DNA from: a virus
Taxonomy: Duplodnaviria; Caudoviricetes
Reading direction: 5' to 3' (one strand)
DNA length: 64,000 nucleotides
IMG/VR virus record: IMGVR_UViG_3300035670_000009
Coordinates: 1 to 64,000 of that record
Under the pieces are notes generated by a model, which was not told the origin of the DNA, searched no databases, and saw nothing but the letters and a program-made list of their open reading frames with translations. How positions within the stretch are numbered: position 1 is the stretch's first letter; every line of letters begins with the position of its first letter. The translations under genes and the position numbers were made by a program. Positions 1 to 64,000 of the stretch are shown here, piece after piece.

Positions 1-1393
1 CAACAAATGCGCCAGTTTCGTTGCCGATTAGGCAATTATGTAGGTCAGTCGCTTCGCGACCCAACGCCAGATATGCCGCAAGCCCCGCAAACCCCACTCT
101 TGATAGGTTTCCGTTTATGTCCAATTTATATGTTGTTGAAGTCAGCCCAACCGCAACATTTCCGCTCGCATCAATCACAAACGGATCGGTATCGCTGCTG
201 GCGTCGTTGACGACGAAACTATTGGCAGTTCCTGTGTTGGTAATCGTTACTGGGACGACGTTGCCGCTGTTCTCAAACGTGGCGGCCCCAGTGATCGCCG
301 CCCCCGCCTGCCCGACGATCTGCCCCGCGAACGTGGCGGTGCCGGTGGAGGAAATAGTGAGGCGGGTGGTGTTGTTTGTATCGATGTAGAGCGGCTTGTT
401 GACCTCAACGCGGATCACGCCCTCTTCGTTGCCGTTGAGGCCAAGCAGAAGCCCGGTACTGCTACCAGAGTCAGTGTTGGTGATGCGAGCGTATACGTCA
501 GCACCAGACCCTTCATGGACGTGTAGTTTCTGCGTAGGCGTTACGTTGATGCCGACACTGCCCGTGAAAGTCGGACTCGCCGTCGGCTGCACGGAGAGCG
601 CGGTCCTCGCCGCTGCGGCCGACACCGCAGTCAGCACTCCGCTGGTTGTGGTGACCACGAATTGATCCGCCGTCGATCCGATCGCACCGGCGTTGCTGAT
701 GTTGCCGTGCGTGTGCGATGTCGGCGTGCGTGCATCCGAGAGCCGCGAGTCGTTGCCCTGACAAGCCGTGCCGCTACTGGTCCCGTACGCGACGCTCGCC
801 GTCCCAGACGACACGCCCAGTCCCGTGCCGACGATGATTGCGCCCGCTGCGCCAGTTGTCGCTAAAGGAAGCCTGGCGGGATCCAACGTGCCGCTCGTTA
901 TGCTCGCCGCTGTAATTGGCGCGGCGATGCCGTTGAGGCTGACACCAAAAAAAGCCGCGTCGGACGCGGGCGCCTGGCTAAACGTAATGTTGTTGCCCGA
1001 GACTGTGTAATCTGTGACAGGTTCTTGCACAACACCGTTGAGCGAGATAATCAACGCCGCCGCGCTAGCTGGATACACAGCTGTTGCGCCGCTGAGCAAA
1101 GCAAACGTAGTCGTCACGCCATTAAACGTAAGCGCGTCGAGCTTGAGCGCTTCGCTTGCCGGACCGGTTGGCCCCGAAGGCCCCGTGGGCCCCACAGGCC
1201 CCGTTGCGCCAACTGCGCCCGTTGGACCGACCGGCCCCGTTGCGCCTGGCAGATTCAGCTGCTGAATGACGTTGTTCGCGTCTTTGTAAAACAACTTGCC
1301 GTCGGCATAGTTTAATGCCAGCTCGCCGTGTTCGAGCACTGATGGCGTGTTTGACGCGGTGCCGGAGCGTTTGATGCGAATCGTATTGGCCAT
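1..1393 (-). CDS. Tail fibre/receptor-binding protein with short collagen-like segment (3' end beyond the window edge)
   Basis: Translated by hand from ATG at 1393 (MANTIRIKRSGTASNTPSVLEHGELALNYADGKLFYKD...[16 protein letters not shown]...). The frame stays open to the left edge, so it is absent from the ORF track. The N-terminal IRIKR/GELA motif and Gly/Thr/Ser-rich body are typical of phage fibres. Confidence 0.75.
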   Translation of the reverse strand, partial: MANTIRIKRSGTASNTPSVLEHGELALNYADGKLFYKDANNVIQQLNLPGATGPVGPTGAVGATGPVGPTGPSGPTGPASEALKLDALTFNGVTTTFALLSGATAVYPASAAALIISLNGVVQEPVTDYTVSGNNITFSQAPASDAAFFGVSLNGIAAPITAASITSGTLDPARLPLATTGAAGAIIVGTGLGVSSGTASVAYGTSSGTACQGNDSRLSDARTPTSHTHGNISNAGAIGSTADQFVVTTTSGVLTAVSAAAARTALSVQPTASPTFTGSVGINVTPTQKLHVHEGSGADVYARITNTDSGSSTGLLLGLNGNEEGVIRVEVNKPLYIDTNNTTRLTISSTGTATFAGQIVGQAGAAITGAATFENSGNVVPVTITNTGTANSFVVNDASSDTDPFVIDASGNVAVGLTSTTYKLDINGNLSRVGFAGLAAYLALGREATDLHNCLIGNETGAFV

Positions 1394-1529
1394 GCGCAGC
1401 AGAACTCCGTCAAAGCAATTTAGGCGCGAAAACGCAGCCCTAAATCCTACTAACGAAGGAGAAAGGCGGCAACGGCTGAAATTGCGGCCAAAAAGCCACG
1501 CAGCGCCAAAAGATATCTTTGGGCGCGCG

Positions 1530-2408
1530 TCAACCGTCTTCTTTGCGCAGCAGAAAGTAGTCCATGGCGGCCGGAGCAGCTGCTGTGTAGCGCAACAGGC
1601 CGTCTTCCCGGTACTCGACGGGCGGCTCGCCGCTCGAAAGTTTGGGAAAATAGGTCTCGCGCTTGAGATATTGCCTATTTACGCGCTCGCCGTGCCAAAA
1701 ATGCGTCGCAGAGTCTCCCGGCACGCAGCCCACCCGAAAACGTTGATCCAAAGCGTTGGCCCGGTACAAATCGAAGCTCTCGACTCCGATATTCATCTCG
1801 CCTTTTCGCGCTTTCGTACGCAAAATCGATTCCATTTCAGGATGGTCTGAAAGCGCAAACCAAAACGCAGCGTCTCCGCCACCCGCAATTGCGCGATCGT
1901 AAAAACCGCCTAGGCGCTCAAACGCATCGCGGGTCATCGCCACGCCAAATCCAGGATGCGCGCGATGCGGCCACGGCGCTAAACCGCGAGTGACGGCCGC
2001 GCCAGCTGAAAGCATTTGCTGAAAAATATTGCCGTCTTTATCGAGCCACCGCGCGCGTTGAAACGGCGAGCAGATATCGAGCGCGTCGAGCACGCCAGAA
2101 ACATGACCCGCCCAGCCGTCAGACAGCCGAATGTCGCAGTCTAAGAAAAGCAGCTTGTCGCACTCTGGCAGCAACTGCGCGCCGAGATTCCAGAGATTTT
2201 CTTTGTAGAAAATCGGCTCTGCGTTTTCATAAACGCGGACTCGTACGTCTTTTGGCGCTGGCTGCGGCTCCTGGCCGGAGAAAGTAGCCTGCGTAAAAGC
2301 TACTTGAACTCCGGAATCCAGAAGCCACTGCAGCGTTGTCGCCAAATGACGCTTTGGCAGTTCGTAGTTACACGGACTGTAAAACGAAACGACGGCTCCG
2401 AGCGGCAC
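1530..2408 (-). CDS. GT-A fold glycosyltransferase (GT2/GT7-like)
   Basis: DxD motif LFLDCD, KENLWNLGA, and C-terminal AFERLGGF...GGGD. Confidence 0.7.
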   Translation of the reverse strand: MPLGAVVSFYSPCNYELPKRHLATTLQWLLDSGVQVAFTQATFSGQEPQPAPKDVRVRVYENAEPIFYKENLWNLGAQLLPECDKLLFLDCDIRLSDGWAGHVSGVLDALDICSPFQRARWLDKDGNIFQQMLSAGAAVTRGLAPWPHRAHPGFGVAMTRDAFERLGGFYDRAIAGGGDAAFWFALSDHPEMESILRTKARKGEMNIGVESFDLYRANALDQRFRVGCVPGDSATHFWHGERVNRQYLKRETYFPKLSSGEPPVEYREDGLLRYTAAAPAAMDYFLLRKEDG

Positions 2409-2422
2409 GGAGAACTCCGTTT

Positions 2423-4126
2423 TCAGAAGGTGCCGCCATCCAGCGAATCAGTCCACGCAATCGTGTCGCTCGACGCGGTGTACAGCAGCAGCTTGTCGGT
2501 CGAGCCGCCGCCGTCCAGCGCCGAAAGCGTGTCCGCGGTGTTCGCCACCAGGAGACTGCCTTTCGCAATTGACGTCAGTCCCGTGCCGCCCTGCGCCACG
2601 CCAACTGCGGTAAAACCTGTGCCAAGCGCGCCGCTTGTAAGCGTGCCAACGCTTGTAAGCGAAGACGCAGTGACACCCGAGCCGAGCGTGCTCGCACTAA
2701 GCACCGACGCGCCGTTGATGCGGTACGCGTATGTCGCGCCCAACTCAACGTTCTGATTAAAAGTCCAGCTGTCGGTCGCGTTGACCCACAGAATGGTTTT
2801 ATCCGTCGCGCCCTTGAGCGTAATGCCGCCGCCGTCGGCCGTGGTGTCGTCCGGCGCATACACGCTGCCCAGCTCAATGTTCTTATCGTCAACTGTGATC
2901 GTGGTGCTGTTTACGGTTGTAACCGTGCCATTTACGGTCAATGAACCGGAAACGACAAGATCTTTGTTAACCGTAACCGTGCCACCGGCGCTGGAGCCGA
3001 GGTTGATGTTCGTCGTCGAACCCGACGCGCCGCTTGTGCCAATGTTGATCGTGTTGGTTGCGCCGCTGTTGGTCGCGCCCACCGCCACATTGGTCGTGCT
3101 CGCACTCGTGCCGTCATAGCCCAAGTTCAACGTCGTGGCGGCGCCGAAGGCGTTCACCGTCGTCGCCGTCGTATCGAATACGCCGAACGTCGTGCTGCCC
3201 GTAGTTACGCTCGTCGTAAACGCGGGGCTTGTGCCAAACACCAGCGCGCCCGTGCCAGTCTCGTCGGTCACAGCCGTTGCGAGATTGGCACTGGACGGCG
3301 TGGCCAGAAAATCCGCGACTCCAGCGCCCAGACCAGAAATACCCGTGCTGACAGGCAGCCCCGTGCAGTTTGTCAGCGTGCCAGACGTTGGCGTACCAAG
3401 TACGGGCGTAACAAGCGTCGGGGTGTTGGCGAACACCAGCGCGCCCGTGCCAGTCTCGTCGCTGATTACGCCAGCCAACTCAGATGAAGTAGTTGCGGCA
3501 AAAGCGCTCAGCTTGTCAGTCGTGTAAACGACTGTGCCACCCGCGCCGAACGCGACGCTGCTGGAGTCGGTGCCCGTGAACGTCAGCGTGTTGCTCACGG
3601 TGAGCGTCTTGTTGTCGGCGATCGTGAGCGTCGCGGCCGTGGCGGGCGCGGTGATCGTGACCTTGTTAACCGAGGTCAGGCTCAGATGCCGCAGGCTGGC
3701 CAGGTCTTTGTTGGCGTCGACGACCAGAGCCTTGCTGGCGGTGACGGTGCCAGCTGTAACATCATCCAGAACGTTAAGTTCGGCGGCGCTCGTGTTGACC
3801 GTGACATTGTCAATCTTGATCGTGCCTTCAAGATTGACCGTGCCGTTGAACGTGTTCGTGTACGTCTCGCCAAACGTATTGTTTGCATCAAGTTTGGCGT
3901 ACTGCGACAAATTTGAGTTTGTCAGCGCTGTATCGACGTAGCTCTTGGTGGCAAAAGTTCCGTCGCCACCGATGGCAATGACGCTCGTAGCTACGCCGTC
4001 AGAATCGCCTTTACCGTAGTAAAGCGTATTGTTGACTTCGTTAAATGCTAACTCGGCGTTGGCCAGACTTGCCGGAGCGCCTGAATCACCAGTCTTACGA
4101 CGCTTGATGCGAATAACATTGGCCAT
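2423..4126 (-). CDS. Tail fibre / long virion structural protein
   Basis: Start MANVIRIKRR (GGAG upstream), LANAELAFN motif, Thr/Gly-rich, internal repeat DETGTGALVF x2, C-terminal DGGTF. Confidence 0.7.
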   Translation of the reverse strand: MANVIRIKRRKTGDSGAPASLANAELAFNEVNNTLYYGKGDSDGVATSVIAIGGDGTFATKSYVDTALTNSNLSQYAKLDANNTFGETYTNTFNGTVNLEGTIKIDNVTVNTSAAELNVLDDVTAGTVTASKALVVDANKDLASLRHLSLTSVNKVTITAPATAATLTIADNKTLTVSNTLTFTGTDSSSVAFGAGGTVVYTTDKLSAFAATTSSELAGVISDETGTGALVFANTPTLVTPVLGTPTSGTLTNCTGLPVSTGISGLGAGVADFLATPSSANLATAVTDETGTGALVFGTSPAFTTSVTTGSTTFGVFDTTATTVNAFGAATTLNLGYDGTSASTTNVAVGATNSGATNTINIGTSGASGSTTNINLGSSAGGTVTVNKDLVVSGSLTVNGTVTTVNSTTITVDDKNIELGSVYAPDDTTADGGGITLKGATDKTILWVNATDSWTFNQNVELGATYAYRINGASVLSASTLGSGVTASSLTSVGTLTSGALGTGFTAVGVAQGGTGLTSIAKGSLLVANTADTLSALDGGGSTDKLLLYTASSDTIAWTDSLDGGTF

Positions 4127-4172
4127 GGTTAGCACTCCGTTGTTGCTGCTTGAAAGTCAAAACCTAAAGTTG

Positions 4173-4694
4173 TTAAAAACTGCCGCCGTCCGTAAGGCGT
4201 TCAAGTTTTGCCGGACGCCACTGATTGGTGTCAGGATCGTACACTAATGCTGATCGGTCAGGAGGTATTGTATCATCTACGTCGGTCAAACCGGCCAGCG
4301 TCGGCGTGGGCGCTAAAATCGGCGCCCAGTTCTCCAGCACGGCGGGATTCTGCCCCTGCAAAACAAACGTCGTGCTGATGTCTTCGCGAATGGCCAGGTC
4401 GCCAATTTGCGCCGACAGCGCAAGCATAGCCGCGGCTGAACTTACTGTAAAAGTCTCGGTGATCGCAACAGCAGGGAGCTGCGCCGCGGGGACGCGCGCG
4501 TTGGCGTCCAACGTTGCCACGCCGTCTGCAGCGCCCTTTTCCGGCTGCCGCACGGCGTTGACCTCGTCGATAATATCCTGAATCGTCGTGCGCTTTGTTT
4601 TCCGCCGCGCGAGCTCCGAGTCGACGATCGGAAGAATGTCCGTCGGCGCAAGATTACTCTTCGGCTCGAGTTCAGAGATTTTTTTGCGCGACAT
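4173..4694 (-). CDS. Virion/tail-associated protein
   Basis: N-terminal KKISEL...TDILPIV motif, GVATLDANARVP, C-terminal DGGSF shared with the neighbouring fibre. Confidence 0.55.
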   Translation of the reverse strand: MSRKKISELEPKSNLAPTDILPIVDSELARRKTKRTTIQDIIDEVNAVRQPEKGAADGVATLDANARVPAAQLPAVAITETFTVSSAAAMLALSAQIGDLAIREDISTTFVLQGQNPAVLENWAPILAPTPTLAGLTDVDDTIPPDRSALVYDPDTNQWRPAKLERLTDGGSF

Positions 4695-4838
4695 GGTCAG
4701 CCCTAGCAAGCTTTACACCACACCAAGCCCGCCGCTCCGAGCTCAAAGAAATACGCCGAAAAGCACAGATTACCGGCCCAAAGATATCAAATTCGCGCGC
4801 AGCCGTGTAAGCCTGTAGCTGGTAGCTAGCGCGGCGTG

Positions 4839-5405
4839 TCAGCGTACCTTCTTAACGATGACCTGGTTCAGCTTGTGCAGCAGCATGAAGCGCGTAGCGT
4901 AGGCCTGAAGAAAGCCGTCGATGCCCAGGCCTGGATCGATCACGCCGACCTGGTCGTTGGGATGGTTCCAGCGGTAATCGTCGAAGATCATGACGCCGCC
5001 GTTGCGCAACAGCGGCCAGGCCAGTACGGCGTCGCTGAGCACTCCCGCGGCGTCGTGATCGCCGTCAACGTAGACCACGTCATAGTGCCGGTCTGAACTC
5101 GCCTGCGCCGCCAGCCAAACAAACGACCGGGATTTGACCTTCTCGACCCGCGCGGCATAGGGCGCCATGGTCGCGTCCCAGGCCTGCTCGATCTCCGGCT
5201 TCCACCAGCCGTCGATACAGGTCATCCGGTCTTCCGGCCGCAGAATGTTCTCCAGCACCCAGGCAGCGCCATGGCCGCTGTAAGAACCGATCTCCAGCCA
5301 GTGCGCCGGGCGATTCGTGGGAAGCAGCCCGGGAAGAATTTTCAACCAGGCGGCGGTGTTTGCGAAATGCCAGGTCGTGCCCGGCGCATCAACCGCGTCA
5401 GTCAT
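4839..5405 (-). CDS. Class I SAM-dependent methyltransferase (Methyltransf_24-like)
   Basis: LEIGSYSG, YVDGDH, LRNGGVMIFDDY motifs. Confidence 0.85.
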   Translation of the reverse strand: MTDAVDAPGTTWHFANTAAWLKILPGLLPTNRPAHWLEIGSYSGHGAAWVLENILRPEDRMTCIDGWWKPEIEQAWDATMAPYAARVEKVKSRSFVWLAAQASSDRHYDVVYVDGDHDAAGVLSDAVLAWPLLRNGGVMIFDDYRWNHPNDQVGVIDPGLGIDGFLQAYATRFMLLHKLNQVIVKKVR

Positions 5406-5434
5406 GAAATCAACCTTCTTTTAATTACTGTCGC

Positions 5435-6571
5435 CTACAACGGCGCGCTGCTCGAGCTAGCTATGTCGGGTAAAAAGTCCTGCGCGGCAGTGCCAAACCA
5501 GTTTGTGCCGTCTGAGACAAATCGAAAGATATCTATGGCGCCGACTTCTGGCGTGACTTCTGGTGCAATACCTGCAGGCCACCATGCGTCAGCAAATACA
5601 GCCGTGTAGGCGCCCAGCTGCGTTAGTATTACCGTGAAGCTGCGCCCTGCAATGGGCGCAGGCATCGTAAAAATACAGTCGTCCGTGAGCGCATACGCCT
5701 GCACGCCCCCGTCGTCGAGCGTGATCACCGGCGAAGCACCTGAGCTCGCGTGTTCGACGAAGCCCTCGGTCAGGGGCCCGCGCAGCTTGAGTCCTTCGAC
5801 GTACGTTGTGTTGGGCTCATCGGCTGTTAAATACGAACCAAGCAAGTGCGCGTTCGTTTGCTCGTTCGTGTCATTGAACTGCCCCGCCAGCACGCTTGAG
5901 TAATCTCCGCTGGCGACGTTGTCATTGTCGACATACGCCACGAGACTGCCCGCGCCCGTTCCGGCAGTAATAAGGCTGCTGCCAGAAGGCCCAGTAGCGC
6001 CAACTGCACCAGTTGCACCCACTGCGCCAGTTGCGCCAGTTGCGCCAACAACGCCAGATGGCCCAGAAGGCCCAGTAGCGCCAGAAGGGCCGACTAAGCC
6101 AGTAACGCCGACTGCGCCAGACGGACCCGCGGGCCCAATAGCGCCAGTAGCACCAGTTGCGCCGACTGCGCCAGATGCTCCAGATGCTCCGCTTGGGCCA
6201 GTTGGACCAGTCGGGCCGCCTGCCGGGCCGATCGGGCCGGTTGCGCCGCGCTGGCCTTCAGGACCAGTTGCGCCTGTAACGCCGCGAGGGCCAGTTGCGC
6301 CGCGCGCGCCTGTTACGCCCGTTGGGCCTGTTGCACCCGTAACGCCGACTGGACCTGTAGCGCCTGTCGCGCCCTGATATTGCGGCCCGCCGTCTTCCGG
6401 CGCAAAAGTCACAATCGTGCCGTCTGTTTTGGCGATGTAAAGCCGCTCTTCTGTCTCGCCAAAAGCTAATTCGCCGCGTTTCAGGCGCGTCGGCTCGCCG
6501 TTTACCGCATTTGCAGCGCGGCGACGCTTAGACCAGAGCCGAATAATGCGGAAAATGCGAGTAATAGACAC
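5435..6571 (-). CDS. Collagen-like tail fibre/virion protein
   Basis: About 43 contiguous Gly-X-Y triplets (GATGPTG...), N-terminal LKRGELAF motif, C-terminal beta-rich domain ([14 protein letters not shown]). Confidence 0.8.
5981..6373 (-). repeat. Collagen Gly-X-Y coding repeat (Y mostly Thr, also Ser/Val/Ala)
   Basis: 9-nt periodicity such as gcgccagtt/gggccagtt. Confidence 0.85.
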
Positions 6572-6622
6572 AACGCAGCCTCATGCAGCAGCCAATGCCC
6601 GCAACAAAACAGTGATTGTAAT

Positions 6623-7306
6623 CTATTCGGTGGGCGGCGAGCTTGGGGCTAGGTCTGGAGTTAGGTCTGGCGCTGGGTCTGGCACCGGGGCAAGAACTGG
6701 CTCAACCGCGGGGTACGGCGGCAGCTCATCTGGCTGAATTTTGTAAGAAAAACGACGCAGATCTTCTTCCCACCAAAAACGCAGTGCTTCAATTACAGCC
6801 CGCGATAAACACGTGTTCCAACGCGGACTTGACTGGTTGGCGTCAAAGTAGTTTGAGCGCGGCAGATCTGTTGGAGCGGCAAGAACGCCAGCCTCATAAA
6901 GATCAGCGCCGAGCGATTCTTGCCGAATCAGCTCGTAGTTGTCAGCGCCCAGCACGCGGCTTTGATTCCAGCCGTAAAAATAGAAAGGATGAGCCTGGTG
7001 CACCACGTCCCAGGCAAACTGTTCGGGATTCGGTGCGCCACGGCCGTGCAGTAGCTCGTTCTTGGCAAAATGCCCCCAAAGACTCATGAGCCGCTGGAGC
7101 GGATGCCGCACCGTGGCAAGCTTGCGCCAGCTGTGCGCCAACGGCGGCGTCGCCGTCGAGTGATGGTCGTAGTGGCCTTCGTTACCAACCGGGCCGACGC
7201 ACAAGATGGCGTTATAAGGCGCGCGGCACAGCACCTCAATAAGCGTCGTGCTGGCGGTCTTCGGCGGCGTGTAAATCACCAGCTGTTTGTCAGGAAAAAG
7301 CAACAT
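6623..7306 (-). CDS. Sulfotransferase family 2-like protein
   Basis: PAPS-binding motifs YTPPKTASTT and TVRHPLQRLMSLW; Pro-rich tail; start moved to MLLFPDK. Confidence 0.75.
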   Translation of the reverse strand: MLLFPDKQLVIYTPPKTASTTLIEVLCRAPYNAILCVGPVGNEGHYDHHSTATPPLAHSWRKLATVRHPLQRLMSLWGHFAKNELLHGRGAPNPEQFAWDVVHQAHPFYFYGWNQSRVLGADNYELIRQESLGADLYEAGVLAAPTDLPRSNYFDANQSSPRWNTCLSRAVIEALRFWWEEDLRRFSYKIQPDELPPYPAVEPVLAPVPDPAPDLTPDLAPSSPPTE

Positions 7307-7366
7307 GGCGCGTCTCTCTTTTGTGCGAGCTAGTGGGCTGCACGCTGTAGTAGCCTGCGCCCGCAT

Positions 7367-8341
7367 TTAACATTGTGCCATAAACCACTGCGCGGTTAAT
7401 CGCAGGCCGTAGCTCAGCGGCACGGTCGGTCGCCATCCCAGAATTTCATGCGCACGTGAAGCATCCACGAGATTGCTGCGTAGATCTCCTGGCCGTGCTG
7501 GACCGTATTCGGGCGCGGGCACGACAAACTGCGGCTGCTGCTCACATTTTTGCGCGCTAATTTCAGCCCGCACACGCGCCTCGAGCACGTTGACATCCGT
7601 GCCGATGCCCGTGCCGATATTCAAGCTCGTGAGCGCGCCTGCTGAAAGTAGCGCCGAATTTGTCAACGTCAGTGCCAGCACGTTAGCCCGCGCCACATCG
7701 GCTACGTAGACGTAGTCGCGCACGTAGTTTCCGTCGCCGTTGATACATGCCGCTTGGCCCGCGAGAAACTTCTTGCAAAAGATAGCCACCACGCCCGCCT
7801 CGCCGTGCGGACTTTGCCGCGGGCCGTAGACATTGGCGTAGCGCAGCGCGACAGCCGTGAAATTGTATTGCCGCGCATAGAACTCGAGATAGCGTTCGCC
7901 GACCCACTTCGAGATGCCGTAGGGGCTCACTGGGTTTGCCGGTGCAGACTCTGGCGCTGGCGCGCGCACGTCGCCATAGAGCACACCGCCGCTTGAGGCA
8001 AAAATTACGCGAGAGCACTTGTGTTGCACCGCGGCGTCGAGCACGTGCAACAAGCCCAGGCAGTTGATTTCAGCGTCAACGACTGGCTCGCGCACCGACC
8101 GGCTGACTGACAGCTGCGCTGCCTGATGGCACACGGCCTCGGGCTGCTCTTGCGCAAACACTTCGCTGACAGCTTTGGCGTCGCGAATATCGACGGCGTG
8201 CAACAACACGCCCGCCGGAAGATTTGCGAGCGTTCCCGTCGATAAATCGTCTAGTACGGCAACTGTGTGCCCAGCAGCACACAGCTGGTCGACAATGTGG
8301 CTGCCAATGAATCCCGCACCGCCAGTGACAAGTACGCGCAT
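7367..8341 (-). CDS. NAD-dependent epimerase/dehydratase (UDP-glucose 4-epimerase-like)
   Basis: TGGAGFIGSH Rossmann motif, YGISK catalytic YxxxK, RYANVYGPRQ, VRDYVYVADV. Confidence 0.92.
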   Translation of the reverse strand: MRVLVTGGAGFIGSHIVDQLCAAGHTVAVLDDLSTGTLANLPAGVLLHAVDIRDAKAVSEVFAQEQPEAVCHQAAQLSVSRSVREPVVDAEINCLGLLHVLDAAVQHKCSRVIFASSGGVLYGDVRAPAPESAPANPVSPYGISKWVGERYLEFYARQYNFTAVALRYANVYGPRQSPHGEAGVVAIFCKKFLAGQAACINGDGNYVRDYVYVADVARANVLALTLTNSALLSAGALTSLNIGTGIGTDVNVLEARVRAEISAQKCEQQPQFVVPAPEYGPARPGDLRSNLVDASRAHEILGWRPTVPLSYGLRLTAQWFMAQC

Positions 8342-8375
8342 GTTTGAACTACCGAGGAAAAATCGGGCGTTCGTA

Positions 8376-11144
8376 TTATGGCGATTTTTGCTCGTCTTGC
8401 TTGGCTGGCGTGCCGACCTCGCGCAGAATCTTGCGAAACGCCTCGTTGAGCTGCTCTTTGTTCTGAGAGAGCGTCTCTAGAACCTCGTCGCCGGTGCGCT
8501 GGCGGCGTTGGCCCAGAAGCCTGCCTAGGAAACCCGGCTCGTCACTGCCGGATAGATATCTTTGGACCTGGACGTTCTTGAGATCTTCCGGCAGTCCTGC
8601 GTGCGAGTCAAAGCGCAAACCGCGGCCGCGTGCCTGCTGCGTACGGGCCTCGTTCCAGTGCGGATCCAGAAGCTGTATGAGATTCGTTCCCTTGGTCGAG
8701 ATACCCTCGGCGCCAGCTGGGCCAATAAGCAGGGCTCTGAGCTTGCCCTCGTTGTACTCTTTCAGCGCCTTCTGCCTGGCCTCGGGTGAAATTCCGCCAT
8801 GGAAAATGCCGTGCGGAATACCAGCACGCGCGAGCGCCGCAGCGTATGGGTTCACGCCGGACTCTATGAAGTTCGAGTAGATCAGCGCCTTCTTGCGCTC
8901 GTCGCCCTCGAGAGCTTTCTGCAAATTTTGCATGGCTGTCTGGAGTTTCCCAGACTGGTCGAAGGCTTTCAGTGGATCCCGGTCGCCGCGGAAGCTCTGC
9001 GTGGACAGCGATACTTGCCGGAGGCCATTGAGAAAGCTGTTCATCTTGGCCAGCTCTTCGCGCGACATCGGAAACTCTTTGTCCATCTTCCAGAGAAACC
9101 CTGGCGGCACTTTCGTGCGAATAGCTTTTTGGATCTTCTGCTGCGCCTTGGAGAGCGGCGTTTTAATCACCTCTTCTTGGACGTCCACGCCCTCGGGAGT
9201 CTTGCTGGGGTGGTAATCAACCCGGCCCTCGAGCAGCTGGCGCAGCTCTTTTTCGTTTTTGACGTACGGCACTTCGCCCCACTGCGCGCCGCGAAGATAC
9301 GGAATAATTCCCGGAAACTTAGACTTGTAGCCGATGTAGCGCTCTTCAAACTGCTTGGGCGTGAGCTCTTTGCTGGTCAGCATCGAGATCAGGCTCGCCA
9401 TGTCAGTAGGCGAGTTCGTGATCGGCGTGCCAGATAGGAGCACAAGGCGCTTGGCTTTCTGCGCTGCCTCGCGGGCTGCGCGAGAAGCTGCGCTTTCAGG
9501 GTTACGTAATCTCTGCGCCTCGTCCATGACCAGCGTGTCTGGCTGCGACTGGAACTTTTTGCCCAGCGCGAGTCCGGAGTAAGAAAGCAGCTCAGGATTC
9601 GAGCCCTGCGTGAACTTGCCGAGTTCTTTCTGAAAGTTGCCGCGCAAACTAGCTGGCACAACGACGCCGTAATTACCGCCATGGATTTTCTGCGCGGCTT
9701 CAGCAGCGGCAATAGCCGAGAGAGACTTGCCTGAACCTAAGCCGTGATAGACCAACAAGCGCGGGTCTTCTCCAGAGACGCGATCTGATACGCGCTGCTG
9801 ATGCTCCTGCAGCTCGACGTCGGGCGAAAGGGCGGCGGTCTTAGGGCGGCCGAGCCAGTATTTGCGCACAGCATTAGCGCGCGTGTTCTCACCTGGCAAG
9901 GGCGGAATGAGCTCGCGGCCGCTCAGGATATCGCCGGACCCGCCAGCCTGTCTGCCGCCAGACAAAGGCAACTGATAGTCGATGAGTTGTCCGCCTGGTC
10001 CTAGATTATCAGGGCGAATGTCTTTAACGCCAAAATTTAATAGCGGTTGATAAACCTTACGCGCCCGCTGCACCGCTTCGTTTTCTAGCGCTTCTCGCCG
10101 TGCCCATGGGTACGGCATCCCGGTCGTTAGATCGATGAACGTATCGTCAAAGCCCTTGTCAGTAATTGCAGGCAGGCCCGGCGCAAAGGTTGTGATCCAG
10201 CCGGGCACTACTGGCTTGTCGCCAAACTCTTGAAACACGCCTTTAACGCCGCTGCCGCGCAAGTATTTAGCTGCAGTGCCGGGAAACTGCCGGGCTAGAA
10301 TGCGCGAACCTTCAAGACTGCGTGCGGCTTCAGTGCGCAACGCTTGCCGGGACAAATCATGCGCGGGTAATTTGCGCACAATTAAACCAGACGTGCCTTT
10401 AAGTTTGCCCGCCATAAGGTCAGCTTGGTTAAATGTGCCGCGGCCAAGACTCTTGATAAATCGCATACTGCCGTCGGGCATACTGGCCGTAATCTTGCCC
10501 AGTGCCGCTGGAGAAAGCTGCCCTGCTCGGGCCAGCTGCACCCATTTTGGCGCGGCTGTTTTAACGTACTGTGCCAGGTCTTCATCGTCGTACGCGGCTG
10601 ATTTAAAAAGCGCAGACACAGCCCGCCACACCTGGCCCGGTTCCGCTTCGGTGCGACGTTCGTGACAGGAAACCGGAAAAACATCCCCTAGCTGTGTCTG
10701 CGCCTGTTTCACTTTGTCTTGGACGTATCGTTGCATCGCCTTTCGCTGGTACTCGTCCAGCATTTCGGTGACGCTGTTGGCCTGTTCGGCAGCTACGAGT
10801 TTTGCAGGATCAACGCCCCAGTTGCGCAGCGCCCAGCCGCGGCGAGCTGTGGGCTTGGCCGCAAACGGGCCGCCGTGGCGGGCTTTGAAGCTCAGCCAGC
10901 GTTTGATCTGGCGCTCGTCCTCGCCGGGAATTCTGCGACCACCAGCATAGCGCTTGTACCACTGCGCCCAGCCTTTGGGGTCGTGCTCGCTGAGCCACTC
11001 GGGTTTCCATTCGCCCAGGCTGGCTAGCCTGGGTGCGGCGCCTCGATACAGCGAGTCATATACGCCGAGATTTTCCAACTGCTCTGGAGTGTAATCTGGC
11101 TGGAACTTCGCAGAGATGTCGGGTTGTTGCGGCACATCGCTCAT
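8376..11144 (-). CDS. Multidomain protein: conserved uncharacterised N-domain + kinase-like domain + SNF2-type SF2 helicase
   Basis: Helicase motifs HGLGSGKS, DEAQ, SGTPITN, DPHWN, QARGRGLR; kinase-like LGRGTF, IVRK, KDIRPDNL, LIDY; start at MSDVPQ overlaps the upstream stop (ATGA). Confidence 0.75.
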   Translation of the reverse strand: MSDVPQQPDISAKFQPDYTPEQLENLGVYDSLYRGAAPRLASLGEWKPEWLSEHDPKGWAQWYKRYAGGRRIPGEDERQIKRWLSFKARHGGPFAAKPTARRGWALRNWGVDPAKLVAAEQANSVTEMLDEYQRKAMQRYVQDKVKQAQTQLGDVFPVSCHERRTEAEPGQVWRAVSALFKSAAYDDEDLAQYVKTAAPKWVQLARAGQLSPAALGKITASMPDGSMRFIKSLGRGTFNQADLMAGKLKGTSGLIVRKLPAHDLSRQALRTEAARSLEGSRILARQFPGTAAKYLRGSGVKGVFQEFGDKPVVPGWITTFAPGLPAITDKGFDDTFIDLTTGMPYPWARREALENEAVQRARKVYQPLLNFGVKDIRPDNLGPGGQLIDYQLPLSGGRQAGGSGDILSGRELIPPLPGENTRANAVRKYWLGRPKTAALSPDVELQEHQQRVSDRVSGEDPRLLVYHGLGSGKSLSAIAAAEAAQKIHGGNYGVVVPASLRGNFQKELGKFTQGSNPELLSYSGLALGKKFQSQPDTLVMDEAQRLRNPESAASRAAREAAQKAKRLVLLSGTPITNSPTDMASLISMLTSKELTPKQFEERYIGYKSKFPGIIPYLRGAQWGEVPYVKNEKELRQLLEGRVDYHPSKTPEGVDVQEEVIKTPLSKAQQKIQKAIRTKVPPGFLWKMDKEFPMSREELAKMNSFLNGLRQVSLSTQSFRGDRDPLKAFDQSGKLQTAMQNLQKALEGDERKKALIYSNFIESGVNPYAAALARAGIPHGIFHGGISPEARQKALKEYNEGKLRALLIGPAGAEGISTKGTNLIQLLDPHWNEARTQQARGRGLRFDSHAGLPEDLKNVQVQRYLSGSDEPGFLGRLLGQRRQRTGDEVLETLSQNKEQLNEAFRKILREVGTPAKQDEQKSP
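11048..11120 (-). repeat. 73-bp direct repeat copy 1 (encodes DISAKFQPDYTPEQLENLGVYDSL)
   Basis: Matches 11737-11809 with 3 mismatches. Confidence 0.95.
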
Positions 11145-11824
11145 GTTTTTACCGCCAGGCATTGATTCTGATGAATATCTAACACCTGCGTATCTGGAAA
11201 GAACTCTGTAATAGCCCGGCGAATGCCAGGGCAACAGACGTCGTCCCAGTCGTCAAACAGAATCGCGCCTCCCGGCACAATCTTTGGCCAAAACAACGAA
11301 AGCGCGTGACTTGTTGAATCATAGTGATCCATATCCATGTGCACGAAACAAAACGCGGCATGCACGTCTTTCGCAGACACTGGCAGCCAGCCGGGATAAA
11401 AGCGACAATTTGGCTTGTCGTCGAGATATGCCCGCACGGCCTCCAACGACGTATCTCCAAAACTGCCCGTATGAAATTGATTGGGCATTGAATCGTCGCA
11501 GATAAACCCCTGAAACGAATCAAATAACAGCACGTCTTTTGTTTCAAATGCCGTGGCTAGAATTCGCGCAGCGCCGCCTTTGTACACGCCGCACTCAGCC
11601 ACATGCCCGGGCAAATTCTTAGCCGCAATGTCGCAACAGACTTTGGCCAATAGCCTACGCTTTTCACCCAATACAGAGTGGTCAGGTTTTGCGGCAAACG
11701 CGCGGGCGAGCAGCGCATCCGCAGCGGCGTAGGGGCACAGCGAGTCGTACACGCCGAGATTTTCCAACTGCTCTGGAGTGTAGTCTGGCTGGAACTTCGC
11801 AGAGATGTCAGACGGCTCGGGCAT
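11141..11824 (-). CDS. TylF/MycF (macrocin O-methyltransferase)-like sugar O-methyltransferase
   Basis: VAECGVYKGG, FDSFQGF, VHMDMDHYDS, GGAILFDDW motifs. Confidence 0.85.
   Translation of the reverse strand: MPEPSDISAKFQPDYTPEQLENLGVYDSLCPYAAADALLARAFAAKPDHSVLGEKRRLLAKVCCDIAAKNLPGHVAECGVYKGGAARILATAFETKDVLLFDSFQGFICDDSMPNQFHTGSFGDTSLEAVRAYLDDKPNCRFYPGWLPVSAKDVHAAFCFVHMDMDHYDSTSHALSLFWPKIVPGGAILFDDWDDVCCPGIRRAITEFFPDTQVLDIHQNQCLAVKT
11737..11809 (-). repeat. 73-bp direct repeat copy 2
   Basis: Matches 11048-11120 with 3 mismatches. Confidence 0.95.
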
Positions 11825-11897
11825 GCTGGCGTCCTTGCCATTGCCAATAGATATCTATGTACCGGGCCAGTTTACCAAATGCACTTACACCCGAGCT

Positions 11898-11945
11898 CTG
11901 ATAGCAAAAGGAAAGCGGAGCGCCGGGGCCGAAGCCCCGGGCGCT
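11898..11945 (-). terminator. Intrinsic terminator, cassette family copy 1
   Basis: GC hairpin with C(UUCG)G loop followed by UUUCCUUUUGCUAUCAG. Confidence 0.75.
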
Positions 11946-11969
11946 GTTGCTTGCCTTGTGCGGGCTTTA

Positions 11970-12224
11970 TCAGCTCGCAAGCGCGGCGAGGCCCGCCTGG
12001 GCGATCACCGCGTTGAGCGCGGCGCCGAACTCCTCGACGGCGGCGACGATCTCCTCCTCGGAGAACTTGCCGACGTTGGCCTGGATCGCCTCGAGCTTGG
12101 CGCGCGCCTTGGTCAGTCGCCGCGTGGCGCGCACCCGCTTGCCGAGCTGGATGCCCTCGTGTACGGCGCAGCCGCCGATCGCCACCACCGCCACAGCCGC
12201 CACCGCCTTGATGAGCATGTTCAT
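11970..12224 (-). CDS. Small protein with N-terminal hydrophobic helix (cassette gene)
   Basis: Own promoter, leader and terminator; AVAAVAVVAIGG segment. Confidence 0.7.
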   Translation of the reverse strand: MNMLIKAVAAVAVVAIGGCAVHEGIQLGKRVRATRRLTKARAKLEAIQANVGKFSEEEIVAAVEEFGAALNAVIAQAGLAALAS

Positions 12225-12308
12225 CGTATCAGCCCTTCAGGTATTCTAGCCTGCAACGCTCACCCGGCGTTGCTGCAGCAAGTCCTGACTACCTAATCAG
12301 GGCTCACT
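12225..12308 (-). promoter_or_regulatory. Structured 5' leader, subtype B copy 1 (CGGGUGA loop)
   Basis: Similar to 18381-18465; stem CAACGC-CGGGTGA-GCGTTG. Confidence 0.6.
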
Positions 12309-12310
12309 AG

Positions 12311-12339
12311 ATATGCCCGGCTGTGCGCTTTTCTTTAGC
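12311..12339 (-). promoter_or_regulatory. Phage promoter GCTAAA-N16-GGCATAT
   Basis: One of 7 exact-spacing copies, all upstream of minus-strand units. Confidence 0.8.
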
Positions 12340-12341
12340 TA

Positions 12342-12893
12342 TCAGCGCGCAGCTTGTTGCGCAAACTGCTGCGCCGCCCCGGTGTAATTAAACGGCTTGG
12401 CCGACGACGTGATGCCCGGCAACAAATCCCACATCGGCTTCTGATAGCCGACTCGTGCAAGCTGCGCTGTTTGCCCAGCGTTCAACGCAACGGGCGCGCC
12501 GCCGCGTAAAACCTGCACGCCGTTGACCAGAGTCCGACTCGGCTGCGCTACGCCATTGATAGTCTGCGTGATGTGATTGAGCTGCGGCGTGTGAATCATG
12601 GCGTTGTGCATCGTGTGCCCGCCGCCCAAGAGCGCCAGGCCCGTGACAGCTGGCTTGACGACGCGGTCCATAGCAAGCTGTTTGAGCTTTGTGCCCATAG
12701 GCGTGACAGGCGCCCGGCCGGTGACCATCTGCGTGGCCTTTTGCATGAGCGTAGGCTTTGGCGCAGCCACGGCAAGCCGTTTGAAAGCAGGCGCCAGAGA
12801 ATGACCCAGCGCATCGAGCAGAGCTTGCTTTTCGCGCGGGCTTGTTTGCGCGCCCAGAACGTAGCCGAACTCGTAAGCTGACAGCGCGCTCAT
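12342..12893 (-). CDS. Hypothetical virion-type protein (EKQA linker)
   Basis: ORF coupled to upstream gene (ATGA overlap); basic, Ala/Gln-rich. Confidence 0.6.
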   Translation of the reverse strand: MSALSAYEFGYVLGAQTSPREKQALLDALGHSLAPAFKRLAVAAPKPTLMQKATQMVTGRAPVTPMGTKLKQLAMDRVVKPAVTGLALLGGGHTMHNAMIHTPQLNHITQTINGVAQPSRTLVNGVQVLRGGAPVALNAGQTAQLARVGYQKPMWDLLPGITSSAKPFNYTGAAQQFAQQAAR

Positions 12894-15799
12894 TTTTTGC
12901 TCTTCTCTTTTTTCTGCCTGTCGGCCTTCGACTTCGATGCGGACTCTGACTCGTCGCGGTCAGAGTTGCTGTCTTCCGGCTTGTCGTCAGCGTACGTTCC
13001 CTTGCGCCGGGCTGCTTGCAACAGGCCATAAGCCTTGCCGCCGACCAGGCCAGCCAGTGCGCCATTCGGGCCGCCCAGCATTTTGCCCGCGTAGCTGCCG
13101 TACCCAGCAGGCAAAACTTTCTGCCGGTCGTGCAGAATCTCGTTGAGCTTGTTGGGCTTATCGCCGAGCGCCTTACGCAACGCCCGCTCAGAGCGCTGAT
13201 TTGCATTGGCCTCGTGAAGCAACGACACGAGCGGAATCTTGCCCGCCACGCTGTACAGATCTCGCTGGAGGCCCGTGCCCTGACGGCGCAACCAGGTAAG
13301 CAACTTGTTCTTGCCGGGCTCGTACTCGGGGACTTTCTTTGCGTTAAAGTCTAGCGCGTGGCCCAGCTCGTGTGAAAGCGCCGCAGGATTATTGCCGTAA
13401 AGATATGTGCTGTCGGAGAACGGGTTATAAGCGTTGCCGCGCGTCAGGGCCGTCGCGAGATAGCTCAGCGGCAACGAAGCGGTGCCAATTGCTTTGCCTG
13501 CAACGCTCGTACGGGGATTGGTCATCGTGCGCTTGATTTCCCGAAAGAAGCGCGGGCCGCCAAGATACACCTGATGATTACTCAAAGCTTGCGGGTCAGC
13601 CTGCGCCATGGTTTGCGCCAGCGCTTTCATTTTCTGCGCGCGAATGTCTTCTGGCGCAGCCTCGGGGTCAGTCACGCCCGCTGCGCCAGTCCAATCGGTT
13701 GGATTCACATGCAGCTGCGGCGAGAGAATGAGATTGCTGGGAAAGCCGCCGAGGTGCCCAAGCGTACTGCTCAGCGCCATGGCAGGCAGACCGCCGCGGG
13801 ACACGTCGATAGATATCTTTTCAGCCTGCGCGGCGCCGCGTGCAATAGCGAACAAGTCACACGCTGACTTTGGACGAATGCCCTGCAGCTGGCCCCACGT
13901 TGTCGCCTTCGTTGGCACATCGCCAAAGAACGACACAAACTCGCCCGTGCCGTACGACGAGGGAATACGCCCGGCAGCTTGGCCCACGCGTGTATAGCGC
14001 TGCATGGCTTTGCTCATTGCTGCCTGCGCGGCTTCAGTGTCGCCGAACCTGCGGAACATGTGAATGCCGTCGGGCATGCGCAGGCGCGTCGTGGGCGGCG
14101 CGATGGGGCGCGGCGTTCGGTTCCACAGAAACTCTGCCAGCTCGCTTAGCCTGGCCCCTGGTACCGCCTCGCGACGTGCAGCAGACAGCGCGGGCAATAC
14201 AGACGGATGCGCCGTTGACATACTCAGGACTTTTTTAGCCGCTGTTTGCGCTGCGCCAGCTACGCGAGAAGGCAACGCGGGCGCAGCTTCGCGGCCAAAG
14301 ATACCCGCCATCGTGCCCATGCGGCTGCTGAGATTTCGCGTCAAGTCGGTCATGAAGTTGGCAGACTTTTCACTCTGCGCAAGACCAGCTAGGACAGCCA
14401 GGTCTGTTACAGAACCGCATTTGCAGTTCCACTTACGCAAAGATTTGTTAATGCGCGAGTCGGGGTCTGATTTCGTTTCACTTCCCGTGTTCACGCGTTT
14501 CATGCCGCACATGCGCGCACAGAACGAATTTTGGCGCTTCTTACGCTCGCCGCTGGGGTTGCTCTCAGTGACGGGCGGCTTGAGATTCCCGCCGTGCGCT
14601 TTCTCGTAGCTCTTGCGGCCTTTTTCATTCAGGCCGCCTTCGGGGTTCTTGCCTTCGCTGCGCTGCCATGCGGGACTCGCTGCGCCTTGTTTCGCAAGCG
14701 CCGCCTCGATGAGCTGGCGCATCTCGGGCTTGAGCTGGCCCATGTGCGAGAACTCGAGTCTATTTGGCTGCTCCATGACGTGCATGCCGCGAATAGCCTT
14801 GAGCTTGCGCTTGTACTTGGGCACGTCTTCGCGCAGCACATAGGGATCCCGATCGAAGATTCGGCGCAGCCAGCCAGGCGGCTTGTCTACAACGTCGACG
14901 CCGTGCGTGTGCCCGTAGCGATATGCGTTGCCCACGTCGACGAGACCTTCGGCGCCGTACCAGCCGGGCATCTTTTCATCATTGCCGCCCAGAATGCTCG
15001 TAATCCCAGCGGTCTTTGAGCTATCAGGCGAGTTCTTCTGGCCGAACGCCGCGTTGCCATTGAGCTGGCCCTTGGCGCCCAGTGGCCCAAACGCCTGGAT
15101 GGGATTGTGCTGCGGATTCGAGCCGCCGCCGACCGGGCTGTTACTGGGTTGCGGCATACCTTGCTGCGCTGTTTGGGCGCCCTGCGCAGCTGACGCATTC
15201 GCCGGGGCGTTAACCGTACCCATGGGGGGCGTAATGTACGGAGACGGAATCGAGTACCTCTTCAACCCCATGTTTTGCGGGACAAAACGCGGCTCTCGAC
15301 CCTCGGCCAACGCTTGCGCAGTTTCCATTTCATTGCGAAAAGGCTTCGCCAAAACAGTGGAAATCTTTGCAAGCAAACTTTGCGCCGCCTCTTTATCGCA
15401 CTCTTCACGCTCACGCGATTCAGACTGCGAAGACTCGGCGTTGTCTAACTTTTGCTCGCCCTGCTCACGTTCTTGTCCGGCATACGTGGGTTTGTCGCTG
15501 TGGGGAATGTCCACTTTGACCAACGAATCCATAGCCGTTTTAGCGTTGGCGCTACCTTCTGTATTGCATATTAAAAAGGCACCGTTGCCCGAAAATTGTG
15601 CAAGCCCGGCCGAAAGAGCCGCGAGAGCGGCAGCTTTTTCTTTGCTATTGGCGCTGGGCTTTTTCTGGTCGTGGTCTTTCTTATCGGCGTACATCGGCAG
15701 ACCCTTGTTGGATTCGGGGTACTCATGCGCCCAACGTTTGGCGATGTCGGGATGCGCTGCCCATAGAAAACGGCGCTGCTTCTCAGACTGAAATGGCAT
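12890..15799 (-). CDS. 969-aa multi-module protein with C-terminal HExxH metallopeptidase-like motif
   Basis: Modules PFQSEKQRRFLWAAHP, AWQRSEGKNPEGGLN...FCARM...RKWNC and SHELGH...HEANAN, separated by KxA-type linkers. Confidence 0.65.
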   Translation of the reverse strand: MPFQSEKQRRFLWAAHPDIAKRWAHEYPESNKGLPMYADKKDHDQKKPSANSKEKAAALAALSAGLAQFSGNGAFLICNTEGSANAKTAMDSLVKVDIPHSDKPTYAGQEREQGEQKLDNAESSQSESREREECDKEAAQSLLAKISTVLAKPFRNEMETAQALAEGREPRFVPQNMGLKRYSIPSPYITPPMGTVNAPANASAAQGAQTAQQGMPQPSNSPVGGGSNPQHNPIQAFGPLGAKGQLNGNAAFGQKNSPDSSKTAGITSILGGNDEKMPGWYGAEGLVDVGNAYRYGHTHGVDVVDKPPGWLRRIFDRDPYVLREDVPKYKRKLKAIRGMHVMEQPNRLEFSHMGQLKPEMRQLIEAALAKQGAASPAWQRSEGKNPEGGLNEKGRKSYEKAHGGNLKPPVTESNPSGERKKRQNSFCARMCGMKRVNTGSETKSDPDSRINKSLRKWNCKCGSVTDLAVLAGLAQSEKSANFMTDLTRNLSSRMGTMAGIFGREAAPALPSRVAGAAQTAAKKVLSMSTAHPSVLPALSAARREAVPGARLSELAEFLWNRTPRPIAPPTTRLRMPDGIHMFRRFGDTEAAQAAMSKAMQRYTRVGQAAGRIPSSYGTGEFVSFFGDVPTKATTWGQLQGIRPKSACDLFAIARGAAQAEKISIDVSRGGLPAMALSSTLGHLGGFPSNLILSPQLHVNPTDWTGAAGVTDPEAAPEDIRAQKMKALAQTMAQADPQALSNHQVYLGGPRFFREIKRTMTNPRTSVAGKAIGTASLPLSYLATALTRGNAYNPFSDSTYLYGNNPAALSHELGHALDFNAKKVPEYEPGKNKLLTWLRRQGTGLQRDLYSVAGKIPLVSLLHEANANQRSERALRKALGDKPNKLNEILHDRQKVLPAGYGSYAGKMLGGPNGALAGLVGGKAYGLLQAARRKGTYADDKPEDSNSDRDESESASKSKADRQKKEKSKK

Positions 15800-15878
15800 G
15801 GCGCGCTTTCTGCGTTAAAGATCGTTGTATCTTCGCAAAACGCGTGCGCTACGGCAACGGCCAGAGTGTACGAGAGCG

Positions 15879-15930
15879 CTGATAGCAAAAGGAAAGCGGG
15901 AGGCCCGGGGACCGTAGCCCCCGGGCGCTC
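15879..15930 (-). terminator. Intrinsic terminator, cassette family copy 2
   Basis: Hairpin with C(UACG)G loop plus UUUCCUUUUGCUAUCAG. Confidence 0.75.
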
Positions 15931-15975
15931 CACGTCTTTCCTCGCGATGAGGAGCAGCCGCGTGACCGCATGGCA

Positions 15976-16431
15976 CTAGGCCTGGGCCAGACCGCCCTGC
16001 GCGCAGATCTGCTGCACGTCGGCCGGGACCTGCTGGGCCTGCGCCTCGGGGGCGTAGAAGCCCTGCATGACGCCGCGGCTGAGCGGGTTGCTGCTGACCG
16101 CGGTGCCCGCCTTGGTCGTGACGTCGAGGACGGCCCGGGCGCTGCGGCCGATGCCGTAGCCCGTGACCTCGACGCCCTTGACCGCCGCGTCCGCCGTCAC
16201 CGTCGCGGCCGTGATGGCCGTGTCGGCGATGAGACAACCGGCGTCGAGCACCGCGCCGGTGGCGACCACCGCGCAGCCCGTGGTGAAGTTGCCGACCTTC
16301 GCGACGCCCTCCACCACCTTCTTGTCGCCACCGGAGCGGCGCAGGAGGTAGGACGCGACGGCGACGGTGCCGACGGCGATGGCGACCTTGGTGGCGGACT
16401 TGGCGAACAGGTTGCTGATGACGTGGAGCAT
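15976..16431 (-). CDS. Small Ala/Val/Gly-rich protein with hydrophobic segment (cassette gene)
   Basis: ORF between leader and terminator; VAIAVGTVAVASYLL. Confidence 0.7.
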   Translation of the reverse strand: MLHVISNLFAKSATKVAIAVGTVAVASYLLRRSGGDKKVVEGVAKVGNFTTGCAVVATGAVLDAGCLIADTAITAATVTADAAVKGVEVTGYGIGRSARAVLDVTTKAGTAVSSNPLSRGVMQGFYAPEAQAQQVPADVQQICAQGGLAQA

Positions 16432-16540
16432 CTGATTCCTCGAGTGTTAAGCTCGAGGTCCCAGTGGAGACAGATGGGTTTTCTAAGCCCAGGTTTCGGC
16501 CTTGTGGATCACCCGTCCACAACAGCTATATCTGCTCCAT
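16432..16540 (-). promoter_or_regulatory. Structured 5' leader, subtype A copy 1
   Basis: Near-identical to 17703-17812 with compensatory changes. Confidence 0.7.
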
Positions 16541-16543
16541 CTC

Positions 16544-16572
16544 ATATGCCGGGTTTTTGGCTGTTATTTAGC
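16544..16572 (-). promoter_or_regulatory. Phage promoter GCTAAA-N16-GGCATAT
   Basis: Exact consensus and spacing. Confidence 0.8.
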
Positions 16573-16633
16573 TCGCCCCAGATCATATGCGTAATACACC
16601 GTTTTGCGCACGTTTACGCATATGCGCGGGGCG

Positions 16634-16688
16634 CTGATAGCAAAAGAAAACCGCACGCCAGCGGCCCTGCAGACCGCCAGCGTGGTTC
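16634..16688 (-). terminator. Intrinsic terminator, cassette family copy 3
   Basis: Hairpin plus UUUUCUUUUGCUAUCAG. Confidence 0.65.
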
Positions 16689-16948
16689 TCTTCGTTGGAG
16701 TTTCACCAACACCCCGTTTCTTTCCGGTTTCCCGGTTCAGCCTTTCGGCAACCCCGCGAGGGGCGAGTGAGTTTCTCGACCGTAAGCACCTGCTAAGACG
16801 GCAGGCCCTTACGGATTTGGTCGGCCTCAGTCGACCTATACGGCGCTCGTCTTCCCGAAGCCAGGGAAAACTCGGGCTACTCACATGCCGTCACATATGA
16901 GTAACCGTAGCGCCGCTTGGACTATCAGTGCAATATGATAATCCAGGT
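16640..16948 (-). ncRNA. Putative ~310-nt structured non-coding RNA
   Basis: Bounded by consensus promoter and terminator; serial hairpins (CC-GAAA-GG, CCGG-GAAA-CCGG, GGUCGAC/GCCGACC, CCUGC/GCAGG); no credible ORF. Confidence 0.55.
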
Positions 16949-16954
16949 CATTTA

Positions 16955-16983
16955 ATATGCCGGAGTTTTGGCCGGTATTTAGC
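16955..16983 (-). promoter_or_regulatory. Phage promoter GCTAAA-N16-GGCATAT
   Basis: Exact consensus and spacing. Confidence 0.8.
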
Positions 16984-16998
16984 TCGGCGTTCAGCGCG

Positions 16999-17053
16999 CT
17001 AATAGCAAAAGGAAACCGGGCGGCCGGGACCCGAAGGCCCCGGCGCACCCGGT
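16999..17053 (-). terminator. Intrinsic terminator, cassette family copy 4
   Basis: C(UUCG)G hairpin; 17002-17053 is identical to 17849-17900. Confidence 0.8.
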
Positions 17054-17099
17054 GTGAGTGCTGTATTTGCTAACGCGCCCAGCAAGGCGCGGTCGGAGT

Positions 17100-17702
17100 T
17101 CAGTCGCAGGCCGCGGCGGTTGCGGCCATGTCCGGCGCCACTTCGGCGCCAAACATGCACCCCGCCGCATCGAGGGCCTGCATGAGGCTCTCGATGTTCA
17201 GGAACTCTGACCTGGTATCGGTCCCGGTCTTCCACGCGAGCTCGCAGCTCGCGACGTCCCAGGCCTTGTAGCCGACCTGGTTGAACGTCAACTTCACTTC
17301 CACGGACCTGTTTTTGGTCCACGTGCCCTCCCACCAGAGCATTAGCTCGGTGGGCGCGACGAGGCAGCAGCCGTCCTCGTCAAAGTCGGGCTCGCAGCTC
17401 GTGCCGCCCGACGCCACGAACCCTCCGCGGGGCGGGTCGAAGACGCCGTCCTCCGCCTCCGCGGCGGAGCGGAGGATCCGGCGGGCCTCGGCCGCGATCA
17501 CGGCCGGGTTCCAGGTACCCGTCTCGGGCAGCTGGATTGCGCGGATTAACGGGTCGAGCCGCTGCCCGATCAGCCCGGCCCAGTAGGCCAAGAGAACGGG
17601 CAGCGCCCGCCGGACGTTGTCCGGCACCTCGGAGGCGTATGCCTCCGAGGCGAACCAGCCCAGCTTACCCTCTCTGTACTGGTCCGGAGCGAAGTTGAAC
17701 AT
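17100..17702 (-). CDS. Hypothetical protein (cassette gene)
   Basis: Start reassigned to MFNFAP at 17702 because the leader repeat ends at the same offset as in the 16431 gene. Confidence 0.7.
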   Translation of the reverse strand: MFNFAPDQYREGKLGWFASEAYASEVPDNVRRALPVLLAYWAGLIGQRLDPLIRAIQLPETGTWNPAVIAAEARRILRSAAEAEDGVFDPPRGGFVASGGTSCEPDFDEDGCCLVAPTELMLWWEGTWTKNRSVEVKLTFNQVGYKAWDVASCELAWKTGTDTRSEFLNIESLMQALDAAGCMFGAEVAPDMAATAAACD

Positions 17703-17812
17703 TTGATTCCTCGGGCGGTAAGCCCGAGGCTCCAGTGGAGTCAGCATGGGTTTTCTAAACCCAGGTTTCAGCTGCGCGGATCACCCGTCCGCAACAGCTA
17801 TAGCTGCTCCAC
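17703..17812 (-). promoter_or_regulatory. Structured 5' leader, subtype A copy 2
   Basis: Near-identical to 16432-16540. Confidence 0.7.
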
Positions 17813-17815
17813 GTT

Positions 17816-17844
17816 ATATGCCCGAATATGCCCAGGTATTTAGC
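17816..17844 (-). promoter_or_regulatory. Phage promoter GCTAAA-N16-GGCATAT
   Basis: Exact consensus; spacer contains a second GGGCATAT. Confidence 0.8.
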
Positions 17845-17845
17845 A

Positions 17846-17900
17846 CTGATAGCAAAAGGAAACCGGGCGGCCGGGACCCGAAGGCCCCGGCGCACCCGGT
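17846..17900 (-). terminator. Intrinsic terminator, cassette family copy 5
   Basis: 52 bp identical to copy 4. Confidence 0.8.
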
Positions 17901-17930
17901 TTGCATCCGACGAGAACAGAATTGATTGCG

Positions 17931-18380
17931 TCAATCGACGAGGCACCCGCCCCGGTTGTTGACGCTCCATTTCCAGCCCGCCCGGGCCACGCGGGCCAGC
18001 GCCATTTGATGCTCCACAGCCGCGTCCCAGGCTGCGTAGCCCAGGTCCGCGATAGGGACCTCAAGCGCAGCCGTGGTCTCGTCGTGGGCAGCGCATAGCG
18101 CCGCCCAGCGCTCCTCTTGTTCCTCGTAAGAGCCGACGACTTGGTCCATTTCGACGGCCCAGGCGGCCGCCTTGGTCTCCTGGTCGGAGACCGGAGCCTG
18201 GTCTAACCAGGCCCACGGCATGACCTCCGGATGGAAGTCAGCCGGGTCCTCGGCGTCTTCGAGGGGCTGAAGCCAGAACGTCCCCGTCCGGTCGACCGGC
18301 AGGACTTTGCCCCGCTCGATGACGCTGAGGATCGTGAGCACCAGGCACGCCGCCAAAGGAACCAGAACGAAACCAGCCAT
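17931..18380 (-). CDS. Small protein with N-terminal TM helix and acidic body (cassette gene)
   Basis: AGGAGG RBS; MAGFVLVPLAACLVLTILSVI. Confidence 0.75.
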   Translation of the reverse strand: MAGFVLVPLAACLVLTILSVIERGKVLPVDRTGTFWLQPLEDAEDPADFHPEVMPWAWLDQAPVSDQETKAAAWAVEMDQVVGSYEEQEERWAALCAAHDETTAALEVPIADLGYAAWDAAVEHQMALARVARAGWKWSVNNRGGCLVD

Positions 18381-18465
18381 GATAGTGGCCTCCTAGGTAT
18401 TCACAGCTTGCATCGCTCACCCGGCAACGCTGCAGCAAGACCCGCATACCTAGACGGGACTCATT
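18381..18465 (-). promoter_or_regulatory. Structured 5' leader, subtype B copy 2
   Basis: Similar to 12225-12308; GTTGC-CGGGTGA-GCGAT stem. Confidence 0.6.
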
Positions 18466-18467
18466 AC

Positions 18468-18496
18468 ATATGCCCGGGAAACGCGCTGGCTTTAGC
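18468..18496 (-). promoter_or_regulatory. Phage promoter GCTAAA-N16-GGCATAT
   Basis: Exact consensus and spacing. Confidence 0.8.
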
Positions 18497-18516
18497 CGAA
18501 TAGATATCTATTGACT

Positions 18517-18608
18517 GACTGCCTTGCTGAGAGCAGTCGGACTGCGCTCGTGAGAGCAGTCGGACTGCCTTGCTGAGAGCAGTCGGACTGCGCTCGTGAG
18601 AGCAGTCT
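18517..18608. repeat. 4 x 23-bp tandem repeat of alternating palindromic units
   Basis: gactgccttgctgagagcagtcg and gactgcgctcgtgagagcagtcg alternate ABAB; each unit has GACTGC...GCAGTC arms. Confidence 0.95.
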
Positions 18609-18971
18609 GCGTTGCTGCGCGGGCATGTACCAGATTCCAGAAAATGGAAAATGCGCCGTAAGTGTTTTATACGCATGGACTTACGGCACATATTTTTTGC
18701 GAAACACGTAAGTCTTTTGCTGCCCACATGTTGCGCAGTAAATGCTTTTGTTTTGTCAAGCTGTTTGGCTGTAAAAACCACTGCTCGTGTATCCGTAGCG
18801 CGGCCTGTTTTATTGTTTTGCCCAGCAATACCGCAAAAACAGTAATTTTTTGGATACACGGGTATGTATGAAATAGCTGAAGATTGTGTACACAATGCGC
18901 AGTTTGGCAGGCTTCGCAAGTTCCGCAGTTCGCGAATCGCGAATCTTCGTTCCTGCTGCCCCAAAAACCGC

Positions 18972-19030
18972 CAATAGCAAAAAGAAACCGGGCGGCTGGA
19001 GCCTCGACGGCCCCAAACACGCCCGGCGTT
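18972..19030 (-). terminator. Intrinsic terminator, cassette family copy 6 (ends the upstream operon)
   Basis: CCGGGCG stem plus UUUCUUUUUGCUAUUG. Confidence 0.65.
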
Positions 19031-19051
19031 CTCTACGCAGATTTCGCCGGA

Positions 19052-19252
19052 CTACTTTGCGTTCGCCGCAGACGACATTGCGACAAGAGTGATCTCCATG
19101 CCGCATTTGTCCGCGAACTTTCGAATTTCCCGCGGGTGTTTAAACCCGTGTAGGTCGCAAAACACGCTGAACAGATAAGGGAAATACCCTTCTTTTCCTG
19201 GCCAGCGCTGCATCGCGTCTTTCAACACCTCAGCGCTGGCCTCTTCCGTCAT
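19052..19252 (-). CDS. Hypothetical protein
   Basis: MTEEASA start overlaps upstream stop (ATGA). Confidence 0.5.
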   Translation of the reverse strand: MTEEASAEVLKDAMQRWPGKEGYFPYLFSVFCDLHGFKHPREIRKFADKCGMEITLVAMSSAANAK

Positions 19253-19596
19253 CGCAAAAGCGACCACTCCAGGGTCCTTTCTATGACGTCCTCCACACGG
19301 CCCCAGAACCGCTGGGACCACCGGCGGATTGCGCGCCGAGCACGGTGCCACGGCGTGTACAACCCGTTTGCTCGGCAAAACGCGACGTATGCCTGGTAGA
19401 TCGCTTCGTCTGAAGTGCCGTCAACCACGCAGATCTCGCACGGCATGCACTTCAGGCAGGGCACGTTCTTCAGTGGTACGTCGTAGAGCCTCCCGTCGAT
19501 GTTCATCTTCCACACGTCTTTGAACGTGTAGGCGGCCATCGGCTCACCGCAGCGATGACATTTGACGGGTTTGTAGCTTGCTTGCGCTGTCTGCAT
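19249..19596 (-). CDS. YgiT/MqsA-N-type zinc finger protein
   Basis: CHRC...KNVPCLKCMPCE pattern; AAGGAG RBS. Confidence 0.6.
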   Translation of the reverse strand: MQTAQASYKPVKCHRCGEPMAAYTFKDVWKMNIDGRLYDVPLKNVPCLKCMPCEICVVDGTSDEAIYQAYVAFCRANGLYTPWHRARRAIRRWSQRFWGRVEDVIERTLEWSLLR

Positions 19597-19627
19597 GGTC
19601 TCCTTTCTGGTCTGAATTAAAAGAACA

Positions 19628-20263
19628 CTAGAACACACTGCGCCCGCGCTTGTTGGCGCGCGAGCTGGTTTGCGCTGACTCGCCAGCTTCGACGACGGTT
19701 TTGGGCCGCGTGATGTTGGCGATCAACTTCCATTGCCCGTTTTCGTGCTTGAACAAAGCCTCGAACTCGATCGTTTCGTCTCGATCGGTCAAGGCCATCA
19801 TTCGCGCCAACTCGTCTTCCGTGCACTTACCGTCTTGGCAAGTGTCGGCCCATTGGCTTCGAATGTTCTCGGTCTGACGTACGTTGACCGTGCGTTGTTT
19901 AATGAGACACGTTGCATACGGATACTTAAATTGCGCCCAGCGGGACTGTGACCTTTTGAGAACTTTCACGTCCAACAACGTGTTGTAGGTGTCCGTCATC
20001 TCCCAAGCGTTTTCAACCGTATCGATAAACAGTTCTCGGTTGGGCATCTCTTCAGACATGCACGCGAGGAGCTTGTCCATGTCCTCGTAGGTGCACGCCT
20101 CGAGGTTTGCCTGCATGTTCTGGAAGATTCCGTCTCGGGTCGATTCCGTCGTTTCGGCTGCGTCGGCTGCGGGCGTATACGCCAGCAGCACGCACAGCAC
20201 GGCAAGCACAACGCCCCACATCAAAGCGATCTTGATCGCCTTCTTTTTGCTACTACTCGTCAT
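19628..20263 (-). CDS. Secreted/membrane-anchored protein, possibly NTF2-like
   Basis: N-terminal signal peptide; C-terminal FKHENGQWKL. Confidence 0.55.
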   Translation of the reverse strand: MTSSSKKKAIKIALMWGVVLAVLCVLLAYTPAADAAETTESTRDGIFQNMQANLEACTYEDMDKLLACMSEEMPNRELFIDTVENAWEMTDTYNTLLDVKVLKRSQSRWAQFKYPYATCLIKQRTVNVRQTENIRSQWADTCQDGKCTEDELARMMALTDRDETIEFEALFKHENGQWKLIANITRPKTVVEAGESAQTSSRANKRGRSVF

Positions 20264-20345
20264 TTCTTTGTCCTTTACACAAAAGAGTTAAATCAACCGA
20301 TCGCGCAGCCAAATAAGCGCGATCACAAAAACAGCCAATAGATAT

Positions 20346-20510
20346 CTATCCACAAAACCACGGGTTAACACTACGCAACCAGGCCCGATGCGATTCGGGA
20401 ATAGCCGCGTAGACGCCCACTGCGTAGGTTCGGCACCAAAGGTCTTCCCACTGGTGCTCGGCCCACATTTCTTGCCGCAGCGCAGCAAGATACAGCACTT
20501 CAGCCGTCAT
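20346..20510 (-). CDS. Small Trp-rich hypothetical protein
   Basis: MTAEVLYL start overlaps upstream stop (ATGA). Confidence 0.4.
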   Translation of the reverse strand: MTAEVLYLAALRQEMWAEHQWEDLWCRTYAVGVYAAIPESHRAWLRSVNPWFCG

Positions 20511-21007
20511 TCGCCGCTCGGGCGCGCCGACTCCCACTCGGACCGCTCCCGCGTGGCCTGATCGCACATTGCCATCAGTGCCATGCTGCGCTTGGGCCAG
20601 GGTCCGATGCCGATTGGTTTCATACCTGCGACAGCGCCCAACCCGTCGTTTTGAGCCATCTGCACAGCTATATCGACAAGCGCTCCGTCGTCCATCTTCT
20701 CCGCGTACGGATTGATGGCGCGCATGGCCGACCTGTACAGCGCGAAGTCCCAGCGGATCACATGCCACACCGGCCCAGGAGCCTTTCTGATCGAGGGACC
20801 CTTGTCGAAAAGCGGCCCAATCGGGTCGCCTTTCTTCGGGGTGAACTCGATCACCAGAAAGAACATCCCGGTGTCTGTGTCCGCAAACACCTCGCGGACC
20901 GTCTTCACAGTCAGCCACTTCCGGCCGTTAGGGCCGTGAAAGCCGCCCATGCGGAGCTTGAACTCATGCAGGTTGTCCAGCCCGTGGGTCACACCATCCG
21001 TCGCCAT
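20507..21007 (-). CDS. Hypothetical protein
   Basis: AAGGAG RBS; codon bias matches neighbours. Confidence 0.6.
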   Translation of the reverse strand: MATDGVTHGLDNLHEFKLRMGGFHGPNGRKWLTVKTVREVFADTDTGMFFLVIEFTPKKGDPIGPLFDKGPSIRKAPGPVWHVIRWDFALYRSAMRAINPYAEKMDDGALVDIAVQMAQNDGLGAVAGMKPIGIGPWPKRSMALMAMCDQATRERSEWESARPSGE

Positions 21008-21033
21008 CGCGCTGTCTCCTTCTTAGAAATGAA

Positions 21034-21681
21034 TCAGTCTGCGCCGTGATCCCTGTACCACTGCGGGTCCAGGTAGTACGGCACCTCCACGCCCTCAGGC
21101 AACATTGCCCGAGTGTTTTCAGCGTAACGGCTGTTGGTGGCGACCCAAGTCAACGCTCGGAGGCCATCTGCACTGGTCAATAAACCAGTGCGATATTGCG
21201 ACGAGATCGTTTCGAAGTTGTCGATCTCCGTCTCGAGACGTTCCCGCCAAGGGTCATCTTCGTCAGTGGCGGCCAAATAAGCCTCGAGCGCCTGGTGCGT
21301 CCACCAATTCGTGACGAGGTCTTGGAAGAAACTCACCGCCACGTCTTCGGCGGAATGACGGTCGACCGGGTCAGCCTTGTCGCGTGACCACCGCGCGAGT
21401 TGCCGCAGCTGTTCGCTGCCGCACATACCGAGCACGGAATTCCCGGCGTGCCGCGCGATGTCGGCGATCAGCCGGGTTTCGAACTCGGGCACGGCCGTGA
21501 TGATCTTCTGCACGAGCGCCCGGCCCAGAAGATAGAGCCAGACGATCGCGTTGCTCTGCGTGTCTTCCCGCAGAATATGCGGGTCGTCCTGCATTGTGAA
21601 ACGCAGAACGCTGAGGCCATTTTCCGCGTCAGCTTTGATCGCCTCGTCGAGTGTCACCGTCATGTTCGTCGTCTCCTTCAT
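21034..21681 (-). CDS. Hypothetical protein
   Basis: Acidic helical ORF in operon. Confidence 0.6.
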   Translation of the reverse strand: MKETTNMTVTLDEAIKADAENGLSVLRFTMQDDPHILREDTQSNAIVWLYLLGRALVQKIITAVPEFETRLIADIARHAGNSVLGMCGSEQLRQLARWSRDKADPVDRHSAEDVAVSFFQDLVTNWWTHQALEAYLAATDEDDPWRERLETEIDNFETISSQYRTGLLTSADGLRALTWVATNSRYAENTRAMLPEGVEVPYYLDPQWYRDHGAD

Positions 21682-21894
21682 AGGGGTTCGCTTTTCCAAC
21701 TCTCAAACGGCGCTTGACCAATTAAATTAGCCGAGCGCGCCACGTACTCTGGAACTGGCGCCGAGCCATTCCAGGCAGTCAAGGTTCATGAACGAGGGCC
21801 AGCGCTCTTGGGCAAACGCCAGCGCCTCGTTCATGAACTTGACTACGACAATCTCCAGGCTAGCGAGCGCCCGAAATCGTCGAACAACAAGAAA

Positions 21895-22497
21895 TCAAAT
21901 CGCCGCGTGGTTGCCGAGCTTTTTCAGCCGCGAGCGCCGGACGATCACCCGCGTGGCCGGTTTGCGTGTCCGCGGAGCTTTTGCTCGGATCGCTCCGGCA
22001 GTAATGGTCGTTCCTGCTACGCCCGCCGCTTTTTTGTCAGCGGCCCTCTTCCTGGCGGCGGCGGCCTTCGCGCGGGCCGTCTTCTTGACCGCGCGAATAC
22101 GCCATGACTTCGGAAGCGGCAGGATCCGGTACAGATCCGGAGGCAAACCCCAGTCGCCCGTTTTGTCGTCAAACACCTTCAGGTGTTTGGAAAGCACGCC
22201 GGATGTCGCGAACTGCACCTCGATCTTCGCGTCGATGTGCAGCACCTTGGTCAGCCCGGCACCGACTACGAAATCCAGACCAGGCGCGCCCAGCGCCCGG
22301 CGCAGACCCTTTGCGACCACGCACTGGTTGCCGCTGCGGCGCACGCTTTTCTTCAAGAGAGCGGGCGTCGGATCGATTCGGAAGTGGACTGGGTGGTCCG
22401 CTTCCACGACCGTCCAGCCGTCTTCGGTCTGGTAGACCGTCTTTCCCATCTCGAGCAGGGTCTTCTCCAAATTGTTCTTGCGCAACATAGCAAACAT
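21895..22497 (-). CDS. Hypothetical protein with Lys/Ala/Arg-rich histone-like tail
   Basis: KKTARAKAAAARKRAADKKAAG; GAAGG RBS. Confidence 0.6.
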   Translation of the reverse strand: MFAMLRKNNLEKTLLEMGKTVYQTEDGWTVVEADHPVHFRIDPTPALLKKSVRRSGNQCVVAKGLRRALGAPGLDFVVGAGLTKVLHIDAKIEVQFATSGVLSKHLKVFDDKTGDWGLPPDLYRILPLPKSWRIRAVKKTARAKAAAARKRAADKKAAGVAGTTITAGAIRAKAPRTRKPATRVIVRRSRLKKLGNHAAI

Positions 22498-22629
22498 TTC
22501 CTTCAACACGAGAATGCGGGGTCCTCCCGCACATAAAACCAGACAGCTCCAGACAATCTGGAAACATGTCGTTTGACAAACCAATTACGTTTTCGGGCAA
22601 CATTGCCCGTTTTCGCCGTATGGTTTAAA

Positions 22630-23088
22630 TCATGCCGTTGCGACGACGCGCGGCGGCATCTTTTCCATGATCGCCGACAACTCGTCGAGACGAGCCTTGG
22701 CCGCCTTCTGCTTTTCGGCGGCGGCCTGGTACTTGGCCTCCGCCTCGTCTGCCAGCGCCTTAGCGGCGTCCAGCTCGACCTTCGGCGCGTCAGGCGCGTT
22801 GGGGTCGAGCTGCGCGGCCGCAGCATGCGCGACCTTGAACGCCTCATAAGCCTCGCGAGCCGCATCGGCGTCGGCGCTCGCCGACACCTCTTCGACCACA
22901 GACATGGTGTGCGCCTCCGCCGCCTCGTCGTACTCCTCCTGCTTCTGGAGAATCGGAAGGGCAGCGTGACGATGCTCGGGAGCGAAGTCGAACAGCTGCT
23001 GATGTTCATACCATGTTATTTCGGTGTCGCCGTACAGCTTCACCGGACCCATCATCAAGCCGCCGATCTTGTCGAGCCAAAAAGGCAT
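22630..23088 (-). CDS. Ala/Glu-rich coiled-coil protein
   Basis: AAAKALADEAEAKYQAAAEKQKAAKA. Confidence 0.6.
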   Translation of the reverse strand: MPFWLDKIGGLMMGPVKLYGDTEITWYEHQQLFDFAPEHRHAALPILQKQEEYDEAAEAHTMSVVEEVSASADADAAREAYEAFKVAHAAAAQLDPNAPDAPKVELDAAKALADEAEAKYQAAAEKQKAAKARLDELSAIMEKMPPRVVATA

Positions 23089-23130
23089 GCTTTGTCCTTT
23101 CCTAAGAAGTGATAGAAACACAAACACGAA

Positions 23131-23203
23131 TGCGGCCCCCGGGAATCGAACCCGGAACCGAGGGATTAAAAGTCCCTTGCTCTGCCGATTGAGCTAGAGC
23201 CGC
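23131..23203 (-). tRNA. tRNA-Lys(UUU)
   Basis: GCGGCTC acceptor stem, AGGGA-CTTTTAA-TCCCT anticodon arm, GGTTCGATTCC T-arm; CCA not encoded. Confidence 0.95.
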
Positions 23204-23210
23204 GACCGAA

Positions 23211-23283
23211 AGCCAGCGGCCGGGAACGATCCGGCGACCTACGGTTTACAAAACCGTTGCTCTACCAATTGAGCTACGCTGGC
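23211..23283 (-). tRNA. tRNA-Thr(UGU), atypical T-loop
   Basis: GCCAGCG acceptor stem, ACGGT-TTTGTAA-ACCGT anticodon arm; T-loop reads ATCGTTC. Confidence 0.88.
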
Positions 23284-23301
23284 AAATTCCACAATCAATT
23301 A

Positions 23302-23660
23302 TGGAGGCGCCGGGAATCGAACCCGGGTCCAGTGATGTTTCAGAACAAACGTCTACGTGTGTATTTGGTCAACTTAAATCTCGTCTGTGCGCCCCCGGCC
23401 AACAGGGTGCAGCACAGACCAGCCTAGAACTTGTTTAGCCGCGACCGTACCAGGCGGTGAATCGCAGCGAGTCGGATTTGACGACCGCTTAGAAAGCCCT
23501 CCCGACTGGAGCTAACTTTGCGGGCTGCTGATTTTTAGATCAGGCAGCGAGAGCAAGCGGAGCGCCGGTTAAGCACTCAATCGACTTTTAACGTGGCCCG
23601 TCGATCAACCACGACACGCAATCTGAACCTCATGTCATCCTGTCGAAACCTTTTCGCCCC
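23302..23660 (-). ncRNA. ssrA: tmRNA, predicted tag (A)GAPLALAA*
   Basis: 5' GGGGCGAAAAGGTTTCGAC, 3' GGTTCGATTCCCGGCGCCTCCA tRNA-Ala-like domain, pk1, tag frame 23540-23566 ending LAA-stop. Confidence 0.92.
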
Positions 23661-23699
23661 CTTGGTTCCGCAGTCTAGCAGACTGCAAAACTTGGACAA

Positions 23700-24083
23700 T
23701 CAACACTGCGGCAGGTTTTCGGGCACCGCCGCGTAGCACGACGTAAAGTACGACCGTTCTTCGCGCCACTTGTTGTACTCTTCGACGGGCATGGTGCCCA
23801 CGAACCACGTGTAATCATGGTAATACACGATCACGTAATGCTTTTGAAAATACATTGTCCCGACGATCGTAAAATTCTTGTTGCCGTACCGCCAAAGCGA
23901 CTGCTCGGTCGCCTCGGGATACACCCGCCGAATGAAGCCCAGAATGATCTGGGCCACTTCGGGCGCGACTGCGGCGTCCTCCGGCCGCGCGTCGCTGAAC
24001 GACAAGAGAGCGCCCCACTGACAGATATCGCTGGGGTAACTGCCGTGCCTCGGGATCTCGAACACTTCGGTTTCAGTCGTCAT
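23700..24083 (-). CDS. Hypothetical protein
   Basis: GGAG RBS; Tyr/Trp-rich ORF. Confidence 0.6.
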   Translation of the reverse strand: MTTETEVFEIPRHGSYPSDICQWGALLSFSDARPEDAAVAPEVAQIILGFIRRVYPEATEQSLWRYGNKNFTIVGTMYFQKHYVIVYYHDYTWFVGTMPVEEYNKWREERSYFTSCYAAVPENLPQC

Positions 24084-24212
24084 CCTCCATCTCCTTCGTA
24101 GGAATGGCGGCGCGCCGCCTTGGGGTTGCAGATTAACCGCGTAACTCCTGAAACGCTCAGGGTCACGTTTTCTTCGCGCCCGGCGTAGGGCGCAAGAATA
24201 TCAAACCAATCT

Positions 24213-24719
24213 TCAAGATTTGGCATTCTCAGCCTCCTGGGCCTCCCGCTTCTCGCGGTACTTCTTCCAGCACTCCCGGTCGTGCGCGTCTGCGATGGCC
24301 AGGTGGTGTTCCGCCTGTTCCAGCAAGCTGCGCGCGATGTAATAGTGCTGAAAAGCAGTGTCGGCTTCGAGGCCCCATTCTGGGCCGGGCAAGAAGTCGG
24401 TGAAGATCATCTTCATCTTCAGACTGCCGACGATGTTCTTGACCTCCCGGATGTCCTCGAACCGGTCGTCTTGCCGCGGCATTTTGCCGGTCTTGTGGCA
24501 GCACAGGCCCGCCGCCATGGCGCGCATGTGCTGATCTTCAGCCCAGTTCTCGTTGGCAAACTGGTCCGCAAAGATCGACTGCGGCATCGAGTAGTAGTCG
24601 CCGCCATCGTCGCCGTGGCGCGCGATAATGCTTTGGTTACCACAGAGGTACACGTCGTGATCATAAAAATGACCGAGGAACGTGCAGGTCTCGCAGTCGT
24701 GCGTGAACTTGGGTTTCAC
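24213..24719 (-). CDS. Hypothetical phage protein (N-terminal His/Cys motif)
   Basis: KFTHDCETCTFLG; overlaps upstream stop. Confidence 0.6.
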   Translation of the reverse strand: MKPKFTHDCETCTFLGHFYDHDVYLCGNQSIIARHGDDGGDYYSMPQSIFADQFANENWAEDQHMRAMAAGLCCHKTGKMPRQDDRFEDIREVKNIVGSLKMKMIFTDFLPGPEWGLEADTAFQHYYIARSLLEQAEHHLAIADAHDRECWKKYREKREAQEAENAKS

Positions 24720-25054
24720 TTCAGGTCTCCAAGGTTAAGATCGTAAATCGCGCGCCCGGCGATAAATCGCGCGACCATATCCATGACTTGAATAGCGCCC
24801 TGGTCGCTGTAGACCCGCCGGGCTTCGGTTGGCGAGTACGAGCCAAAGCACGTCACGCGAAACTCCATCGGAATAGTTTTGCCGATTTGCTCGACTTGTC
24901 CGGTATCGTTCAGGCGAAGCTCGGCACGCTGGCCAGGCGCGGTCACTTCGATGGTTTCGATGTGGCCGTCTTGCTCGCCTACTCGCCCATCTTCCAGCGC
25001 GCGATTGCAGGCGTCGCGCAGCGCCGTCACGAACAATTGACTATTGTGGTCCAC
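24716..25054 (-). CDS. Hypothetical protein
   Basis: GGAGG RBS with GTG start. Confidence 0.55.
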   Translation of the reverse strand: MDHNSQLFVTALRDACNRALEDGRVGEQDGHIETIEVTAPGQRAELRLNDTGQVEQIGKTIPMEFRVTCFGSYSPTEARRVYSDQGAIQVMDMVARFIAGRAIYDLNLGDLK

Positions 25055-25063
25055 GGGGCCTCC

Positions 25064-25114
25064 AACAAAATGAAAGGGCGGGCGCCAGGAAGGGTGAATT
25101 CCTAGCGCCCGCCC
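25064..25114 (-). terminator. Intrinsic terminator
   Basis: GGGCGGGCGC/GCGCCCGCCC stem plus UUUCAUUUUGUU. Confidence 0.6.
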
Positions 25115-25180
25115 GAGAAACCGGGCCTTGATGCACGTCAGCCTTGCGGCGAGCGGTGCGCCCGGTGTGTTTCGCTCAGT

Positions 25181-25513
25181 TTACCGCCAGCTGCGGACTC
25201 GGTACCACCGACCGTCCGAGCCCTGCGCTGACGCGTCGCCCGTCAGGCGCATACTCGAACTCGGCGTGCAGGTGTTGCAGTTAGGCGAGCTACCCATACC
25301 AACACCCTCGAACCGCCCGATGCACGAACCGACGTGACCGCAGAACCGGCGGGATGCCATGATGTTGGCTTCCTGCTGGCAACGAGCCTGGTCGCTGCCC
25401 GCGCTGTCTATGACGTAGCTCATCGTGGGCTGGCTGTACGTTCGCCGCGGAGCTGCCTCGGCGATTCCCACACCGAGACCGACGAGCACGAGAGCAAGAA
25501 CAAAGCGAACCAT
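25181..25513 (-). CDS. Small secreted Cys-containing protein
   Basis: Signal peptide MVRFVLALVLVGLGVGIAEA; AGGAGG RBS; GH...FEGVG...WY pattern. Confidence 0.65.
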   Translation of the reverse strand: MVRFVLALVLVGLGVGIAEAAPRRTYSQPTMSYVIDSAGSDQARCQQEANIMASRRFCGHVGSCIGRFEGVGMGSSPNCNTCTPSSSMRLTGDASAQGSDGRWYRVRSWR

Positions 25514-25704
25514 TGGAATCCTCCTTGAGACCAAGAAACACAAAAACGCGATCAGCTGCCATAGCCCCTCACTCATTAGTTTGGACCTGTAGAGTGGCTG
25601 AAAAGAGGCGGGTTGACTGATCGCGCACAGAGGGCAGCCGGGGAACGAACCCGAGCTGACAGGTTGGGTACTGCCAGGCGCTGCGTTGCGCTCTACCCGT
25701 CGGA

Positions 25705-26181
25705 TCAGGAACCGACCCTGAAGACTTCAGGAACCAGGCCGATGGATCGGCCATAAATGGCGACTGAGTCTCCGGGATAAACCCGGCGCGAAACATCGTC
25801 TGTTTCCAGGTTATTGACCTGGACACGCCGCATGATGATCAATTCACGCGCCGTCGACGTGTCGCAGTCGTTCTTAGCCGCCACGAAGTCGACAAGCGAC
25901 TGCGCCTCGGACAGCGCCTGGTACTCGGCCAAGGCCGCCGGGTGACGCTGCAGCACGGCCAGCGCCTTGTCGAGCCGCCCGAGCGCTTCAGCGTGGAGCT
26001 TGTGCAGGTTGCGGGCAACACTCATCATGTTGCCCGCATTCTGCAGAAACACGTCGAGGTCGTCGATTTCGTGGGCCGCGATCGGCACCGTGAAATCGCC
26101 GTCGTATACTTTCGGCAACGACTGCTCGAGACGAATCAAGGCGGCCTTACATCTCTCAAATTGGTCATCAATCATCGCCAT
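25705..26181 (-). CDS. Protein with C-terminal S4-like RNA-binding domain
   Basis: STARELIIMRRVQVNN...VSRRVYPGDSVAI resembles S4 consensus (SEARQLI..G.V.VNG...PS..V.PGD.I). Confidence 0.55.
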   Translation of the reverse strand: MAMIDDQFERCKAALIRLEQSLPKVYDGDFTVPIAAHEIDDLDVFLQNAGNMMSVARNLHKLHAEALGRLDKALAVLQRHPAALAEYQALSEAQSLVDFVAAKNDCDTSTARELIIMRRVQVNNLETDDVSRRVYPGDSVAIYGRSIGLVPEVFRVGS

Positions 26182-26350
26182 CTTCGTCCACCTCCATAGG
26201 TTGGGTCAGAATGTCCGCCACGAGCGCAGCGCTGAACATCCCGGCCATTGCGCCAATTAGAGTCCACGCGTCAGTCTCGGCTGACACGTATCCGAACACT
26301 CCGCCGAAGAGCCCGGCGGAGGAGACTATCGCGTGCTTAACGAAGAACAT
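26168..26350 (-). CDS. Small two-TM membrane protein
   Basis: Two Gly-rich hydrophobic helices. Confidence 0.5.
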   Translation of the reverse strand: MFFVKHAIVSSAGLFGGVFGYVSAETDAWTLIGAMAGMFSAALVADILTQPMEVDEDGDD

Positions 26351-26573
26351 GAACGCCTCCTTGCGCAAGAACATGTTGCCGCCACACCAGCCACTGCCCT
26401 TGCTCGTACTTCCACCACTCGCCGTTGTGGTAGATGACGTTCGTTTGGCCGACTTCCGGCGGTTGTGGCGCCCGTTCGGTTACGCGGGCCTGCAGACGAT
26501 TCACCGCTTTTTCGACCTGTGTTTGAACCACCGGCGAAAAAAGCGACACGAGTAACAGTATCAACCAGTTCAT
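26337..26573 (-). CDS. Small secreted/membrane protein
   Basis: MNWLILLLVSLF start with GGAGGG RBS. Confidence 0.5.
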   Translation of the reverse strand: MNWLILLLVSLFSPVVQTQVEKAVNRLQARVTERAPQPPEVGQTNVIYHNGEWWKYEQGQWLVWRQHVLAQGGVHVLR

Positions 26574-26607
26574 TTCCCCCTCCGTGGAAAGATATCTATC
26601 CAACCAA

Positions 26608-26644
26608 CAAAAAACCCGCTGCCAAACACGCGTTGGCAGCGGGC
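26608..26644 (-). terminator. Intrinsic terminator
   Basis: CCCGCTGCCAA/TTGGCAGCGGG stem plus U-run. Confidence 0.7.
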
Positions 26645-26671
26645 AAGTTAACACAAGCAATAGCGACGACA

Positions 26672-27028
26672 CTACTGCGCCGCGGCTACTTCTTCTGGTT
26701 TGTTTTGCGCAGTCTGGGCGGTCTGCGCTGCGGCGTCACGCACGGCGTTCGCCTGGTCGTATCCGGCGTGCCAAATGGCGCGCAGATCTGGCTGCGCAAG
26801 CGCGGCCGTGACGCCCGTCACGAAGTGCCGAGTCTTGGACATCTCCAGCTCGATCTTCATTTGCTGCAAGTCGTACAGCAAATCGCGAATCTGATTCGCG
26901 TCGATCTCGCGGATTTTCTGGCTGATGGCGACGGTTTCTCGCGCCTTTGCCAAATCCCGATTCGTCGACCACCACGCCCAGCTTGCACCAACAGCCGTCA
27001 AGACGGCGAGCCACCCTATCGCACGCAT
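26672..27028 (-). CDS. Membrane-anchored coiled-coil protein
   Basis: N-terminal TM helix then heptad-rich region. Confidence 0.6.
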   Translation of the reverse strand: MRAIGWLAVLTAVGASWAWWSTNRDLAKARETVAISQKIREIDANQIRDLLYDLQQMKIELEMSKTRHFVTGVTAALAQPDLRAIWHAGYDQANAVRDAAAQTAQTAQNKPEEVAAAQ

Positions 27029-27078
27029 GTCTGTCTCCGTGAAAAGAATTGAGACTGCAACCTCGGTCAGAATTGTCT

Positions 27079-27555
27079 TTATCTGCGCGTGTCTGTCCAG
27101 GTCTGCGTGACAACGCGAGCGACTTTTTCTTCCGCAGGTTCACCGCCGCGCAAATCGCGCACTTCGCTGGCGCGCTGCAGAATCTCTTCTTCGGTGGGGT
27201 CTTTTTCGGTCTTTTCTTTCCGCGGGCGGCCGCATTTCTTTTTGGGCGCCGTCTGCAACGCGAATACTTTGCGCACCGTTCGCTGCAGAGACCAACCGAG
27301 CGAACGCATGATCATTCGGGTCGGCACTTTGTTCTTGACGAGCCACGCGGCCCACACGTCTTCTGTGAGCGCGGGGATGACTCGCGAACAAGTCCGCTTC
27401 ATTATTTCGGCGTGCTCGTCGCCGGACCGGCTCCACAACCAGTTCACCAGCTCAAATATCTCGCTGGTGTCCACATCAAACTTGCGCGCAACTTCTTTTG
27501 CGCTGCGTTTCTTGTTGTACTCGTCGACAGCGGCCGCGGCTGTCTGGTAGTCCAT
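27079..27555 (-). CDS. Putative HTH DNA-binding protein
   Basis: SAKEVARKFDV and TRMIMRSLGWS...TVRK HTH-like segments; first gene after promoter 27598. Confidence 0.5.
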   Translation of the reverse strand: MDYQTAAAAVDEYNKKRSAKEVARKFDVDTSEIFELVNWLWSRSGDEHAEIMKRTCSRVIPALTEDVWAAWLVKNKVPTRMIMRSLGWSLQRTVRKVFALQTAPKKKCGRPRKEKTEKDPTEEEILQRASEVRDLRGGEPAEEKVARVVTQTWTDTRR

Positions 27556-27597
27556 CACCGTTTGCCCCCTTTCTGGTAGCGACACACTGGGCACCTA

Positions 27598-27626
27598 ATA
27601 TGCCCGCAAATTGGCATTTTTTTAGC
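27598..27626 (-). promoter_or_regulatory. Phage promoter GCTAAA-N16-GGCATAT
   Basis: Exact consensus and spacing. Confidence 0.8.
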
Positions 27627-28774
27627 TAGCGGCTGGCAATAGCGCGCGGCCCCATGGGCGCAGAAAACGGCCGAGGCATAAACGCCTGGTCGATTTTGGG
27701 AAGCGTGTACCAACCGTCTTCATATAACTCGTCAAGCTGCCGAAACACGACGTCGTATTCAGAGCCGCACTGCTGCAAACTGTAACGGGCTCGAGCAGCC
27801 GCGGCAATCTTTCGCCGATCGAGCTTTCCGGCCGCCTGAATTGCGCCCAGCCATTGTTTCAGCACGTGACAACGGTAGCCGTTAAAACCGGGCTGAACAG
27901 TCTCTGTGAAAGCGCCAAAGTCGCGGGCGATCAGTGGCGTGCCGCAAAGCAACCCTTCGACGCCTGAACCACCGAATGGCTCTACGAATTCTGTAGGCAT
28001 TAGCTGGCAGTAGGCATTGCGCAAAAAATCGCTGCGCTCGCGGCCTTTGAGCGCCCCAACGTGCTCAATGTTCGGGTGCGCCCATTGCCGCATATCGCCC
28101 TGCCCGGCAACTTTAATTGGCACGTTGATGCGTTTGGCAATTTCTAACAACGTATCCATGCCTTTCGCAGAACCAATACGCCCAAGAAACGCTATGTACT
28201 TGCCGGGCTCGAAGCTGGGTTCCCATTCGTCTACGTCGAAATAGTTGGGTATGACCCATTCGTAATTGTGCCCGACACGTTTTTCTCGCCCCTGGTGGTA
28301 ATGCATCCAGGCGTAACTCTCAAAAATCTTCATTGCGCCGGGCAACAACGCGTTGTACCCGATGCCGGTTTCAAGATGGACATTGTTGGGAAACTCTTGC
28401 ACAAGCCGCGCGTGCGCGTGACCGAACGGATGGCAAATGATGTCGCGCGGACGTACACGATCACGAAGCGCTGAAACAAGCCGCTCTTCAAAAAGCGCGT
28501 GCCACGGACTTTGAATTTGCGCCAGGTCACCGTGAAACATTGCTTCGCGGTGGCGCCTGCCGAGCAAATTCTCAAACTCGTCGTGCGAAAGCATCGGAAC
28601 TTTTTCAGCTGCGACGCTTTCACTGCCCTCGTTGGCATACTCGATGACCTGATAACCGTAAGGTTGCACCATTTTGGCGAAGCGCAACACTTTGCCGGTA
28701 AAAGCGCAGTGCGAAAAAGCGCTCGTCGGCACCGTGTGAAAAACGCCGATCAAATGCAGCGCGGGCTTGGCCAT
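27626..28774 (-). CDS. GT4 (GT-B fold) glycosyltransferase
   Basis: FLGRIGSAKG and EPFGGSGVEGLLCGTP (ExFG-x7-E motif). Confidence 0.88.
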   Translation of the reverse strand: MAKPALHLIGVFHTVPTSAFSHCAFTGKVLRFAKMVQPYGYQVIEYANEGSESVAAEKVPMLSHDEFENLLGRRHREAMFHGDLAQIQSPWHALFEERLVSALRDRVRPRDIICHPFGHAHARLVQEFPNNVHLETGIGYNALLPGAMKIFESYAWMHYHQGREKRVGHNYEWVIPNYFDVDEWEPSFEPGKYIAFLGRIGSAKGMDTLLEIAKRINVPIKVAGQGDMRQWAHPNIEHVGALKGRERSDFLRNAYCQLMPTEFVEPFGGSGVEGLLCGTPLIARDFGAFTETVQPGFNGYRCHVLKQWLGAIQAAGKLDRRKIAAAARARYSLQQCGSEYDVVFRQLDELYEDGWYTLPKIDQAFMPRPFSAPMGPRAIASR

Positions 28775-28777
28775 CGC

Positions 28778-29188
28778 TCACTCCGGAAACTGAAACAACA
28801 TTTGATTCGAGTTGTTTTTGGAGACGACCGGAGAAACGGCCAGGTCAGCAGCCGCCTGCGCGCACTGCGTGGCAAGTACGCGCCGTTGCTGCGCGCTGAC
28901 TGCAGGGATGTGCAAAACGTAAGAATTATCGGGACCAAACCGCAGAGTGAGCGCGCGATTCTTGGCGACAATTTCTGGAGGCGTAATTGGTTGGCTGGGC
29001 CGGACTAGCGCGACAATCATTTGCGCAAGCTGAGCTAGTTCTGCCGTGTCCCAAGCAAAACTGTCAATTCCAGTTCGGGCGACCTCGAGCAGGCTGGTAA
29101 GCGCTTCGCCTACGCCGAGTCCAAGATCGAGCAGCATTTCATTGCGCGGTAAATCGCACTTGCGGCACCCATCTTTTTTGCAGCTCAT
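28778..29188 (-). CDS. Hypothetical protein
   Basis: ORF in operon; Cys-rich N-terminus. Confidence 0.5.
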   Translation of the reverse strand: MSCKKDGCRKCDLPRNEMLLDLGLGVGEALTSLLEVARTGIDSFAWDTAELAQLAQMIVALVRPSQPITPPEIVAKNRALTLRFGPDNSYVLHIPAVSAQQRRVLATQCAQAAADLAVSPVVSKNNSNQMLFQFPE

Positions 29189-29266
29189 ATTCCGGCCCGT
29201 AGAGAAACGAATTTTGACGACGTTTCGGATTATGAGACCGCGCACGAGAAGGCGCAATGGTCGCGT

Positions 29267-29848
29267 TTACACACGCTCAGCGAATCGGTGCTGCTCGGCA
29301 AAACACGCGGCGCACGCGGGCTGGTAAAGTTCTTCAGCGCCCAATTCGATTGACGGCCCTTCTCGCGTAGGCCGCCCGGCGACAAACTTCAGATTAAAAA
29401 TCGCTTTGCGGTCGCAGTAGGCGCAGGTCGTCTTGATCTCTTCGATCGTGTCGGCCAGCTCTAGAAGACGGGCGGCGGCCGGAAAGAGCTTCGTTTTGAA
29501 ATCAGTCCGCAGGCCGTAACAAATCACGGGGATCTTTGGATTGTTGTGCGCGATGTGCGCAAGCTGTTCAACGACGAACAACGGCAAGAACTGCGCCTCG
29601 TCAACCAGCGCGCAACAGGCGCCTTGAAGCTGGTCGCAGGTAATCACGGTATTTGGTTCACAGATGACGTCGGCACGCGCTTGAAGGCCTGCCCGGGCCG
29701 TAATCCACTCTTGCCCCCAGCGAGTGTCAAGCGCTGGTTTGACCAAAAGTGGCCGCTTACCCTGCTGGCGATAATTGTGCGCAACAGCCAGAAGGTTGAG
29801 CGTTTTAGCCGAATTGACCGTACCGTACCGAAAGTAAAGCTTAGCCAT
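29267..29848 (-). CDS. tdk: Thymidine kinase
   Basis: YGTVNSAKT P-loop, VDEAQF, YGLRTDF, CAYC zinc site. Confidence 0.95.
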   Translation of the reverse strand: MAKLYFRYGTVNSAKTLNLLAVAHNYRQQGKRPLLVKPALDTRWGQEWITARAGLQARADVICEPNTVITCDQLQGACCALVDEAQFLPLFVVEQLAHIAHNNPKIPVICYGLRTDFKTKLFPAAARLLELADTIEEIKTTCAYCDRKAIFNLKFVAGRPTREGPSIELGAEELYQPACAACFAEQHRFAERV

Positions 29849-30141
29849 CAGAAAAAATCACGGCTCAGATTTGGTGGCTGTATATGTCCGTAATAGCGAT
29901 TCAATGATCGAAACGAATGACGATGCCGCGCAAACCGAATCGTGTAGGTTGGCCGATGCCGCATGCTGTGTTTGCGATTTTGAAAATCGCTCAGCCAATG
30001 ACGGCGAAAACGCTGACGGAGCCAGCAAATTAAGTAGCCGCAAACGGCGCCAGATAGAAAACAACTAACTGAAATCAGTGCGATCACAAAAACCTCCAGA
30101 AGAGTACGCGCAGCGGCATTATCTGCCGCTTTGCGTTGCCG

Positions 30142-30441
30142 TCAAGTTTCGTCGTCTTGCTCGTAGTGCGACGGCTTTGTGCCCGCGCGCGGCTTGTGGC
30201 TATCTGCGCCTTCGAGCTCGTCTGCCGCGCGCTGCAGCCATTTTGCTAGCTTTCGCGCTTCAGTGGGCGAGATTAACGGCGAGACGTCGCCAAAGACGGA
30301 GACGGAAATGCCGGAGATATTTCCGTGCGCCGTTTTCCATTTGCCCGACTCGAGGAGCAAGGTCGGCGCGTCGTTGCCTTCGCCTGGAACGATTTCGTTC
30401 TTCAGCTCAAAAATGTCGCTTTCGTTTGTGACAATTACCAC
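30142..30441 (-). CDS. Hypothetical protein
   Basis: ORF in operon. Confidence 0.5.
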   Translation of the reverse strand: MVIVTNESDIFELKNEIVPGEGNDAPTLLLESGKWKTAHGNISGISVSVFGDVSPLISPTEARKLAKWLQRAADELEGADSHKPRAGTKPSHYEQDDET

Positions 30442-30974
30442 GGTTTTCGCAGCCTCGTCTGAAATTGTTCCAAATCGTCTAGAAACAACGCCGCAATGTC
30501 GCTGGCGTGCTGATAGGCGTCTCGCATGCCGCGTTGATATTCCGCACTGCCTTTGGCGGGCGGCCTATCCGCCAGATCGGCGACGGTTGCTAGACCCGCG
30601 ACGGCGCGGCTCCGCAGCAATCGATATTCGGGCGCGCTGAGCACAAGCGCCGCTTCTTGGTCTGCGGCAACTGCTTGCATTTCGGCGGGCGCCTCGACCA
30701 GGACGCCAAGCGTCTGCAGCAACTTGGTGCAGCGCGCGACCAGATTGAAATCATGAAAATTTGTTGCGGAAACAGACTTTCGCGCAATTGTATGAAGGAG
30801 CACGCAGAGATCGAGCAAATCGTTATCAGGTTTTGGCGGCGTCGCCTCTTGCGACAAGGAACGCGAAATAGGTTTTTTTCTGCTTCTTTGTGCCGTAGTT
30901 CTTTCCTGCTTTTCGGCGTGCGCAAAGTCGAAATACAGCTGATTTTTCATCGGCTTTCTAACCGGCATGGTCAG
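30435..30974 (-). CDS. Hypothetical protein
   Basis: GGAG upstream of MLTMPV; helical ORF. Confidence 0.5.
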   Translation of the reverse strand: MTMPVRKPMKNQLYFDFAHAEKQERTTAQRSRKKPISRSLSQEATPPKPDNDLLDLCVLLHTIARKSVSATNFHDFNLVARCTKLLQTLGVLVEAPAEMQAVAADQEAALVLSAPEYRLLRSRAVAGLATVADLADRPPAKGSAEYQRGMRDAYQHASDIAALFLDDLEQFQTRLRKPW

Positions 30975-30991
30975 CATAGATGAACTCCTTT

Positions 30992-31615
30992 TCAGGTTTC
31001 GACAGTCGCAGGTGAATATTTGCACGCGTAATACGAGCTGTAGACGTGCTTATGAACGGCGTCGGGTGACAATAAAGCGTCGCTGATAAACGTCTGTTCT
31101 CCAGCTTCGCGTTTGCTTGCGTGCCGAAGATACGCTTGACGCATTGCAACGCGCGTCTCGACCGGAATGCGCTCGTAACGATCGCGGCCGGGGCCGGTAC
31201 GCTGCACTGAAATGTCGCCGGGCATGTCCAGCAAAAAACACAGGTCCGGGACGAGGCTCGAGGTTTGGCGGAAAACCTGGAGAATAAACTCTTCGTCGAT
31301 CCGGTTGATCTCGCCCTGGTAAACGAGCGTTGAGAGCAACCACCTATCACAGATTACTGTGAAATTGTCGGCTAGCCGCTCACGAATGTAGGCGGCCAGC
31401 TCCGCCCGGGCGGCGGAAAACAAAAGCATCTGCGCTGCGCTAGAAATCGGCGCGTCGTTATGCAGCAGGATTTGCCGAATAGCAGTACCAATCTGCGTTG
31501 TACCTGGATCTGCCACCTGCTCGACTCTGCCGCCTTCGGATTTAAGGCGGTCGTACAACATGCGGGCTTGGGTGGTCTTCCCAGCCCCGTCGATTCCTTC
31601 GAACACGACGAACAC
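30992..31615 (-). CDS. tmk: Thymidylate (dTMP) kinase
   Basis: VFEGIDGAGKTTQ, LFSAAR, CDRW, PDLCFLLD. Confidence 0.95.
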   Translation of the reverse strand: MFVVFEGIDGAGKTTQARMLYDRLKSEGGRVEQVADPGTTQIGTAIRQILLHNDAPISSAAQMLLFSAARAELAAYIRERLADNFTVICDRWLLSTLVYQGEINRIDEEFILQVFRQTSSLVPDLCFLLDMPGDISVQRTGPGRDRYERIPVETRVAMRQAYLRHASKREAGEQTFISDALLSPDAVHKHVYSSYYACKYSPATVET

Positions 31616-31645
31616 AGCGTCTCCTTGCTGCGAGTGGATAGATAT

Positions 31646-31960
31646 CTATCGCCCAGTGATACCGAAGCTCGGCGAATCGCCCAAAATACGGCGCGGGTCT
31701 TCACGCTGGGCTGCGTTTATGCCGACCGATGGCGTGTCGGTCGTTGCGTACGGCGTATCCGCCGTAATCAGCGCCAATTGGCTGCCGTCGGCCAGGCGCA
31801 ACGCCAAACCGGCCGCTTGCATGCCGACACCTTGAATGCCTTTTTGGGCCAGCCAGTCGGTCATGAATGCGCAAAAGTGGTCAATCGGCGCGGCGGCCGC
31901 GTTTGGATTGGCCTGAAGATACTGTTTACGAATCTCGTCGACCAGCTCGCTTTTTGCCAC
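31646..31960 (-). CDS. Hypothetical protein
   Basis: AGGAG RBS with GTG start. Confidence 0.5.
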   Translation of the reverse strand: MAKSELVDEIRKQYLQANPNAAAAPIDHFCAFMTDWLAQKGIQGVGMQAAGLALRLADGSQLALITADTPYATTDTPSVGINAAQREDPRRILGDSPSFGITGR

Positions 31961-32675
31961 TGGGTTTCTCCTTTTTGGGGTTTTCTTCGTGACTGACACG
32001 CGCCGCGATTCGTGCGCGAGCCTGACCCGCGATTTGCGCTGCCTGGCGCGCAGCGCGAGCTTTGGCTTTTGTTTCTTTTATCATTTGGCTGACTTCTTGC
32101 AAGCGATTCCGCGCGGCGTGTACGTAGAGCCGCAACTGATAGAACCGCGCTGCAGAGGTAACAGCGAGCAGATCGCCGTCCAATTGCATCAAAATCTTAC
32201 GCGCGCGGGCGGCGGCTTCAATACCGCGGTCGCTTAGTAGTGTCAGCAGCTCGCTAGCTGTGCAAATGACGTCAGCGACAGCGATGATCTGCGTTTTTAC
32301 AGTGCTTGCGCTAAGCCGCCCGCGATATTCCATATCGCGTTTGGTTTCCACCAGGCGAAAATCACGACTTAAATCGGCTACAGTGGCGGCAATCTGCACA
32401 GTCGTGTGTTCGGCGATTTGCTCAAACGGACAACGACTAACGTTGATCACATCATGCAGCAGAGCGCTGTGCACGACAATCGCCACACTCTCCTGCGTTT
32501 CTTCGCAAATCAAGTCTTTGCGAACGTCATAATAAACTTTGGTGGCAATCGTCTCGGCCATACGGGCTACGGCGACTGCGTGTTCCAACAGTGTCTGTCC
32601 GTGGACAGACGGCTTGTCCTGGTAGTGCTGCCGGGCGAAAGCCATGGTTGCACTAATCGTCTGTTCGACGTTCAT
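31926..32675 (-). CDS. HD-domain protein, RelA/SpoT hydrolase (small alarmone hydrolase)-like
   Basis: EHAVAVA, ALLHDV, VADLSRD, IIAVAD pattern of HD_4. Confidence 0.65.
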   Translation of the reverse strand: MNVEQTISATMAFARQHYQDKPSVHGQTLLEHAVAVARMAETIATKVYYDVRKDLICEETQESVAIVVHSALLHDVINVSRCPFEQIAEHTTVQIAATVADLSRDFRLVETKRDMEYRGRLSASTVKTQIIAVADVICTASELLTLLSDRGIEAAARARKILMQLDGDLLAVTSAARFYQLRLYVHAARNRLQEVSQMIKETKAKARAARQAAQIAGQARARIAARVSHEENPKKEKPSGKKRAGRRDS

Positions 32676-32697
32676 CGGCACCTCCTTGTGCCTATGC

Positions 32698-33738
32698 TTA
32701 CAAGTTCAACAGCTTTCGCCAGCTAGCCTCAAACACGTCCCGGCGCGCCTGCAGATTGTACGAAACTTTCTTTTGCATTGTGCTGATGTGCCGCGGATCG
32801 GCGATCAGTTCTTGGAGCGCGGCGGCGTACCGGCCATAATCGGCGACAGCGTGCGGCACGCCGTTGTCGTCGTAATCGATTTTGGTCTTGACCAGAGTCG
32901 CGTTGACGTCCGGATAGAGAAATTCAGTCTGCGGCGGAACGGCCAGACTCAGCAGCGGCGTACCCGCTGCCAAACTGCTCAAAGCACAATATCCGTAGTT
33001 ATCGCACTCGGCAGGCCACAGGGTTAAATCGGCGTTTGTATACAGGTTAAATCGCTTGATCAAGGGTACGTTGCGCACCAAAGTCACTCGACCGCCCACG
33101 CGTTTTCCAAGCCGCGTGAAATAACGGGCAACTGCGGGACCAAAACGGCTCGAACTCACCGCCACGGTTAGGTGCGGCTCTTCCATCCGCTCGAGGATAT
33201 AGCCCAGCGCGCCGATAAAAATGCGGGTCGCGCAGCGCGCATTTCTGTCAAACCACGGGAGAAACAGTCGAATGTGCCGGAAATCGAGTGGTTGACTTTT
33301 GCGCGTGATTGGCAGACCCGCGTCAAAAGGAATGAGCTCGACACGATTGAGTCTGTAAACGTCAACAAACAAATCACGGCACTCGTTCGACATAGCGACG
33401 ATGTGATCTGCGCGCTTCAACGTTTTTTTAAATGGCGGCACCAGCTCTTGCCACATCGGCACAATAATGGTTTTTATGCCGCGGCGCGCAGCGTAATTTA
33501 CTTGCTCGACCCGCGGCGCGTGCGTCCAAATAATCGCGGAACGGTTTTTAGCCCAGTCAGTGAACTTGCAGTTACCTCGAAAAAGCACGCTGTGGTCGAA
33601 CGACAGCCGCAATTTACCGGGCGAGTTGTCGGAATAGATGTCGCACGGCTCGCCCAGTCCGCGCAATAGCCCTGCCAGGCGCACTGCGAGATAGGCCTGG
33701 TCGCAATGTGCGTAGTGGGTGTAGATCCCAACACACAT
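32698..33738 (-). CDS. Divergent GT-B (GT4-like) glycosyltransferase
   Basis: ADHIVAMS; AECDNYGYCALSSLAAGTPLL resembles the GT4 C-terminal motif. Confidence 0.6.
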   Translation of the reverse strand: MCVGIYTHYAHCDQAYLAVRLAGLLRGLGEPCDIYSDNSPGKLRLSFDHSVLFRGNCKFTDWAKNRSAIIWTHAPRVEQVNYAARRGIKTIIVPMWQELVPPFKKTLKRADHIVAMSNECRDLFVDVYRLNRVELIPFDAGLPITRKSQPLDFRHIRLFLPWFDRNARCATRIFIGALGYILERMEEPHLTVAVSSSRFGPAVARYFTRLGKRVGGRVTLVRNVPLIKRFNLYTNADLTLWPAECDNYGYCALSSLAAGTPLLSLAVPPQTEFLYPDVNATLVKTKIDYDDNGVPHAVADYGRYAAALQELIADPRHISTMQKKVSYNLQARRDVFEASWRKLLNL

Positions 33739-33744
33739 TGTGGT

Positions 33745-35652
33745 TTACCCGGGGGGCTGACCCTGCCCAAACTGCTGCGCCATCATCATGGCGCCGCCCT
33801 GGGTTTTCGCCTGTTGTCGAATGTCGTCAATAATGCTCGACACCAGCGCGTGCGTTGTTGGGTCGGTGCGTTTGAGCTTAATCAGTTCAGAATCTTTTTG
33901 CGCTTCGGGCAGCGCAAGAATCTGCTGCGCAAGCAGCTGCGCCTGAGACTGCATATCTTCTGGCGTAATGGGAACATTGGGAGAATTTTGTCGCTGCATC
34001 ATAAATGCGTCGACAGGGCTTCCACCGCCCATACCTGGTTGCATTGGCGCGCCCGCAGGGGCCGCGCCGGGCTGCCCTGTCGCGCTGGCACCTGGATTGC
34101 CCGCGCCCTGCATCATCTCGGCCTGCTGCGACAGATCCTGCATGCTTTGAGCTTGCTCCATCTCTTTTTGCATGCGGCCCTGTTCCTCGGCGTAAATCCG
34201 CTCTTCTTCGAGCATTCGCTTTGTTTCTTCCTCGTAGTCCAGGCCCACGCTCTTGAGCCCCGTGGTCTTGGAGACCATTTGACCCTGCATGAGCTGGAGC
34301 TTGGCCATCTGGCGGTTGAGATCGTCTGCGTGAGTGACCCGCTGCAGTTTGATCGAGATCGGCTCCCACGATTGAACGCGCGAAAGCGCCTGGCCCAAAT
34401 TACGAAGAAAGTTGTTCAAGCAATGCGGCAGATGGCTCCAATTGGCCTCGAACAGTCGCAACGCTGCGGGCGCCGCCTGGAAGCTGAGCGTGCCGTTCAT
34501 CAATTCGACCGGCATGCCGATGCATTTCATAAGCGTGTCGAACGCCTGCTCAATAAGATCACGCGGCGCCAGCGCCGTGGCGTCGCCGCCCAGCGCCTGG
34601 TATTCAACGGGAAACGGAAGAATGTTCCAGCGCGCGGGGTCAACGCGACGGGCGCGAAGCATTGCCTGGACGCGCGCCGTGAAGCTGCCCAGATTAATCG
34701 CGTGAACCGGGTCGCCGGACGCTGGATCTCCACCGCGAGGCGCGGGCGTGATCACGCGGAAGGGAATCACGTAATCCAACGCGATCGCTTCGTTGTAGCG
34801 CTGGAGAATTTGGTAGTACCACGCCTGCCGGAAATTCACCAACACGCGCGAAATGCCCCAACCTCGGTTGCGCATTCCAGACAGCGCGTCTTCTTTGGCG
34901 TGATAAATGACGGCCTTATCAAACATCAAATCCTTGCCGTCCTTAATCGCCTGAATCACTTCCCAGCTGGCGTGCTCTAGGTGGTGAAGGTGCCCGGCTT
35001 TGATCAGGTTTCGGTAGTCCTCGGGAATTTTCCAGACGTAGGTGCATTCCTCGCTGTACGGGTCCCAAAGAATGTCGATCTCGTGCGGGTTCCAACGTTT
35101 AATGCGCAGGCCGTCTTCGCTGGAACGGCGATCGATGTGATTGAATCGGCCGCTGTAATGGCACTGCGGGCAGGTCGCGTGAAAGTCGAATTCTTCCCAC
35201 TTAAATTTGTAAGCAGACGAGCTGTGCATTTTGACGAGCGGCGCTTCAAGCCCGCATTTTTTGCACGCGAGATACCTGCGAAAAGGAACAAGCAAACTGG
35301 TGAAGCTGTTTCCGTAGGTGAGCATGTCCATCGCAACGGTTTTGAGAACCGTTTTGATGCCCAGCGTTTCCTCGAGAAACACCCGGTACTTTTCCTTCTC
35401 CTCGCGGCCGATCGTGTTTTCGCCGAGATCGCCTACCTCGACGTCAGTGATGAAGTACGAAACGACGCGGTCAATGGCCTGCCGGTAAGGGCCATTGGCG
35501 TTCATGATGTACTCGCACCACCGTAGCGCGACCTGGATGCTCTCCGGCATCGACAGGCTGGCGACGTCGCAAAACGGGTCGGGAAAACGCTCGTCGGCCA
35601 AGGCGCCGCGACCAAGATTGCCGAATCCGGCGGAGCCAGAAGGAGTTAACAC
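33745..35652 (-). CDS. Putative portal protein with inserted Zn-ribbon
   Basis: 635 aa; FPDPF...WCEY N-terminus, RIKRWNP, RGWGISRV, Gln/Met/Gly-rich C-terminus; CKKC...CPQC insert. Resemblance to large-phage portals is from recall only. Confidence 0.45.
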   Translation of the reverse strand: MLTPSGSAGFGNLGRGALADERFPDPFCDVASLSMPESIQVALRWCEYIMNANGPYRQAIDRVVSYFITDVEVGDLGENTIGREEKEKYRVFLEETLGIKTVLKTVAMDMLTYGNSFTSLLVPFRRYLACKKCGLEAPLVKMHSSSAYKFKWEEFDFHATCPQCHYSGRFNHIDRRSSEDGLRIKRWNPHEIDILWDPYSEECTYVWKIPEDYRNLIKAGHLHHLEHASWEVIQAIKDGKDLMFDKAVIYHAKEDALSGMRNRGWGISRVLVNFRQAWYYQILQRYNEAIALDYVIPFRVITPAPRGGDPASGDPVHAINLGSFTARVQAMLRARRVDPARWNILPFPVEYQALGGDATALAPRDLIEQAFDTLMKCIGMPVELMNGTLSFQAAPAALRLFEANWSHLPHCLNNFLRNLGQALSRVQSWEPISIKLQRVTHADDLNRQMAKLQLMQGQMVSKTTGLKSVGLDYEEETKRMLEEERIYAEEQGRMQKEMEQAQSMQDLSQQAEMMQGAGNPGASATGQPGAAPAGAPMQPGMGGGSPVDAFMMQRQNSPNVPITPEDMQSQAQLLAQQILALPEAQKDSELIKLKRTDPTTHALVSSIIDDIRQQAKTQGGAMMMAQQFGQGQPPG

Positions 35653-35673
35653 AATAGCGCCTCGTCCTTGAAG

Positions 35674-35856
35674 TTAACGAAGCGACTTTTTGGTCGCCTC
35701 GGCCGCAGCCTTGCGAAAATCACTATCCAGCTGGCGAACGATTTCACGCCCGGCTTCAGTCGTTTCACACGGTTGTGTGATACTGGCCGCGGTTTTGGCC
35801 GTATCGCCGTCTTCGGGCGGCGTGGTGTGAGGCGCGATGATTCCTTGTTTTTCCAT
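35674..35856 (-). CDS. Small hypothetical protein
   Basis: AAGG RBS; ORF in operon. Confidence 0.45.
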   Translation of the reverse strand: MEKQGIIAPHTTPPEDGDTAKTAASITQPCETTEAGREIVRQLDSDFRKAAAEATKKSLR

Positions 35857-36812
35857 CACTGGTCGGATCCTTCCAACGCCCAAAGCGCCTTTTCGACGCG
35901 AAGTACACAATACTCCCGAGAATCGTAAATGTACTGAAAACCAGTGGTATGGACAAGATATAACCGGTTGTCGTCGCTAATCTTAGCGGCCCAGGGACGC
36001 GCGTAAGGATCGTTGCTAGGCGGAAACCACCTGGCGGCAGACTGTTCAAATCGCACGTCATAAACCAGCACAATAAACCCCATTTCTTCCGGACTGTCTG
36101 GCTCAGGCCGGGCCACGTGAACCAGCACGTCGTGGAAGAAAGCCGGGACCGTGCCGATTCCTTCTTTCTCGAAATAGACGAGTTTCTGTGGCGGGCCATT
36201 GGTTGCGCTTTTTGCAACCACTGGAACAGTGTTGGCGGCCATAGAGCCTTTCTTCAGGCCGAAAGCGGCCATGGGACTGTAGCCCCGGTCGATTTTATCA
36301 ATGGGCGGCGCAGCTGGGCGCAGAACAGGCTGCGCGAATCTGCGGATGGCTTCGACTTCTTCTTCCAGCTCAGCGACGACGTCTTGCTCTTCAGTGTCGT
36401 AAGAAACCGCTACAGGCGCTGGGGGCACGGGCGGCGGAGTTTGTTTGATCGGCACCCGTTTCACGCCCGACTTAGATATCTTTGCCAATTCCTCGAATGC
36501 CACGGCAGCGCGCTCCCGGATTGAATTAATGTCGTTTCCCTGTACAGCTTGCCGTGCGGTCGCCAGGGCGTGCGCCACGGCGTCACCGGTAATTTTGTCC
36601 ATAGTCAAAACGGCGTTACCCCCGTCGGGTTCTACGTGGATCTCCAAATGCGCGCGGTCATGCGGATCGTAATTCTCCGGCAACCCGCCTGGCGTCGAGG
36701 GCGCAACCACAACACCGCGGATGCCACCTGGCCCGCGCCGCATTAAATCGGCCAAGGAGCGGCCGTTGTCCATACGGACTTGGGACGGATCAAGATAGTT
36801 TGTTGTGCTCAT
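35856..36812 (-). CDS. Hypothetical protein
   Basis: 318-aa ORF abutting next gene. Confidence 0.65.
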   Translation of the reverse strand: MSTTNYLDPSQVRMDNGRSLADLMRRGPGGIRGVVVAPSTPGGLPENYDPHDRAHLEIHVEPDGGNAVLTMDKITGDAVAHALATARQAVQGNDINSIRERAAVAFEELAKISKSGVKRVPIKQTPPPVPPAPVAVSYDTEEQDVVAELEEEVEAIRRFAQPVLRPAAPPIDKIDRGYSPMAAFGLKKGSMAANTVPVVAKSATNGPPQKLVYFEKEGIGTVPAFFHDVLVHVARPEPDSPEEMGFIVLVYDVRFEQSAARWFPPSNDPYARPWAAKISDDNRLYLVHTTGFQYIYDSREYCVLRVEKALWALEGSDQ

Positions 36813-36872
36813 AAGCGCTGATATCTAAAGAAGAGCGTAGGCCCGGGGCTTGCGCCCCGAGCTTAGCTCTTC

Positions 36873-37151
36873 TCACTCAAAGGCGGCCGAGGTCAACTCC
36901 GGGCACGTACTATATAGCGCAGATCTTGCAATCTGGAAATACAGCCGCCCCAGCGGAAACCCCGGGCCGCAGACTTCTTTAAGGTGGTCCGCGGAAAGGA
37001 CTACCTCAGCTAATACCTCACCGCTTATCAAATGCGCACACACCAGTCCTTTGTCTTTCTCTGCTGGAAAGAAGGGGAGCACGTGTGGATGGCCGTCTTG
37101 AGCGAGCAGCCACGCAAGCGTTTTCCCCGGAGGACGAAGTATGTAACGCAC
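36873..37151 (-). CDS. Hypothetical protein
   Basis: GTG start just after upstream stop. Confidence 0.45.
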   Translation of the reverse strand: MRYILRPPGKTLAWLLAQDGHPHVLPFFPAEKDKGLVCAHLISGEVLAEVVLSADHLKEVCGPGFPLGRLYFQIARSALYSTCPELTSAAFE

Positions 37152-37156
37152 TTGAT

Positions 37157-38353
37157 TTACGCCGCGTTGGCGCCCACGCTGCGCGTCTTTGTCGGCGGAC
37201 GCCAATCCGGCGGCGGGAGAAAATCGCCCGCGTACGGCGCTGGCAACGCCGTCAAGCTTTCCGCCGTGACGATCTGTGTCGCCGACAGCCGAGAGAGCAA
37301 CAACGGACCGCGCGGATTTTGCGCTGCCCGCAGGAGATCCTCGTCCGAGGCCTCCCAAGCAGCGCGACTGTTGCCGCACGCGTGCCGCATTGCCAAAGCG
37401 ACGCGGTGTGGTTCAAACCCTTCGAATCCCGCCGCGCAATTCACTTGCTCAGAAGGATTACAAAGGGCGTCAAAGAGCTCCTCTTCGGTGAGGCGCTCGC
37501 CGAGTGGAACAGCCGCGCGGAACTCGTGGGCCAGCCGGTCGAGCGTTTCCGCCGAGACTGCTTCCAGATCCGTGACGCCGTATTTGGCCAGCACGTCGGT
37601 CGCCGGGTTCGGCATTTCGTGCAGAGCTGCTGCGGGGTTCCAGTGAGGAACTCCAAGCACCGGCGCGAAATCCTGATACCCAGTTTCTTGATCGATCGCC
37701 TCGGCGACGATCGCGTCAGGCACAATGGCGCTGTTGACCAGCGTCATCCCGCGCACAGACGTGCTATCGCAGAGATCTTCGCGCAGCCTCTCGGCGTACG
37801 CTTCGATCAAAGCGGGCTGCATCCCTGCAGTGAGTGCGCGCAGTTTTGTCATATCGATTTCCTCGCGTCCCGTGAAAAACGGAACAAGGAAACTTGGGTG
37901 CCGCGGAAGCGCCGGTCGGACGCTTCTTGGCTGACTCACGGCCCGCTCACCATATCGCACCAGAGCGCGGAGCATGCCGACTGCACGCCGAGCTAACACG
38001 AGGTTATCTGCGGGCAGGCACGCGCCGCGGGCGCCGATCGTCATGGGTTGCGTGAACTCGTAGCGGAAAATTCCGCCGTAGACCATCTTGCCGTGCCGGG
38101 GACGCGCGACGGCGCCCGAAAACGACAGCCCGCCGGTATCGGTCACTTCCATCTTCACCGCGATCGGCCGCCGCAGCCGGTCTTGGCTCGATCCACCGAT
38201 CCGCCGCGGTCCACTGAAACGCTGCTGGCGACCGGGCAGCCACATAAGAGCGACAAGGCCCGTTACTGCCGCCGCGACCCGAGAAAATCTTCTAAGCTCC
38301 ACGACCTGCTGGTTGATCAGATCGTTGACTTCGTTTTCCTGGTGCGTGCTCAT
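37157..38353 (-). CDS. Hypothetical protein
   Basis: 398-aa ORF; AAGGAG upstream. Confidence 0.6.
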   Translation of the reverse strand: MSTHQENEVNDLINQQVVELRRFSRVAAAVTGLVALMWLPGRQQRFSGPRRIGGSSQDRLRRPIAVKMEVTDTGGLSFSGAVARPRHGKMVYGGIFRYEFTQPMTIGARGACLPADNLVLARRAVGMLRALVRYGERAVSQPRSVRPALPRHPSFLVPFFTGREEIDMTKLRALTAGMQPALIEAYAERLREDLCDSTSVRGMTLVNSAIVPDAIVAEAIDQETGYQDFAPVLGVPHWNPAAALHEMPNPATDVLAKYGVTDLEAVSAETLDRLAHEFRAAVPLGERLTEEELFDALCNPSEQVNCAAGFEGFEPHRVALAMRHACGNSRAAWEASDEDLLRAAQNPRGPLLLSRLSATQIVTAESLTALPAPYAGDFLPPPDWRPPTKTRSVGANAA

Positions 38354-38603
38354 CCCAATGCTCCTTCTTAGGTGGTTGTTTCGTAAACAAATCCAATCGT
38401 CCAGCCGCGAAAGCAGCGTAAGCGGCCTGCCGGGTCATTTTGGTGCCGTCATACACAACGAACACCTTCTCTTTTTGCCAAACTTGTCCTTCGATTGGCA
38501 CGAACTTTTGCGTGTTCGCAAATTTCACAAACACTTTGGTTTTGTCGGGCGCGCCGTACTGCTGTACGACAACGCGCCCCCTGTACGTCAGAAACTGCGC
38601 CAC
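38292..38603 (-). CDS. Hypothetical basic protein
   Basis: AAGGAGGAG RBS with GTG; first gene after promoter 38679. Confidence 0.45.
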   Translation of the reverse strand: MAQFLTYRGRVVVQQYGAPDKTKVFVKFANTQKFVPIEGQVWQKEKVFVVYDGTKMTRQAAYAAFAAGRLDLFTKQPPKKEHWDEHAPGKRSQRSDQPAGRGA

Positions 38604-38678
38604 AGCACGTTGGCTCCTCCTTCGGGCATAAGCCCGGCTAAATGTGCCCCGGGCTAAACACAGCACACTGGGCACGTA

Positions 38679-38707
38679 ATATGCCCGCAAAACGCGCACA
38701 ATTTAGC
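38679..38707 (-). promoter_or_regulatory. Phage promoter GCTAAA-N16-GGCATAT
   Basis: Exact consensus and spacing. Confidence 0.8.
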
Positions 38708-39146
38708 TGTCCGGATCAGGAAGCACGTCGTCAAATACACCAAGGCCATCGCCGCTGTCGTCGAACGGATCTACAGCTGCAGCGCGGTGATTTACCGCTG
38801 GCATTTTTAATTGCGGCGGATCCTCGAGATTGATGGGATCAACGCCCAGGTAGCCGGTCTCGTCTTCTTCAAATTCAGTCGGCGAGTCAAACAACGGGAT
38901 TGGTTCTTGCCCGGGCACAAGCAGGTGGCGCATGGGCGGCTTGGAGATCTTCAACCGCTCGCCACGAAATGCGAACACAGAAACGTCCTGATTAATGCGG
39001 GTTTTGAGATACGCTGTCAGCTCTTCCAGCGTTTTAAATGCCTGCGTGAAATACGTACCGTCATGGTTTAAGACGGCTACGTGGAAAGATATCTTTTGAA
39101 CCTCGGCCGTGGCGGGTGCGGCAAGTTCCTTCTTTTCTTTTGTCAT
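38703..39146 (-). CDS. Hypothetical acidic protein
   Basis: GGAGGG RBS. Confidence 0.6.
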   Translation of the reverse strand: MTKEKKELAAPATAEVQKISFHVAVLNHDGTYFTQAFKTLEELTAYLKTRINQDVSVFAFRGERLKISKPPMRHLLVPGQEPIPLFDSPTEFEEDETGYLGVDPINLEDPPQLKMPAVNHRAAAVDPFDDSGDGLGVFDDVLPDPDS

Positions 39147-39784
39147 CAGTCACCCTCCCTCATCTGCAACGGGTCGCGCTTGGGCACGCCGCCAAGAAAA
39201 TTGGCGCGCGGAATATCGGCGGGCAAAACGCCGCCATGCAGTCCCACATTCCGCGCCAGGGGTCGAAACGGCGATCGGTCTTGCATGTAGGCGACAAACG
39301 TGTTCGCCAGCACGCCAAAAATCTTCACCGACAAAACCTCATGTTTTCGTGAGGTCGGATCGGGAATGAGCAAATCGTAGCTCATCGTGTTTGCGAACAC
39401 GCCGCGGCTTTGATCGGAAAAAGCGATGCCGCCAATGAACTCAAAACAATCTCCGGCGTACTCCTCGTCGATGGCGTACAGGCGCTGATCCCAGTTCACC
39501 TTGGGGTGGCCAGGAATCTGCACAACGCCCAGGCCGTCGAAGAACCGCTCTGCGTCTTTCTTGAGCTGGATGCAGAACGGGCGGTAATCCGGCGGCAAGT
39601 TATACCGCGCGTCAAACTCCTGCACCGGATCGCGGTCAAAGCCGCCGTGCGTAATCAGAAGCGCAGGCGTGAACAAACAAAACTTCTTGCCTTTGTTGCG
39701 CAAGGCTTCTGCGCAAGAGATCTGCCGAACAGCGTCGGCGTTAGTGATCGGCTCGACGGGCTGAAATGTGCTCGGGCGGATCAT
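39146..39784 (-). CDS. Hypothetical protein
   Basis: Coupled to ruvC (ATGA). Confidence 0.6.
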   Translation of the reverse strand: MIRPSTFQPVEPITNADAVRQISCAEALRNKGKKFCLFTPALLITHGGFDRDPVQEFDARYNLPPDYRPFCIQLKKDAERFFDGLGVVQIPGHPKVNWDQRLYAIDEEYAGDCFEFIGGIAFSDQSRGVFANTMSYDLLIPDPTSRKHEVLSVKIFGVLANTFVAYMQDRSPFRPLARNVGLHGGVLPADIPRANFLGGVPKRDPLQMREGD

Positions 39785-40422
39785 GGTTTGACCTTCAGCG
39801 GCGCAGCATTTCGTACGTTCTGCAACAAAAGCAAAAGAACAAAAGCGGCGTCTGCTACGTTATCTAGACCGTCCGACTTGTATTTAGACTGGTCGAACGC
39901 CGTGCCAAGTTTCTTGTTGGCGGCCGCAATCATGTCTTCCTTGTTCGCCCGCCCGTTGCCGGTTGCGAATTTCTTAATCGTGGCGATCGCGTAGCCGTTC
40001 GAGAGAATGTTGTTTTCCTGCGCCCAGGTCGCCACGGTCACCTTGAGCCCGCCCAACACTTCGCTCGCAGTGGCCACGCGAGCGAGTACGGCCGGAATGC
40101 CGAATTTCTTGTTCATGAAAAACTCTTTGGGCGGAGAGTATTTCACGTCTTCGTAGGCCACCGCGTCTGGTTTCACGGCATTGAGAAAAGCACGTAACCG
40201 CACAAACCGCGCTGCGCCGCTCTCTAACCCCTGCGTGGACAGGTCCCATTGAAAAAGCTGGAGTTTTTCCTGAAGCAGTTTTTGGCCTGCGACGTAGTCA
40301 TAAATGGCCACGCCGCAATTGCTCCCCAAGTCGAGACCTAGGCAACGAATTGCATCTTCAGGCGCTTTTCCTAGTTTCCCCGAAAACTCACCGGGGTCTT
40401 TGTACATCCTGTACTTGGCCAC
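39781..40422 (-). CDS. ruvC: RuvC-like Holliday junction resolvase
   Basis: LGLDLG, AYEDV, IKKFATGNGRANKEDM, NVADA catalytic pattern. Confidence 0.85.
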   Translation of the reverse strand: MAKYRMYKDPGEFSGKLGKAPEDAIRCLGLDLGSNCGVAIYDYVAGQKLLQEKLQLFQWDLSTQGLESGAARFVRLRAFLNAVKPDAVAYEDVKYSPPKEFFMNKKFGIPAVLARVATASEVLGGLKVTVATWAQENNILSNGYAIATIKKFATGNGRANKEDMIAAANKKLGTAFDQSKYKSDGLDNVADAAFVLLLLLQNVRNAAPLKVKP

Positions 40423-41067
40423 TTAATTCTCCCGAATGCCGATAAGTTGTTTCCACCAGGGTCGCCGCTCGGACGTCTTGAGCCGGACAAGCTGCGCTTC
40501 AGCCTCGAGCGCGCGGCTGCGCCATGTAATGCGATCGGTCTGCATCAAATCCAATCGCGTGCGCAATAGATCGCACTGTAAACGCAAGTGTTCAGCCGTA
40601 ACGTTGGCGTTAATCACTGGCGCGCCCATGCGGGCTGTAAAATCGCGCACAGCCGCCGCAAACCGGCACATTTCGTTCTGCGACGGAGAATCTTCGCCCA
40701 CCTCGGTCACCTCGCGAACGGCCTTGAACCAGGCGCCCAGAATGACCTCTCCGACGGTTGCGAGCAGGTAGAGCCGCACAGTTAACCGCGTCGAAAACCA
40801 ATCACGGCGGGCGAGCGCTTTTTCAAGCGAGTCCACAGGGTCGGCGCCGTTAACGAAATCACGCTGCGCGTCGGCGAGAACGTTCACGACGGCAATAATT
40901 TCTGCCTCGCTGATCTCGTTGTTTTCTTTCCACTGCTGCAGCTCGGGCGTTGGCGCGTCTAAGTTTTCAATCGCTGTCTTCAGCAGCGTCGGCGTAATGT
41001 ACGCGTAGTCGCGTTCCGGGTGGTAAAGCGGACCGTGGCTGTCCTTTTTCTTATAGCCAATCGTCAT
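40423..41067 (-). CDS. Hypothetical protein with C-terminal coiled coil
   Basis: MTIGY start overlaps upstream stop (ATGA). Confidence 0.6.
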   Translation of the reverse strand: MTIGYKKKDSHGPLYHPERDYAYITPTLLKTAIENLDAPTPELQQWKENNEISEAEIIAVVNVLADAQRDFVNGADPVDSLEKALARRDWFSTRLTVRLYLLATVGEVILGAWFKAVREVTEVGEDSPSQNEMCRFAAAVRDFTARMGAPVINANVTAEHLRLQCDLLRTRLDLMQTDRITWRSRALEAEAQLVRLKTSERRPWWKQLIGIREN

Positions 41068-41744
41068 GATCGCCTCTGAGTCGAGGGGTTTTGCGCTTCC
41101 TGCGGCCGCGGATGCCACTGGTGAAAAAAACCGGGCACCCGTTCCCGCACAATCTCCATTTTCTGATAGGCGCGCCAATACACGTCGTCATCTTCTCGAC
41201 CGTAGCGCGCGCCCCAACGCTGTCCGTTCCAACCGCCTAGATCGTAAAAATCTTCGGCAACAAAACCGCAATTGCCGCGGCCGCTGTCGCGCCACCAGCC
41301 GTTCGCCGTCGAGCCTGGCGCGCGAGTGAACGGGCGACCGTTGTCGCGCACTGCCATTGGCGCGTGCTCGTAGAGCGAGTAACAGATTGGAAAATAGGCT
41401 TGTCCGGTGTTGACATAGCGGCGCACGCGGGCGGAAAAGTCCGGTGGCAGCACCATATCACAGTCGACAAAAAACACCAGGTCATCTGCGCAGGGTTGCG
41501 CGAATCGCATCGCCTGGTTGCGCGCGTGAGCGCGATTGATGTGCCCGTACTCATGCCCGGCGACATAACGGACGCGCCGCGACGACGCGGAATAGATATC
41601 TTTCCCGCTACCGTCCCAGTCGTAGACGTGAAGAAGATCGGTCTCGTTGTCAGGCTGCGCCGCCAAGCGTAAGTAACTGTCCCGCAGAACGGCAAAGGTG
41701 TCCCAGCGATTGTAAACCGCTGTGCAGTAATGAATTCGGCTCAT
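41064..41744 (-). CDS. GT-A glycosyltransferase, chondroitin synthase/GT7-like
   Basis: FFVDCDM, AYFPICYSLY, GWWRDSGRG, DLGGWN...WG...EDDDVY. Confidence 0.75.
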   Translation of the reverse strand: MSRIHYCTAVYNRWDTFAVLRDSYLRLAAQPDNETDLLHVYDWDGSGKDIYSASSRRVRYVAGHEYGHINRAHARNQAMRFAQPCADDLVFFVDCDMVLPPDFSARVRRYVNTGQAYFPICYSLYEHAPMAVRDNGRPFTRAPGSTANGWWRDSGRGNCGFVAEDFYDLGGWNGQRWGARYGREDDDVYWRAYQKMEIVRERVPGFFHQWHPRPQEAQNPSTQRRS

Positions 41745-41759
41745 GCGGCGCCTCGCGCG

Positions 41760-42593
41760 TCATTGGGGATGCGTGCCGCGGCAGTTTAGGCATACCGTGC
41801 CATCGTCGTCGTGTTCGAAGAATCCCATATTAACGCACTGTGTGCATTCGCGCTGGACAAGGCTTTTGGGATAAATGCCCGCGGGGCACTCATCTTGCCC
41901 AACCCAGCATTTATCGCAGTCATGCTGGTAGCCGCGCGGACACGGCTTCGCCCGGCAGCGAACCTCGATCTTTGGTTTGTTTTGCGCAAGCAGCCCGCTG
42001 GAATTGCTCACTGTCTGAAAATAGGGCGCGTCCGTACTGCGGCCTGCCTCGATGTGGGCGAAAAACATCAATCCCATAAAATACGTCGGCGACTTGTAGG
42101 GGTAGAGCCCGCGCGACGAAGAAAAGCCGAGCGTGCGCGAAATTGCGCGACAGCTGCGCAAGCTGAAGAACTGCGAGAACACCATCGGACAAGGCGTGCC
42201 CGCCAGTGCCCGCACATCCATAATGTAGCCCAGGCTATTACGCCGTTTGTCTGGGCGCATACGCTCTACGCGCACCGGTACGATCTCGTCTTTAATTTGT
42301 CGCGTCCATGGAAGCACCCGTTCGCCGCGGACAAGACTATCAACGTTTCCGGCCAGCCGCCAGGCGAGGTCCCGCGCCTCCCGGTGGCTGAGCGTTGTGC
42401 CCGCGAGAACACGCAATGACTCAAAAAGCGCGTGACGCGAGGCGGTCTCTGGGAGCTCGCGCAAAATGTCGTTACAAACATCCGTGACGGTCTCGCCCAC
42501 GAGTCGCGCGCCTACGTACGGCCGCAGCGCATGAGCAAAAAGACGGTCACGCCGGAGCCGCACGCGAGAGAAGCTGAACCCTTTGACTTTCAT
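41760..42593 (-). CDS. Hypothetical protein with C-terminal Cys-rich Zn-binding region
   Basis: CRAKPC...CDKC...CTQC...CLNC. Confidence 0.6.
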   Translation of the reverse strand: MKVKGFSFSRVRLRRDRLFAHALRPYVGARLVGETVTDVCNDILRELPETASRHALFESLRVLAGTTLSHREARDLAWRLAGNVDSLVRGERVLPWTRQIKDEIVPVRVERMRPDKRRNSLGYIMDVRALAGTPCPMVFSQFFSLRSCRAISRTLGFSSSRGLYPYKSPTYFMGLMFFAHIEAGRSTDAPYFQTVSNSSGLLAQNKPKIEVRCRAKPCPRGYQHDCDKCWVGQDECPAGIYPKSLVQRECTQCVNMGFFEHDDDGTVCLNCRGTHPQ

Positions 42594-43024
42594 GATGCAC
42601 CGTTGCGTTGGGCGTTTACGGCGTACTGCGCACGGCTACAGACTGCTTCAATGACCTCAGCTGCCTCGCGAGCACGCGCAGCCTGATCGCGGATAAGCGC
42701 GATTAGGCGATCGGTTTCCTGTGAAAGCAACGGTGCAAGATCGCCTACACGTTTTACTGCGCGGAGCACGGCTGTAGTTTCCTTGCCGTTTACCTGAAAC
42801 GCGATAGTGATCTTGTTAATATCGACGTGATCTGGAATCGGGTCACTGTCGTGCAACCCGTTGAGCTGGCTAGTCAGCGCGCGCAGCGCGTCGTATGCCT
42901 GATAGGCGTCAACGATCCGAGGGCCTGCCGCGGAAATTGCGCTGGCTGGGTCGTTGGCTGCGGGAGCCGCTGCGCTTGCAGTTTCCAGCGCCGAAGCAGG
43001 CAAAGAAAGCGGAATCTTGACCAT
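42590..43024 (-). CDS. Hypothetical protein
   Basis: GGAG RBS; coupled. Confidence 0.55.
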   Translation of the reverse strand: MVKIPLSLPASALETASAAAPAANDPASAISAAGPRIVDAYQAYDALRALTSQLNGLHDSDPIPDHVDINKITIAFQVNGKETTAVLRAVKRVGDLAPLLSQETDRLIALIRDQAARAREAAEVIEAVCSRAQYAVNAQRNGAS

Positions 43025-43027
43025 GGT

Positions 43028-43429
43028 TCACTCCGTGATGATGGCAAATCCGACCCAGTTGCAAATGCTGACGCACTCCTGCGTGTCAGGGTCGTAACGC
43101 AGTTCAACCGGAACGCCGGTCACGATGTACAACTCGGTGATCGGCGTCGGCAAATAGCTGGCGCAGGACAACCCCAGCTGCAACATGAACGCCAAGGCCT
43201 TGTCGCCTTTGGGGCTGAGCGTGTACGGAAACAGGGGAATCCGAATGTACTCGTCGTGCTCAGTTTTGGCCCAATGCGGCGCGGTGCCGGACACCAACGG
43301 GTCTGCGAGCACCACCCATTTGCGTTTATCTTCTTTGCGCGACCGAATCAGCGCAGGGCGAAAGGGCTGCTCACGCGGCCAGCGCTCGCGCGTCTCGATA
43401 AGGTCGACGGTTTCGACTGTCAGTTTCAT
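43028..43429 (-). CDS. Hypothetical protein
   Basis: ATGA overlap with upstream small ORF. Confidence 0.55.
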   Translation of the reverse strand: MKLTVETVDLIETRERWPREQPFRPALIRSRKEDKRKWVVLADPLVSGTAPHWAKTEHDEYIRIPLFPYTLSPKGDKALAFMLQLGLSCASYLPTPITELYIVTGVPVELRYDPDTQECVSICNWVGFAIITE

Positions 43430-43614
43430 GATTTGACCTTCGTGCTACCGCGCCTGTACCGCGGTTCATAAGGGCAGTTCTGACAGCCAGAGCCGCAGCA
43501 CTTACCTTGGGCCAGAAGCGCCTGGCGTGGGAGCGGGCGAGGGCCGATAGCGAAAGCCGATCGGCGCCTCGTTGTGCCCGCGGCGGGGCGCTTTGCTTTC
43601 GACCCCTTTTTCAT
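43426..43614 (-). CDS. Small Cys-rich protein (CCGSGCxNCPY motif); start uncertain
   Basis: LLAQGKCCGSGCQNCPY; overlaps upstream gene. Confidence 0.4.
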   Translation of the reverse strand: MKKGSKAKRPAAGTTRRRSAFAIGPRPLPRQALLAQGKCCGSGCQNCPYEPRYRRGSTKVKS

Positions 43615-44269
43615 TGGCGTTAATCCAAACTGAGTCACGAAAGTGAGAAATCGGCACGTCTTGCTGGCCGCATAGCGCGCCCAGCATAACGTCGCCTCCT
43701 CGATGCCGCAGGTCTCGCGGCGGCCAGTCGTGCAACAAAAGCAGACTAGAACGCGCCACCCACCAGCCGCCCGTAATAAACTTGACATACGGCGGAATGG
43801 CCCTTCCCGTATACCATGGCTGGTCTTTAATCCACCGCGGTTGGTCGCCTAACAGCCGCTGCCTGTAAAGCGATCCGACCATGGCGTACGTGTCGAGCAA
43901 ATTCTTAACCCTTGGCCACCACGTTGCCACGTCGCAGTTCGGCGCCAGACAAGAGTCGTCGTCGAACCACATCGTAAGCGGCGCACGAAGCGGCCGGTCA
44001 TACAGCATCCGGCGCATGATGGGGTATTTGAAAATGTTGCCGTCGGGCTCGACCCACACGTGTGTGTGAAAGTCGCGCTCTGCGGCCTCGCGCACGTACG
44101 CCTTGGTCTTCTCGCCGACAGCGTTGAAGCCAAACCGGAACTCGACGTTTTGCTTAGCCAGGGCGCGCATCGGTGCATTAAGCACTCTTTGTGCGAGCGG
44201 CAGGCAAATGTCATCTTCTCCGTAGAAGAGCACGCACACGCAAAGTTCAGGAGTTGCGTCACACGCCAT
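43502..44269 (-). CDS. GT2-like glycosyltransferase
   Basis: MWFDDDS DxD motif, FITGGWW, HRGGDVMLG. Confidence 0.65.
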   Translation of the reverse strand: MACDATPELCVCVLFYGEDDICLPLAQRVLNAPMRALAKQNVEFRFGFNAVGEKTKAYVREAAERDFHTHVWVEPDGNIFKYPIMRRMLYDRPLRAPLTMWFDDDSCLAPNCDVATWWPRVKNLLDTYAMVGSLYRQRLLGDQPRWIKDQPWYTGRAIPPYVKFITGGWWVARSSLLLLHDWPPRDLRHRGGDVMLGALCGQQDVPISHFRDSVWINANEKGVESKAPRRGHNEAPIGFRYRPSPAPTPGASGPR

Positions 44270-44303
44270 CGTGGCCGTCCTTGGCTAAATTCGCGCGGGG
44301 ACG

Positions 44304-44852
44304 CTAAATGCGCGCGTTTTGTAGTTTGCTTTTAGCAATTGCTACAGGAAGCACCACAGGCTGCACGCGAGAGCGACTGAGAAGGTTTACCGCTTCCGTC
44401 ATGTCCGTTTTGGCAACGGAACCACCCTCCCGAACCGCCTTCACCATGTTCTGCATTAGCGTTACAAACTTGTTGCGATCCTTGGCTACGCTAAAACAAA
44501 ACCGCACAGAAAACTGCGTTACAGACTTGCCCGCGTGCTCGTCAATGACAGCATGACGTTCCCACGCTTGGCCTTTCTTATCGCGGGTGTAAACCAGCGA
44601 AAGGCGGCCGAGCAAATCGTACACCAATAACAGCGGCGATTTATCCACGTCGTCGTTGAGCGAAAAGACGTGCGGATGCTCGGTCGTTGGCACGAGCGGC
44701 AAACTAGGCGCGGTCTTCTCGTCCAGCGGAACACGGAAAAAGTGCGTCGCGACAGTTCGCTCGCCCGCGACGTCATTGTTGACGAGCATGCTCGCCTCCA
44801 ACACGTTGACGCCGGGCTCGATGACCACAGGGATTTCACGAACAAAGAACAT
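44304..44852 (-). CDS. Hypothetical protein
   Basis: ORF in operon. Confidence 0.55.
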   Translation of the reverse strand: MFFVREIPVVIEPGVNVLEASMLVNNDVAGERTVATHFFRVPLDEKTAPSLPLVPTTEHPHVFSLNDDVDKSPLLLVYDLLGRLSLVYTRDKKGQAWERHAVIDEHAGKSVTQFSVRFCFSVAKDRNKFVTLMQNMVKAVREGGSVAKTDMTEAVNLLSRSRVQPVVLPVAIAKSKLQNARI

Positions 44853-44861
44853 GAGGAAGCC

Positions 44862-45764
44862 TCAGCGGGTGATTTTGTTTTTGCGCCGAGTCGCGGCGGC
44901 GGCCGCTGCGGCGCGCCGTGCACTAGTCGTAAGATCTGAATCGCTCTCCTCTTCTTCGTCCTGCTCAGCAGGTTCCAGGGCCTCGCAAGCCTTGTTGAAC
45001 ATGCCAACGTGATCGCCCACTACGTCTGAGAGCTTGGTAAGCATCTCACCAATTTCTTCCCAGTGTTGCTGGGCCACGCCGTCTCGCTTGGTGGGCGAGG
45101 TGTTTACGTAGTCGTCGTAGATGTTCTCGTCACCCAACCAGAGGCTTTCAGAACGGCCAATAAACCGCCGCAAATGCTGCAGCAGGTCGTGGAGCTGGTT
45201 TTTGATGCCCTTGGGCGCCTGGTGGTTCCGGCCACCCTTGCTCTTCTTGCCGCGCACTTCCTGCAGTTCAACGGCAAGCGTTTTGGCCGGAAGAGCCTCT
45301 TCTGCGCACTTTTCTTCGAGAGCCGCGCGCTTGTCGTCGTCTGAAATTTGGCTGAGCAGCTGGACGTGCGACATCGTCAAACGCCACCGCGGCGCGGACG
45401 GGCAACGCATTTCCAGCAGGCGCTGCAGCTGTCGTTCACCTGCGTACCGCTCGTAAAACGTTTCCGCCGACCGCATTTGATCTGCGGTGTAAATCGGAGC
45501 AAAAACAGAGATCAGCAGCGATGCGGCGTCGACATGCGCCGTCTTCTGTTCAGCTGTAAGGTACGTGTCGGGGTTTTCCGATACCTCACGAATAAGCCGC
45601 CCGATATTCCAGAATGACGTCAGGCTTACGGCGTGCGCCTCGCCGAACAACCCTTCGATCTGGCGAACGACTGTCTGCATGTTGGGCGCCAAATCAGGCG
45701 CATTTGCGATACGCGTGGCCGCCGCCGTTTGTGCAACAACCATTGCATTAGATTTACGAGCCAT
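44862..45764 (-). CDS. DUF1016/YhcG N-terminal-like helical DNA-binding protein
   Basis: AAGGAGG RBS; FWNIGRLI, MRSAETFYERY, LTMSHVQLL...DDKRAAL pattern. Confidence 0.55.
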   Translation of the reverse strand: MARKSNAMVVAQTAAATRIANAPDLAPNMQTVVRQIEGLFGEAHAVSLTSFWNIGRLIREVSENPDTYLTAEQKTAHVDAASLLISVFAPIYTADQMRSAETFYERYAGERQLQRLLEMRCPSAPRWRLTMSHVQLLSQISDDDKRAALEEKCAEEALPAKTLAVELQEVRGKKSKGGRNHQAPKGIKNQLHDLLQHLRRFIGRSESLWLGDENIYDDYVNTSPTKRDGVAQQHWEEIGEMLTKLSDVVGDHVGMFNKACEALEPAEQDEEEESDSDLTTSARRAAAAAAATRRKNKITR

Positions 45765-45832
45765 AGAAACCTCCTTTAATGAATAACCCGTTTCTACTTC
45801 TTGCTCTGATAAAGTCAAGACAATTTTCAAGA

Positions 45833-46996
45833 TCAAGCAGAATCGCCCGGTTTTCGACCCTTCCGAATTTTTGGCGTCATCATTTCCATTGCTGCCATCT
45901 GCAATCGATCTCGCGAGGCGGCGGGCTCGTCGCGAGCGAAGCGCAGCAACGAACAGACCAGGTCATAGGCTGTGCGCGCACCAAGAACACTGTGCGTATA
46001 GACCTCAGTCGGGTCGCGAGGATCCAGATCTGCGCCGACCATTGCTGCGTTTTTAACGATTGTTTTGGCGTCGTCGCGCAGCAGGCCACGCCGTACAAGC
46101 TGTTCCACCCACTGGCCGACAACGTCGTTGAACTTCTCCGTGTCGTCAGTCAGCCCGAGCGGCGTTGCTTGTAGCTTGCCCAGTTGCGCCACAATACGCG
46201 GCATATCCAGCTCGCGAACGACGGCCTTGGCGACAAGCATGTTTGTACGCCCGGCCAAATCTGCGCCCACGTGGCTCATACGGGCGTTGTTTCTGGGCCG
46301 TTCCAACGCAGGGCCAAAACGCGTCAGCAAGCAAAGCACGGCGCTAATCGCTTTGTGTCGGTCTTCGCTATTGTTGAAAGACCAGCCCGCGGCAATCGTG
46401 TGCCGTGAATCTCGATAGATATCTTTCCGCTGACTGGTCGGGTCGATGTAGAACACGCGCAACGCGCGGCCAACAAGCTCGGCTCGCTGAAAACGGGCCG
46501 TCGGCTGCTGGGCCTGCATCTCGTTAACGACAATCTCCAAGAACGCGCTATTGTCGAGCATGCGATGATTCAAACCCAAGAACCCCTCGACGACGCGTTC
46601 GCGGTGATCGACCAGAAGCGTCCGCTCACGCACGGCGTCAATTCGAGTGCGGGCAACAAGGTTAAACAGACTGACCGCGGCTTGCAGGCTCGGCTCTGCT
46701 TCTTGATTTGCACTAATGCGCTGCTCGCCCGCCACTTCGCTGAAAACGCTGGCAAGGCCTGGCGCTAAACCGGTCGCCAGCGCCTGAAAGCCCAGGTAGT
46801 TAAACCGGTAGCCGTTTTCTGCCAGGCGGCCGTCAGGCGCCATGAGAAGCTGCTCGACATCTGAGATGGGCACGCAGTCCGTGTGCTCGCTGCGCTGCGC
46901 AAGAAACTGTTGCAGATCGTTCAGCTGCTGGGAGTTAAAAGCCAGCGCCGTGACGGGCGCAAAAATCGATCGGTTACGAATTGTAGCGCCAGCCAT
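45833..46996 (-). CDS. Hypothetical protein, possibly DUF932-like
   Basis: LLVD...GFLGLNHRMLDN. Confidence 0.45.
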   Translation of the reverse strand: MAGATIRNRSIFAPVTALAFNSQQLNDLQQFLAQRSEHTDCVPISDVEQLLMAPDGRLAENGYRFNYLGFQALATGLAPGLASVFSEVAGEQRISANQEAEPSLQAAVSLFNLVARTRIDAVRERTLLVDHRERVVEGFLGLNHRMLDNSAFLEIVVNEMQAQQPTARFQRAELVGRALRVFYIDPTSQRKDIYRDSRHTIAAGWSFNNSEDRHKAISAVLCLLTRFGPALERPRNNARMSHVGADLAGRTNMLVAKAVVRELDMPRIVAQLGKLQATPLGLTDDTEKFNDVVGQWVEQLVRRGLLRDDAKTIVKNAAMVGADLDPRDPTEVYTHSVLGARTAYDLVCSLLRFARDEPAASRDRLQMAAMEMMTPKIRKGRKPGDSA

Positions 46997-47010
46997 CCAT
47001 GCGCCTTCAG

Positions 47011-47553
47011 TTAGAGCGAGAACCAGTCTAACCCGATGGTTTTGAATAAGTGTTTAGTGGGGCACGTTGCAATTTCGAGGCGGCCGTCTTCGTCTCGCAA
47101 TTGAAACGACGGGCCGGACACGTTGTAGTCCAAATTGTGAGCACAATAGAACGTACGCACCACTGGAAACACGAAAATCCAACGATTATCTGTGCCGTTA
47201 ACGGCGTCTGTGGCCAGCGATTTAGTCACCGCTTTTACAAGTCGATTCTTGTCATGCGGCCTAAAAAGTGCCTGAAAATCCAGCTCGTGAAGTCGAGGAA
47301 CCCGCCGCCCGTGAAGCCGCCCTGGAAATCCGCGAAACGTATGATTAAACCAAGCAAAGTTCAGTTTGTTCTGACCTGTTTCGCGACGACACGCGTTCGC
47401 CATAAAACTCCAGCCAGTAATCTTGATGCCGCATTCGGCAAAAACGCGTTTGATGACGCGCTCTTCGTAGTCGAGCTGCCGTTGTTGGCGGCGGAGCTCG
47501 TCCTGCGCAGTGTCCTCACGGCGGAGGTTGTCAAAGAAGTTGTCACGGTTCAT
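47011..47553 (-). CDS. Hypothetical protein
   Basis: ORF abutting upstream stop. Confidence 0.55.
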   Translation of the reverse strand: MNRDNFFDNLRREDTAQDELRRQQRQLDYEERVIKRVFAECGIKITGWSFMANACRRETGQNKLNFAWFNHTFRGFPGRLHGRRVPRLHELDFQALFRPHDKNRLVKAVTKSLATDAVNGTDNRWIFVFPVVRTFYCAHNLDYNVSGPSFQLRDEDGRLEIATCPTKHLFKTIGLDWFSL

Positions 47554-47885
47554 CAGGTCGCCTGCGCGGGTTGCTCCGGTTCCTTCTTCAGCAGCTCGCC
47601 CTGTGGTTTCTCGGACTTGTGTTGGCGTTCACGCCGGACACGCCGCTTGAGCGTTTCGATTTCGCGCTGCAGCGCATTCACCTTCGTCGCCATAGTCCAA
47701 AGCGCGAACTTGATGTCGGCTATGTGCGGAATTTCAGGCCCGTCCTCAATGTCCATTTCAAACTGCTCAAGCATGAGCCCGCGACACACGCCAATAATCA
47801 AATCCGGTTCTGCGTCTTTCCGCAGCAAATGACTCAGCTGCTGATACGGAGTCATCTCGTGCGACTTGTGCTTTGTGGTTGCCAT
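47553..47885 (-). CDS. Hypothetical coiled-coil protein
   Basis: AAGG RBS. Confidence 0.5.
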   Translation of the reverse strand: MATTKHKSHEMTPYQQLSHLLRKDAEPDLIIGVCRGLMLEQFEMDIEDGPEIPHIADIKFALWTMATKVNALQREIETLKRRVRRERQHKSEKPQGELLKKEPEQPAQAT

Positions 47886-47901
47886 ACAAACCTTTCTATA
47901 A

Positions 47902-49275
47902 CTAACTGACCTGCCCCAGAGGATCAAAATCCGCCGGAATCACATCTTCGGTCATGCGAGATTCGCTCGCGCGCAACTCGGGCTCATCGACGATGTTTTG
48001 CTTGGCCAGTTCGGCCATCACCTGTTCGCGATAACGCACTGCTGGGTCGCACACCAGATAGTCATTTACACCCAGAAGCCCGTGAAGCACGCCCATTACC
48101 TTGGTGTTCTTCTCGAGCACCATGGCGATGTCGACCTCAGACAGGGCTTCTTGTTTGGATACGCCCAAAGCCTCGGACCAGACCAGCGGCACGTCGGCGT
48201 TTTTGGTGCCGTGCTTGTACTCCAGATCACACACCTGCCGGAGCAGCGCCGGAAGCTTGGGGTCCATGCCCGCCGGGAGCTTCTTGTTGTTCTCGTCCTG
48301 CAGCTCTATGAGGAGCCGGATCGTGGCGGTGTGCCAGTCCCAGTAGTGGAACTGCTGATTCTTGAACGTGTCCTCGCCGTTTTTGTCTTTAGCGGGCACG
48401 ATCTCGTTGTACCACATGAGATTAACTACAACTTTGCGCCCAGGCGCGCCGAGATTGTTTTTGGTCGCCGTGATGCGCACCGCCTGGCCTTCGGCCCGGC
48501 CGAACTGAAGCGTCTTGCTCGAGGTGCGTTGCATATCAAGAATCAAGGTCGGATAGTAGTCGAGACTGGCGCCGCCGGGAGCGTATTTCTTGGGCGGGCC
48601 AAACCCCATGGAGTTGATTTCCTCCTTGAGGTGGTTGGTAGCCACGAACGCGATCGGGTAATGCCGCAGGGTGGGCACCAGCGCCGTGCGCATAAAATCC
48701 GATAGGTTGCGGGCCAGGTACGGGTGACCTGCCGCCGCGTGCCCCTCTTCGGCCACCTTGTCGACGCGACGATCGACCTCCACGGCCGAGATCGAGTCGA
48801 TGCCGATGCACACGGGAAAAGCCTTGTCGGCGTTGTCGGCCTGCGCGTGGATCTTCTGGCAGAAACCCATGTACTTCTTTTGCCAGTCTTCGACCGACTG
48901 CGCTTTCACGCAGAACGTGCGCTTCTTGTAGTCGGCGTTGTGCCCCATGATGCCCTCGAGCATCGTCTCGGAGTTCTTGTTCTCCGTGTCAATCAGGATT
49001 GCGCCGCCGCCGTAGACGTTAAACCAGCGCATGATCTCCATGAGCAACGCAGACTTACCGGCAGAGAACTCGCCGCGAAGCTGTGTAAACCGCGAGAGCG
49101 GAAAGATGTTGGCCTGAAGCAAGTACCGCGCAGCCAACGACGGCAACGGCAAACCGATTAGTGGATCCTGGTCCTCGGCATTCGCCTTGAGAACTTCCGT
49201 GATCGCGGGGTGCTCCCCGTTCCTCGTTTGAAGGCTAATTCCTTCTTCTTCCGTCGCCTTTTTACGTTTTGCCAT
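47902..49275 (-). CDS. recA: RecA/UvsX-like recombinase
   Basis: GEFSAGKS Walker A, IDTE, IGIDSISA Walker B, ATNHL, APGGASLDYY, KNNLG. Confidence 0.85.
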   Translation of the reverse strand: MAKRKKATEEEGISLQTRNGEHPAITEVLKANAEDQDPLIGLPLPSLAARYLLQANIFPLSRFTQLRGEFSAGKSALLMEIMRWFNVYGGGAILIDTENKNSETMLEGIMGHNADYKKRTFCVKAQSVEDWQKKYMGFCQKIHAQADNADKAFPVCIGIDSISAVEVDRRVDKVAEEGHAAAGHPYLARNLSDFMRTALVPTLRHYPIAFVATNHLKEEINSMGFGPPKKYAPGGASLDYYPTLILDMQRTSSKTLQFGRAEGQAVRITATKNNLGAPGRKVVVNLMWYNEIVPAKDKNGEDTFKNQQFHYWDWHTATIRLLIELQDENNKKLPAGMDPKLPALLRQVCDLEYKHGTKNADVPLVWSEALGVSKQEALSEVDIAMVLEKNTKVMGVLHGLLGVNDYLVCDPAVRYREQVMAELAKQNIVDEPELRASESRMTEDVIPADFDPLGQVS

Positions 49276-49375
49276 AACTCCCTCAAAAACCGCCGCGCAC
49301 TACACAGTGCTGACAGTAGGCTGTGAAAAACACCAACACAGTGCCCGCGCGGGACCGCTGTGTCTAATCAGACGT

Positions 49376-50791
49376 TCAGCGCTTACGGGCCGAAGCTGCC
49401 TGCCGCGCTTTAGCGATGATGTCTTGAACATTCGCAACCGGGCGCGGAGTTGCCGCGGGCGTCGACGGAGGCGTTGCGTCAGCCGCAGAAGAGAACATCT
49501 CATCAACGCCTGCAGCTTCATCGTCAGTCAGCTCGCCCGGCACATTAAACGGCACAGACTGGGCGGTAGCGGCGGCGGGCGCGACGCCAGTCGCTTTGGT
49601 TTGATTCACCGGCGGCGAGAACGGCTGGACTGCCGCACGGCGTGGCGCGACTTCCGGTTCCTCCAGATTCTCGACGTCGCAGTCGCTCATATCGACCGTC
49701 GTCGTACCGCGCGGGAGCGTCCGCAGATACTGCGGGAACTCCTGCCAAGCGAACTGCAACGCCTCTCTGGGAAACGCCTTGGACAGCATTTCAGCCTGCT
49801 CTTCGTACGTGGGAATAAACATGTATTCGTCCCACGACTGCGTCTCGGTAACAAGCTGCTCGGCGTAGGGCTCGAGCGACACCGGGTGCCCGTTGTAGGC
49901 ATCGTGAATCACCACACGGTGCGTCATTGAGCTCGGCTGCGCGCAGCTGCCCACAATCACAGGCGTTTGCTGCTGCGCGTACTTCGGAATCTGCACGCCC
50001 GTGAGACCCTGAACCGACATCGCCGTAGCGTTCTTGACGTTGTGCCCGTTTGTGAAACCCTCGGGCACAAATGTGATCAGTTTGGCGGCCCCAAAGCTGA
50101 GCATGTCACCCGTGAGGTACTCGCCGGTCGCTTCGTCACGAACGGCCAATGCCGAGTAAAGCGCTTGAGCGGCCGAGGTCTTCAGGCCGATAATCCGGGC
50201 GTTCTTCTTCTGGTCTTCGCCGAACGTCAGCAGTGTGGGACGGCCCATTTCATCGAGGCCCACGGCCGAGGCCGACACGAACAACGTCTTCTCCGGCTTG
50301 CGGAGCGAACCGACGTGCGACTTGGGCACAAAGTTTTTCGACAGCAGTTCGGCGTAGAGCCGACCGATGCCCGGGGTGTCCTGATTCTTGTACGCCGTGT
50401 TGCGCAGGACGTGATAAGGCGACTCATACATGTCCAGATCGGGGTTGCCGTCGTGGATGATGAAGCACACGCCCGGGTTGCCGACCCAGTTGGCGCAGGT
50501 ATAGAGTCGCGACCAGTCGCCGAATGCGGCGTCGTCTCGACCTTCACGAAAATTGACAAACTGCCGATTACCGGCAGCGTCCTTGTTGGTCTCGTCATAA
50601 ATCGGCAAAAGACGAATGGTGAAGCCGTTGGCGAACAAATCCGCGCCCTGAGCTACCAGGACGTTGTTCTGCTTGCCGTATGCGTAGCGGCGTTTGGCTG
50701 GGTCGCCGCCACCGCCGCCCGAGCCGATACCGTGCGCCTTGCGGTACTCCGGATCGATGGCGGCCAGATTTTGAGAAGCGTATCGGGGCAT
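49376..50791 (-). CDS. Hypothetical replication-region protein (possible ssDNA-binding protein)
   Basis: Between polymerase and recA; IRLLP motif; low-complexity tail; GAAGGAG RBS. Confidence 0.45.
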   Translation of the reverse strand: MPRYASQNLAAIDPEYRKAHGIGSGGGGGDPAKRRYAYGKQNNVLVAQGADLFANGFTIRLLPIYDETNKDAAGNRQFVNFREGRDDAAFGDWSRLYTCANWVGNPGVCFIIHDGNPDLDMYESPYHVLRNTAYKNQDTPGIGRLYAELLSKNFVPKSHVGSLRKPEKTLFVSASAVGLDEMGRPTLLTFGEDQKKNARIIGLKTSAAQALYSALAVRDEATGEYLTGDMLSFGAAKLITFVPEGFTNGHNVKNATAMSVQGLTGVQIPKYAQQQTPVIVGSCAQPSSMTHRVVIHDAYNGHPVSLEPYAEQLVTETQSWDEYMFIPTYEEQAEMLSKAFPREALQFAWQEFPQYLRTLPRGTTTVDMSDCDVENLEEPEVAPRRAAVQPFSPPVNQTKATGVAPAAATAQSVPFNVPGELTDDEAAGVDEMFSSAADATPPSTPAATPRPVANVQDIIAKARQAASARKR

Positions 50792-50875
50792 ATGTGCCAC
50801 TCCTTCGAGAATGCCATGTTTCAAATGGCGGTGTGAAATCGCAGTCTAACTCGGAAAACCAGAAAGTCCAGATGA

Positions 50876-53800
50876 TCAGTCCGCGCAAAGCCAACCCAAG
50901 CCCAAAGCCCTTGCCTGGTCTGGCTTTAGCTTTTCTCCCCAACTGACAAACACCTCTCGATCAGCGCCGAAGTGGTACGGCTGCTTGATCGGAATCAGTG
51001 ACCCGTCAAGGTAACGAGGCCAAAACGGGACATCGTCGACCATGCATTTAGGCACCACGTGCTTGTACACGTGCTCAGCGTGTTCAACTGGCACGATAAG
51101 CATGATTGCGTCGTGGATCTGCAGCGCAATGTCGTATTGCACTTCGGGATGCGCGCGACGGTATTGATAGAAGTTGTTTAACGCGATCGATACAGCGTCC
51201 GCCACGCCGCCTTGAATCGGAAAGTTCTGCGCCTGGCGCTGTTGTTCCCCGATCACGGCGCGGTCAGTCGACGGCATAAACCGCCGGTAGCGACCGTACG
51301 GACCCACGAGCCAGCCTGGCATTTGGCTACGTTCGCGGCACTCGGCCAGAAAATCTTTGGTGCGGGGATACGTGTCGAAGTAGGCGTCGATCATCAATTG
51401 GCACTCTTCGGCCGTGACCTCGACGCCCTCCTCTTTGCACTGCCGCGCGATAGCCTCGGCGCCGCGGCCGTAAGGAATTCCAAAATTCACGTTCTTGGCC
51501 GCCACCCGAAGGCCTTTCTTACCGGCCTTCTTCATGCCGCCCTTGGTCGGCTCAATGCCAGTCAAGGCAAAAGCCTTTACAGCCTGCCGAGAATGGATGT
51601 CGTAGTGGTCAGGGTGCTCCTCGGGCAGGAGATTCCGCCTTACGTGTTCGATAAAATTCTGGTCCTGGCTCAACCACGCGAGGACCGCCAGTTCCGCACC
51701 TGTGAGGTCCGTCTCGATGCCAACGCAGCCCTCGGGTACACGAAGGATCGAGCGGACGGGATGCCGGTAGGACTCTCCGAGGATTCGCCCGTAGTCGTCT
51801 TCGCGGCGGGAGCTGAGGTTTTGCAGCGGGGGCCGGGAGCTGCTGGCGCGGCCGGTTTCCTTGGTCTGAAAAAGATGCGTGCGCACTTTGCCATCTGCAT
51901 GCATAGCGCCAATAAGGCCTTTTTCATATTGGTAGTGGCCGCCTTCATCGGTTTCAAAATCTCCATCTTCGTTAATGGCTGGTTTCCGCAACACGGAAAC
52001 GAGCACCTGGCTGATGAACTTGTAATCGCGGATTTTAGCGGCCGTAACGTTCTGGTGTCCAAGAATGCCGAGGCTTTCTTTGTCGGTACTGGGAACGGCC
52101 GACTCCCTTCGCGTTTTGTAGTTCAATTCGCGCCAGAGCGCGGGCCGTTTGCCCGTTGTCTTGATGGGCGTAAGCCCAAGCGGTTGCGCGTCGTCAGGAA
52201 CCTGAACCGCTGCGGCGTAACGGTTTAGGAACTGCCTCCCAAACAGCGCCACGGAAAGCTGCGGCTGACTTTTGGGATTAAACGCAGGCCAGTTTAAGTC
52301 TGCGCGAAGCTCTGCCAGCAACCGGTCCTGCGCGTTCATGAAGATGGTCGTTAATTCGTCGGCCCGCGCGCGATCCACGACCAAACCGGTTCGCTCCATT
52401 TCCAGAAAGGCGAGACTGGCCTGATGAGCCGTCCAGTATGGCAGCCAGCAGTCGTTTCCATAGATATCTTTGGCGATCAACCCGTCGGTTCCGTCGGTGC
52501 CGTAAAAGCGCAGCATGATCCGCCGAGTAACGTCGGCGTCGTAGCTGGCATAAGGGTGAAGAACAGAACACGGAATCACGCCGTAGCCCGCCATCTCGCT
52601 GGCCTTGATCTTCTTTCGCTTCTCGTAGCGTTTCTTCCACTTGTCCAGCGCGACCCAGTAGGTCGGCGCGGTAGTGAACCGCATTGAGCACTCGTCCAGG
52701 CCGAACTTCGCGGTCTCGTTGACTGCGTGATACATCAAGCTGGTGTCCCAGCCGCCCTCGGTACGAATGTCGGGAGAAGCCGCCGGGGCGTACTCGTCGC
52801 GGCAATCTACGCCGAAGTCGATGAGCCACGGCAAATCGGCGCGGAGGAAATGGCCGCCCACCCGGACCTTGCGGTCTGGGCTGCTCTTGAGGAGCCGGTT
52901 CAGCTGAACGCGAGCTGCTTCAAGATTGGGCCGGAACGCCTCCGCGCCGTTGTCGTAGCGAAGGACGACGGTCCGCGCCCACTTGTCGCGGTTGCTGACC
53001 TGAATCGTCCTAAGATAAGCGCCAGCCTCCGTCGGGTAATCGCCGTGCCATTCGCAGTCCACGGCGATGATGTTTGCGTTTGGGTCAGGGTCCGAGAGCA
53101 TCTCATCGACCATCTCGGTGAGCGCCTCTTCGGTGTAAACGTCGGCATGGTCGACCAGTTCTTGCTCAGGCATGCGGTCATGAATGAGATCCACGAACCG
53201 CCGAACCTGGCCGCGTAAGTCTTCGTAAGCCTCGGGCTTACGCAACAAGTACGCGGGGTTCATGGCCGTCATCACCTTGATTTCGCGTTCGCCTGCACCG
53301 TCGGGGACCTTGATCGTCATCACCCGCCCCGAAAGATTGGAGACGTTGCCGGTCGTGTTTAACACGGCCTTAGCGGCCTCTTGGCCCAAGCAGAGAACAT
53401 AGTCCGGCCGGACAAGCTGCAGTTCTTGGTGCAAGAGCGGCGCGCAATCTTTGAGCCACGCAGCCGGGGTCGTGCTCGAGTCGGGCGTCGGCGAGCCGAA
53501 CTTGCAAGCGAAAGTAACGTACCAGCTGTGATATTCCTCCTCGGGCACGTTCAGGTCGGCCAGCACGTTTTCAAATTCCTCGCCGATTCGGCCGGTCATT
53601 ACGCGCTGCGCGGCCATCTCGTCTCGTCCAGGTATTTTCGAGACGACCATCACCCGCGCCGCTTTGGGGCCGTACGTGCCTTCGTCTGCTAGGCCCCAGA
53701 TGTGCCCGGGGACGAACTGCGAAACCTTCGAACCGTTCTTGAGTTTGATTGGTAACGAAAAAGTCGGCTCGTACAGCGCGAGGCGGTAGAGATAGACAAG

Positions 53801-54016
53801 ATGTTTTCCGGGGTCGACTTTCTTTTTCTTAACCTGCGCCGGGTCAATCGAGTCGCCCAACATGGTGGCGTGCTCGATGAAATTCGGCCCTGGTTGCGGC
53901 ATGCCTGGGCCGGTCATGTCTAGAAACGGGTAGAGAGCGTCGGCCAGGGCGGCGCTCTCCTCGTCGCCGTCCAGGGCCCGAGACAACAGGTGCGTAAACG
54001 TCAGCGTGGCCGTCAT
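50876..54016 (-). CDS. polA: Family A DNA polymerase with N-terminal uracil-DNA-glycosylase-like domain and 3'-5' exonuclease
   Basis: Pol motifs DLTGAEL, RVAAKNVNFGIPYG, IHDA; exonuclease VDCE; UDG-4-like CAPLLHQELQLVRPDYVLCLG and NPAYLLR; start MTATL overlaps upstream stop. Confidence 0.92.
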   Translation of the reverse strand: MTATLTFTHLLSRALDGDEESAALADALYPFLDMTGPGMPQPGPNFIEHATMLGDSIDPAQVKKKKVDPGKHLVYLYRLALYEPTFSLPIKLKNGSKVSQFVPGHIWGLADEGTYGPKAARVMVVSKIPGRDEMAAQRVMTGRIGEEFENVLADLNVPEEEYHSWYVTFACKFGSPTPDSSTTPAAWLKDCAPLLHQELQLVRPDYVLCLGQEAAKAVLNTTGNVSNLSGRVMTIKVPDGAGEREIKVMTAMNPAYLLRKPEAYEDLRGQVRRFVDLIHDRMPEQELVDHADVYTEEALTEMVDEMLSDPDPNANIIAVDCEWHGDYPTEAGAYLRTIQVSNRDKWARTVVLRYDNGAEAFRPNLEAARVQLNRLLKSSPDRKVRVGGHFLRADLPWLIDFGVDCRDEYAPAASPDIRTEGGWDTSLMYHAVNETAKFGLDECSMRFTTAPTYWVALDKWKKRYEKRKKIKASEMAGYGVIPCSVLHPYASYDADVTRRIMLRFYGTDGTDGLIAKDIYGNDCWLPYWTAHQASLAFLEMERTGLVVDRARADELTTIFMNAQDRLLAELRADLNWPAFNPKSQPQLSVALFGRQFLNRYAAAVQVPDDAQPLGLTPIKTTGKRPALWRELNYKTRRESAVPSTDKESLGILGHQNVTAAKIRDYKFISQVLVSVLRKPAINEDGDFETDEGGHYQYEKGLIGAMHADGKVRTHLFQTKETGRASSSRPPLQNLSSRREDDYGRILGESYRHPVRSILRVPEGCVGIETDLTGAELAVLAWLSQDQNFIEHVRRNLLPEEHPDHYDIHSRQAVKAFALTGIEPTKGGMKKAGKKGLRVAAKNVNFGIPYGRGAEAIARQCKEEGVEVTAEECQLMIDAYFDTYPRTKDFLAECRERSQMPGWLVGPYGRYRRFMPSTDRAVIGEQQRQAQNFPIQGGVADAVSIALNNFYQYRRAHPEVQYDIALQIHDAIMLIVPVEHAEHVYKHVVPKCMVDDVPFWPRYLDGSLIPIKQPYHFGADREVFVSWGEKLKPDQARALGLGWLCAD

Positions 54017-54375
54017 GGCGAACTCGTAGCTTCCTGACTTTTCTTGAACTCTTCGCTCAGGTCTTTCACGTAAATGCGCATTAACTTGAGCATCTTCTCG
54101 AAGAACACCGGGTGCTCCCGCATTATCCGCCTGGTGTCGGAGCTGTAAGGGCTCATTTCGCAAACCGTGTTGCCCGCGTGAACATAGGTCGTCATGTTGT
54201 CGGCGTGCCGGACAGGCTGAACCTTGATGAGGTTGCAAAAGTTGCCTAGGCCGATCGTCGTCGGACCCGAGACAGCGTTGCTGGCTGCATACACGGCGTC
54301 GGCGAATTCCTGCGCATGCGTGCGAATCAGGTCAATGCCGTCGTTGTAAATTGTCAGTGTGGTCAGGTTACCCAT
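54013..54375 (-). CDS. Hypothetical phage protein
   Basis: AGGAG RBS; MGNLTTLTIYND. Confidence 0.6.
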   Translation of the reverse strand: MGNLTTLTIYNDGIDLIRTHAQEFADAVYAASNAVSGPTTIGLGNFCNLIKVQPVRHADNMTTYVHAGNTVCEMSPYSSDTRRIMREHPVFFEKMLKLMRIYVKDLSEEFKKSQEATSSP

Positions 54376-54383
54376 GGGGCTCC

Positions 54384-55409
54384 TCAAAGAACTTGAGAGA
54401 TCAACGCGTGGATATCCTCACGTGAATAATCCGCCGGATCGCGTTCGTCCGGCAGATAGGCCAACCGGACGTCGGCGCCGCGGGCCTTGAGCAGCTCGGC
54501 GGCCTGCGCCATCTCGTTGCGGGCATCATAGTCGAGCATCAGGACTACGGGCTTGCTCATCCAGGTTGTGGCGAGCGTGATCTGCTGCCACAGACTCATT
54601 GTCTTGCCAAACAGGCAAACGGCCGGAGCCCCGATCCGCCAGACACTCGGCACGCCCTCAACCACAACGACATACGGCTCTTCGCGCGCCCGATCGTAGT
54701 TGTAGAGCATGCGGCTCTTCGAGCTGCCCGGGCAGTTGAAATACTTGGGCGCCCCAGTTCCGCCGAGCACGCGCCCTTGCCAACTCACCAGCTGCCCGTT
54801 GAACGTAATTGGAATGTAAATTCGGTTGAACATCACGCGATAAGCAGGTTCTTTGACATACGTGCAAACGCCAATCTGAAATTCGCGGTCAAGCGCCGTC
54901 GTGTCGAAATCTCGCGACCGCAGGTATTGCACGGCCGGATGAAAATCTGGCAGTCCGGCAACCGAACAAATTTCGCCCGGAGGCGCCACAGCCTTGTGAA
55001 CGAACTCTGCCGTGGCGGCTTTGATCGTGGCGCGTTTAATCAACCGCTTGCCGCCCCCGAAGATCAAGTCCTCGAGCTGTTCGCGCTTGCCAGGTTGGTC
55101 GATGCAGTTCTCGTTGTAGCAGACGGCCAGGTGCGTGTGTGTTCGTCGGTTGTTCTTGTAGTCTGCGCCGTAAAGATGGTTAATCCAAAGCCGCTGTCGG
55201 GTGTCTTTGCAAAACGGACAATTAACGCAATAGTATTCGCCCCAGGTATGTGCGCGCTCAATTACACGTCCCGGACGCAGCGGGTCGTTCATGCGCTGAA
55301 TGTGTGCAGAGACCCCCTCGTTGGCTATCTTCACCTCGCCGAATTTGTGCTCTAGCAGCGAGTAAAGCATGGAATTTAAAGGGTCAACGGCAGGCGCGGT
55401 CATTGTCAT
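54384..55409 (-). CDS. dnaG: DNA primase (Zn-finger + TOPRIM)
   Basis: CPFCKD...CYNENC, VSWQGR, KYFN, VVEG...MLDYD. Confidence 0.85.
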   Translation of the reverse strand: MTMTAPAVDPLNSMLYSLLEHKFGEVKIANEGVSAHIQRMNDPLRPGRVIERAHTWGEYYCVNCPFCKDTRQRLWINHLYGADYKNNRRTHTHLAVCYNENCIDQPGKREQLEDLIFGGGKRLIKRATIKAATAEFVHKAVAPPGEICSVAGLPDFHPAVQYLRSRDFDTTALDREFQIGVCTYVKEPAYRVMFNRIYIPITFNGQLVSWQGRVLGGTGAPKYFNCPGSSKSRMLYNYDRAREEPYVVVVEGVPSVWRIGAPAVCLFGKTMSLWQQITLATTWMSKPVVLMLDYDARNEMAQAAELLKARGADVRLAYLPDERDPADYSREDIHALISQVL

Positions 55410-55420
55410 GGTGGTCCTTT

Positions 55421-57100
55421 CTAGAAGCCGTCCGCAAAAGTATCAGTGTCCCACCCACGACGGCGATTGTTGTCTTCACGGCCTTCGCGCACGGGGGTCG
55501 CTACGCGAACTTCGTTTCGGCGCAAAATTGCGCGACTTGCCGAGTCAGCGATGTATTCATCGTTGACTAGGTGGACGTCCACAAGATGGTCATCCATGCG
55601 AATCAATCCGTGAGGCGTACCGCAAGGCGGAAGCCCTAGACGGATTTTGGACCAGTAAATCGTCGAAACCAACGTGGAAACATCCCGAATGTTAATGCAC
55701 ATGCAGGAATGAACGTTCTCGGCGAAACTTTTGGAACCAGACGCATCTAGGTGCGAAATGTATTCAAACGGTTTAATTTTCTTGCACTCGCCCGGCGCAA
55801 GCTGGTGCGCCAACACAACCGTGCACCGCATTGGAACCGCAATCGTCGTGCGAAGTTCGTCGGGGACTTTCTTAATCGGCCTAGTAATGGCGTTTTGTTC
55901 CGTCATCGCGCGTGTGTTTCCGGACGCCGAAATTTCGCGCTCAACAAGAATGCCCGCGTAATCCACACTAACACAACCAATCTCCATTCCGCGCTCATCC
56001 GATAACCGTTCCAGCGCAGATTTGATCTCTACTACGCCGCCAGCACCGCGACCACCCGTCGCCTCGTTGTAACTGAAATCAAGAAACACGAAGTTCCGAT
56101 TGAACCAATGCATGGCCGCTTCCCAGCGCTCTCGCTCTCCAAACATAATTTCGCCATTGCGGTTTTCCGGAAGGTTTCGGTCGTAGTCTTTAAGCTGGTT
56201 GCGGTCAGATAGCTCTGCCCAGAATCGTTCTCCCGCTGAAGTAAAAAGATTGCGGTCAATTCGCGCAGCAGCAGACCAAAAAAGCGGGCCCATACGCTCG
56301 GCGCCGTCTTCGTAACCCACAAACACTGAAAGCTTATTTTCACCCAGATTGGCGTAGAGCTCCGCCATGCGCACAGCGAAAGTAGCCAGAATCGTCGTCT
56401 TGCCGCCTGCATACGGACCAAGTACGCCAATCACGTCGCCGGGGCGAACGCCGCTGATGTACTGATCTATCCAAGGCAATCCGGTTGTAACCGCTGGCGG
56501 TGGCAACACAATAGGAGAGCCAAAACTCGGCATCGCTGCCGAATTCAATGTCGGCGTACCGATGTGGTCTACCCGCTGCGCCGCCCGGCCAAACCGCTCG
56601 AGCAGATTTTTGATCTGCGCTGGAACGGTATCTTCCGTAGACCGGTTCAGGATATTCTGCAGTTGCGGCTTGATGTACCGCACATTCATGAATCGTTTGA
56701 GCACGCTCTCGAGAAACTGGCGCTCTGCGCGCTGACCCGCGGCGTCAGGCAGCGGCGCGTCGAACGCCTCGTCGATAACGCCCTGCCCTTCGGCGGCTCC
56801 GAACAAGAAAACGATTTCCTGCGGGCTGAGAATGACAGCTTCTGTTTCGATCCACGATCCGATCTTAGTGAGCATCATGTCCTTGGTCACCGAGCGGAAC
56901 TCGTTGTAGAGGTCCCGCGCGGCTGAGAAAAGGACCAGGAACACCTGCTCGGTGTGCTTGAAATGCGACGCATTAAAATCCAGCTGCAGCGCCTCCTTGA
57001 GCAAGGAGGGATACCGCAAAAAGCCCTTGAAGAGCGAAAGGATTTCGTCACGCGTCAGCGCTGCGTCTTCTTGTTCAAATTGTCGCTGATCCGTCATGCG
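55421..57100 (-). CDS. dnaB: DnaB-like replicative helicase
   Basis: GPYAGGKTT Walker A, VGYED, SVDYAG Walker B, LAHQL; next to primase. Confidence 0.75.
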   Translation of the reverse strand, partial: RMTDQRQFEQEDAALTRDEILSLFKGFLRYPSLLKEALQLDFNASHFKHTEQVFLVLFSAARDLYNEFRSVTKDMMLTKIGSWIETEAVILSPQEIVFLFGAAEGQGVIDEAFDAPLPDAAGQRAERQFLESVLKRFMNVRYIKPQLQNILNRSTEDTVPAQIKNLLERFGRAAQRVDHIGTPTLNSAAMPSFGSPIVLPPPAVTTGLPWIDQYISGVRPGDVIGVLGPYAGGKTTILATFAVRMAELYANLGENKLSVFVGYEDGAERMGPLFWSAAARIDRNLFTSAGERFWAELSDRNQLKDYDRNLPENRNGEIMFGERERWEAAMHWFNRNFVFLDFSYNEATGGRGAGGVVEIKSALERLSDERGMEIGCVSVDYAGILVEREISASGNTRAMTEQNAITRPIKKVPDELRTTIAVPMRCTVVLAHQLAPGECKKIKPFEYISHLDASGSKSFAENVHSCMCINIRDVSTLVSTIYWSKIRLGLPPCGTPHGLIRMDDHLVDVHLVNDEYIADSASRAILRRNEVRVATPVREGREDNNRRRGWDTDTFADGF

Positions 57101-57825
57101 AACGCTCTCCAATGCTGCCTAATTTCTAATGCGGCTGCGCGCAACGCAGGTGTGACGCACCACGACTCAACAGCCGTGTCGTAAATGCGCTGCTGCGCCT
57201 CGTAATCCAGCGCGGCGAGCCATAGATATCTTTCCACGCCGCGCGAGTTTTCCAGCTGATGCGCAAAGGCATGCCGGAAAAACGGGCTGGCCGAGACGTA
57301 GCCCTCGTCGCAAAGAACGTAGAAAACCTGGTCGTCAGGGGCCAGGTTTAGCGCCTGCGTGCCGCGGATGCGATTAGCGATCGTCGCTCCGGCTACGTCA
57401 AAGCTGTACTTGAGCATCTTCGGCAAGGCCTGAAGATACTCTTGGTAAATTGCGGGAGATTGCGCGCCATACAACCGGCTTGGCCGCATGTCCGGAACAA
57501 TATGCGTCTGCGCAACCTGTCGCGCATACTGCACGCCTGAAAAGTGCGCAGCCACGTAAAGCCCGGGGTCGGCTCGCGACGCGCGCACCGCGTCCGCGAT
57601 CTTTTGCCATACAGCTGTACGTTTAACGCCGTACGCGTCTTTACCGCCATCCCAACTGACGCGCCGTCGATTATGAACTGGCGCATCCCAATCCGGCTCA
57701 TTTTCGTAATGCCGGACAAACTGATACCGCAGATAGGCAGTCAGTTGATGTGCTTGAAGCGTTAAATGCCAATCCGGGGATAGGTCAATCTCCGCCAATG
57801 CCGCGCCAGCTTCTCTGCGCTTCAT
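57094..57825 (-). CDS. Hypothetical protein
   Basis: ORF in replication operon. Confidence 0.55.
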   Translation of the reverse strand: MKRREAGAALAEIDLSPDWHLTLQAHQLTAYLRYQFVRHYENEPDWDAPVHNRRRVSWDGGKDAYGVKRTAVWQKIADAVRASRADPGLYVAAHFSGVQYARQVAQTHIVPDMRPSRLYGAQSPAIYQEYLQALPKMLKYSFDVAGATIANRIRGTQALNLAPDDQVFYVLCDEGYVSASPFFRHAFAHQLENSRGVERYLWLAALDYEAQQRIYDTAVESWCVTPALRAAALEIRQHWRAFA

Positions 57826-60331
57826 GCCAATTCTGCTCCCATCCCAATAGCTTGTAGCTGTTTCGACGACCAAGGCTTTTTCGATAAAAAGTTGGGTCGA
57901 ACGTGTCCATGCAGTCGAGTACTTCTCCGTACTCCTTGCGGGTTCCATCCGGCGCTGTGTAAATGCGGCTCACGCGGCCCGGCCCCTGAACGTCGACGAT
58001 ATCGCTGTCGCGGTCGTCGGCGCGGACCAGTACGTTGAGCTGCTCAAAGTCGACGCCCGTAGACCACACATCCGTAGCGATGACACGACGCAGTTCGCCC
58101 GACTCGAACTGGGCGCGCATGTTGTGCTTTTCGATTTCACTGAGCGGCGTGTAATTTTCGGGCAACAGTTTGTGCTTTCTGTACGCCGCGCAATCAGCGG
58201 GCGACATCGAGCCGTAGACCAGCCGAAAATCCGGTAACTGCGCGCCCAGGTGAACTGCATGTTCAATCGTTTCAACCAAGATCAAGATCTGATGCGTGTC
58301 GGGATAGTCCCGAACGGCGGCGGCGATGATAGAGTTGCGCTCGTGGTTTGTCCAGATTCCGTGTCGCTTGCGGGCTACACGGTTGCTGAATCGCTCAGCT
58401 GGGTTGGTCAACAACCGCATCGGCAGCCACTTGACCCGCACCGGCACGACCAGCCCCAGATCAACGGCCTGCTGATATGTGAGCTCAAACACCATCGGCC
58501 CAAAGAGCGGCTCGAGCACGTTGTGCGCGTTGTCCATCCGAGCATAGGGCGTAGCCGACATGCCAAAGTTCCGCGAATTGCGGTAGCGACTGGCGAGCGT
58601 TGTCGAAAAATTGATCGTCGCCAGCTGGTGAACTTCGTCGGCAAACAGAAAGTCTGCGTCGCCATCGGCGTGCTGCAACGAACCCGCGGTGATAATCGTT
58701 ACTCGTTGTCGCTCGCGCCAGCCGTCGCCAATCATGCCGACCTTGGGAACAAATCGCCGCAAACTGCGCTTGATCCGCTCGGCCACGTCGACGCTTTTGG
58801 TCACAACGTCAATGCGGGCCTCGGGGAAAAGCAGCGCGGCAGCGCCGATCAAAGTTGTATTGTGCGTGACGGTGTAGTCGCGCGTAAGGTACAACCCGTC
58901 GTCGGCGCTGACAGAAATGCAAGCGCACGGCATTTGACCTGCGGGGCGGATGGCCACAATTGCCTTGGTCTTGCCCTGCTTAGTTTTTGCGCGCCAATGT
59001 TTCGCTTTGCGCGGCAACCAAAAGGGATTTACGGGCAAATTCACGGCCACGCGCCAGTACGTTTTGCCAGGCTGTGCCGCGTATTCTTGTGATTTGACCC
59101 GCGTCACGCCGCCCAGCGACCGCACAAGGTCGCAGACGTCCTCGGCTAACTGTTTGGACGCGACGGGACCAAACTCGACGTGATAATTGCGTTTACGCAA
59201 CGTGCCGTCCGTGTCCATCAGGCCGCGCAACAGTTCAAGCCGCTGCTCGTAGCTGGCGTGCTTGTAAATTTCCGGGATCTTCTTGTCATGCGACAAAACG
59301 CACACGCCGAGCTGTTCAAGCGCTGTCTTGAGAAGATTTTCGCGTTTCTTGATGCCGTGCGTAATTCGCCAGTCGTGTCCGGCAATGTACGCCGTAAACA
59401 AATCAAACGGCGCCACAAGTTGCTCAACACGATCGACAATTTCGGGATCGTCGGTGCTGAACCGAACGCCGCTTTGCGTCAACCCGCCATCCCCCAGCAA
59501 AACGCCGAGAAGATACGGATCGACCGGCAACTCGCGCCGCTGAAAACGGACGGGGCCGGTCACCGGGACAAACCACTTCTTGTTGCCCTGGTTATCAAAC
59601 AGGTCGTCGACCAACTCGCCAATAGCAACGGCGCAAAAGCCCTGTTTCCGGTGCTTTTGCGTTTTGGTTTGCACGTTCCACAGATGCTCTTTGCAGCACT
59701 GCACCACAGAACCATCCGAAAATTCAACCTCGACGATATCCTTCACGCCTTGCGGGTAGACGCCCGTCACTTCTGTGGGGTATCCGTTCGCGCCGATGAC
59801 GTAGTCGCCCGGCTGAAGGGCACCGAGCGGCACAGGACCAATGGGCGTATACACGGTTTCGGTGAGCGGTTGCGCTTTCCCGAACCCGGTGACGGCCTTG
59901 ATAACGCCGCACGGCACGCGAGCGATCGTTTGAAGGCACTCTTCCTGGCGGGCGCGAAACTCGATGCGGCTGCGCAGGTTGTCCCACTGCGGCACGAAAC
60001 AATTGGGCCGTTTACGTTCAGGTGAGATGTCTCGTAATGACGTCTGACACCCGAGCTTTCTGAGCCGCCCGACCATCCGCGCTAAATAACCAGCCAAAAC
60101 GATCACTTTGCCATTCTCGATCCGGTGCAGCTTGTACTCTTTAGTCTGGTAGTACATCTTCTGCCCGGTAATTGGGTCGCGGCGGCCCTGCCCGCCCTGG
60201 ACCGCCTCCATATGCTCGTACCGCAAGTCGAACGTGAGGCGTTTGATCAACGCCTGTTCGAGCGGTCCGCCGTCAGAACCCGACAGAGTGAGCACGTTGC
60301 CGCTACGAGTAATCAGCACAGGTTGCTGCAT
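57785..60331 (-). CDS. SF2 (UvsW/DEAD-like) helicase with intein in Walker A
   Basis: VTGFGK|T split by intein, ADEVH, GMSATP, ATDVWSTGVD, VQGPGRVSR. Confidence 0.85.
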   Translation of the reverse strand: MQQPVLITRSGNVLTLSGSDGGPLEQALIKRLTFDLRYEHMEAVQGGQGRRDPITGQKMYYQTKEYKLHRIENGKVIVLAGYLARMVGRLRKLGCQTSLRDISPERKRPNCFVPQWDNLRSRIEFRARQEECLQTIARVPCGVIKAVTGFGKAQPLTETVYTPIGPVPLGALQPGDYVIGANGYPTEVTGVYPQGVKDIVEVEFSDGSVVQCCKEHLWNVQTKTQKHRKQGFCAVAIGELVDDLFDNQGNKKWFVPVTGPVRFQRRELPVDPYLLGVLLGDGGLTQSGVRFSTDDPEIVDRVEQLVAPFDLFTAYIAGHDWRITHGIKKRENLLKTALEQLGVCVLSHDKKIPEIYKHASYEQRLELLRGLMDTDGTLRKRNYHVEFGPVASKQLAEDVCDLVRSLGGVTRVKSQEYAAQPGKTYWRVAVNLPVNPFWLPRKAKHWRAKTKQGKTKAIVAIRPAGQMPCACISVSADDGLYLTRDYTVTHNTTLIGAAALLFPEARIDVVTKSVDVAERIKRSLRRFVPKVGMIGDGWRERQRVTIITAGSLQHADGDADFLFADEVHQLATINFSTTLASRYRNSRNFGMSATPYARMDNAHNVLEPLFGPMVFELTYQQAVDLGLVVPVRVKWLPMRLLTNPAERFSNRVARKRHGIWTNHERNSIIAAAVRDYPDTHQILILVETIEHAVHLGAQLPDFRLVYGSMSPADCAAYRKHKLLPENYTPLSEIEKHNMRAQFESGELRRVIATDVWSTGVDFEQLNVLVRADDRDSDIVDVQGPGRVSRIYTAPDGTRKEYGEVLDCMDTFDPTFYRKSLGRRNSYKLLGWEQNWHEAQRSWRGIGGD
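58859..59875 (-). mobile_element. 339-aa intein with LAGLIDADG homing endonuclease (Ala1, class 3 signature)
   Basis: Starts AQPL, ends VTHN before Thr+1; HLW in block B, Cys in block F; LLGVLLGDG and LLRGLMDTDG. Confidence 0.9.
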
Positions 60332-60332
60332 G

Positions 60333-60830
60333 TTAGCTGGCGTTGAGCCCTGGTCCGGCGACGGGTTCGATTGAAACAATTTCAAATGTCCCATATTTTT
60401 CGCTGTCGTTGTTAAACGGTGAAAACCCCTTGTACTTGCCAATGAGTGTGAGCATGTGCTCAAAATCACTGATTGAGATCTCTTCGGGCAAAACGGCAGA
60501 GATTGTTGCAGTGTCGCCAGGTCGAAACGCTTCGTGTACCACAAAATGACTTTTGGTTTGCGGGCCGCCCTGCGTCACAACTGTGCGGCGCCAATCGTTA
60601 CAGGGTTCGCCGCCTACTACTGGGCAGAAATCGATTTTTTTGACTGCAGATTGATGCCGGTTGGCCAGTTTCGCCGCATATCGCATAAGACTGGCCCAGG
60701 CGCTGGGTAAAAACATGACGCGACCGTTCGGATCGCGTTCAAACGCAAATACGGTCTGGCCGTGTCGCCGCCGTTTAGCTGCGCCCAGCGCCACACGGTT
60801 GAAACGCAGCGTGACAGTAACTTCTTGCAT
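60333..60830 (-). CDS. Hypothetical protein
   Basis: ORF in operon. Confidence 0.55.
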   Translation of the reverse strand: MQEVTVTLRFNRVALGAAKRRRHGQTVFAFERDPNGRVMFLPSAWASLMRYAAKLANRHQSAVKKIDFCPVVGGEPCNDWRRTVVTQGGPQTKSHFVVHEAFRPGDTATISAVLPEEISISDFEHMLTLIGKYKGFSPFNNDSEKYGTFEIVSIEPVAGPGLNAS

Positions 60831-60835
60831 AGATA

Positions 60836-61198
60836 TCAATCCGCATTTTGTCGCGACATCCAATCACGGATCTTTTTGACAGCCTCGATGAGGTGCGCCA
60901 TCCGCTCATCGTCATCGAATATGCCGTCTCCACGAGGATGCGCCTCGTGAACCGTCTCGCCGCTGTAGTCCGGACAGGATACCCGGAACCAACCGTGTCG
61001 CAGCCGAAGATACCCCACTTGTCGCTCGCCGTCGAATACGTCGTACTGCTCTGGGCAGGCGCCGCTGGTGCAGACAAACTTTAAGCCGTCGATCTCGAGG
61101 TTCTCGGGCCACCTGAACTGGTCCAGGCCGAGTTCCTGATCAAGCGCGGAAAGCTCGTTCAGCGCCTTCAGGCGCGGGTCTTGATTGTCGGTCATCAA
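60836..61198 (-). CDS. Hypothetical phage protein
   Basis: ACPEQYDV...VGYLRLRHG motif; GGAGG RBS. Confidence 0.6.
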   Translation of the reverse strand: MMTDNQDPRLKALNELSALDQELGLDQFRWPENLEIDGLKFVCTSGACPEQYDVFDGERQVGYLRLRHGWFRVSCPDYSGETVHEAHPRGDGIFDDDERMAHLIEAVKKIRDWMSRQNAD

Positions 61199-62007
61199 TC
61201 CTCCTGTTGTTTGTTATTCAGCTCTGGTATGAGCGTGACTTCGGCGCACCGCCCGCGGCCGCCTTTTTCAATTCTGAGCAAACCGGCTTTCTCCAAAGCG
61301 TGAATGCCCCGGCGGGCTTGGTCGTTTGACAGCCCCATCGACCGACGGAGGAAAGCATTGACGCGAATAGGCAGCGGTTGACCCCGGCGCAAACCGTGCT
61401 TGAACCACAGCGCAATTCCGACGGTCACAGCCGATTTGCTGATTTTTGCCGCATTCAACAGCCACTCCATGGGCGGTTTGCTGCCGAGATACAGTGGCTT
61501 TTTTCTTTTTGGCGGCGAGGTCGTTTTCGATTGCGCGCCGCGCCACTGCACGAGGTTTCCTGCACGTTTCCAGAGCTCTGCAACATCTGTGTTGATAAAA
61601 AAAGGAAGATCAAACACACCCGCACCAGCGCCGTGGCTCATTTCAAACACAGTCACAGTTGGGTCAACTCCAAACCCCGCACCGGCGTTTGCGTCAATTT
61701 TTTCCACTTGTCCCGTGAAATCGTTGTAACGCTGCCCATACGCCCAAGTCATGCACGGGTGATTCTTGAAATCTGCCGCGTCGAAGTACGGTTTCACTTC
61801 GACAAACAACGTGTGACAATCGGGGCATTCAGAATGGCCGCATGGAAATTTAAGCCAAAAATCCGGCGTCCAACCGTAAAGGTCGATTGACTCATATTGC
61901 CATTCAAAACCGCAAAGATCGAAGAACGCGGCCCAGCGCGCTTCAAGCCGCGAGCGAAACATAACGCCGTTGTATTGCGTCGGGTGCGCTTTGAATTTGT
62001 ACTTCAC
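61195..62007 (-). CDS. PD-(D/E)xK nuclease-like domain fused to C-terminal winged HTH
   Basis: FRSRLEARWA, WQYE, TPDFWL, VEVKP; GLSNDQARRGIHALEKAGLL. Confidence 0.65.
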   Translation of the reverse strand: MKYKFKAHPTQYNGVMFRSRLEARWAAFFDLCGFEWQYESIDLYGWTPDFWLKFPCGHSECPDCHTLFVEVKPYFDAADFKNHPCMTWAYGQRYNDFTGQVEKIDANAGAGFGVDPTVTVFEMSHGAGAGVFDLPFFINTDVAELWKRAGNLVQWRGAQSKTTSPPKRKKPLYLGSKPPMEWLLNAAKISKSAVTVGIALWFKHGLRRGQPLPIRVNAFLRRSMGLSNDQARRGIHALEKAGLLRIEKGGRGRCAEVTLIPELNNKQQED

Positions 62008-62573
62008 TCACTCACCGACATGAATCGCACGGGAAGGCTCTGCCGTGCCAGCTTTTCGGGGTATCCGTTGTCAATCATCCACTGCCGCATATCTGGATGC
62101 TCTTTTCGGTTCCAGATCTTTGGAAACCCATATCGCCAGCCGCTCGGCGGGTCGACCCAAACTTCTTCGGCATCCATCCATGACGTGTCGGGCGCGGGCT
62201 TTTCCGGCAGTTTTTTTGATTCCACTGTTGGTCGATTTCTTGGCGCGTTTGGCGCGAGAGCTTCGGCTTCCGCTTCTGACATACCATAGTCGTCTGACTG
62301 CGCCTCTCGTACGACCGTCAACATACGCGCTGTTAACGCCTGCTGCTCTTCCTCGTCGCGCGAAAGTTCTAGTTCATCAAACACCTCTGGGCAGGCTCTG
62401 GCAGCCACATGCAGCTCATACAGCCCCGGAAAGTGCCGCAGAATAGCCAAAGCTTCAGCGCGGACGGCGCTGGGAATTTTTTTGAAACCGCCCGCAACAT
62501 AAGGACTGGTCAATTGCTTCAAAAACTGCGCCGCGCTGATCACAGCTCGTGTGCGTTGATTAGGCAACGTCAT
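62004..62573 (-). CDS. Two-module hypothetical protein (MTLPxxRTRA...LRHFP N-module; WVDPPSGWRYGFPK C-module)
   Basis: Both motifs resemble recurrent small phage proteins (from recall). Confidence 0.55.
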   Translation of the reverse strand: MTLPNQRTRAVISAAQFLKQLTSPYVAGGFKKIPSAVRAEALAILRHFPGLYELHVAARACPEVFDELELSRDEEEQQALTARMLTVVREAQSDDYGMSEAEAEALAPNAPRNRPTVESKKLPEKPAPDTSWMDAEEVWVDPPSGWRYGFPKIWNRKEHPDMRQWMIDNGYPEKLARQSLPVRFMSVSE

Positions 62574-63501
62574 TCATGAACCTTTCATATGTCTCTCGCT
62601 CGCTTGGCGTTTTAAAAAACAACTCAGGCGCAAATAACCCATCTCTTGCGCCTTTTCGTTTGTCAATGGCGTCCAACCAGTTGTAACGCAAATAACGCAA
62701 GAACGCCTGGTTTGCCCGCAGATCACCCCGCGGACCCATTCCCGAAGCGGCGTAGATGCGGTAAAGAAAATTGCGCGGATCGGCAAAGTTAACCGCGTCG
62801 GGGTGCTGGGTCTTCCAGGATTCAAGAACTGCTGCGCACCGCAACTCGCGCGATTTCACCAATAACTGCGTCTCGTCAGAAACGCGCCGCTGGACCGCAG
62901 GCGTCAGCCCCATGAACAACTCAAGTTTGCCTTGCCGTTCCGGAGCCCGCCGGTCAACGTACCAACGAGGATCGACGATGAGCTGCACTACCTGCGCGGC
63001 ATTAAACGCAGACAACGTAGGAATGTAAGAAAGCGCGCGAAATACCGGATGCGCGCTAAAGTACGTCGCGGCGACAGAATCAAATGTCCCGCTGGTTCGG
63101 CGAAACCGCGCGATTAACGCATAGGTTAGATAATCCGCTTCATTGGCCGTGTGCCATCCGCCGCAAGCGCTAGCCAGCGACGTAGACCGCATCCGATAAA
63201 AGACGGTTTCTGGATCATCAAGCTCGTCGCGCGTTTCACAAATATTAGGCCCGGCGATCTCGATTGATACAACCTCGCGTTTGTGCCGCCGCAAATACAA
63301 CGCCGTTATCAGTTCGGCATTTTGCGGCACTCCCAACACGCGCACGCGCAGGCCGATTCCGCTGATCACTGGCGAGAGCAAAAACGCGTCGAGAATTTTT
63401 CCGGAATTTTGCGCCGCATTAATTGCCGCCGCGTACCAGACGTTGCCGTGCCTATCAATGTGAAGCTTGAGCGAAGTTTCATCCGTTTGTAAGGGCATGA
63501 C
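62560..63501 (-). CDS. Protein with IS110-transposase C-terminal-like segment
   Basis: ALSYIPTLSAFNAAQVVQLIVDPRWY...KLELFMGLTP resembles L.SIPGIG...A..L..EIGD..RF...L.AY.GLxP. Confidence 0.45.
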   Translation of the reverse strand, partial: VMPLQTDETSLKLHIDRHGNVWYAAAINAAQNSGKILDAFLLSPVISGIGLRVRVLGVPQNAELITALYLRRHKREVVSIEIAGPNICETRDELDDPETVFYRMRSTSLASACGGWHTANEADYLTYALIARFRRTSGTFDSVAATYFSAHPVFRALSYIPTLSAFNAAQVVQLIVDPRWYVDRRAPERQGKLELFMGLTPAVQRRVSDETQLLVKSRELRCAAVLESWKTQHPDAVNFADPRNFLYRIYAASGMGPRGDLRANQAFLRYLRYNWLDAIDKRKGARDGLFAPELFFKTPSERETYERFMNDVA

Positions 63502-64000
63502 GCAGTTCCGGTGGCTCGAGTTCAATAGCAGACTCGAATAGATTAGACAACGTTGTCGCGTGCGTCACCAGCAGACACTGCAGCCCCTTGGCGGTCGACA
63601 GCTCGCGCAACTTTTCTAAGACCGGCGCCAGCGCGCGAATTCGGGGCTGATCCAGTGACGCAGTCGGCTCGTCCAGTGCGAGCAGTCCAATCTCTTCGGC
63701 GAACTGAGCGTTGACAGCCACGCGGAAAGCCAAGGCCAATACAGTTTTCTGGCCGATGGAGAGCCGCTGCGCAACCTGTCGGCGGCCATCGTAGAACTCT
63801 GCAATAAAGGTCGGCGTACCGTCTTCAGCTACCTTGACCTGGAAGTTCACCTGGAAGATACGTAGCAGCTCATTGATTGAAGCCTCTAATCGCTGCAGGT
63901 TGCGCTGGGCCACAAGCCGCGGCGCGTTCTTGAGGGCCTCGCGTGTTCGTTCTGCTCGCTCAACCCAAGTGCGCAGCCGGGCGGCCGTCTGTTCGGCGGC
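63479..64000 (-). CDS. sbcC: SbcC/Rad50/SMC-family ATPase, C-terminal part (5' beyond the window edge)
   Basis: LSIGQ signature, LALDEPTASLD Walker B/D-loop, LVTH H-loop, preceded by coiled coil. Confidence 0.8.
   Translation of the reverse strand, partial: AAEQTAARLRTWVERAERTREALKNAPRLVAQRNLQRLEASINELLRIFQVNFQVKVAEDGTPTFIAEFYDGRRQVAQRLSIGQKTVLALAFRVAVNAQFAEEIGLLALDEPTASLDQPRIRALAPVLEKLRELSTAKGLQCLLVTHATTLSNLFESAIELEPPELRHALTNG

Follow-up and report, generated by a model that had tools for sequence, protein, structure and literature searches.

The question raised by this phage DNA is why one short palindrome should recur along it, inside genes as well as between them, and what might read it. 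The window (the whole 64,000-nucleotide stretch that was analyzed) is part of the 203,910 bp genome of an uncultured phage, and the word called the palindrome throughout is the 12-letter AWAGATATCTWT. An earlier note had described it as dispersed across the window, and that observation is confirmed: all 14 perfect copies it listed were found, the one-mismatch copies at 36472 (TTAGATATCTTT) and 60829 (ATAGATATCAAT) are both real, and its 15 A/T-flanked 8-mers match our count of AGATATCT (15 observed against 0.18 expected, with A/T on both sides of 15/15). The GC content it assumed, about 60%, is close to the measured 57.7%. Beyond its list there is a further A/T-flanked variant, AAAGATATCAAA, at 4780. 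Exact copies number 39 genome-wide, and dinucleotide-preserving shuffles of the window (100 of them) gave an expectation of 0; the palindrome is also the top over-represented 10-mer and 12-mer of the whole genome. The looser classes WAGATATCTW and WWW-GATATC-WWW have 42 and 49 members genome-wide, and comparison with related phages indicates that WWW-GATATC-WWW is the general word of the family, with AWAGATATCTWT as one clade's spelling.

The sites are spread over the chromosome at about one per 4-5 kb on average. Between 1.5 and 110 kb the mean inter-site distance is 4,514 bp with a CV of 0.34, and 0 of 20,000 random placements were as even, so the test for under-dispersion proposed earlier shows a spacing far too even for chance across the first 110 kb. 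From 116 to 204 kb the sites are paired ~1 kb apart, with pairs every 9-10 kb (CV 0.66). The use of all three reading frames and of intergenic gaps was also borne out genome-wide, with 27/39 copies inside genes (frames split 16, 5 and 6) and 12/39 intergenic or partly so, compared with 8% expected (p = 3e-5). The perfect form ATAGATATCTAT has 9 copies, 7 of them intergenic, and thus prevails where coding imposes no constraint. On the plus strand the mixed-flank form ATAG..CTTT outnumbers AAAG..CTAT by 16 to 3; 11 of those 16 are read in frame as KDIY, and the skew is plausibly a reflection of coding.

Nearly all genes lie on one strand and about 240 share one direction, so a transcription signal could be repeated simply for that reason, and the sites could be promoters, promoter operators, or terminators or pause sites for the phage RNA polymerase. 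A 200-kb phage would typically have about 40 copies of a single promoter class, and the intergenic enrichment fits as well. The perfect site at 18500..18511 (ATAGATATCTAT) lies in an intergenic gap with a terminator-like hairpin on one side and, just downstream on the other, the promoter word of gene 17931-18380, which is the family word CTAAAG-N-CCGGGCATAT. The related genome G004 has 10 copies of TTTAGATATCA in the same setting, with an early-type promoter word following 3 to 11 nt downstream. Other sites are less easily read in this way. The intergenic AAAGATATCTAT at 26588..26599, 15 nt from the ATG of gene 26337-26573, separates that gene's ribosome-binding site from a terminator hairpin (it is kept in G009 and G011, and the G006 site is 65 nt away). 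Several intergenic sites are placed like this, 15-23 nt from a start codon, and a promoter between terminator and ribosome-binding site cannot serve the adjoining gene. Perfect copies (ATAGATATCTAT) lie 23 nt upstream of the start of a methyltransferase-like gene, 11141-11824 (11847..11858, intergenic), and 23 nt upstream of the thymidylate kinase gene 30992-31615 (31638..31649; kept in G006 and G009, with AATGATATCAAT at that place in G008). Further intergenic sites of the window are the perfect ATAGATATCTAT at 20338..20349, 75 nt upstream of gene 19628-20263 and kept in G009; AAAGATATCTTT at 1509..1520, 116 nt upstream of a minus-strand tail-fibre-like gene starting at 1393; and the AAAGATATCAAA variant of the WWW-GATATC-WWW class at 4780..4791, where G007 and G009 have TTTGATATCATT.

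The larger in-gene set also argues against transcription signals, as its distance to the next start codon (median 651 nt) shows no bias when set beside that of random positions (519 nt, p = 0.91). No fixed position and orientation upstream of genes was found, and a search for an asymmetric conserved flank beside the sites found none. The family has a separate, well-conserved promoter word, CTAAAT-N14-15-GGGCATAT, and in this phage the palindrome stands beside just 1/9 of its copies. A perfectly symmetric promoter would also fire opposite to the direction of the genes. Taken together, a role as transcription signals seems quite improbable to us. A site in every long stretch points instead to a function that covers the chromosome rather than to control of a single promoter.

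Inside genes, the palindrome is accommodated in each frame. Frame 0 is used by AAAGATATCTAT at 5525..5536 in gene 5435-6571 (minus strand, read IDIF) and by three ATAGATATCTTT copies read KDIY. These lie at 41592..41603 in the glycosyltransferase gene 41064-41744 (kept in G006, AATGATATCAAT in G008), at 46415..46426 in gene 45833-46996 (kept in G006, AATGATATCATT in G008, with TDIY or NDIY in relatives), and at 52460..52471 in the central part of the DNA polymerase A gene 50876-54016. Frame 1 is used by ATAGATATCTTT at 8552..8563 in the SNF2-type helicase gene 8376-11162 (minus strand, QRYLS, kept in G009 and G011) and at 57222..57233 in gene 57094-57825 (ERYLW, kept in G007). Frame 2 is used by ATAGATATCTTT at 13809..13820 in the middle of gene 12890-15799 (minus strand, EKISI), by the one-mismatch TTAGATATCTTT at 36472..36483 in gene 35856-36773 (AKISK, the identical word in G006), and by AAAGATATCTTT at 39085..39096 in gene 38703-39146 (QKISF, kept in G006). 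The polymerase site falls in a variable loop that reads KDIF in G006; distant relatives have RSGT, RSNT or RDQH there, and the change involves no insertion.

A synonymous-codon shuffle, the codon-preserving control called for earlier, leaves ~0.1 in-gene copies against 27 observed, and the peptides KDIY, KDIF, IDIY and IDIF occur 17 times where about 1 is expected. The matching places in G002-G004 differ from the word by a median of ~6 mismatches and are mostly unrelated sequence. The word arose by synonymous and by amino-acid-changing substitutions, such as RSGT to KDIY in the polymerase or, at 8552, a Ser codon TCC where the corresponding G002 sequence has AGC. Since the codon shuffle removes the in-gene copies, the relatives' places are mostly unrelated and substitutions of both kinds are found, selection acts on the DNA rather than on the protein, as the earlier note had claimed of the DNA, and the phage's own proteins have been altered to accommodate the palindrome. 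A DNA word overriding protein sequence in this way is new here.

Conservation in a close relative agrees with this. This phage (G000) and G006 share 76.5% DNA identity over 29 kb, yet 7/7 sites are kept, and identity is 94% in the sites compared with 74% in the ±30-nt flanks, which indicates that the sites are under purifying selection. The check in related phages suggested earlier was likewise positive, with this phage's spelling retained at 55-69% of the same places in five records (25/36 in G007, 14/23 in G009, 16/25 in G010 and 11/20 in G011, compared with ~3% for random positions). More distant relatives have only 4-23 sites, and site density is graded across the family from 0 to 49 copies, a gradation that is also new.

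The sister phage G008 has 40 WWW-GATATC-WWW sites, mostly spelled ATTGATATCAAT, with a spacing CV of 0.66 (P = 0.004). Its sites occupy 12/42 of this phage's covered places, where random placement gives 2.4% and at most 10%. Position -4 is T in 69/80 G008 half-sites and A in 90/98 half-sites of this phage, so the base at ±4 has switched on both halves and the respelling is symmetric. Hybrid half-site combinations are present in both genomes; ATAGATATCAAT at 60829..60840, for example, joins the half-site ATAGAT of this clade to the G008-type half-site ATTGAT. A sister genome with sites at the same places and a symmetrically changed word is a further new element here, and it is what one would expect to see had a reader and all of its sites changed in step.

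A symmetric change would also suit a small hairpin or self-pairing element in RNA or single-stranded DNA. With nearly all genes on one strand every copy is present in mRNA, nearly always in the same sense, and the clade change at ±4 (A..T to T..A) would keep a base pair. However, positions ±5 (W) are complementary in 20 sites and non-complementary in 19, and thus lack covariation; with a loop of at least 3 nt, the stem could hold no more than 3-4 A/T-rich pairs, too weak for stability; and a single strand needs no perfect two-fold symmetry of the core. We find this explanation scarcely credible.

Since the sister lattice lies at many of the same places in another spelling, the likeliest role of the sites is to dock a paired DNA-binding protein that has co-evolved with them. 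Judging from these patterns, we lean, with some reserve, towards reading the 12-mers as dyad-symmetric sites, set in a lattice across the genome, at which a protein binds double-stranded DNA. The binding site proposed earlier stands in part: dyad symmetry, the lack of W covariation and the symmetric ±4 change fit a paired protein, and its parS-like label does not hold. The data themselves establish the lattice, the selection at DNA level, the conserved positions and the symmetric respelling; the existence of a reading protein, its identity and the effect of its binding are matters we infer. The reader would be a symmetric, most likely homodimeric, phage-encoded and sequence-specific protein, each subunit of which would read one half-site (A-W-A-G-A-T). 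A fixed core with A/T-only flanks in any order would fit core contacts plus minor-groove or shape readout. The reader's preference at ±4 would have shifted between lineages together with the sites. Sites would settle where the sequence tolerates them, in intergenic gaps and variable protein loops, and their placement would leave no long stretch of chromosome without one. The whole-chromosome function could be compaction or organization, marking of the phage's own DNA, or genome-wide control.

A sequence-specific enzyme in place of a binder would give identical sequence statistics, which counts against the docking reading, and a changed enzyme specificity would likewise give symmetric respelling. 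The sites would then be substrates of a modifier of the phage's own DNA, such as a methyltransferase, or of a nickase, for which the programmed single-strand breaks of T5-type phages are a model. As the EcoRV site, the core GATATC belongs to the classic type II palindromes, such palindromes are read by dimeric PD-(D/E)XK enzymes, and an I-Ssp6803I-type PD-(D/E)XK protein is encoded at 190709-191167. This gene is found in G009, G010 and G011, but it is absent from G002-G004, from G008 despite that phage's own lattice, and from G007, though its neighbours are covered there and 40 sites are present. It also adjoins a tRNA gene, as with free-standing homing endonucleases. Searches for the N6_N4 (PF01555), Dam-type (PF02086) and C5 (PF00145) DNA methyltransferase families detected none, and off the lattice GATATC occurs 31 times against ~34 expected, neither avoided nor enriched; the restriction or methylation link raised earlier thus finds neither an encoded methyltransferase nor an avoided hexamer. 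Nicking both strands of a symmetric site would break the chromosome, and even spacing has no obvious reason for enzyme targets. We regard an enzyme as unlikely, though it deserves to be kept in view.

Several known systems resemble a lattice of protein-binding sites. Stoperators of the Cluster A mycobacteriophages (L5, Bxb1) are dozens of 13-bp copies, genes included, bound genome-wide by one phage protein, but they are asymmetric, oriented with transcription and bound by a temperate phage's prophage repressor, whereas the core here is a perfect palindrome and a repressor or integrase module was not seen. The word reads identically on both strands, unlike an asymmetric, strand-biased Chi-like word. 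The matS/MatP, SBS/SlmA, NBS/Noc and ram/RacA systems use dispersed short palindromes, read by dimers, that organize or mark DNA; these arrays are bacterial, confined to chromosome domains and far less dense, and their readers have known folds (RHH, TetR, ParB) that were not detected here. The IncP plasmid RK2 has 12 OB operators on 60 kb, which would be close to the density of one per 4-5 kb seen here. Their reader KorB is a ParB-family CTP-dependent sliding clamp, and the likeness lies in a palindromic operator scattered replicon-wide, partly distant from promoters, and in a dimeric reader acting at a distance (PMC11790492). ParB/KorB sites are 13-16 bp palindromes in several dispersed copies, which the 12-bp palindrome with its 39 exact copies resembles, but KorB is plasmid-borne and carries a ParB_N CTPase domain, whereas this is a lytic-type phage in which ParB_N was not detected and a KorA-like partner is not known.

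Whole-genome dispersed palindromes in phages have been reported once in print, as the 17-bp dyad repeats 5'-TGTTCGGNNNCCGAACA of Cluster O mycobacteriophages (Corndog), whose function is not established (PMC4351075). Cluster O and this phage share one invariant dyad word in more than 30 copies genome-wide, in and between genes and free of orientation bias, so the present lattice fits that class, which is defined by description only. Cluster O phages are siphoviruses of about 70 kb with another word, whereas the present phage has 204 kb and encodes a multisubunit RNA polymerase of its own, and their description (PMC4351075) is without even spacing, rewritten proteins or a sister respelled at the same places, all three of which are seen here.

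The reader could also be a host protein (a nucleoid-associated, replication or repair factor, or a defence system with the sites as pass-word or decoy), with the spellings reflecting different hosts. In favour of this, our searches found no phage-encoded reader: six-frame searches of the complete 203,910-bp genome gave no candidate for ParB_N (PF02195; the control was positive in 11/14 genomes) and none for the HTH_3 and HU families; for RHH_1 (PF01402) one candidate scored and none passed, short divergent RHH proteins being easily missed; and Pfam and PHROGs scans of about 100 proteins found no DNA-binding family. GC content and accessory sugar-pathway genes likewise set the differently spelled clades apart, perhaps because their hosts differ. 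However, a UDP-galactopyranose mutase search for a hint of the host led to scattered phyla, Chi-type signals are asymmetric and oriented where AWAGATATCTWT is symmetric, and a density graded from none to dozens within one family is easier to explain with a phage-inherited factor. The phage has its own RNA polymerase and replication genes and should therefore depend less on host DNA-handling proteins. A host reader is improbable in our judgement.

Returning to a phage-encoded reader, the lack of ParB, HU, HTH_3, RHH and DNA methyltransferase families in these searches argues that this is not a parS/ParB system, and parS-like fails as a family label. The two proteins named earlier gained no support: the DUF1016_N-like match (44862-45836) falls under the Pfam cut-off, the SbcC/Rad50-like ATPase (63479-65635) adjoins an Mre11-like phosphoesterase (65577-66761), the two forming an ordinary recombination nuclease that is not known to be sequence-specific, and both are conserved equally in relatives with few sites. 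The symmetric respelling narrows the search to proteins common to both lineages whose DNA-contacting residues differ. It is possible, though we hold it doubtful as a whole, that phages of ~200 kb with their own RNA polymerase carry an even WWW-GATATC-WWW lattice read by a new, non-ParB phage protein (candidate: an HTH-like paralogue pair at 90.3-91.5 kb) that co-evolves with it, dozens of sites, some in essential genes, being respelled in place when its half-site preference shifted, e.g. from AGAT to TGAT. If true, phages would be marking or organizing their chromosomes by a system of a new kind, and nature would have supplied an example of a protein changing in concert with its entire binding-site set. 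A reader, once found, would define a non-ParB route by which a virus marks or organizes its whole chromosome, and would offer a compact system for the joint change of specificity in a protein and dozens of sites. The paralogues, at 90313-91032 and 91076-91465, are a weak candidate. A three-helix domain is predicted for the pair, with fold matches that are weak (Foldseek E at least 0.27; VIA Z at most 6.5), their third helices differ between the lineages, a difference confounded with phylogeny, and the pair has a lysine/alanine-rich linker.

The palindrome AWAGATATCTWT is dispersed through a 203,910-bp phage record (G000) that is rated complete, with a 73-bp terminal repeat and 57.7% GC, and that carries about 241 genes, almost all of them on the minus strand. 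All 14 copies placed in the window by the earlier note were confirmed, with 0 expected from dinucleotide-preserving shuffles, as were both one-mismatch copies, and the 8-mer core AGATATCT occurs 15 times in the window against 0.18 expected, flanked by A/T every time. With 39 exact copies in the whole genome, AWAGATATCTWT is the top over-represented 10- and 12-mer. The spacing is also under-dispersed: across 1.5-110 kb, 25 sites follow one another at 4,514 bp on average with a CV of 0.34 (0.30 once two near copies are included), and none of 20,000 random placements was equally even. In the structural-gene half (116-204 kb) the sites come in pairs about 1 kb apart, one pair per 9-10 kb, and a 20-kb gap at 110-130 kb is interrupted at 124409 by a one-mismatch copy. 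As an observation, the lattice is real and strong. A second repeated word, GGTACCGAACTGCT, was rejected as kin of the palindrome; its 15 copies form a coding repeat of 15-bp tandem units in a pentapeptide-repeat gene (genome 115099-116694, plus strand), which sits in a small plus-strand island without matches in the compared relatives, within the 20-kb site-free stretch.

The claim that selection acts on the DNA was borne out by the loss of sites on shuffling, by frame use and by the word's having been built by substitution, as comparison with matching places in relatives shows. When synonymous codons are shuffled gene by gene, about 0.1 in-gene sites remain, compared to the 27 observed, which use all three reading frames (16 in frame 0, 5 in frame 1 and 6 in frame 2) and lie no nearer to the next start codon than chance would place them (p = 0.91). 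The peptides KDIY, KDIF, IDIY and IDIF occur 17 times where about 1 is expected, and 12 of the 39 sites are intergenic or partly intergenic, compared to 8% expected (p = 3e-5). Of the 9 copies of the fully symmetric ATAGATATCTAT, 7 are intergenic, so the use of A or T at letters 2 and 11 within genes looks like a concession to coding. These two W positions do not covary, being complementary in 20 sites and non-complementary in 19, which argues against a hairpin. In three complete relatives (G002-G004, whose median protein identity is about 53%) the corresponding sequence is typically 4-9 mismatches away from the word, which was therefore built by substitution without insertions; an insertion of 12 bp, or four added codons, was ruled out as its origin since the alignments are gap-free and contain substitutions only. 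For example, a DNA polymerase loop reads KDIY in G000 and RSGT, RSNT or RDQH in relatives, site 8552 uses the Ser codon TCC where G002 has AGC with the QRYLS peptide unchanged, and AGCGGTTCTTAT changes to AAAGATATCTTT within a conserved QR(Y/F)LY.

No cultured relative was found: 20 kb of sequence had no megablast hit among 50,697 phage records, and the G000 polymerase is less than 26% identical to that of any cultured phage. The polymerase search led to metagenomic relatives of about 200 kb with 0-2 exact copies, plus a close fragment, G006, which retains 7/7 overlap sites at 76.5% DNA identity to G000, with sites at 94% and flanks at 74%. Further relatives were obtained by searching with the large RNA-polymerase subunit. 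G007, G009, G010 and G011, with a median protein identity to G000 of 63-72%, carry one WAGATATCTW per 4.4-6.7 kb. The sister phage G008, a 197-kb genome that is 96% complete and has a median identity of 59%, contains just two of these sites and an over-represented palindrome of its own, TTGATATCAA in 21 copies and TGATATCA in 31, with the consensus ATTGATATCAAT. Our view that the motif is restricted to the G000 lineage was revised accordingly, as G008 spells its own version and the general form WWW-GATATC-WWW is family-wide, covering nearly all lattice sites of the site-bearing genomes compared. Against an expectation below 1 everywhere, calculated from flank composition, this form has 49 sites in G000, 40 each in G007, G008 and G009, 30 in G010, 27 in G011, 23 in G015 (in 120 kb), 21 in G004, 16 in G012, 13 in G003, 10 each in G001 and G005, 9 in G013, 8 in G002, 4 in G014 and 0 in G016.

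To compare positions, G000's own sites were carried over via protein anchors, and a covered place was counted as the same if a site lay within 60 nt. Sites fall in the same place at 25/36 covered places in G007, 14/23 in G009, 16/25 in G010 and 11/20 in G011, with random positions giving about 3% in each. The figure for G008 is 12/42 (random 2.4%, maximum 10% in 300 trials), and for G002-G004 it is 1-2 of about 36 (random about 1%). Both halves are respelled at most of the places common to G000 and G008, as in ATAGATATCTAT vs AATGATATCAAT and AAAGATATCTTT vs TTTGATATCAAA. Half-site base -4 is A in 90/98 in G000 and in 76-86% across G007-G011, and T in 69/80 in G008; sites that combine a half of either type also occur, 60829 in the window among them. 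Positions that stay in place while the word changes symmetrically suggest to us a predicted reader with two-fold symmetry whose half-site preference would have changed along with its sites. A co-evolving protein-binding lattice covering the chromosome is the best explanation, and one that we hold with somewhat better than even confidence. Among published cases it most resembles the 17-bp dyad repeat of Cluster O mycobacteriophages (PMC4351075), itself unexplained, and for a mechanism the nearest model is KorB and the OB operators on IncP plasmid RK2 (PMC11790492), though G000 fails family membership on the ParB domain. Our literature search returned nothing relevant on evenly spaced phage palindromes or on AGATATCT. 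At finer scale, 98-100% identical phage DNA to window 36001-56000 occurs in metagenome runs of five studies, from subsurface, marine, freshwater and aquatic sources, including one widespread strain about 2% different from G000; site 36472, the one site readable among the first 40 of 584 differences, is unchanged in that strain although the flanks differ 13 nt before it and 9 nt behind it, which is too little to weigh as evidence.

The parS-like label of the earlier note did not hold, as a six-frame search of G000 for ParB_N was empty; HTH_3, RHH_1 and HU were likewise undetected in six-frame searches. Its suggested restriction or methylation link also fell away, since no DNA methyltransferase family was detected in G000 and GATATC outside the lattice occurs at the expected frequency, and we consider it unlikely that the sites are the targets of an enzyme. 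Transcription signals are a very improbable reading: the lattice is not a promoter class, because its positions do not fit and a separate promoter-like word exists. This word, CTAAAT-N14-15-GGGCATAT, i.e. CTAAAT-N14-15-(C/G)GGCATAT, is conserved in all the relatives examined, each complete or near-complete genome having 5-9 strict copies, and probably represents a promoter class of the family itself, distinct from the palindrome. Its minus-strand copies start at 12338, 16571, 16982, 17843, 18495, 27625 and 38706 in the window and at 107562 and 151090 in the genome. G004 has ten intergenic copies (e.g. 58999-62833) of an asymmetric word, TTTAGATATCA. Most of these directly follow a terminator-like hairpin, and in several cases the promoter word lies 3 to 11 nt downstream; TTTAGATATCA is possibly an operator akin to the palindrome. 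Site 18500 in G000 holds the same position relative to the promoter word, from which we speculate that the lattice may have grown out of an operator.

Returning to the protein-binding lattice, both candidate readers named in the earlier note lack a tie to the word and are equally conserved in site-poor relatives. The SbcC/Rad50-like ATPase (63479-65635) adjoins a Mre11-like gene, forming a standard recombination nuclease, and the DUF1016_N match of the protein at 44862-45836 is under the Pfam threshold. Pfam and PHROGs scans found no DNA-binding family among about 100 G000 proteins, and host inference via UDP-galactopyranose mutase gave matches scattered over phyla; reading of the sites by a host factor strikes us as distinctly unlikely. 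Many of the genes with a family match that are absent from site-poor G002-G004 encode enzymes of sugar pathways or glycosyltransferases. An HldE-like kinase/cytidylyltransferase, epimerases and several glycosyltransferases (genome 71187-72704, 77836-78780 and 109080-110987; window 7367-8341 and 41064-41744) occur only in site-rich clades. Genes restricted to the AGATATCT clade were set aside as having the wrong distribution, a character unlike DNA-binding proteins or no followable match. The product of 95732-96202 was folded (pLDDT 63) but is missing in G008, 110995-111531 and 150331-150899 were set aside among lineage-specific genes for their distribution or non-DNA-binding character, and 80681-80992 is without a followable family or solved-structure match. 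The gene at 27079-27555 encodes two HTH-like stretches and a GRP motif, but its homologues in same-word phages are only 22-28% identical and lack that motif, and 54013-54375, between polymerase and primase, has no DNA-binding features. Atlas look-ups for two candidates returned unnamed viral clusters only. A PD-(D/E)XK gene (190709-191167, minus) was rejected because it is missing in G007 and G008; it encodes an I-Ssp6803I-like homing endonuclease (2OST, E = 0.005, full length), is patchy among relatives and adjoins tRNA-Asn (191221-191293).

After discovery of the G008 lattice, the reader was sought among genes common to G000 and G008, for which 34 genes qualify. One of them, 91076-91465 (129 aa), is modelled by AlphaFold as a three-helix domain at the N-terminus (confident, pLDDT >90) that a basic, disordered linker joins to a helical hairpin at the C-terminus. 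Its fold matches are below the level that would prove a fold (Foldseek E at least 0.27, VIA Z at most 6.5) and are mostly to DNA-binding HTH/winged-helix proteins, namely Fur, PadR, BlaI, homeodomains, and transposase and small-terminase N-domains; a profile search of the family against PDB sequences gave nothing meaningful. The adjoining paralogue, 90313-91032 (239 aa), carries an acidic tail at its N-terminus and a linker rich in lysine, alanine and proline, and this long form is present in most family members and undetected in G016 (0 sites), G005 and G012. The sequence of its third helix is PQVSVTLRDF in G000 and G007, PQVSVALRNV in G010, PQVSVLVKKL in G008 and AQVSQLLKKA in G002-G004, differences that would fit co-evolution, yet are fully confounded with phylogeny (three clades). 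We regard the pair as a candidate reader, tentatively and with considerably more doubt than confidence.

Other features were observed in the window, all on the minus strand. A cluster at 23131-23661 combines tRNA-Lys(ttt) and tRNA-Thr(tgt) with an adjacent phage-encoded tmRNA, whose tag, GAPLALAA, is short. The family A DNA polymerase (50876-54016) has an N-terminal uracil-DNA-glycosylase-superfamily domain, a fusion conserved across the phage family. A helicase-like ORF at 57785-60544 contains a LAGLIDADG_3 domain at residues 433-499, and since relatives align to it over only about 385 residues, this part may be an intein or homing-endonuclease insertion.

Follow-up and report, generated by a model that had tools for sequence, protein, structure and literature searches.

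Morons of lambdoid and other tailed phages, reportedly described by Juhala, Hendrix and colleagues, are in their classical form unrelated one-off insertions without shared flanks. In Bacillus phage SPO1 (host-takeover module) and in the early regions of T5 and T4, small genes are densely packed, each with promoters and terminators that are strong and repeated; many of the products are small or membrane proteins. The SPO1 module is not known to exchange cassettes at its flanks. In the PeSL (promoter-early stem-loop) cassettes of T4-type phages, composite terminator/promoter motifs flank ORFans in hyperplastic regions (Arbiol et al. 2010, PMC2839356; Comeau et al. 2014, PMC4122927). Close relatives differ at these motifs by indels and replacements ascribed to general homologous recombination, and this shuffling of genes with regulatory modules is known from T4-type coliphages and vibriophages (PMC2839356, PMC4122927).

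Using a window of 64,000 nt from an uncultivated phage with a complete 204-kb genome, we identified five minus-strand units between 11.9 and 19.0 kb that contain the same parts in the same order, at the coordinates given by the original prediction. Each unit consists of a promoter-like motif, a structured leader, a payload and a hairpin terminator; the 7-kb region holds 5 promoter-like motifs and 6 terminator hairpins. We propose that this is probably a hyperplastic region of autonomous transcription units whose flanks double as homology anchors for payload exchange. At the sequence level we could establish the anatomy of the units, the statistical excess of their motifs, their clade-wide conservation, and the gain, loss and replacement of units with breakpoints at the flanks.

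The promoter-like motif has two parts, GCTAAAK-N15-GGCATAT, and five exact minus-strand copies lie in the region. These are P-B1 (GCTAAAG-N15-GGCATAT; 18468..18496), which is 100% identical in the near-identical strain L016, P-A1 (17816..17844), P-R of the ORF-less unit (16955..16983), P-A2 (16544..16572), and P-B2 of the lone unit (12311..12339), which overlaps the upstream gene at its stop codon. The 204-kb genome holds nine copies at ≤2 mismatches with GGCATAT intact, all on the minus strand, and 20 shuffles gave 0-4 matches even at 2 mismatches. The layout is specific to the clade: GCTAAA, a 17-nt spacer, GCATAT, then N3-RTG. The -10-like part (CATAT) and the 17-nt spacing are sigma-70-like, whereas the -35 part, GCTAAA, is unlike TTGACA. 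A simple sigma-70 scan, run with a consensus that may not be that of the host, flagged none of the promoter-like sites. The motif resembles the Caulobacter-/Sinorhizobium-type consensus and the T4 MotA box only in part, a likeness that carries no evidential weight. Relatives with no more than 43-46% identity in the neighbouring protein retain the motif at constant spacing, and a further 12 IMG/VR contigs (up to 205 kb) contain the combined terminator-promoter pattern, most of them with 2-6 same-strand promoter copies per locus (≤1 mismatch). As to transcription machinery, the phage encodes a sigma-70-family protein at 132.3-133.1 kb of the genome, detected via region 3 with no Sigma70_r2 match in the genome, and an RNA polymerase beta-like protein; no T7-type RNA polymerase was found in the genome.

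Six GC-rich hairpins on the minus strand, each followed by a U-rich tract, share the tail TTTCCTTTTGCTAT and have folding energies of -23 to -39 kcal/mol. T0 (18966..19030; -31.8 kcal/mol), a hairpin with the tail TTTCTTTTTGCTAT that is 100% identical in L016, closes the upstream operon. The other five are T1 (17843..17903; -39.1 kcal/mol), T2 (16996..17056; -37.3 kcal/mol), T3 (16634..16690; -29.8 kcal/mol), T4 (15876..15936; -33.8 kcal/mol) and T5 (11893..11945; -22.9 kcal/mol). T1 and T2 are 95% identical over 61 nt, including an exact 52-bp run in common. The tail TTTCYTTTTGCTAT occurs in six minus-strand copies at 0-1 mismatch (11901, 15882, 16637, 17002, 17849 and 18974); nine matches are found in the window at ≤2 mismatches, where shuffles average 0.55, and the genome holds a single further weak copy beyond those. 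The hairpins carry the sequence signature of intrinsic (Rho-independent) terminators, a GC-rich hairpin and then UUUCCUUUU, and a generic terminator scan independently picked up three of the six. We infer that the motifs act as real promoters and terminators. Terminators had also been predicted to abut the next promoter; this is so at two junctions, with gaps of 1 nt (P-A1 starts 1 nt past the T1 tail) and 15 nt, and not at the third, where the gap is 61 nt.

Between promoter and payload are leaders of two families, A and B, with 76-80% identity, both containing a stem-CGGGUGA-stem hairpin. This hairpin lies at 18410-18430 in leader B1 (18381..18467), where the predicted fold places the Shine-Dalgarno inside a helix, and at 17775-17793 in leader A1 (17703..17815), where a second predicted hairpin sequesters the Shine-Dalgarno (z = -6.4). 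It is found at 16502-16522 in leader A2 (16432..16543), which is 100% identical in L016, and at 12253-12273 in leader B2 (12225..12310). Rfam searches with the leaders at gathering and permissive thresholds gave no match, nor did searches of IMG/VR with the exact leader-A pattern or of JGI metagenome contigs with the leader-A pattern. The CGGGUGA loop may be bound by a protein.

The payloads are mutually unrelated, as had been claimed: blastp among them detects no similarity at E≤1. They comprise a 149-aa protein with a predicted N-terminal membrane anchor and no known family (17931..18380; GC3 0.81), a soluble Cys-rich ORFan of 200 aa (17100..17702; GC3 0.90), a 151-aa Ala/Gly/Val-rich protein whose family is confined to this phage group (15976..16431; GC3 0.97), an 84-aa predicted lipoprotein with a lipobox-like motif, Cys19 and a helical tail (11970..12224; GC3 0.94), and an ORF-less candidate structured RNA of ~300 nt (16685..16954). 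An initial hydrophobic helix, predicted for three of the four proteins, is clear in the 84-aa and 149-aa proteins and borderline in the 151-aa protein. None of the four proteins has a Pfam or PHROG match, and ESM Atlas gave no usable match for three payloads, with low-confidence models (pLDDT 0.45-0.56). The 149-aa protein shares 54% amino acid identity with its ortholog in L003, a more distant relative, and 51% with that in L016; for the 200-aa protein, a single homologous cluster turned up out of 5.8 billion. When the 151-aa family was used as a profile query, no more than nine representative clusters were recovered; the contexts inspected for two of them were metagenomic contigs, one of them 200-kb and phage-like, and gave no functional lead. 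The payloads may act in host interaction or superinfection exclusion, and early, host-takeover or exclusion roles as originally proposed are a guess.

The ORF-less unit (311 nt) has a folding energy of -154 kcal/mol, with z = -8 against shuffles, and Rfam at gathering and permissive thresholds gave no match for its RNA. This RNA is 98.5% identical in L016 and absent in L003. We rejected it as a CsrB/RsmZ-type CsrA sponge: by hand count it has about four GGA, mostly outside loops, and our hand estimate for chance is about five. As a separate observation, the phage encodes CsrA.

Payload GC3 (0.81-0.97) is the most extreme in the genome, whose long ORFs have 0.665 ± 0.077; only four sense ORFs in the 204 kb reach GC3 ≥ 0.85, and three of these are payloads. 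Since the 151-aa family keeps its high GC3 from lineage to lineage, this composition need not indicate recent foreign origin. In other contigs (X4), short partial matches to the high-GC payloads continue into unlike sequence. Upstream of P-B1 lies an AT-richer ORF-less spacer (minus strand, 18497..18965; GC 0.46) with four 23-nt palindromic repeats at 18517-18608 and the palindrome ATAGATATCTAT directly upstream of the promoter.

The original prediction took the units to be exchangeable cassettes, a reading that fixed content and order among relatives would contradict. Content is not fixed: it varies between relatives and strains, mostly at the shared flanks, so this objection fails and the exchangeable-cassette reading is largely supported. 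All relatives are metagenomic assemblies, in which chimeric assembly could mimic a mosaic; the replaced haplotype of L016 recurs in three data sets, two of which (X5 and X6) come from further studies. The X5 and X6 strains are without two of the 23-nt repeat units of the spacer. A DNA search of GenBank phages gave no match, in a protein search of them the sole match, mostly in cyanophages, was to the neighbouring gene's DUF6321 domain, and an IMG/VR search with the neighbouring 969-aa protein gave no match.

This 969-aa backbone protein is 99.2% identical at the amino acid level between L016 and the window. Nucleotide identity is 97-100% in the promoters, the A leaders, T0, T3 and the body of the RNA, compared to 57% for the 149-aa ORF and 66% for the 151-aa ORF; for the C-terminal half of the 200-aa ORF it is ~80%. 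Identity falls either inside the leader or over the initial ~13 codons, and returns at the terminator hairpin, at T4 exactly to 97-100%. The payload alleles of the two strains (62% and 51% amino acid identity) are as distant as those between lineages with 80% backbone identity, and they also differ by indels.

Other relatives differ by whole units. A contig from X7 joins position 17053 to 17928, a precise loss of the 200-aa unit in which the deletion lies exactly between T1 and T2, the terminators with the exact 52-bp repeat. The 200-aa unit is likewise absent in L003 and L001, and L003 is also without the RNA unit. The promoter left in L003 resembles a hybrid of two promoters of the window, with a spacer that matches the RNA-unit promoter next to a leader that matches A2. 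The lone unit lies between the DUF6321 and 183-aa genes on one side and the TylF and SNF2 genes on the other, and is absent in X7; its neighbours, originally described as virion-type, match the families DUF6321, TylF (methyltransferase) and SNF2 (helicase). At this site after the DUF6321 gene, unrelated genes of 84 aa (window), 81 aa (L003) and 92 aa (L009) are found with a conserved promoter and terminator, and the junctions fall just past the promoter and just before the terminator. Some payload losses are ordinary microhomology or internal deletions and not flank-mediated: the 183-aa gene has an 8-nt direct repeat at its bounds, indicating a microhomology-type loss outside the shared flanks, and the 84-aa payload was lost in L016 through an internal 289-nt deletion that left an empty promoter-terminator shell.

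These two losses fit an alternative in which the units are ordinary separately transcribed accessory genes, subject to random illegitimate indels and fast divergence, and the flanks have no role in recombination. Functional constraint alone could also conserve promoters and terminators above the ORFs. However, the L016 ORFs differ by 34-43% of nucleotides, synonymous sites included, compared to 1.5% in the flanking 2.9-kb gene, which in-situ drift cannot explain. The one-unit deletion in X7 exactly between duplicated terminators, and three unrelated genes at one site with junctions at the promoter and terminator edges, argue in the same direction, and we consider this alternative unlikely.

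The conserved tail past the U-run, which has no obvious role in termination, could instead point to integron-like, site-specific recombination, with either the GCTATCAG tail or the promoter box serving a recombinase as attachment site. Near-inverted tail copies do bracket the lone unit, with CTGATAGCTAAAGAAAAGC upstream and the terminator tail downstream. However, the complete genome has no match to Phage_integrase (tyrosine integrase) or Resolvase (serine recombinase) and no attC-like element, in agreement with the original description of the array as one with no integrase or attC pattern. The L016 breakpoints moreover fall within leaders and ORF starts and at no fixed site, and the distance from tail to promoter is variable (1, 15 and 61 nt), making a site-specific system very improbable. 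Targeted hypermutation or diversifying selection, by a diversity-generating retroelement or similar, is scarcely credible and already largely refuted as the source of payload divergence: the divergence is limited to the ORFs and non-synonymous changes exceed synonymous ones (63 against 25 codons in the 151-aa gene), but the complete genome has no reverse transcriptase (RVT_1) match, all substitution types are present with no restriction to adenine, and indels and wholly unrelated payloads could not be produced in this way.

Homologous exchange at the flanks, the reading that we favour, would work as follows. Each unit would run from the clade-specific two-part promoter through a structured leader, which may hide the ribosome-binding site in a helix, to a small and often membrane-anchored ORFan or a structured RNA, and end at a strong intrinsic terminator. 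Because the regulatory sequences recur in one orientation, they are also usable as homology anchors, and general homologous recombination between flanks would delete, insert or replace whole payloads; an incoming payload would gain ready-made expression signals. The genome encodes a RecA-family match. A more elaborate form of this proposal, which we regard as doubtful, is that the phage's own sigma factor reads the promoter, that an RNA-binding or antitermination factor of the phage binds the CGGGUGA hairpin and hidden ribosome-binding site, and that these elements and the terminator tail would make up a dedicated docking platform through which a jumbo-phage clade captures genes and RNAs from a high-GC pool under one phage-controlled switch.

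The natural strain variants capture several stages of this process: a lost unit, swapped alleles, replaced payloads and an emptied shell. The clade-specific promoter/terminator pair offers a search pattern for accessory-gene hot spots among phage genomes from metagenomes, and the region also yields a candidate cis-regulatory hairpin as well as a putative non-coding phage RNA that moves as a cassette. Since its ORFans carry membrane anchors or a lipoprotein signal, of the type used in superinfection exclusion or host manipulation, the region is promising for new phage-host interaction genes.

Among known systems, integrons share the array of exchangeable single-gene units, but here integrase, attC and a common upstream promoter are all lacking, and each unit is predicted to be self-expressing. 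The early regions of SPO1, T5 and T4 share the small-gene array with repeated promoters and terminators, while the promoter here is not host-consensus. The likeness to morons lies in a promoter-gene-terminator unit that is variably present between conserved genes, which the 84-aa lipoprotein unit fits well, and in the atypical base composition of the payloads (GC3 0.94, 0.97, 0.90 and 0.81). Unlike morons, the units have flanks that belong to one conserved family and serve many payloads, and prophage expression is not applicable here.

The PeSL cassettes share repeated promoter and stem-loop composites with a promoter and terminator for each cassette, here read from sequence alone. The units in both systems lie next to ORFans in a region variable among close relatives, exchange occurs without a dedicated recombinase, and indels and replacements fall at the motifs, here with two exceptions (microhomology and internal deletion). 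However, PeSL promoters follow the host sigma-70 early consensus where we find the GCTAAA -35 element, and the terminator is interleaved with the promoter there but precedes it here, with a conserved tail. Further differences are an RNA-encoding cassette and the leaders, which are long, conserved and structured and have a CGGGUGA-loop hairpin, and PeSL cassettes form mini-circles, whereas the units described here are known from assembled contigs. The PeSL carriers are T4-type myoviruses and this phage appears not to be T4-like: its complete genome has no Gp23 and no T4 portal match, in searches that among 14 control genomes found Gp23 in none and the portal in one, below the cut-off. The idea of cassette shuffling is already known, and our findings match the PeSL model, here apparently in an unrelated clade of uncultivated jumbo phages.

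Reading along the minus strand, we find terminator T0 first (18966-19030), followed by an ORF-less spacer of 470 nt and then by units in which a promoter-like motif, a leader, a payload and a terminator recur. These are P-B1, leader B1, a 149-aa gene and terminator T1; P-A1, leader A1, a 200-aa gene and T2; an RNA unit with P-R, an ORF-less body of ~270 nt and T3; and P-A2, leader A2, a 151-aa gene and T4. The 969-aa DUF6321 gene and a 183-aa gene lie between T4 and P-B2, which opens the last, lone unit with leader B2, an 84-aa gene and T5. The five same-order minus-strand units of the original prediction are thus present, and their motif and tail counts exceed shuffles or expectation. The promoter motif GCTAAAK-N15-GGCATAT has 5 exact copies in the cassette region and, at ≤2 mismatches with GGCATAT intact, 9 in the whole genome, every one of them minus-strand; in shuffled genomes there are 0-4 matches even allowing two mismatches. 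With flanking context added, the consensus is GGCATAT-N3-RTG. The terminator tail TTTCYTTTTGCTAT has 9 window matches at ≤2 mismatches versus 0.55 expected, 6 of them (0-1 mismatch) being minus-strand copies in the cassette region; the rest of the genome adds a single weak copy. The six predicted terminators are hairpins with folds of -23 to -39 kcal/mol, followed by a U-rich tract. The cassette feature is genuine, at counts well beyond chance, and autonomous transcription units are the best reading of it.

The source record is a complete virus genome of 203,910 bp with direct terminal repeats and 57.7% GC, whose first 64 kb form the window. Almost every gene is on the minus strand, and the genome encodes a tmRNA, two tRNAs and CsrA and contains a RecA-family match; no T4 capsid or portal family was found in it. 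That these signals act as promoters and terminators, when they act and which polymerase or sigma factor reads them are inferences from the sequence. GCTAAA, a 17-nt spacer and GCATAT would give a -10-like element and an atypical -35 element in a sigma-70-family geometry. This clade-specific promoter could be read by a phage sigma-70-family protein (270 aa; genome 132272-133084, minus strand; region 3 over the Pfam cut-off, PHROG 351 match) or by an RNA polymerase beta-like protein (ORF of ~1459 aa; genome about 168.7-173 kb, minus strand).

Further elements accompany these signals. Outside the window, at genome 106985-107563 (minus strand), we observe a sixth unit of the same design, in which an exact promoter motif precedes a short leader and the terminator has the tail TTTTCCTTTGCTAT; its acidic product of ~125 aa starts at an ATG near 107483 (read by eye), ~2 kb upstream of the phage csrA. 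Promoter-only copies occur at genome 27598, 38679 and 151063. The -35 region of P-B2 (CTGATAGCTAAAGAAAAGC; 12325-12345) resembles an inverted copy of the terminator tail (11895-11915), so that inverted repeats bracket the lone unit. The related contig L009 has the same near-inverted pairing (4582-4600 versus 5040-5058), where the box is kept but a second promoter 22 nt downstream is used. Immediately upstream of P-B1 are four 23-nt palindromic repeat units (18517-18608) of varying copy number: two are missing in L016, a related contig, and in X5 and X6, contigs from other metagenomic studies, and another relative, L003, has other repeats at the equivalent position. The palindrome ATAGATATCTAT, found genome-wide, has conserved positions next to units, with one copy just upstream of the P-B1 -35 box and another between T5 and the next gene (window 18499-18510 and 11847-11858; L003 8320-8331 and 13127-13138; L009 1032-1043; L016 9156-9167 and 15046-15057). 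It could mark a second class of promoter or a site for a regulator.

Relatives, all metagenomic assemblies, were reached via homologs of the 969-aa protein, with amino acid identities of 99% (L016), 77-80% (L001-L003, L009/L010) and 43-49% (L004, L005-L007, L011, L012). All of them retain the promoter motif, spacing included, and the tail-then-promoter order. The combined terminator-promoter pattern was also found in 12 more IMG/VR contigs, which reach 205 kb in length; in most, the fetched locus has 2-6 promoter copies on the same strand (≤1 mismatch). The signals are therefore a property of the phage clade and not a local accident.

The leaders form two types, A and B, each a repeat family with two copies in the window. 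Both share a hairpin with the seven-base loop CGGGUGA on stems of differing sequence (12253-12273, 16502-16522, 17775-17793 and 18410-18430, minus strand), and across the 204 kb of the genome only the four leaders have this loop on a stem of ≥6 bp. Orthologous leaders of relatives add 3 more such hairpins with different complementary stems (L003 8399-8419 and 9056-9076; L009 1117-1137), and L030, a distant 200-kb phage, has the loop variant CGAGUGA. In the consensus fold, compensatory pairs occur in the CGGGUGA stem and in a second helix with the Shine-Dalgarno sequence. The leaders would thus combine a putative protein-binding hairpin with translational control, the CGGGUGA hairpin being a candidate protein-binding or antitermination site.

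The RNA unit, 311 nt from promoter to terminator tail, has an extremely stable fold of -154 kcal/mol (z = -8 versus shuffles), and neither a credible ORF nor an Rfam match was found in it. It is 98.5% identical in L016 and absent from L003. We consider it a candidate RNA of ~300 nt (16634-16954, minus strand) with its own predicted promoter and terminator. GGA motifs are not enriched in it, which makes a CsrA sponge unlikely.

The payloads are unrelated, as had been predicted: the four proteins show no mutual similarity, and none has a Pfam or PHROG family. Functions proposed for the payloads are guesses that draw on a predicted N-terminal membrane anchor in the 149-aa protein, a predicted lipobox-like signal in the 84-aa one and what is generally known of small membrane proteins in phages. 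Payload GC3 is 0.94 (84-aa gene), 0.97 (151-aa), 0.90 (200-aa) and 0.81 (149-aa) versus a genome reference of 0.665 +/- 0.077 (mean over 156 long minus-strand ORFs), and just one other sense ORF genome-wide reaches ≥0.85. This contrast is mostly repeated in relatives, most strongly in closer ones, and the 151-aa family has a GC3 of ~0.95 even in L030, where the neighbour genes differ but the homolog keeps the same promoter, a start resembling that of leader A, and the terminator tail. The bias could stem from a separate high-GC gene pool, from selection on payload genes or from repair that favours GC at a hot spot of recombination.

Comparison with relatives supports the predicted exchange of payloads at shared flanks, through a mosaic in L016, a deletion in X7 (a contig from a fourth study), absences in L003 and payload swaps at one site. 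Over 8.2 kb, L016 and the window are 93% identical, but as a mosaic: the promoters, A leaders, T0, T3, RNA body and 969-aa gene are at 97-100%, the 149-aa ORF at 57%, the 151-aa ORF at 66% and the 200-aa ORF, in its second half, at ~80%. Identity drops within leader B1 in one unit or ~13 codons into the ORF in the other, and recovers from the terminator hairpin's first base onward. With the flanking gene differing at just 1.5% of sites, divergence of the ORFs in situ cannot account for this. Payload amino acid identities are 62% and 51% between the window and L016 and 66% and 54% between the window and L003, so payload alleles are no closer to L016 than to L003, although the backbones are at 99% versus 80%. 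X5 and X6, from two other studies, carry the same replacement as L016 (15940-16291), which argues against an assembly chimera.

Whole units are also gained or lost. X7 joins 17053 to 17928, skipping 874 nt with 22 diverged letters instead, and one whole unit is gone; the deletion size matches the 847-nt spacing of T1 and T2, which have an exact 52-bp run in common. L003 has orthologs of the 149-aa and 151-aa units only. Its second promoter has a spacer like that of P-R, followed by a leader like A2, a pattern expected if two promoters had crossed over. The site downstream of the DUF6321 gene holds the 84-aa predicted lipoprotein in the window, an acidic 81-aa protein, unrelated and with another leader, in L003, and a third unrelated protein (92 aa) in L009; L016 has a 289-nt deletion between a retained promoter and terminator, and X7 no unit at all. 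The DUF6321 gene itself (12890-15799, minus strand) encodes a HELGH (HExxH-type) motif near the C-terminal third of the protein (by eye), suggesting a zinc-peptidase module.

Some changes are not at the flanks. The 84-aa payload deletion in L016 is internal. The 183-aa gene (12342-12893), with the 8-nt direct repeat GCGCGCTG at both ends, is missing in L016, X5 and X6, where the 969-aa gene abuts the lone-unit promoter. A TylF methyltransferase gene between 86-bp direct repeats (11035-11120 and 11724-11809, 90% identical) is lost, with one repeat copy remaining, in X7 and L001 (L003 ends before the site); neither a promoter nor a terminator flanks this clean, repeat-bounded indel.

Taken as autonomous units, the cassettes would carry repeated signals that double as homology anchors on which general recombination acts. 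An integron-like system is excluded by missing enzymes and variable junctions: the complete genome encodes no integrase, as predicted, and no resolvase. A retroelement is excluded by the absent reverse transcriptase, the variable junctions and payload substitutions in L016 that are not adenine-specific.

The closest known system is the promoter-early stem-loop (PeSL) cassettes of T4-type phages, in which strong promoters and terminator stem-loops lie beside ORFans in hyperplastic regions (Arbiol et al. PMC2839356; Comeau et al. PMC4122927), with indels at the motifs between close relatives and cassette mini-circles (PMC2839356, PMC4122927). On the present reading, the units match that system in being autonomous and in having repeated signals that would anchor recombination. 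However, the carrier here belongs to a non-T4 jumbo-phage clade, the promoter departs from the sigma-70 consensus, a conserved tail marks the terminator, long conserved leaders are part of the units, and one cassette carries an RNA. For the 84-aa unit that stands alone, the classical moron concept is a match as well. T4-type phages had already shown the principle, so the present case is a variant of it.

What the first reader, a model, noticed from the sequence alone, without database searches (positions are those of the whole stretch)
12225..18465. Candidate new cis-regulatory RNA family: four leaders with GCUG-stem-CGGGUGA-stem-GC..GAA(U)ACCU core and compensatory changes
Seen: the loop CGGGTGA (plus-strand tcacccg at 12260, 16509, 17781, 18417) closes a stem in all four leaders. 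Subtype A copies covary: GTGGA/TCCAC vs GCGGA/TCCGC, and CCTCGAG/CTCGAGG vs CCTCGGG/CCCGAGG. They also have an enclosing (G/A)TGGAG/CTCCAC helix and a final hairpin 6 nt before the ATG that hides the GAGG RBS. In subtype B, an upstream loop (TAGGTA) is complementary to TACCT(G/A) right before the RBS, giving a possible pseudoknot or switch. I do not recognise it as a hammerhead or a known riboswitch. Inference: a riboswitch-like element or a translational operator bound by a phage protein.
Basis: partly seen in the sequence, partly recalled or inferred. Interest (0 to 1): 0.85.

Follow-up and report, generated by a model that had tools for sequence, protein, structure and literature searches.

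The report
Structured leader RNAs in phage cassettes
Four small accessory genes of an uncultivated 204-kb phage each start with a related folded RNA leader whose hairpin keeps the loop CGGGUGA while its stem changes in a compensating way. This is a real RNA motif absent from Rfam and confined to one phage sub-clade, and its binding partner and function are not known.

Summary
The window is the first 64 kb of a 203,910-bp phage genome with terminal repeats. Exactly four sites in that genome match a covariance model of the core (50-55 bits; next best 13.5).

Each site lies after a clade-wide promoter (GCTAAA-N16-GGCATAT) and before an unrelated, high-GC3 ORFan that has its own terminator. No Rfam family reaches its threshold; P36 scores 23.9 bits against a cut-off of 36.

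Protein-guided retrieval of syntenic contigs gave 15 distinct copies from several phage lineages. The loop is CGGGUGA in 14 and UGGGUGA in one. Six of the seven stem pairs change on both sides, and 98% of cells are paired. The enclosing helix, the 5' hairpin and the RBS hairpin also covary.

Everything outside the apical hairpin is modular: a three-way junction, a rod or a pseudoknot/switch. That argues against a small-molecule aptamer and for a hairpin recognised by a trans-acting factor, coupled to occlusion of the ribosome-binding site.

The motif is absent from 27 more distant relatives, five of them complete genomes, and from pattern scans of the viral, metagenome and genome collections. 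Cassettes come and go between strains at repeated terminators, as with T4 PeSL cassettes.

Verdict: a new lineage-restricted cis-acting leader family of moderate interest, with the mechanism inferred only.

The parts
18468..18496 (-). Promoter of cassette B1 (GCTAAAGCC...GGGCATAT), a two-block clade-wide motif
   Evidence: The same motif is strand-specific in 23 of 27 related contigs, with near-zero hits for the reversed-pattern control.
18381..18467 (-). Leader B1. Its parts are: P0 hairpin 18441-18458 with loop CUAGGUAU; P2a 18434-18436 paired with 18406-18408; P2b 18424-18430 paired with 18410-18416; loop CGGGUGA 18417-18423; P1' AUACCUAG 18393-18400; SD AGGAGG 18389-18394.
   Evidence: 54.9 bits.
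17931..18380 (-). Cargo gene B1p: 149 aa with an N-terminal hydrophobic segment, GC3 0.81 and no Pfam or PHROG match. Its terminator lies at about 17863-17881.
17816..17844 (-). Promoter of cassette A1
17703..17815 (-). Leader A1. Its parts are: P1 17803-17811 paired with 17736-17745; P2a/P2b 17771-17798 with loop CGGGUGA 17781-17787; P3 17748-17762; RBS hairpin 17709-17729 holding GAGG.
   Evidence: 53.7 bits. The fold has z = -6.5 against shuffles.
17100..17702 (-). Cargo gene A1p: 200 aa, GC3 0.90, no family. Its terminator at 17016-17034 is an exact duplicate of the one after B1p.
   Evidence: The whole cassette is absent in strains L332 and X8.
16544..16572 (-). Promoter of cassette A2
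16432..16543 (-). Leader A2. Its parts are: P1 16530-16539 paired with 16465-16475; hairpin with loop CGGGUGA 16509-16515; RBS hairpin 16438-16458.
   Evidence: 54.6 bits.
15976..16431 (-). Cargo gene A2p: 151 aa with a hydrophobic N-terminus, GC3 0.97. A terminator follows at about 15890-15930.
12311..12339 (-). Promoter of cassette B2
12225..12310 (-). Leader B2. Its parts are: P0 CCUGA/UCAGG with loop UUAGGUAG; hairpin GCAACGC/GCGUUGC with loop CGGGUGA 12260-12266; UACCUGA pairing with the P0 loop; AGCCCU/AGGGCU occluding the RBS.
   Evidence: 50.2 bits. The fold has z = -2.8.
11970..12224 (-). Cargo gene B2p: 84 aa with a lipoprotein-like N-terminus (...AIGGC), GC3 0.94. Its terminator lies at about 11900-11945.

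Best explanation
**What it is.** These are paralogous members of a lineage-restricted family of structured 5'-untranslated leaders. Each belongs to a self-contained accessory cassette: a phage-specific promoter, the leader, an unrelated ORFan and a terminator.

**Conserved module.** The conserved part is an apical hairpin. It has an outer 3-bp helix GCU/RGC, a small internal loop, a 7-bp stem that covaries freely, and an essentially invariant 7-nt loop CGGGUGA.

**How it most likely works.** I read the hairpin as the recognition site (operator) for a trans-acting factor, most likely an RNA-binding protein of the phage or host.
- The variable surroundings couple occupancy of the hairpin to translation initiation.
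- An enclosing helix P1 ties the 5' end to the sequence just upstream of the Shine-Dalgarno (SD).
- In subtype B this helix competes with, or forms a pseudoknot with, a 5' hairpin P0, and it can extend to pair with the SD.
- In subtype A a separate covarying hairpin buries the GAGG SD.

**Shown here:**
- The RNA structure and its strand.
- Loop conservation against stem covariation.
- The position between promoter and RBS.
- The modular context.
- Cassette turnover between strains.

**Inferred, not shown:**
- The transcription start.
- That a factor binds the loop.
- That the output is translational.
For: **Specificity.** There are four hits of 50-55 bits in 204 kb, and the next best scores 13.5 bits.

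**Apical hairpin.** Fifteen distinct copies from the window phage, two strain variants (L130, L332) and about five further lineages (the L325, L329/L337, L334, L335/L336/L339 and L338 groups) were collected.
- The loop is CGGGUGA in 14 and UGGGUGA in one.
- 97.8% of cells are paired, against 78% in shuffles and 28-45% when partners are slid.
- Six of seven P2b pairs change on both sides.

**Other helices.**
- P1 and the RBS hairpin of subtype A have 7 pairs with double changes; 0 of 500 shuffles reach this.
- P0 and the loop-to-tail pairing of subtype B have 5 pairs with double changes.
- P1 is wholly replaced in A3/A4 (GUGAACC/GGUUCAC) and in A6 (UGGUAACGG/CCGUUACCA).

**RNA on the sense strand.** G-U pairs in the stems would be C-A mismatches on the other strand.

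**Independent cargo.** The same leader types precede unrelated proteins with no significant pairwise similarity, and these have GC3 of 0.81-0.97 against 0.64-0.73 for core genes.

**Comparison with sister leader types.** Orthologous genes in other lineages carry leaders with the same architecture but short loops. The type C loop varies (GCUU/GCAU/GCUC), and the three type D copies read GUGU, GUGU and GUUU. This shows that the CGGGUGA loop specifically is under selection.
Against: - No binding factor has been identified.
- The phage's own CsrA homologue is present in all five complete relatives that lack the hairpin. The loop also lacks the GGA core that CsrA proteins recognise.
- In A3 and A4 the predicted SD (AGGAG) is not occluded by the P1-P2 domain. 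Translational coupling is therefore not universal.
- Leader B1 is no more stable than shuffled sequences (z = -0.43).
- All copies come from one sub-clade. Part of the conservation could reflect shared ancestry or gene conversion, and the shuffle controls do not correct for relatedness.
Confidence: 0.42

Rival explanations
1. Passive structural leader. The P1-P2 rod of about 20-25 bp only protects the 5' end from decay, or serves as a host RNase III or RNase E processing site, as in the T7 and lambda N leaders. There is no dedicated regulator, and the loop is conserved for folding or processing reasons.
For: - All leader types in the clade (A, B, C, D and those of more distant relatives) begin with a helix close to the inferred 5' end, and their helices add up to about two turns.
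- Types C and D keep the architecture with other loops.
- The phage has no RNase III gene of its own, so a host enzyme would act.
Against: - A 7-nt loop that is almost invariant across 15 copies, while 6 of 7 adjacent stem pairs change, is more than folding or RNase III recognition requires.
- The short loops of type C drift freely between close relatives.
Confidence: 0.2
2. Ribosome stand-by or SD-mimic site. The exposed loop GGGUGA (GGGUGAUCC in subtype A) pairs with the 3' tail of 16S rRNA. It holds a 30S subunit near a start site whose real SD is folded away.
For: - The loop alone is predicted to pair with a 16S 3' tail at -7.9 kcal/mol. The real SDs give -10.2 (B1) and -5.9 (A1).
- The SD is buried in a stable hairpin in A1, A2, A5 and A6.
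Against: - The 16S tail used was recalled from memory, and the host is unknown.
- The match was noticed after the fact.
- Selection for SD-like pairing would tolerate other SD-like loops, yet C1 and A7 are also fixed.
- Types C and D work with non-SD loops.
- In A3 and A4 the SD is open.
Confidence: 0.12
3. Riboswitch. The leader binds a small molecule or ion and switches between P0 with the SD open and extended P1 with the SD closed.
For: - Subtype B has two covarying, mutually competing helices next to the SD. This is the layout of an expression platform.
- No known family matches, so it would be an orphan.
Against: - Only a simple hairpin is conserved. P3, P0 and the linker are gained, lost or replaced between copies.
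- The genes controlled are unrelated ORFans.
- The motif is absent outside one phage sub-clade.
Confidence: 0.08
4. The conservation is mainly at the DNA level. Promoter, leader and terminator are homology modules that let cassettes recombine, like PeSLs, or the RNA acts on the transcribing polymerase, like put or nut antitermination.
For: - Strain differences map to the repeated terminators and promoters. The A1 cassette is precisely absent in L332 and X8, with a joint from 17053 to 17928 at the duplicated terminator.
- A 539-bp deletion from 12342 to 12882 is seen in L130, X5 and X6.
- The 5' half of the leader, next to the promoter, is more conserved than the 3' half.
Against: - Compensatory changes and G-U pairs show selection on RNA pairing, not on DNA identity.
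- The indel joints lie at terminators, not in the hairpin.
- There is no boxA-like element, every cassette has its own promoter, and terminators are retained.
Confidence: 0.08

Closest known systems
Phage translational operator hairpins (MS2/PP7 coat-protein operators, T4 gp43 and RegA operators, Mu Com site upstream of mom); from general knowledge
   Same: - A short hairpin in a 5' leader whose loop sequence is fixed while the stem covaries.
- It is linked to a helix that hides the ribosome-binding site.
- It is phage-specific and present in a few copies per genome.
   Different: - No cognate protein is known.
- The loop sequence CGGGUGA matches none of these operators.
- The hairpin lies 30-70 nt upstream of the start codon rather than over it.
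- It serves four or more unrelated accessory genes.
PeSL cassettes of T4-type phages (Arbiol et al. 2010, PMC2839356; Comeau et al. 2014, PMC4122927) and lambdoid 'morons'
   Same: - Arrays of small ORFans lie in a variable region, each flanked by a conserved promoter and a conserved stem-loop terminator.
- Gain, loss and replacement between close strains occur at the repeated regulatory sequences.
   Different: - PeSLs are sigma-70-like early promoters plus terminators and have no conserved structured leader.
- Here a non-canonical two-block promoter is followed by a covarying 85-115-nt leader.
- Mini-circles were not tested.
Rfam RF01679 (Pseudomonas sRNA P36)
   Same: Copy A1 aligns over the whole 61-nt model: a hairpin GCGGACG..CCGC, then AAAC, then a second hairpin.
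   Different: - The score is 23.9 bits against a gathering score of 36.
- Only one of the four copies is hit.
- The control genomes give sub-threshold hits in 11 of 14.
- It is not a member.
Small pseudoknot or hairpin riboswitches (preQ1-I, guanidine-II); from general knowledge
   Same: Small size, and a loop-to-tail pairing adjacent to the SD in subtype B.
   Different: - No Rfam hit.
- No conserved pocket-forming junction.
- No coherent gene set.
- No distribution beyond one phage lineage.

Membership tests
Any Rfam 15 family | Covariance-model score at or above the family's gathering threshold | tested here: not met
   only a tmRNA and two tRNAs are found in the window. (E up to 10, region 12100-18700): the best hit is P36 at 23.9 bits, below 36, and there is no ribozyme or riboswitch hit.
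Rfam RF01679 P36 | At least 36 bits against the P36 model | tested here: not met
   23.9 bits for A1 only. A2, B1 and B2 are not reported even at E up to 10.
Hammerhead ribozyme | Three helices around the CUGANGA and GAAA core with a UH cleavage site | tested here: not met
   A1 and A2 have a three-way junction and GAAAC, but no CUGANGA: J1/2 is (C/A)UAUA. There is no Rfam hammerhead hit at E up to 10. A3, A4 and subtype B lack the junction altogether.
Riboswitch (generic) | Aptamer architecture and junction nucleotides conserved across members | tested here: not met
   Only the P2 hairpin is shared. P3 is present in A1, A2, A5 and A6 and absent in A3, A4 and B. P0 occurs only in B. The linker reads GAAACC, GAAUACC, UUUGUAUAUCU or ACACC.
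Riboswitch (generic) | Association with genes of one pathway or ligand | tested here: not met
   The four cargo proteins are unrelated to each other and have no Pfam or PHROG family. L338 adds another cargo.
Protein-binding operator hairpin | Conserved loop with a covarying stem, in the 5' UTR of the regulated genes | tested here: met
   among 15 distinct copies the loop is invariant except C1 to U in one. Six of seven stem pairs show double changes. All copies lie between promoter and start codon.
Protein-binding operator hairpin | A cognate RNA-binding protein that binds the hairpin | not testable with these tools
   The only candidates seen are a phage CsrA homologue and an S4-domain protein. 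Neither is linked to the hairpin by co-occurrence or by a known binding motif.
CsrA/RsmA target | GGA in the loop of a leader hairpin plus GGA at or near the SD | tested here: inconclusive
   The loop CGGGUGA has no GGA. A-type stems end in GGA next to the loop, and B-type hairpins have none. Most SDs contain GGA. CsrA is present in relatives that lack the hairpin.
PeSL-like or moron expression cassette | A conserved promoter and a conserved terminator flanking variable ORFans, with strain-level indels at these repeats | tested here: met
   Promoters. Terminators with the conserved tail TTTCCTTTTGCTATCAG. Indels.
Lambda-type nut site | boxA plus a boxB hairpin with a GNRA-like pentaloop, and an N-type protein | not tested
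   By eye there is no boxA-like element, and the loop is 7 nt. No search for N-like proteins was made.

The most novel reading that the evidence does not exclude
The CGGGUGA hairpin is the operator of a previously unknown phage post-transcriptional regulon. A single RNA-binding factor would switch the whole set of hypervariable accessory cassettes on or off at one stage of infection, and new cargo genes would join the regulon simply by recombining behind the promoter-leader module. The factor could be a phage protein such as the clade's own CsrA homologue with altered specificity, or the S4-domain protein.
Probability: 0.15. Interest if true: 0.7.

Novelty: new member of a known kind. Interest (0 to 1): 0.45.

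Why it matters
Accessory ('moron') genes are where phages keep host-takeover, exclusion and anti-defence functions, and how their expression is coordinated is poorly known outside model phages.

Here unrelated, apparently acquired genes share a portable promoter-plus-leader module that carries a sequence-specific hairpin. This gives a concrete and testable handle: the hairpin can be used as bait to find the regulator. It is also a search model (R3) for annotating such cassettes in metagenomic phages.

The motif is so far confined to one sub-clade of uncultivated phages seen in subsurface, freshwater, aquatic and marine metagenomes, and no function has been demonstrated. Its immediate reach is therefore limited.

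Tried and rejected
**Searches for the motif elsewhere**
- Pattern scans for the core found only chance matches without stems or nothing. These covered viral contigs, metagenome contigs and genome contigs.
- Models R2 and R3 on 27 contigs related through the DNA polymerase gave nothing above 19.5 bits.
- No DNA similarity to GenBank phages. The DNA polymerase is at most 26% identical to any isolate.
- The search for related loci with the 969-aa neighbour found nothing.

**Alignment**
- MAFFT misaligned subtypes A and B. This was solved by aligning to a covariance model.

**Expression data**
- No RNA holder is listed among public runs.
- The laid DNA contigs gave strain indels, but the table of single-letter differences was truncated before the leaders.

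**Candidate partners**
- Trans pairing with the neighbouring ~310-nt ORF-less RNA: duplex energies are no better than shuffles. The one 7-nt complement, UCACUCG, is expected by chance and changes in strain L332.
- ToxI-like antitoxin mimicry: this resemblance was recalled from memory. No ToxI hit appeared in the Rfam scan at E up to 10, and the sequence could not be verified in PMC3475682. Dropped.
- T4 RegA, a sigma-70 region 2 domain and RNase III were not found in the phage.
- The small genes just upstream of the cassette array differ between lineages, so there is no co-occurring regulator there.

**Mini-ORFs**
- The 5'-terminal mini-ORF (NUG + 3 codons + UAG) in subtype B was rejected. The start is AUG, GUG or CUG, and the spacing follows from the geometry of the P0 hairpin.
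Full report
**Context**

The window is bases 1-64000 of a 203,910-bp virus record with direct terminal repeats and 57.7% GC. Nearly all genes lie on the minus strand. It carries a family-A DNA polymerase, helicases, a tmRNA and two tRNAs. It has no close cultured relative: there is no blastn match to GenBank phages, and the polymerase is at most 26% identical to any isolate.

**Checking the observation**

CGGGTGA occurs 23 times in the genome. Only the four minus-strand sites at 12260, 16509, 17781 and 18417 are flanked by a 6-7 bp inverted repeat; all the others have 0-2 bp.

Each site lies 29-45 nt downstream of a two-block motif, GCTAAA-N16-GGCATAT, and 37-79 nt upstream of an ATG. The leaders run as follows:

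| Leader | Coordinates (to the ATG) | Length |
|---|---|---|
| B1 | 18467-18378 | 90 nt |
| A1 | 17815-17700 | 116 nt |
| A2 | 16543-16429 | 115 nt |
| B2 | 12310-12222 | 89 nt |

A covariance model built on the shared core finds exactly these four places in the genome at 50-55 bits, against 13.5 bits for the next best.

**What surrounds the leaders**

The motif GCTAAA-N16-GGCATAT is a promoter-like element shared by the whole clade.
- It occurs 1-10 times in 23 of 27 contigs related through the DNA polymerase, always on the coding strand.
- The reversed-pattern control gives almost no hits.
- It often occurs in tight clusters.
- It does not fit the sigma-70 consensus, and no sigma-70 region 2 domain was found in the phage. 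Which polymerase form uses it is unknown, and the start site, about 5-8 nt after GGCATAT, is inferred.

Each of the four leaders precedes a small ORF of 149, 200, 151 or 84 aa.
- None has a Pfam or PHROG match.
- They show no significant similarity to one another.
- Their GC3 is 0.81-0.97, against 0.64-0.73 for neighbouring core genes.
- Each is followed by a strong terminator with the conserved tail TTTCCTTTTGCTATCAG.

These are self-contained accessory cassettes. A fifth promoter, at 16955, drives an ORF-less RNA of about 310 nt.

**Known families**

No Rfam family reaches its threshold. With permissive settings the only hit of note is P36 (RF01679). It scores 23.9 bits against a cut-off of 36, for A1 only, and the same model gives sub-threshold hits in 11 of 14 control genomes. 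No ribozyme or riboswitch model hits at E up to 10. The hammerhead core CUGANGA is absent.

**Relatives**

Direct pattern scans of the viral, metagenome and genome collections returned only stem-less chance matches or nothing. The model found nothing in 27 polymerase-related contigs, five of which are complete genomes.

Homologues of the cargo proteins led instead to syntenic contigs.
- L131 is the same phage from another sample.
- L130 and L332 are strains about 95% identical.
- L325-L328, L329-L331/L337, L334, L335, L336, L338 and L339 are more distant. Their B1p homologues are 39-54% identical.

All of these carry A- and/or B-type leaders at the same place, giving 15 distinct core sequences.

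The apical hairpin in these 15 sequences behaves as follows.
- The loop is CGGGUGA in 14 and UGGGUGA in one.
- The 7-bp stem takes the forms GCGUUGC/GCGAUGC, GCGUCGC/GCGAUGC, GCGUUGC/GCGACGC, GCAACGC/GCGUUGC, GCGGCGC/GCGCCGC, UUGCGGA/UCCGCGC, UUGUGGA/UCCACAA, CUGCGGA/UCUGCGG and UUGGA/UCCAA.
- 97.8% of cells pair, against 78% in shuffles and 28-45% with slid partners.
- Six of seven pairs change on both sides.

Two caveats apply. The alignment was fitted to the model, and the sequences are related.

**The rest of the fold**

*Subtype A, three-way form (A1, A2, A5, A6).* An enclosing helix P1 holds the hairpin P2 and a short P3, and is followed by a hairpin that buries the GAGG or GGAG ribosome-binding site. 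Seven pairs change on both sides, and 0 of 500 shuffles reach this. In A6 the whole P1 is replaced by UGGUAACGG/CCGUUACCA.

*Subtype A, rod form (A3, A4).* P1 is GUGAACC/GGUUCAC and there is no P3. The 3' strand is either UAUAUCU, which pairs with AGAUAUA, or a B-like GAAUACCU. The SD AGGAG is unpaired and is followed by a hairpin before the AUG.

*Subtype B.*
- A 5' hairpin P0 covaries as CCCGU/GCGGG, CCUGA/UCAGG, CCCGC/GCGGG and UCACG/CGUGA.
- P0 presents the loop (C/U)UAGGUA(U/G), which is complementary to (A)UACCU(A/G)(G/A) immediately before the SD. This pairing includes a C-G to U-A double change and U-A to U-G changes.
- In minimum-energy folds this pairing either replaces P0 and extends to pair CC(C) with the SD (B1, B2, B4), or P0 forms instead (B3, L130).
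- P0 and the long-range helix are therefore either a pseudoknot or alternative states. This is the only riboswitch-like trait.

*Thermodynamic support* is strong for A1 (z = -6.5), moderate for A2 and B2 (about -2.8) and absent for B1 (-0.4).

*Strand.* G-U pairs in several helices would be C-A mismatches on the opposite strand, so the structure belongs to the sense RNA.

**Sister leader types**

In L329, L335, L336 and L337 the B1p orthologue has a different leader (type C). At the B2 position, L325, L329 and L339 have another (type D). Both keep the plan P1 - GCU.. - hairpin - ..AGC - (G)AA(A/C)ACC - P1' - SD. Their apical loops are short tetraloops: type C reads GCUU, GCAU or GCUC, and the three type D copies read GUGU, GUGU and GUUU.

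More distant relatives have yet other structured leaders after the same promoter. A structured leader is therefore the rule for this promoter class, and the A and B types are the subset with a fixed 7-nt loop.

**Cassette dynamics**
- In L332 and in public run X8 the whole A1 cassette is missing. The joint runs from 17053 to 17928, at the exactly duplicated terminator.
- In L130, X5 and X6 a 539-bp deletion (12342-12882) removes the 183-aa ORF between short repeats.
- In L130 the B2 leader core and gene are replaced.
- The 3' parts of the B1 and A2 genes are replaced in some strains.

This mirrors the PeSL-mediated shuffling described for T4-type phages (PMC2839356; PMC4122927).

**Mechanism**

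The one element conserved in sequence across all contexts is a simple hairpin loop, while stems and surroundings are free to change. That is the signature of a recognition hairpin for a trans-acting factor rather than of a ligand pocket. Its setting inside helices that touch or hide the ribosome-binding site points to control of translation initiation, and perhaps of mRNA stability. I put this at about 0.4.

I could not identify the factor.
- The phage does encode a CsrA homologue of 69 aa, scoring 78.6 bits with Arg44 retained.
- That homologue is also in all five complete relatives that lack the hairpin, and the loop has no GGA.
- An S4-domain protein near the tmRNA is a second, equally unlinked candidate.

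The rival explanations are:
- a passive stabiliser or processing rod (0.2);
- an SD-like stand-by loop (0.12). The loop would pair with a remembered 16S tail about as well as a real SD, but this is post hoc;
- a riboswitch (0.08);
- a DNA-level or antitermination role (0.08).

**Verdict**

This is a genuine structured leader RNA family that is not in Rfam, and its covariation survives a larger alignment. It is restricted to one sub-clade of uncultivated phages. The best current reading is an operator hairpin shared by mobile accessory cassettes. It is a new member of a known kind, and its interest is moderate.

Noticed in passing
G000:C1:104957-105103 (minus strand; outside the window), locus L342:1438-1647: The phage encodes a 69-aa CsrA/RsmA homologue (PF02599, 78.6 bits). 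All five complete related genomes have one too, so a post-transcriptional regulator is a core gene of this jumbo-phage clade.
   Followed up: partly
window 16640-16948 (minus strand): An ORF-less RNA of about 310 nt has its own GCTAAA-N16-GGCATAT promoter (16955-16983) and its own terminator. It folds very stably (-153.9 kcal/mol) and is conserved in strains L130 and L332. It has no Rfam match and shows no evidence of pairing with the leaders.
   Followed up: partly
window 12311-12339, 16544-16572, 16955-16983, 17816-17844, 18468-18496, 27598-27626, 38679-38707; also G000 107535 and 151063: A clade-wide, strand-specific two-block promoter-like motif, GCTAAA-N16-GGCATAT followed by nTAnTGA. It is not sigma-70-like, and no sigma-70 region 2 domain was found in the phage.
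   Followed up: partly
window ~18500-18512 and ~11858-11870; L325:9870-9882, L329:10597-10608, L338, L339: The 12-bp palindrome ATAGATATCTAT recurs just upstream of several cassette promoters in different lineages. It may be an operator for a DNA-binding regulator.
   Followed up: no
window 25705-26181 (minus strand); orthologue L325:843-1220: A small protein with an S4 RNA-binding domain lies a few kb from the phage tmRNA (23299-23661) and two tRNAs (23131-23283). It scores 32.5 bits in the orthologue and 18.3 bits, below the cut-off, in the window copy.
   Followed up: partly
window 17054-17927 and 12343-12881: Presence/absence differences between strains. The A1 cassette is missing in L332 and run X8, with the joint at the exactly duplicated terminator. 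A 539-bp deletion removes the 183-aa ORF in L130, X5 and X6.
   Followed up: yes
L325:10586-10684, L329:10658-10755: In the rod-type A leaders the SD AGGAG lies about 27 nt from the AUG, with a covarying hairpin (CCCGA../..UCGGG) in between. This may be a split ribosome-binding site brought together by the hairpin, as described for some T4 genes.
   Followed up: no
L325:5687-6019: A related phage encodes a cREC_REC domain (cyclic-phosphate processing receiver, PF20274, 70.8 bits) in the same variable region.
   Followed up: no
L338:1-45: A B-type hairpin, cut by the contig end, precedes yet another cargo gene (138 aa, MTTFNATQF...). The leader module therefore serves more gene families than the four in the window.
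   Followed up: no
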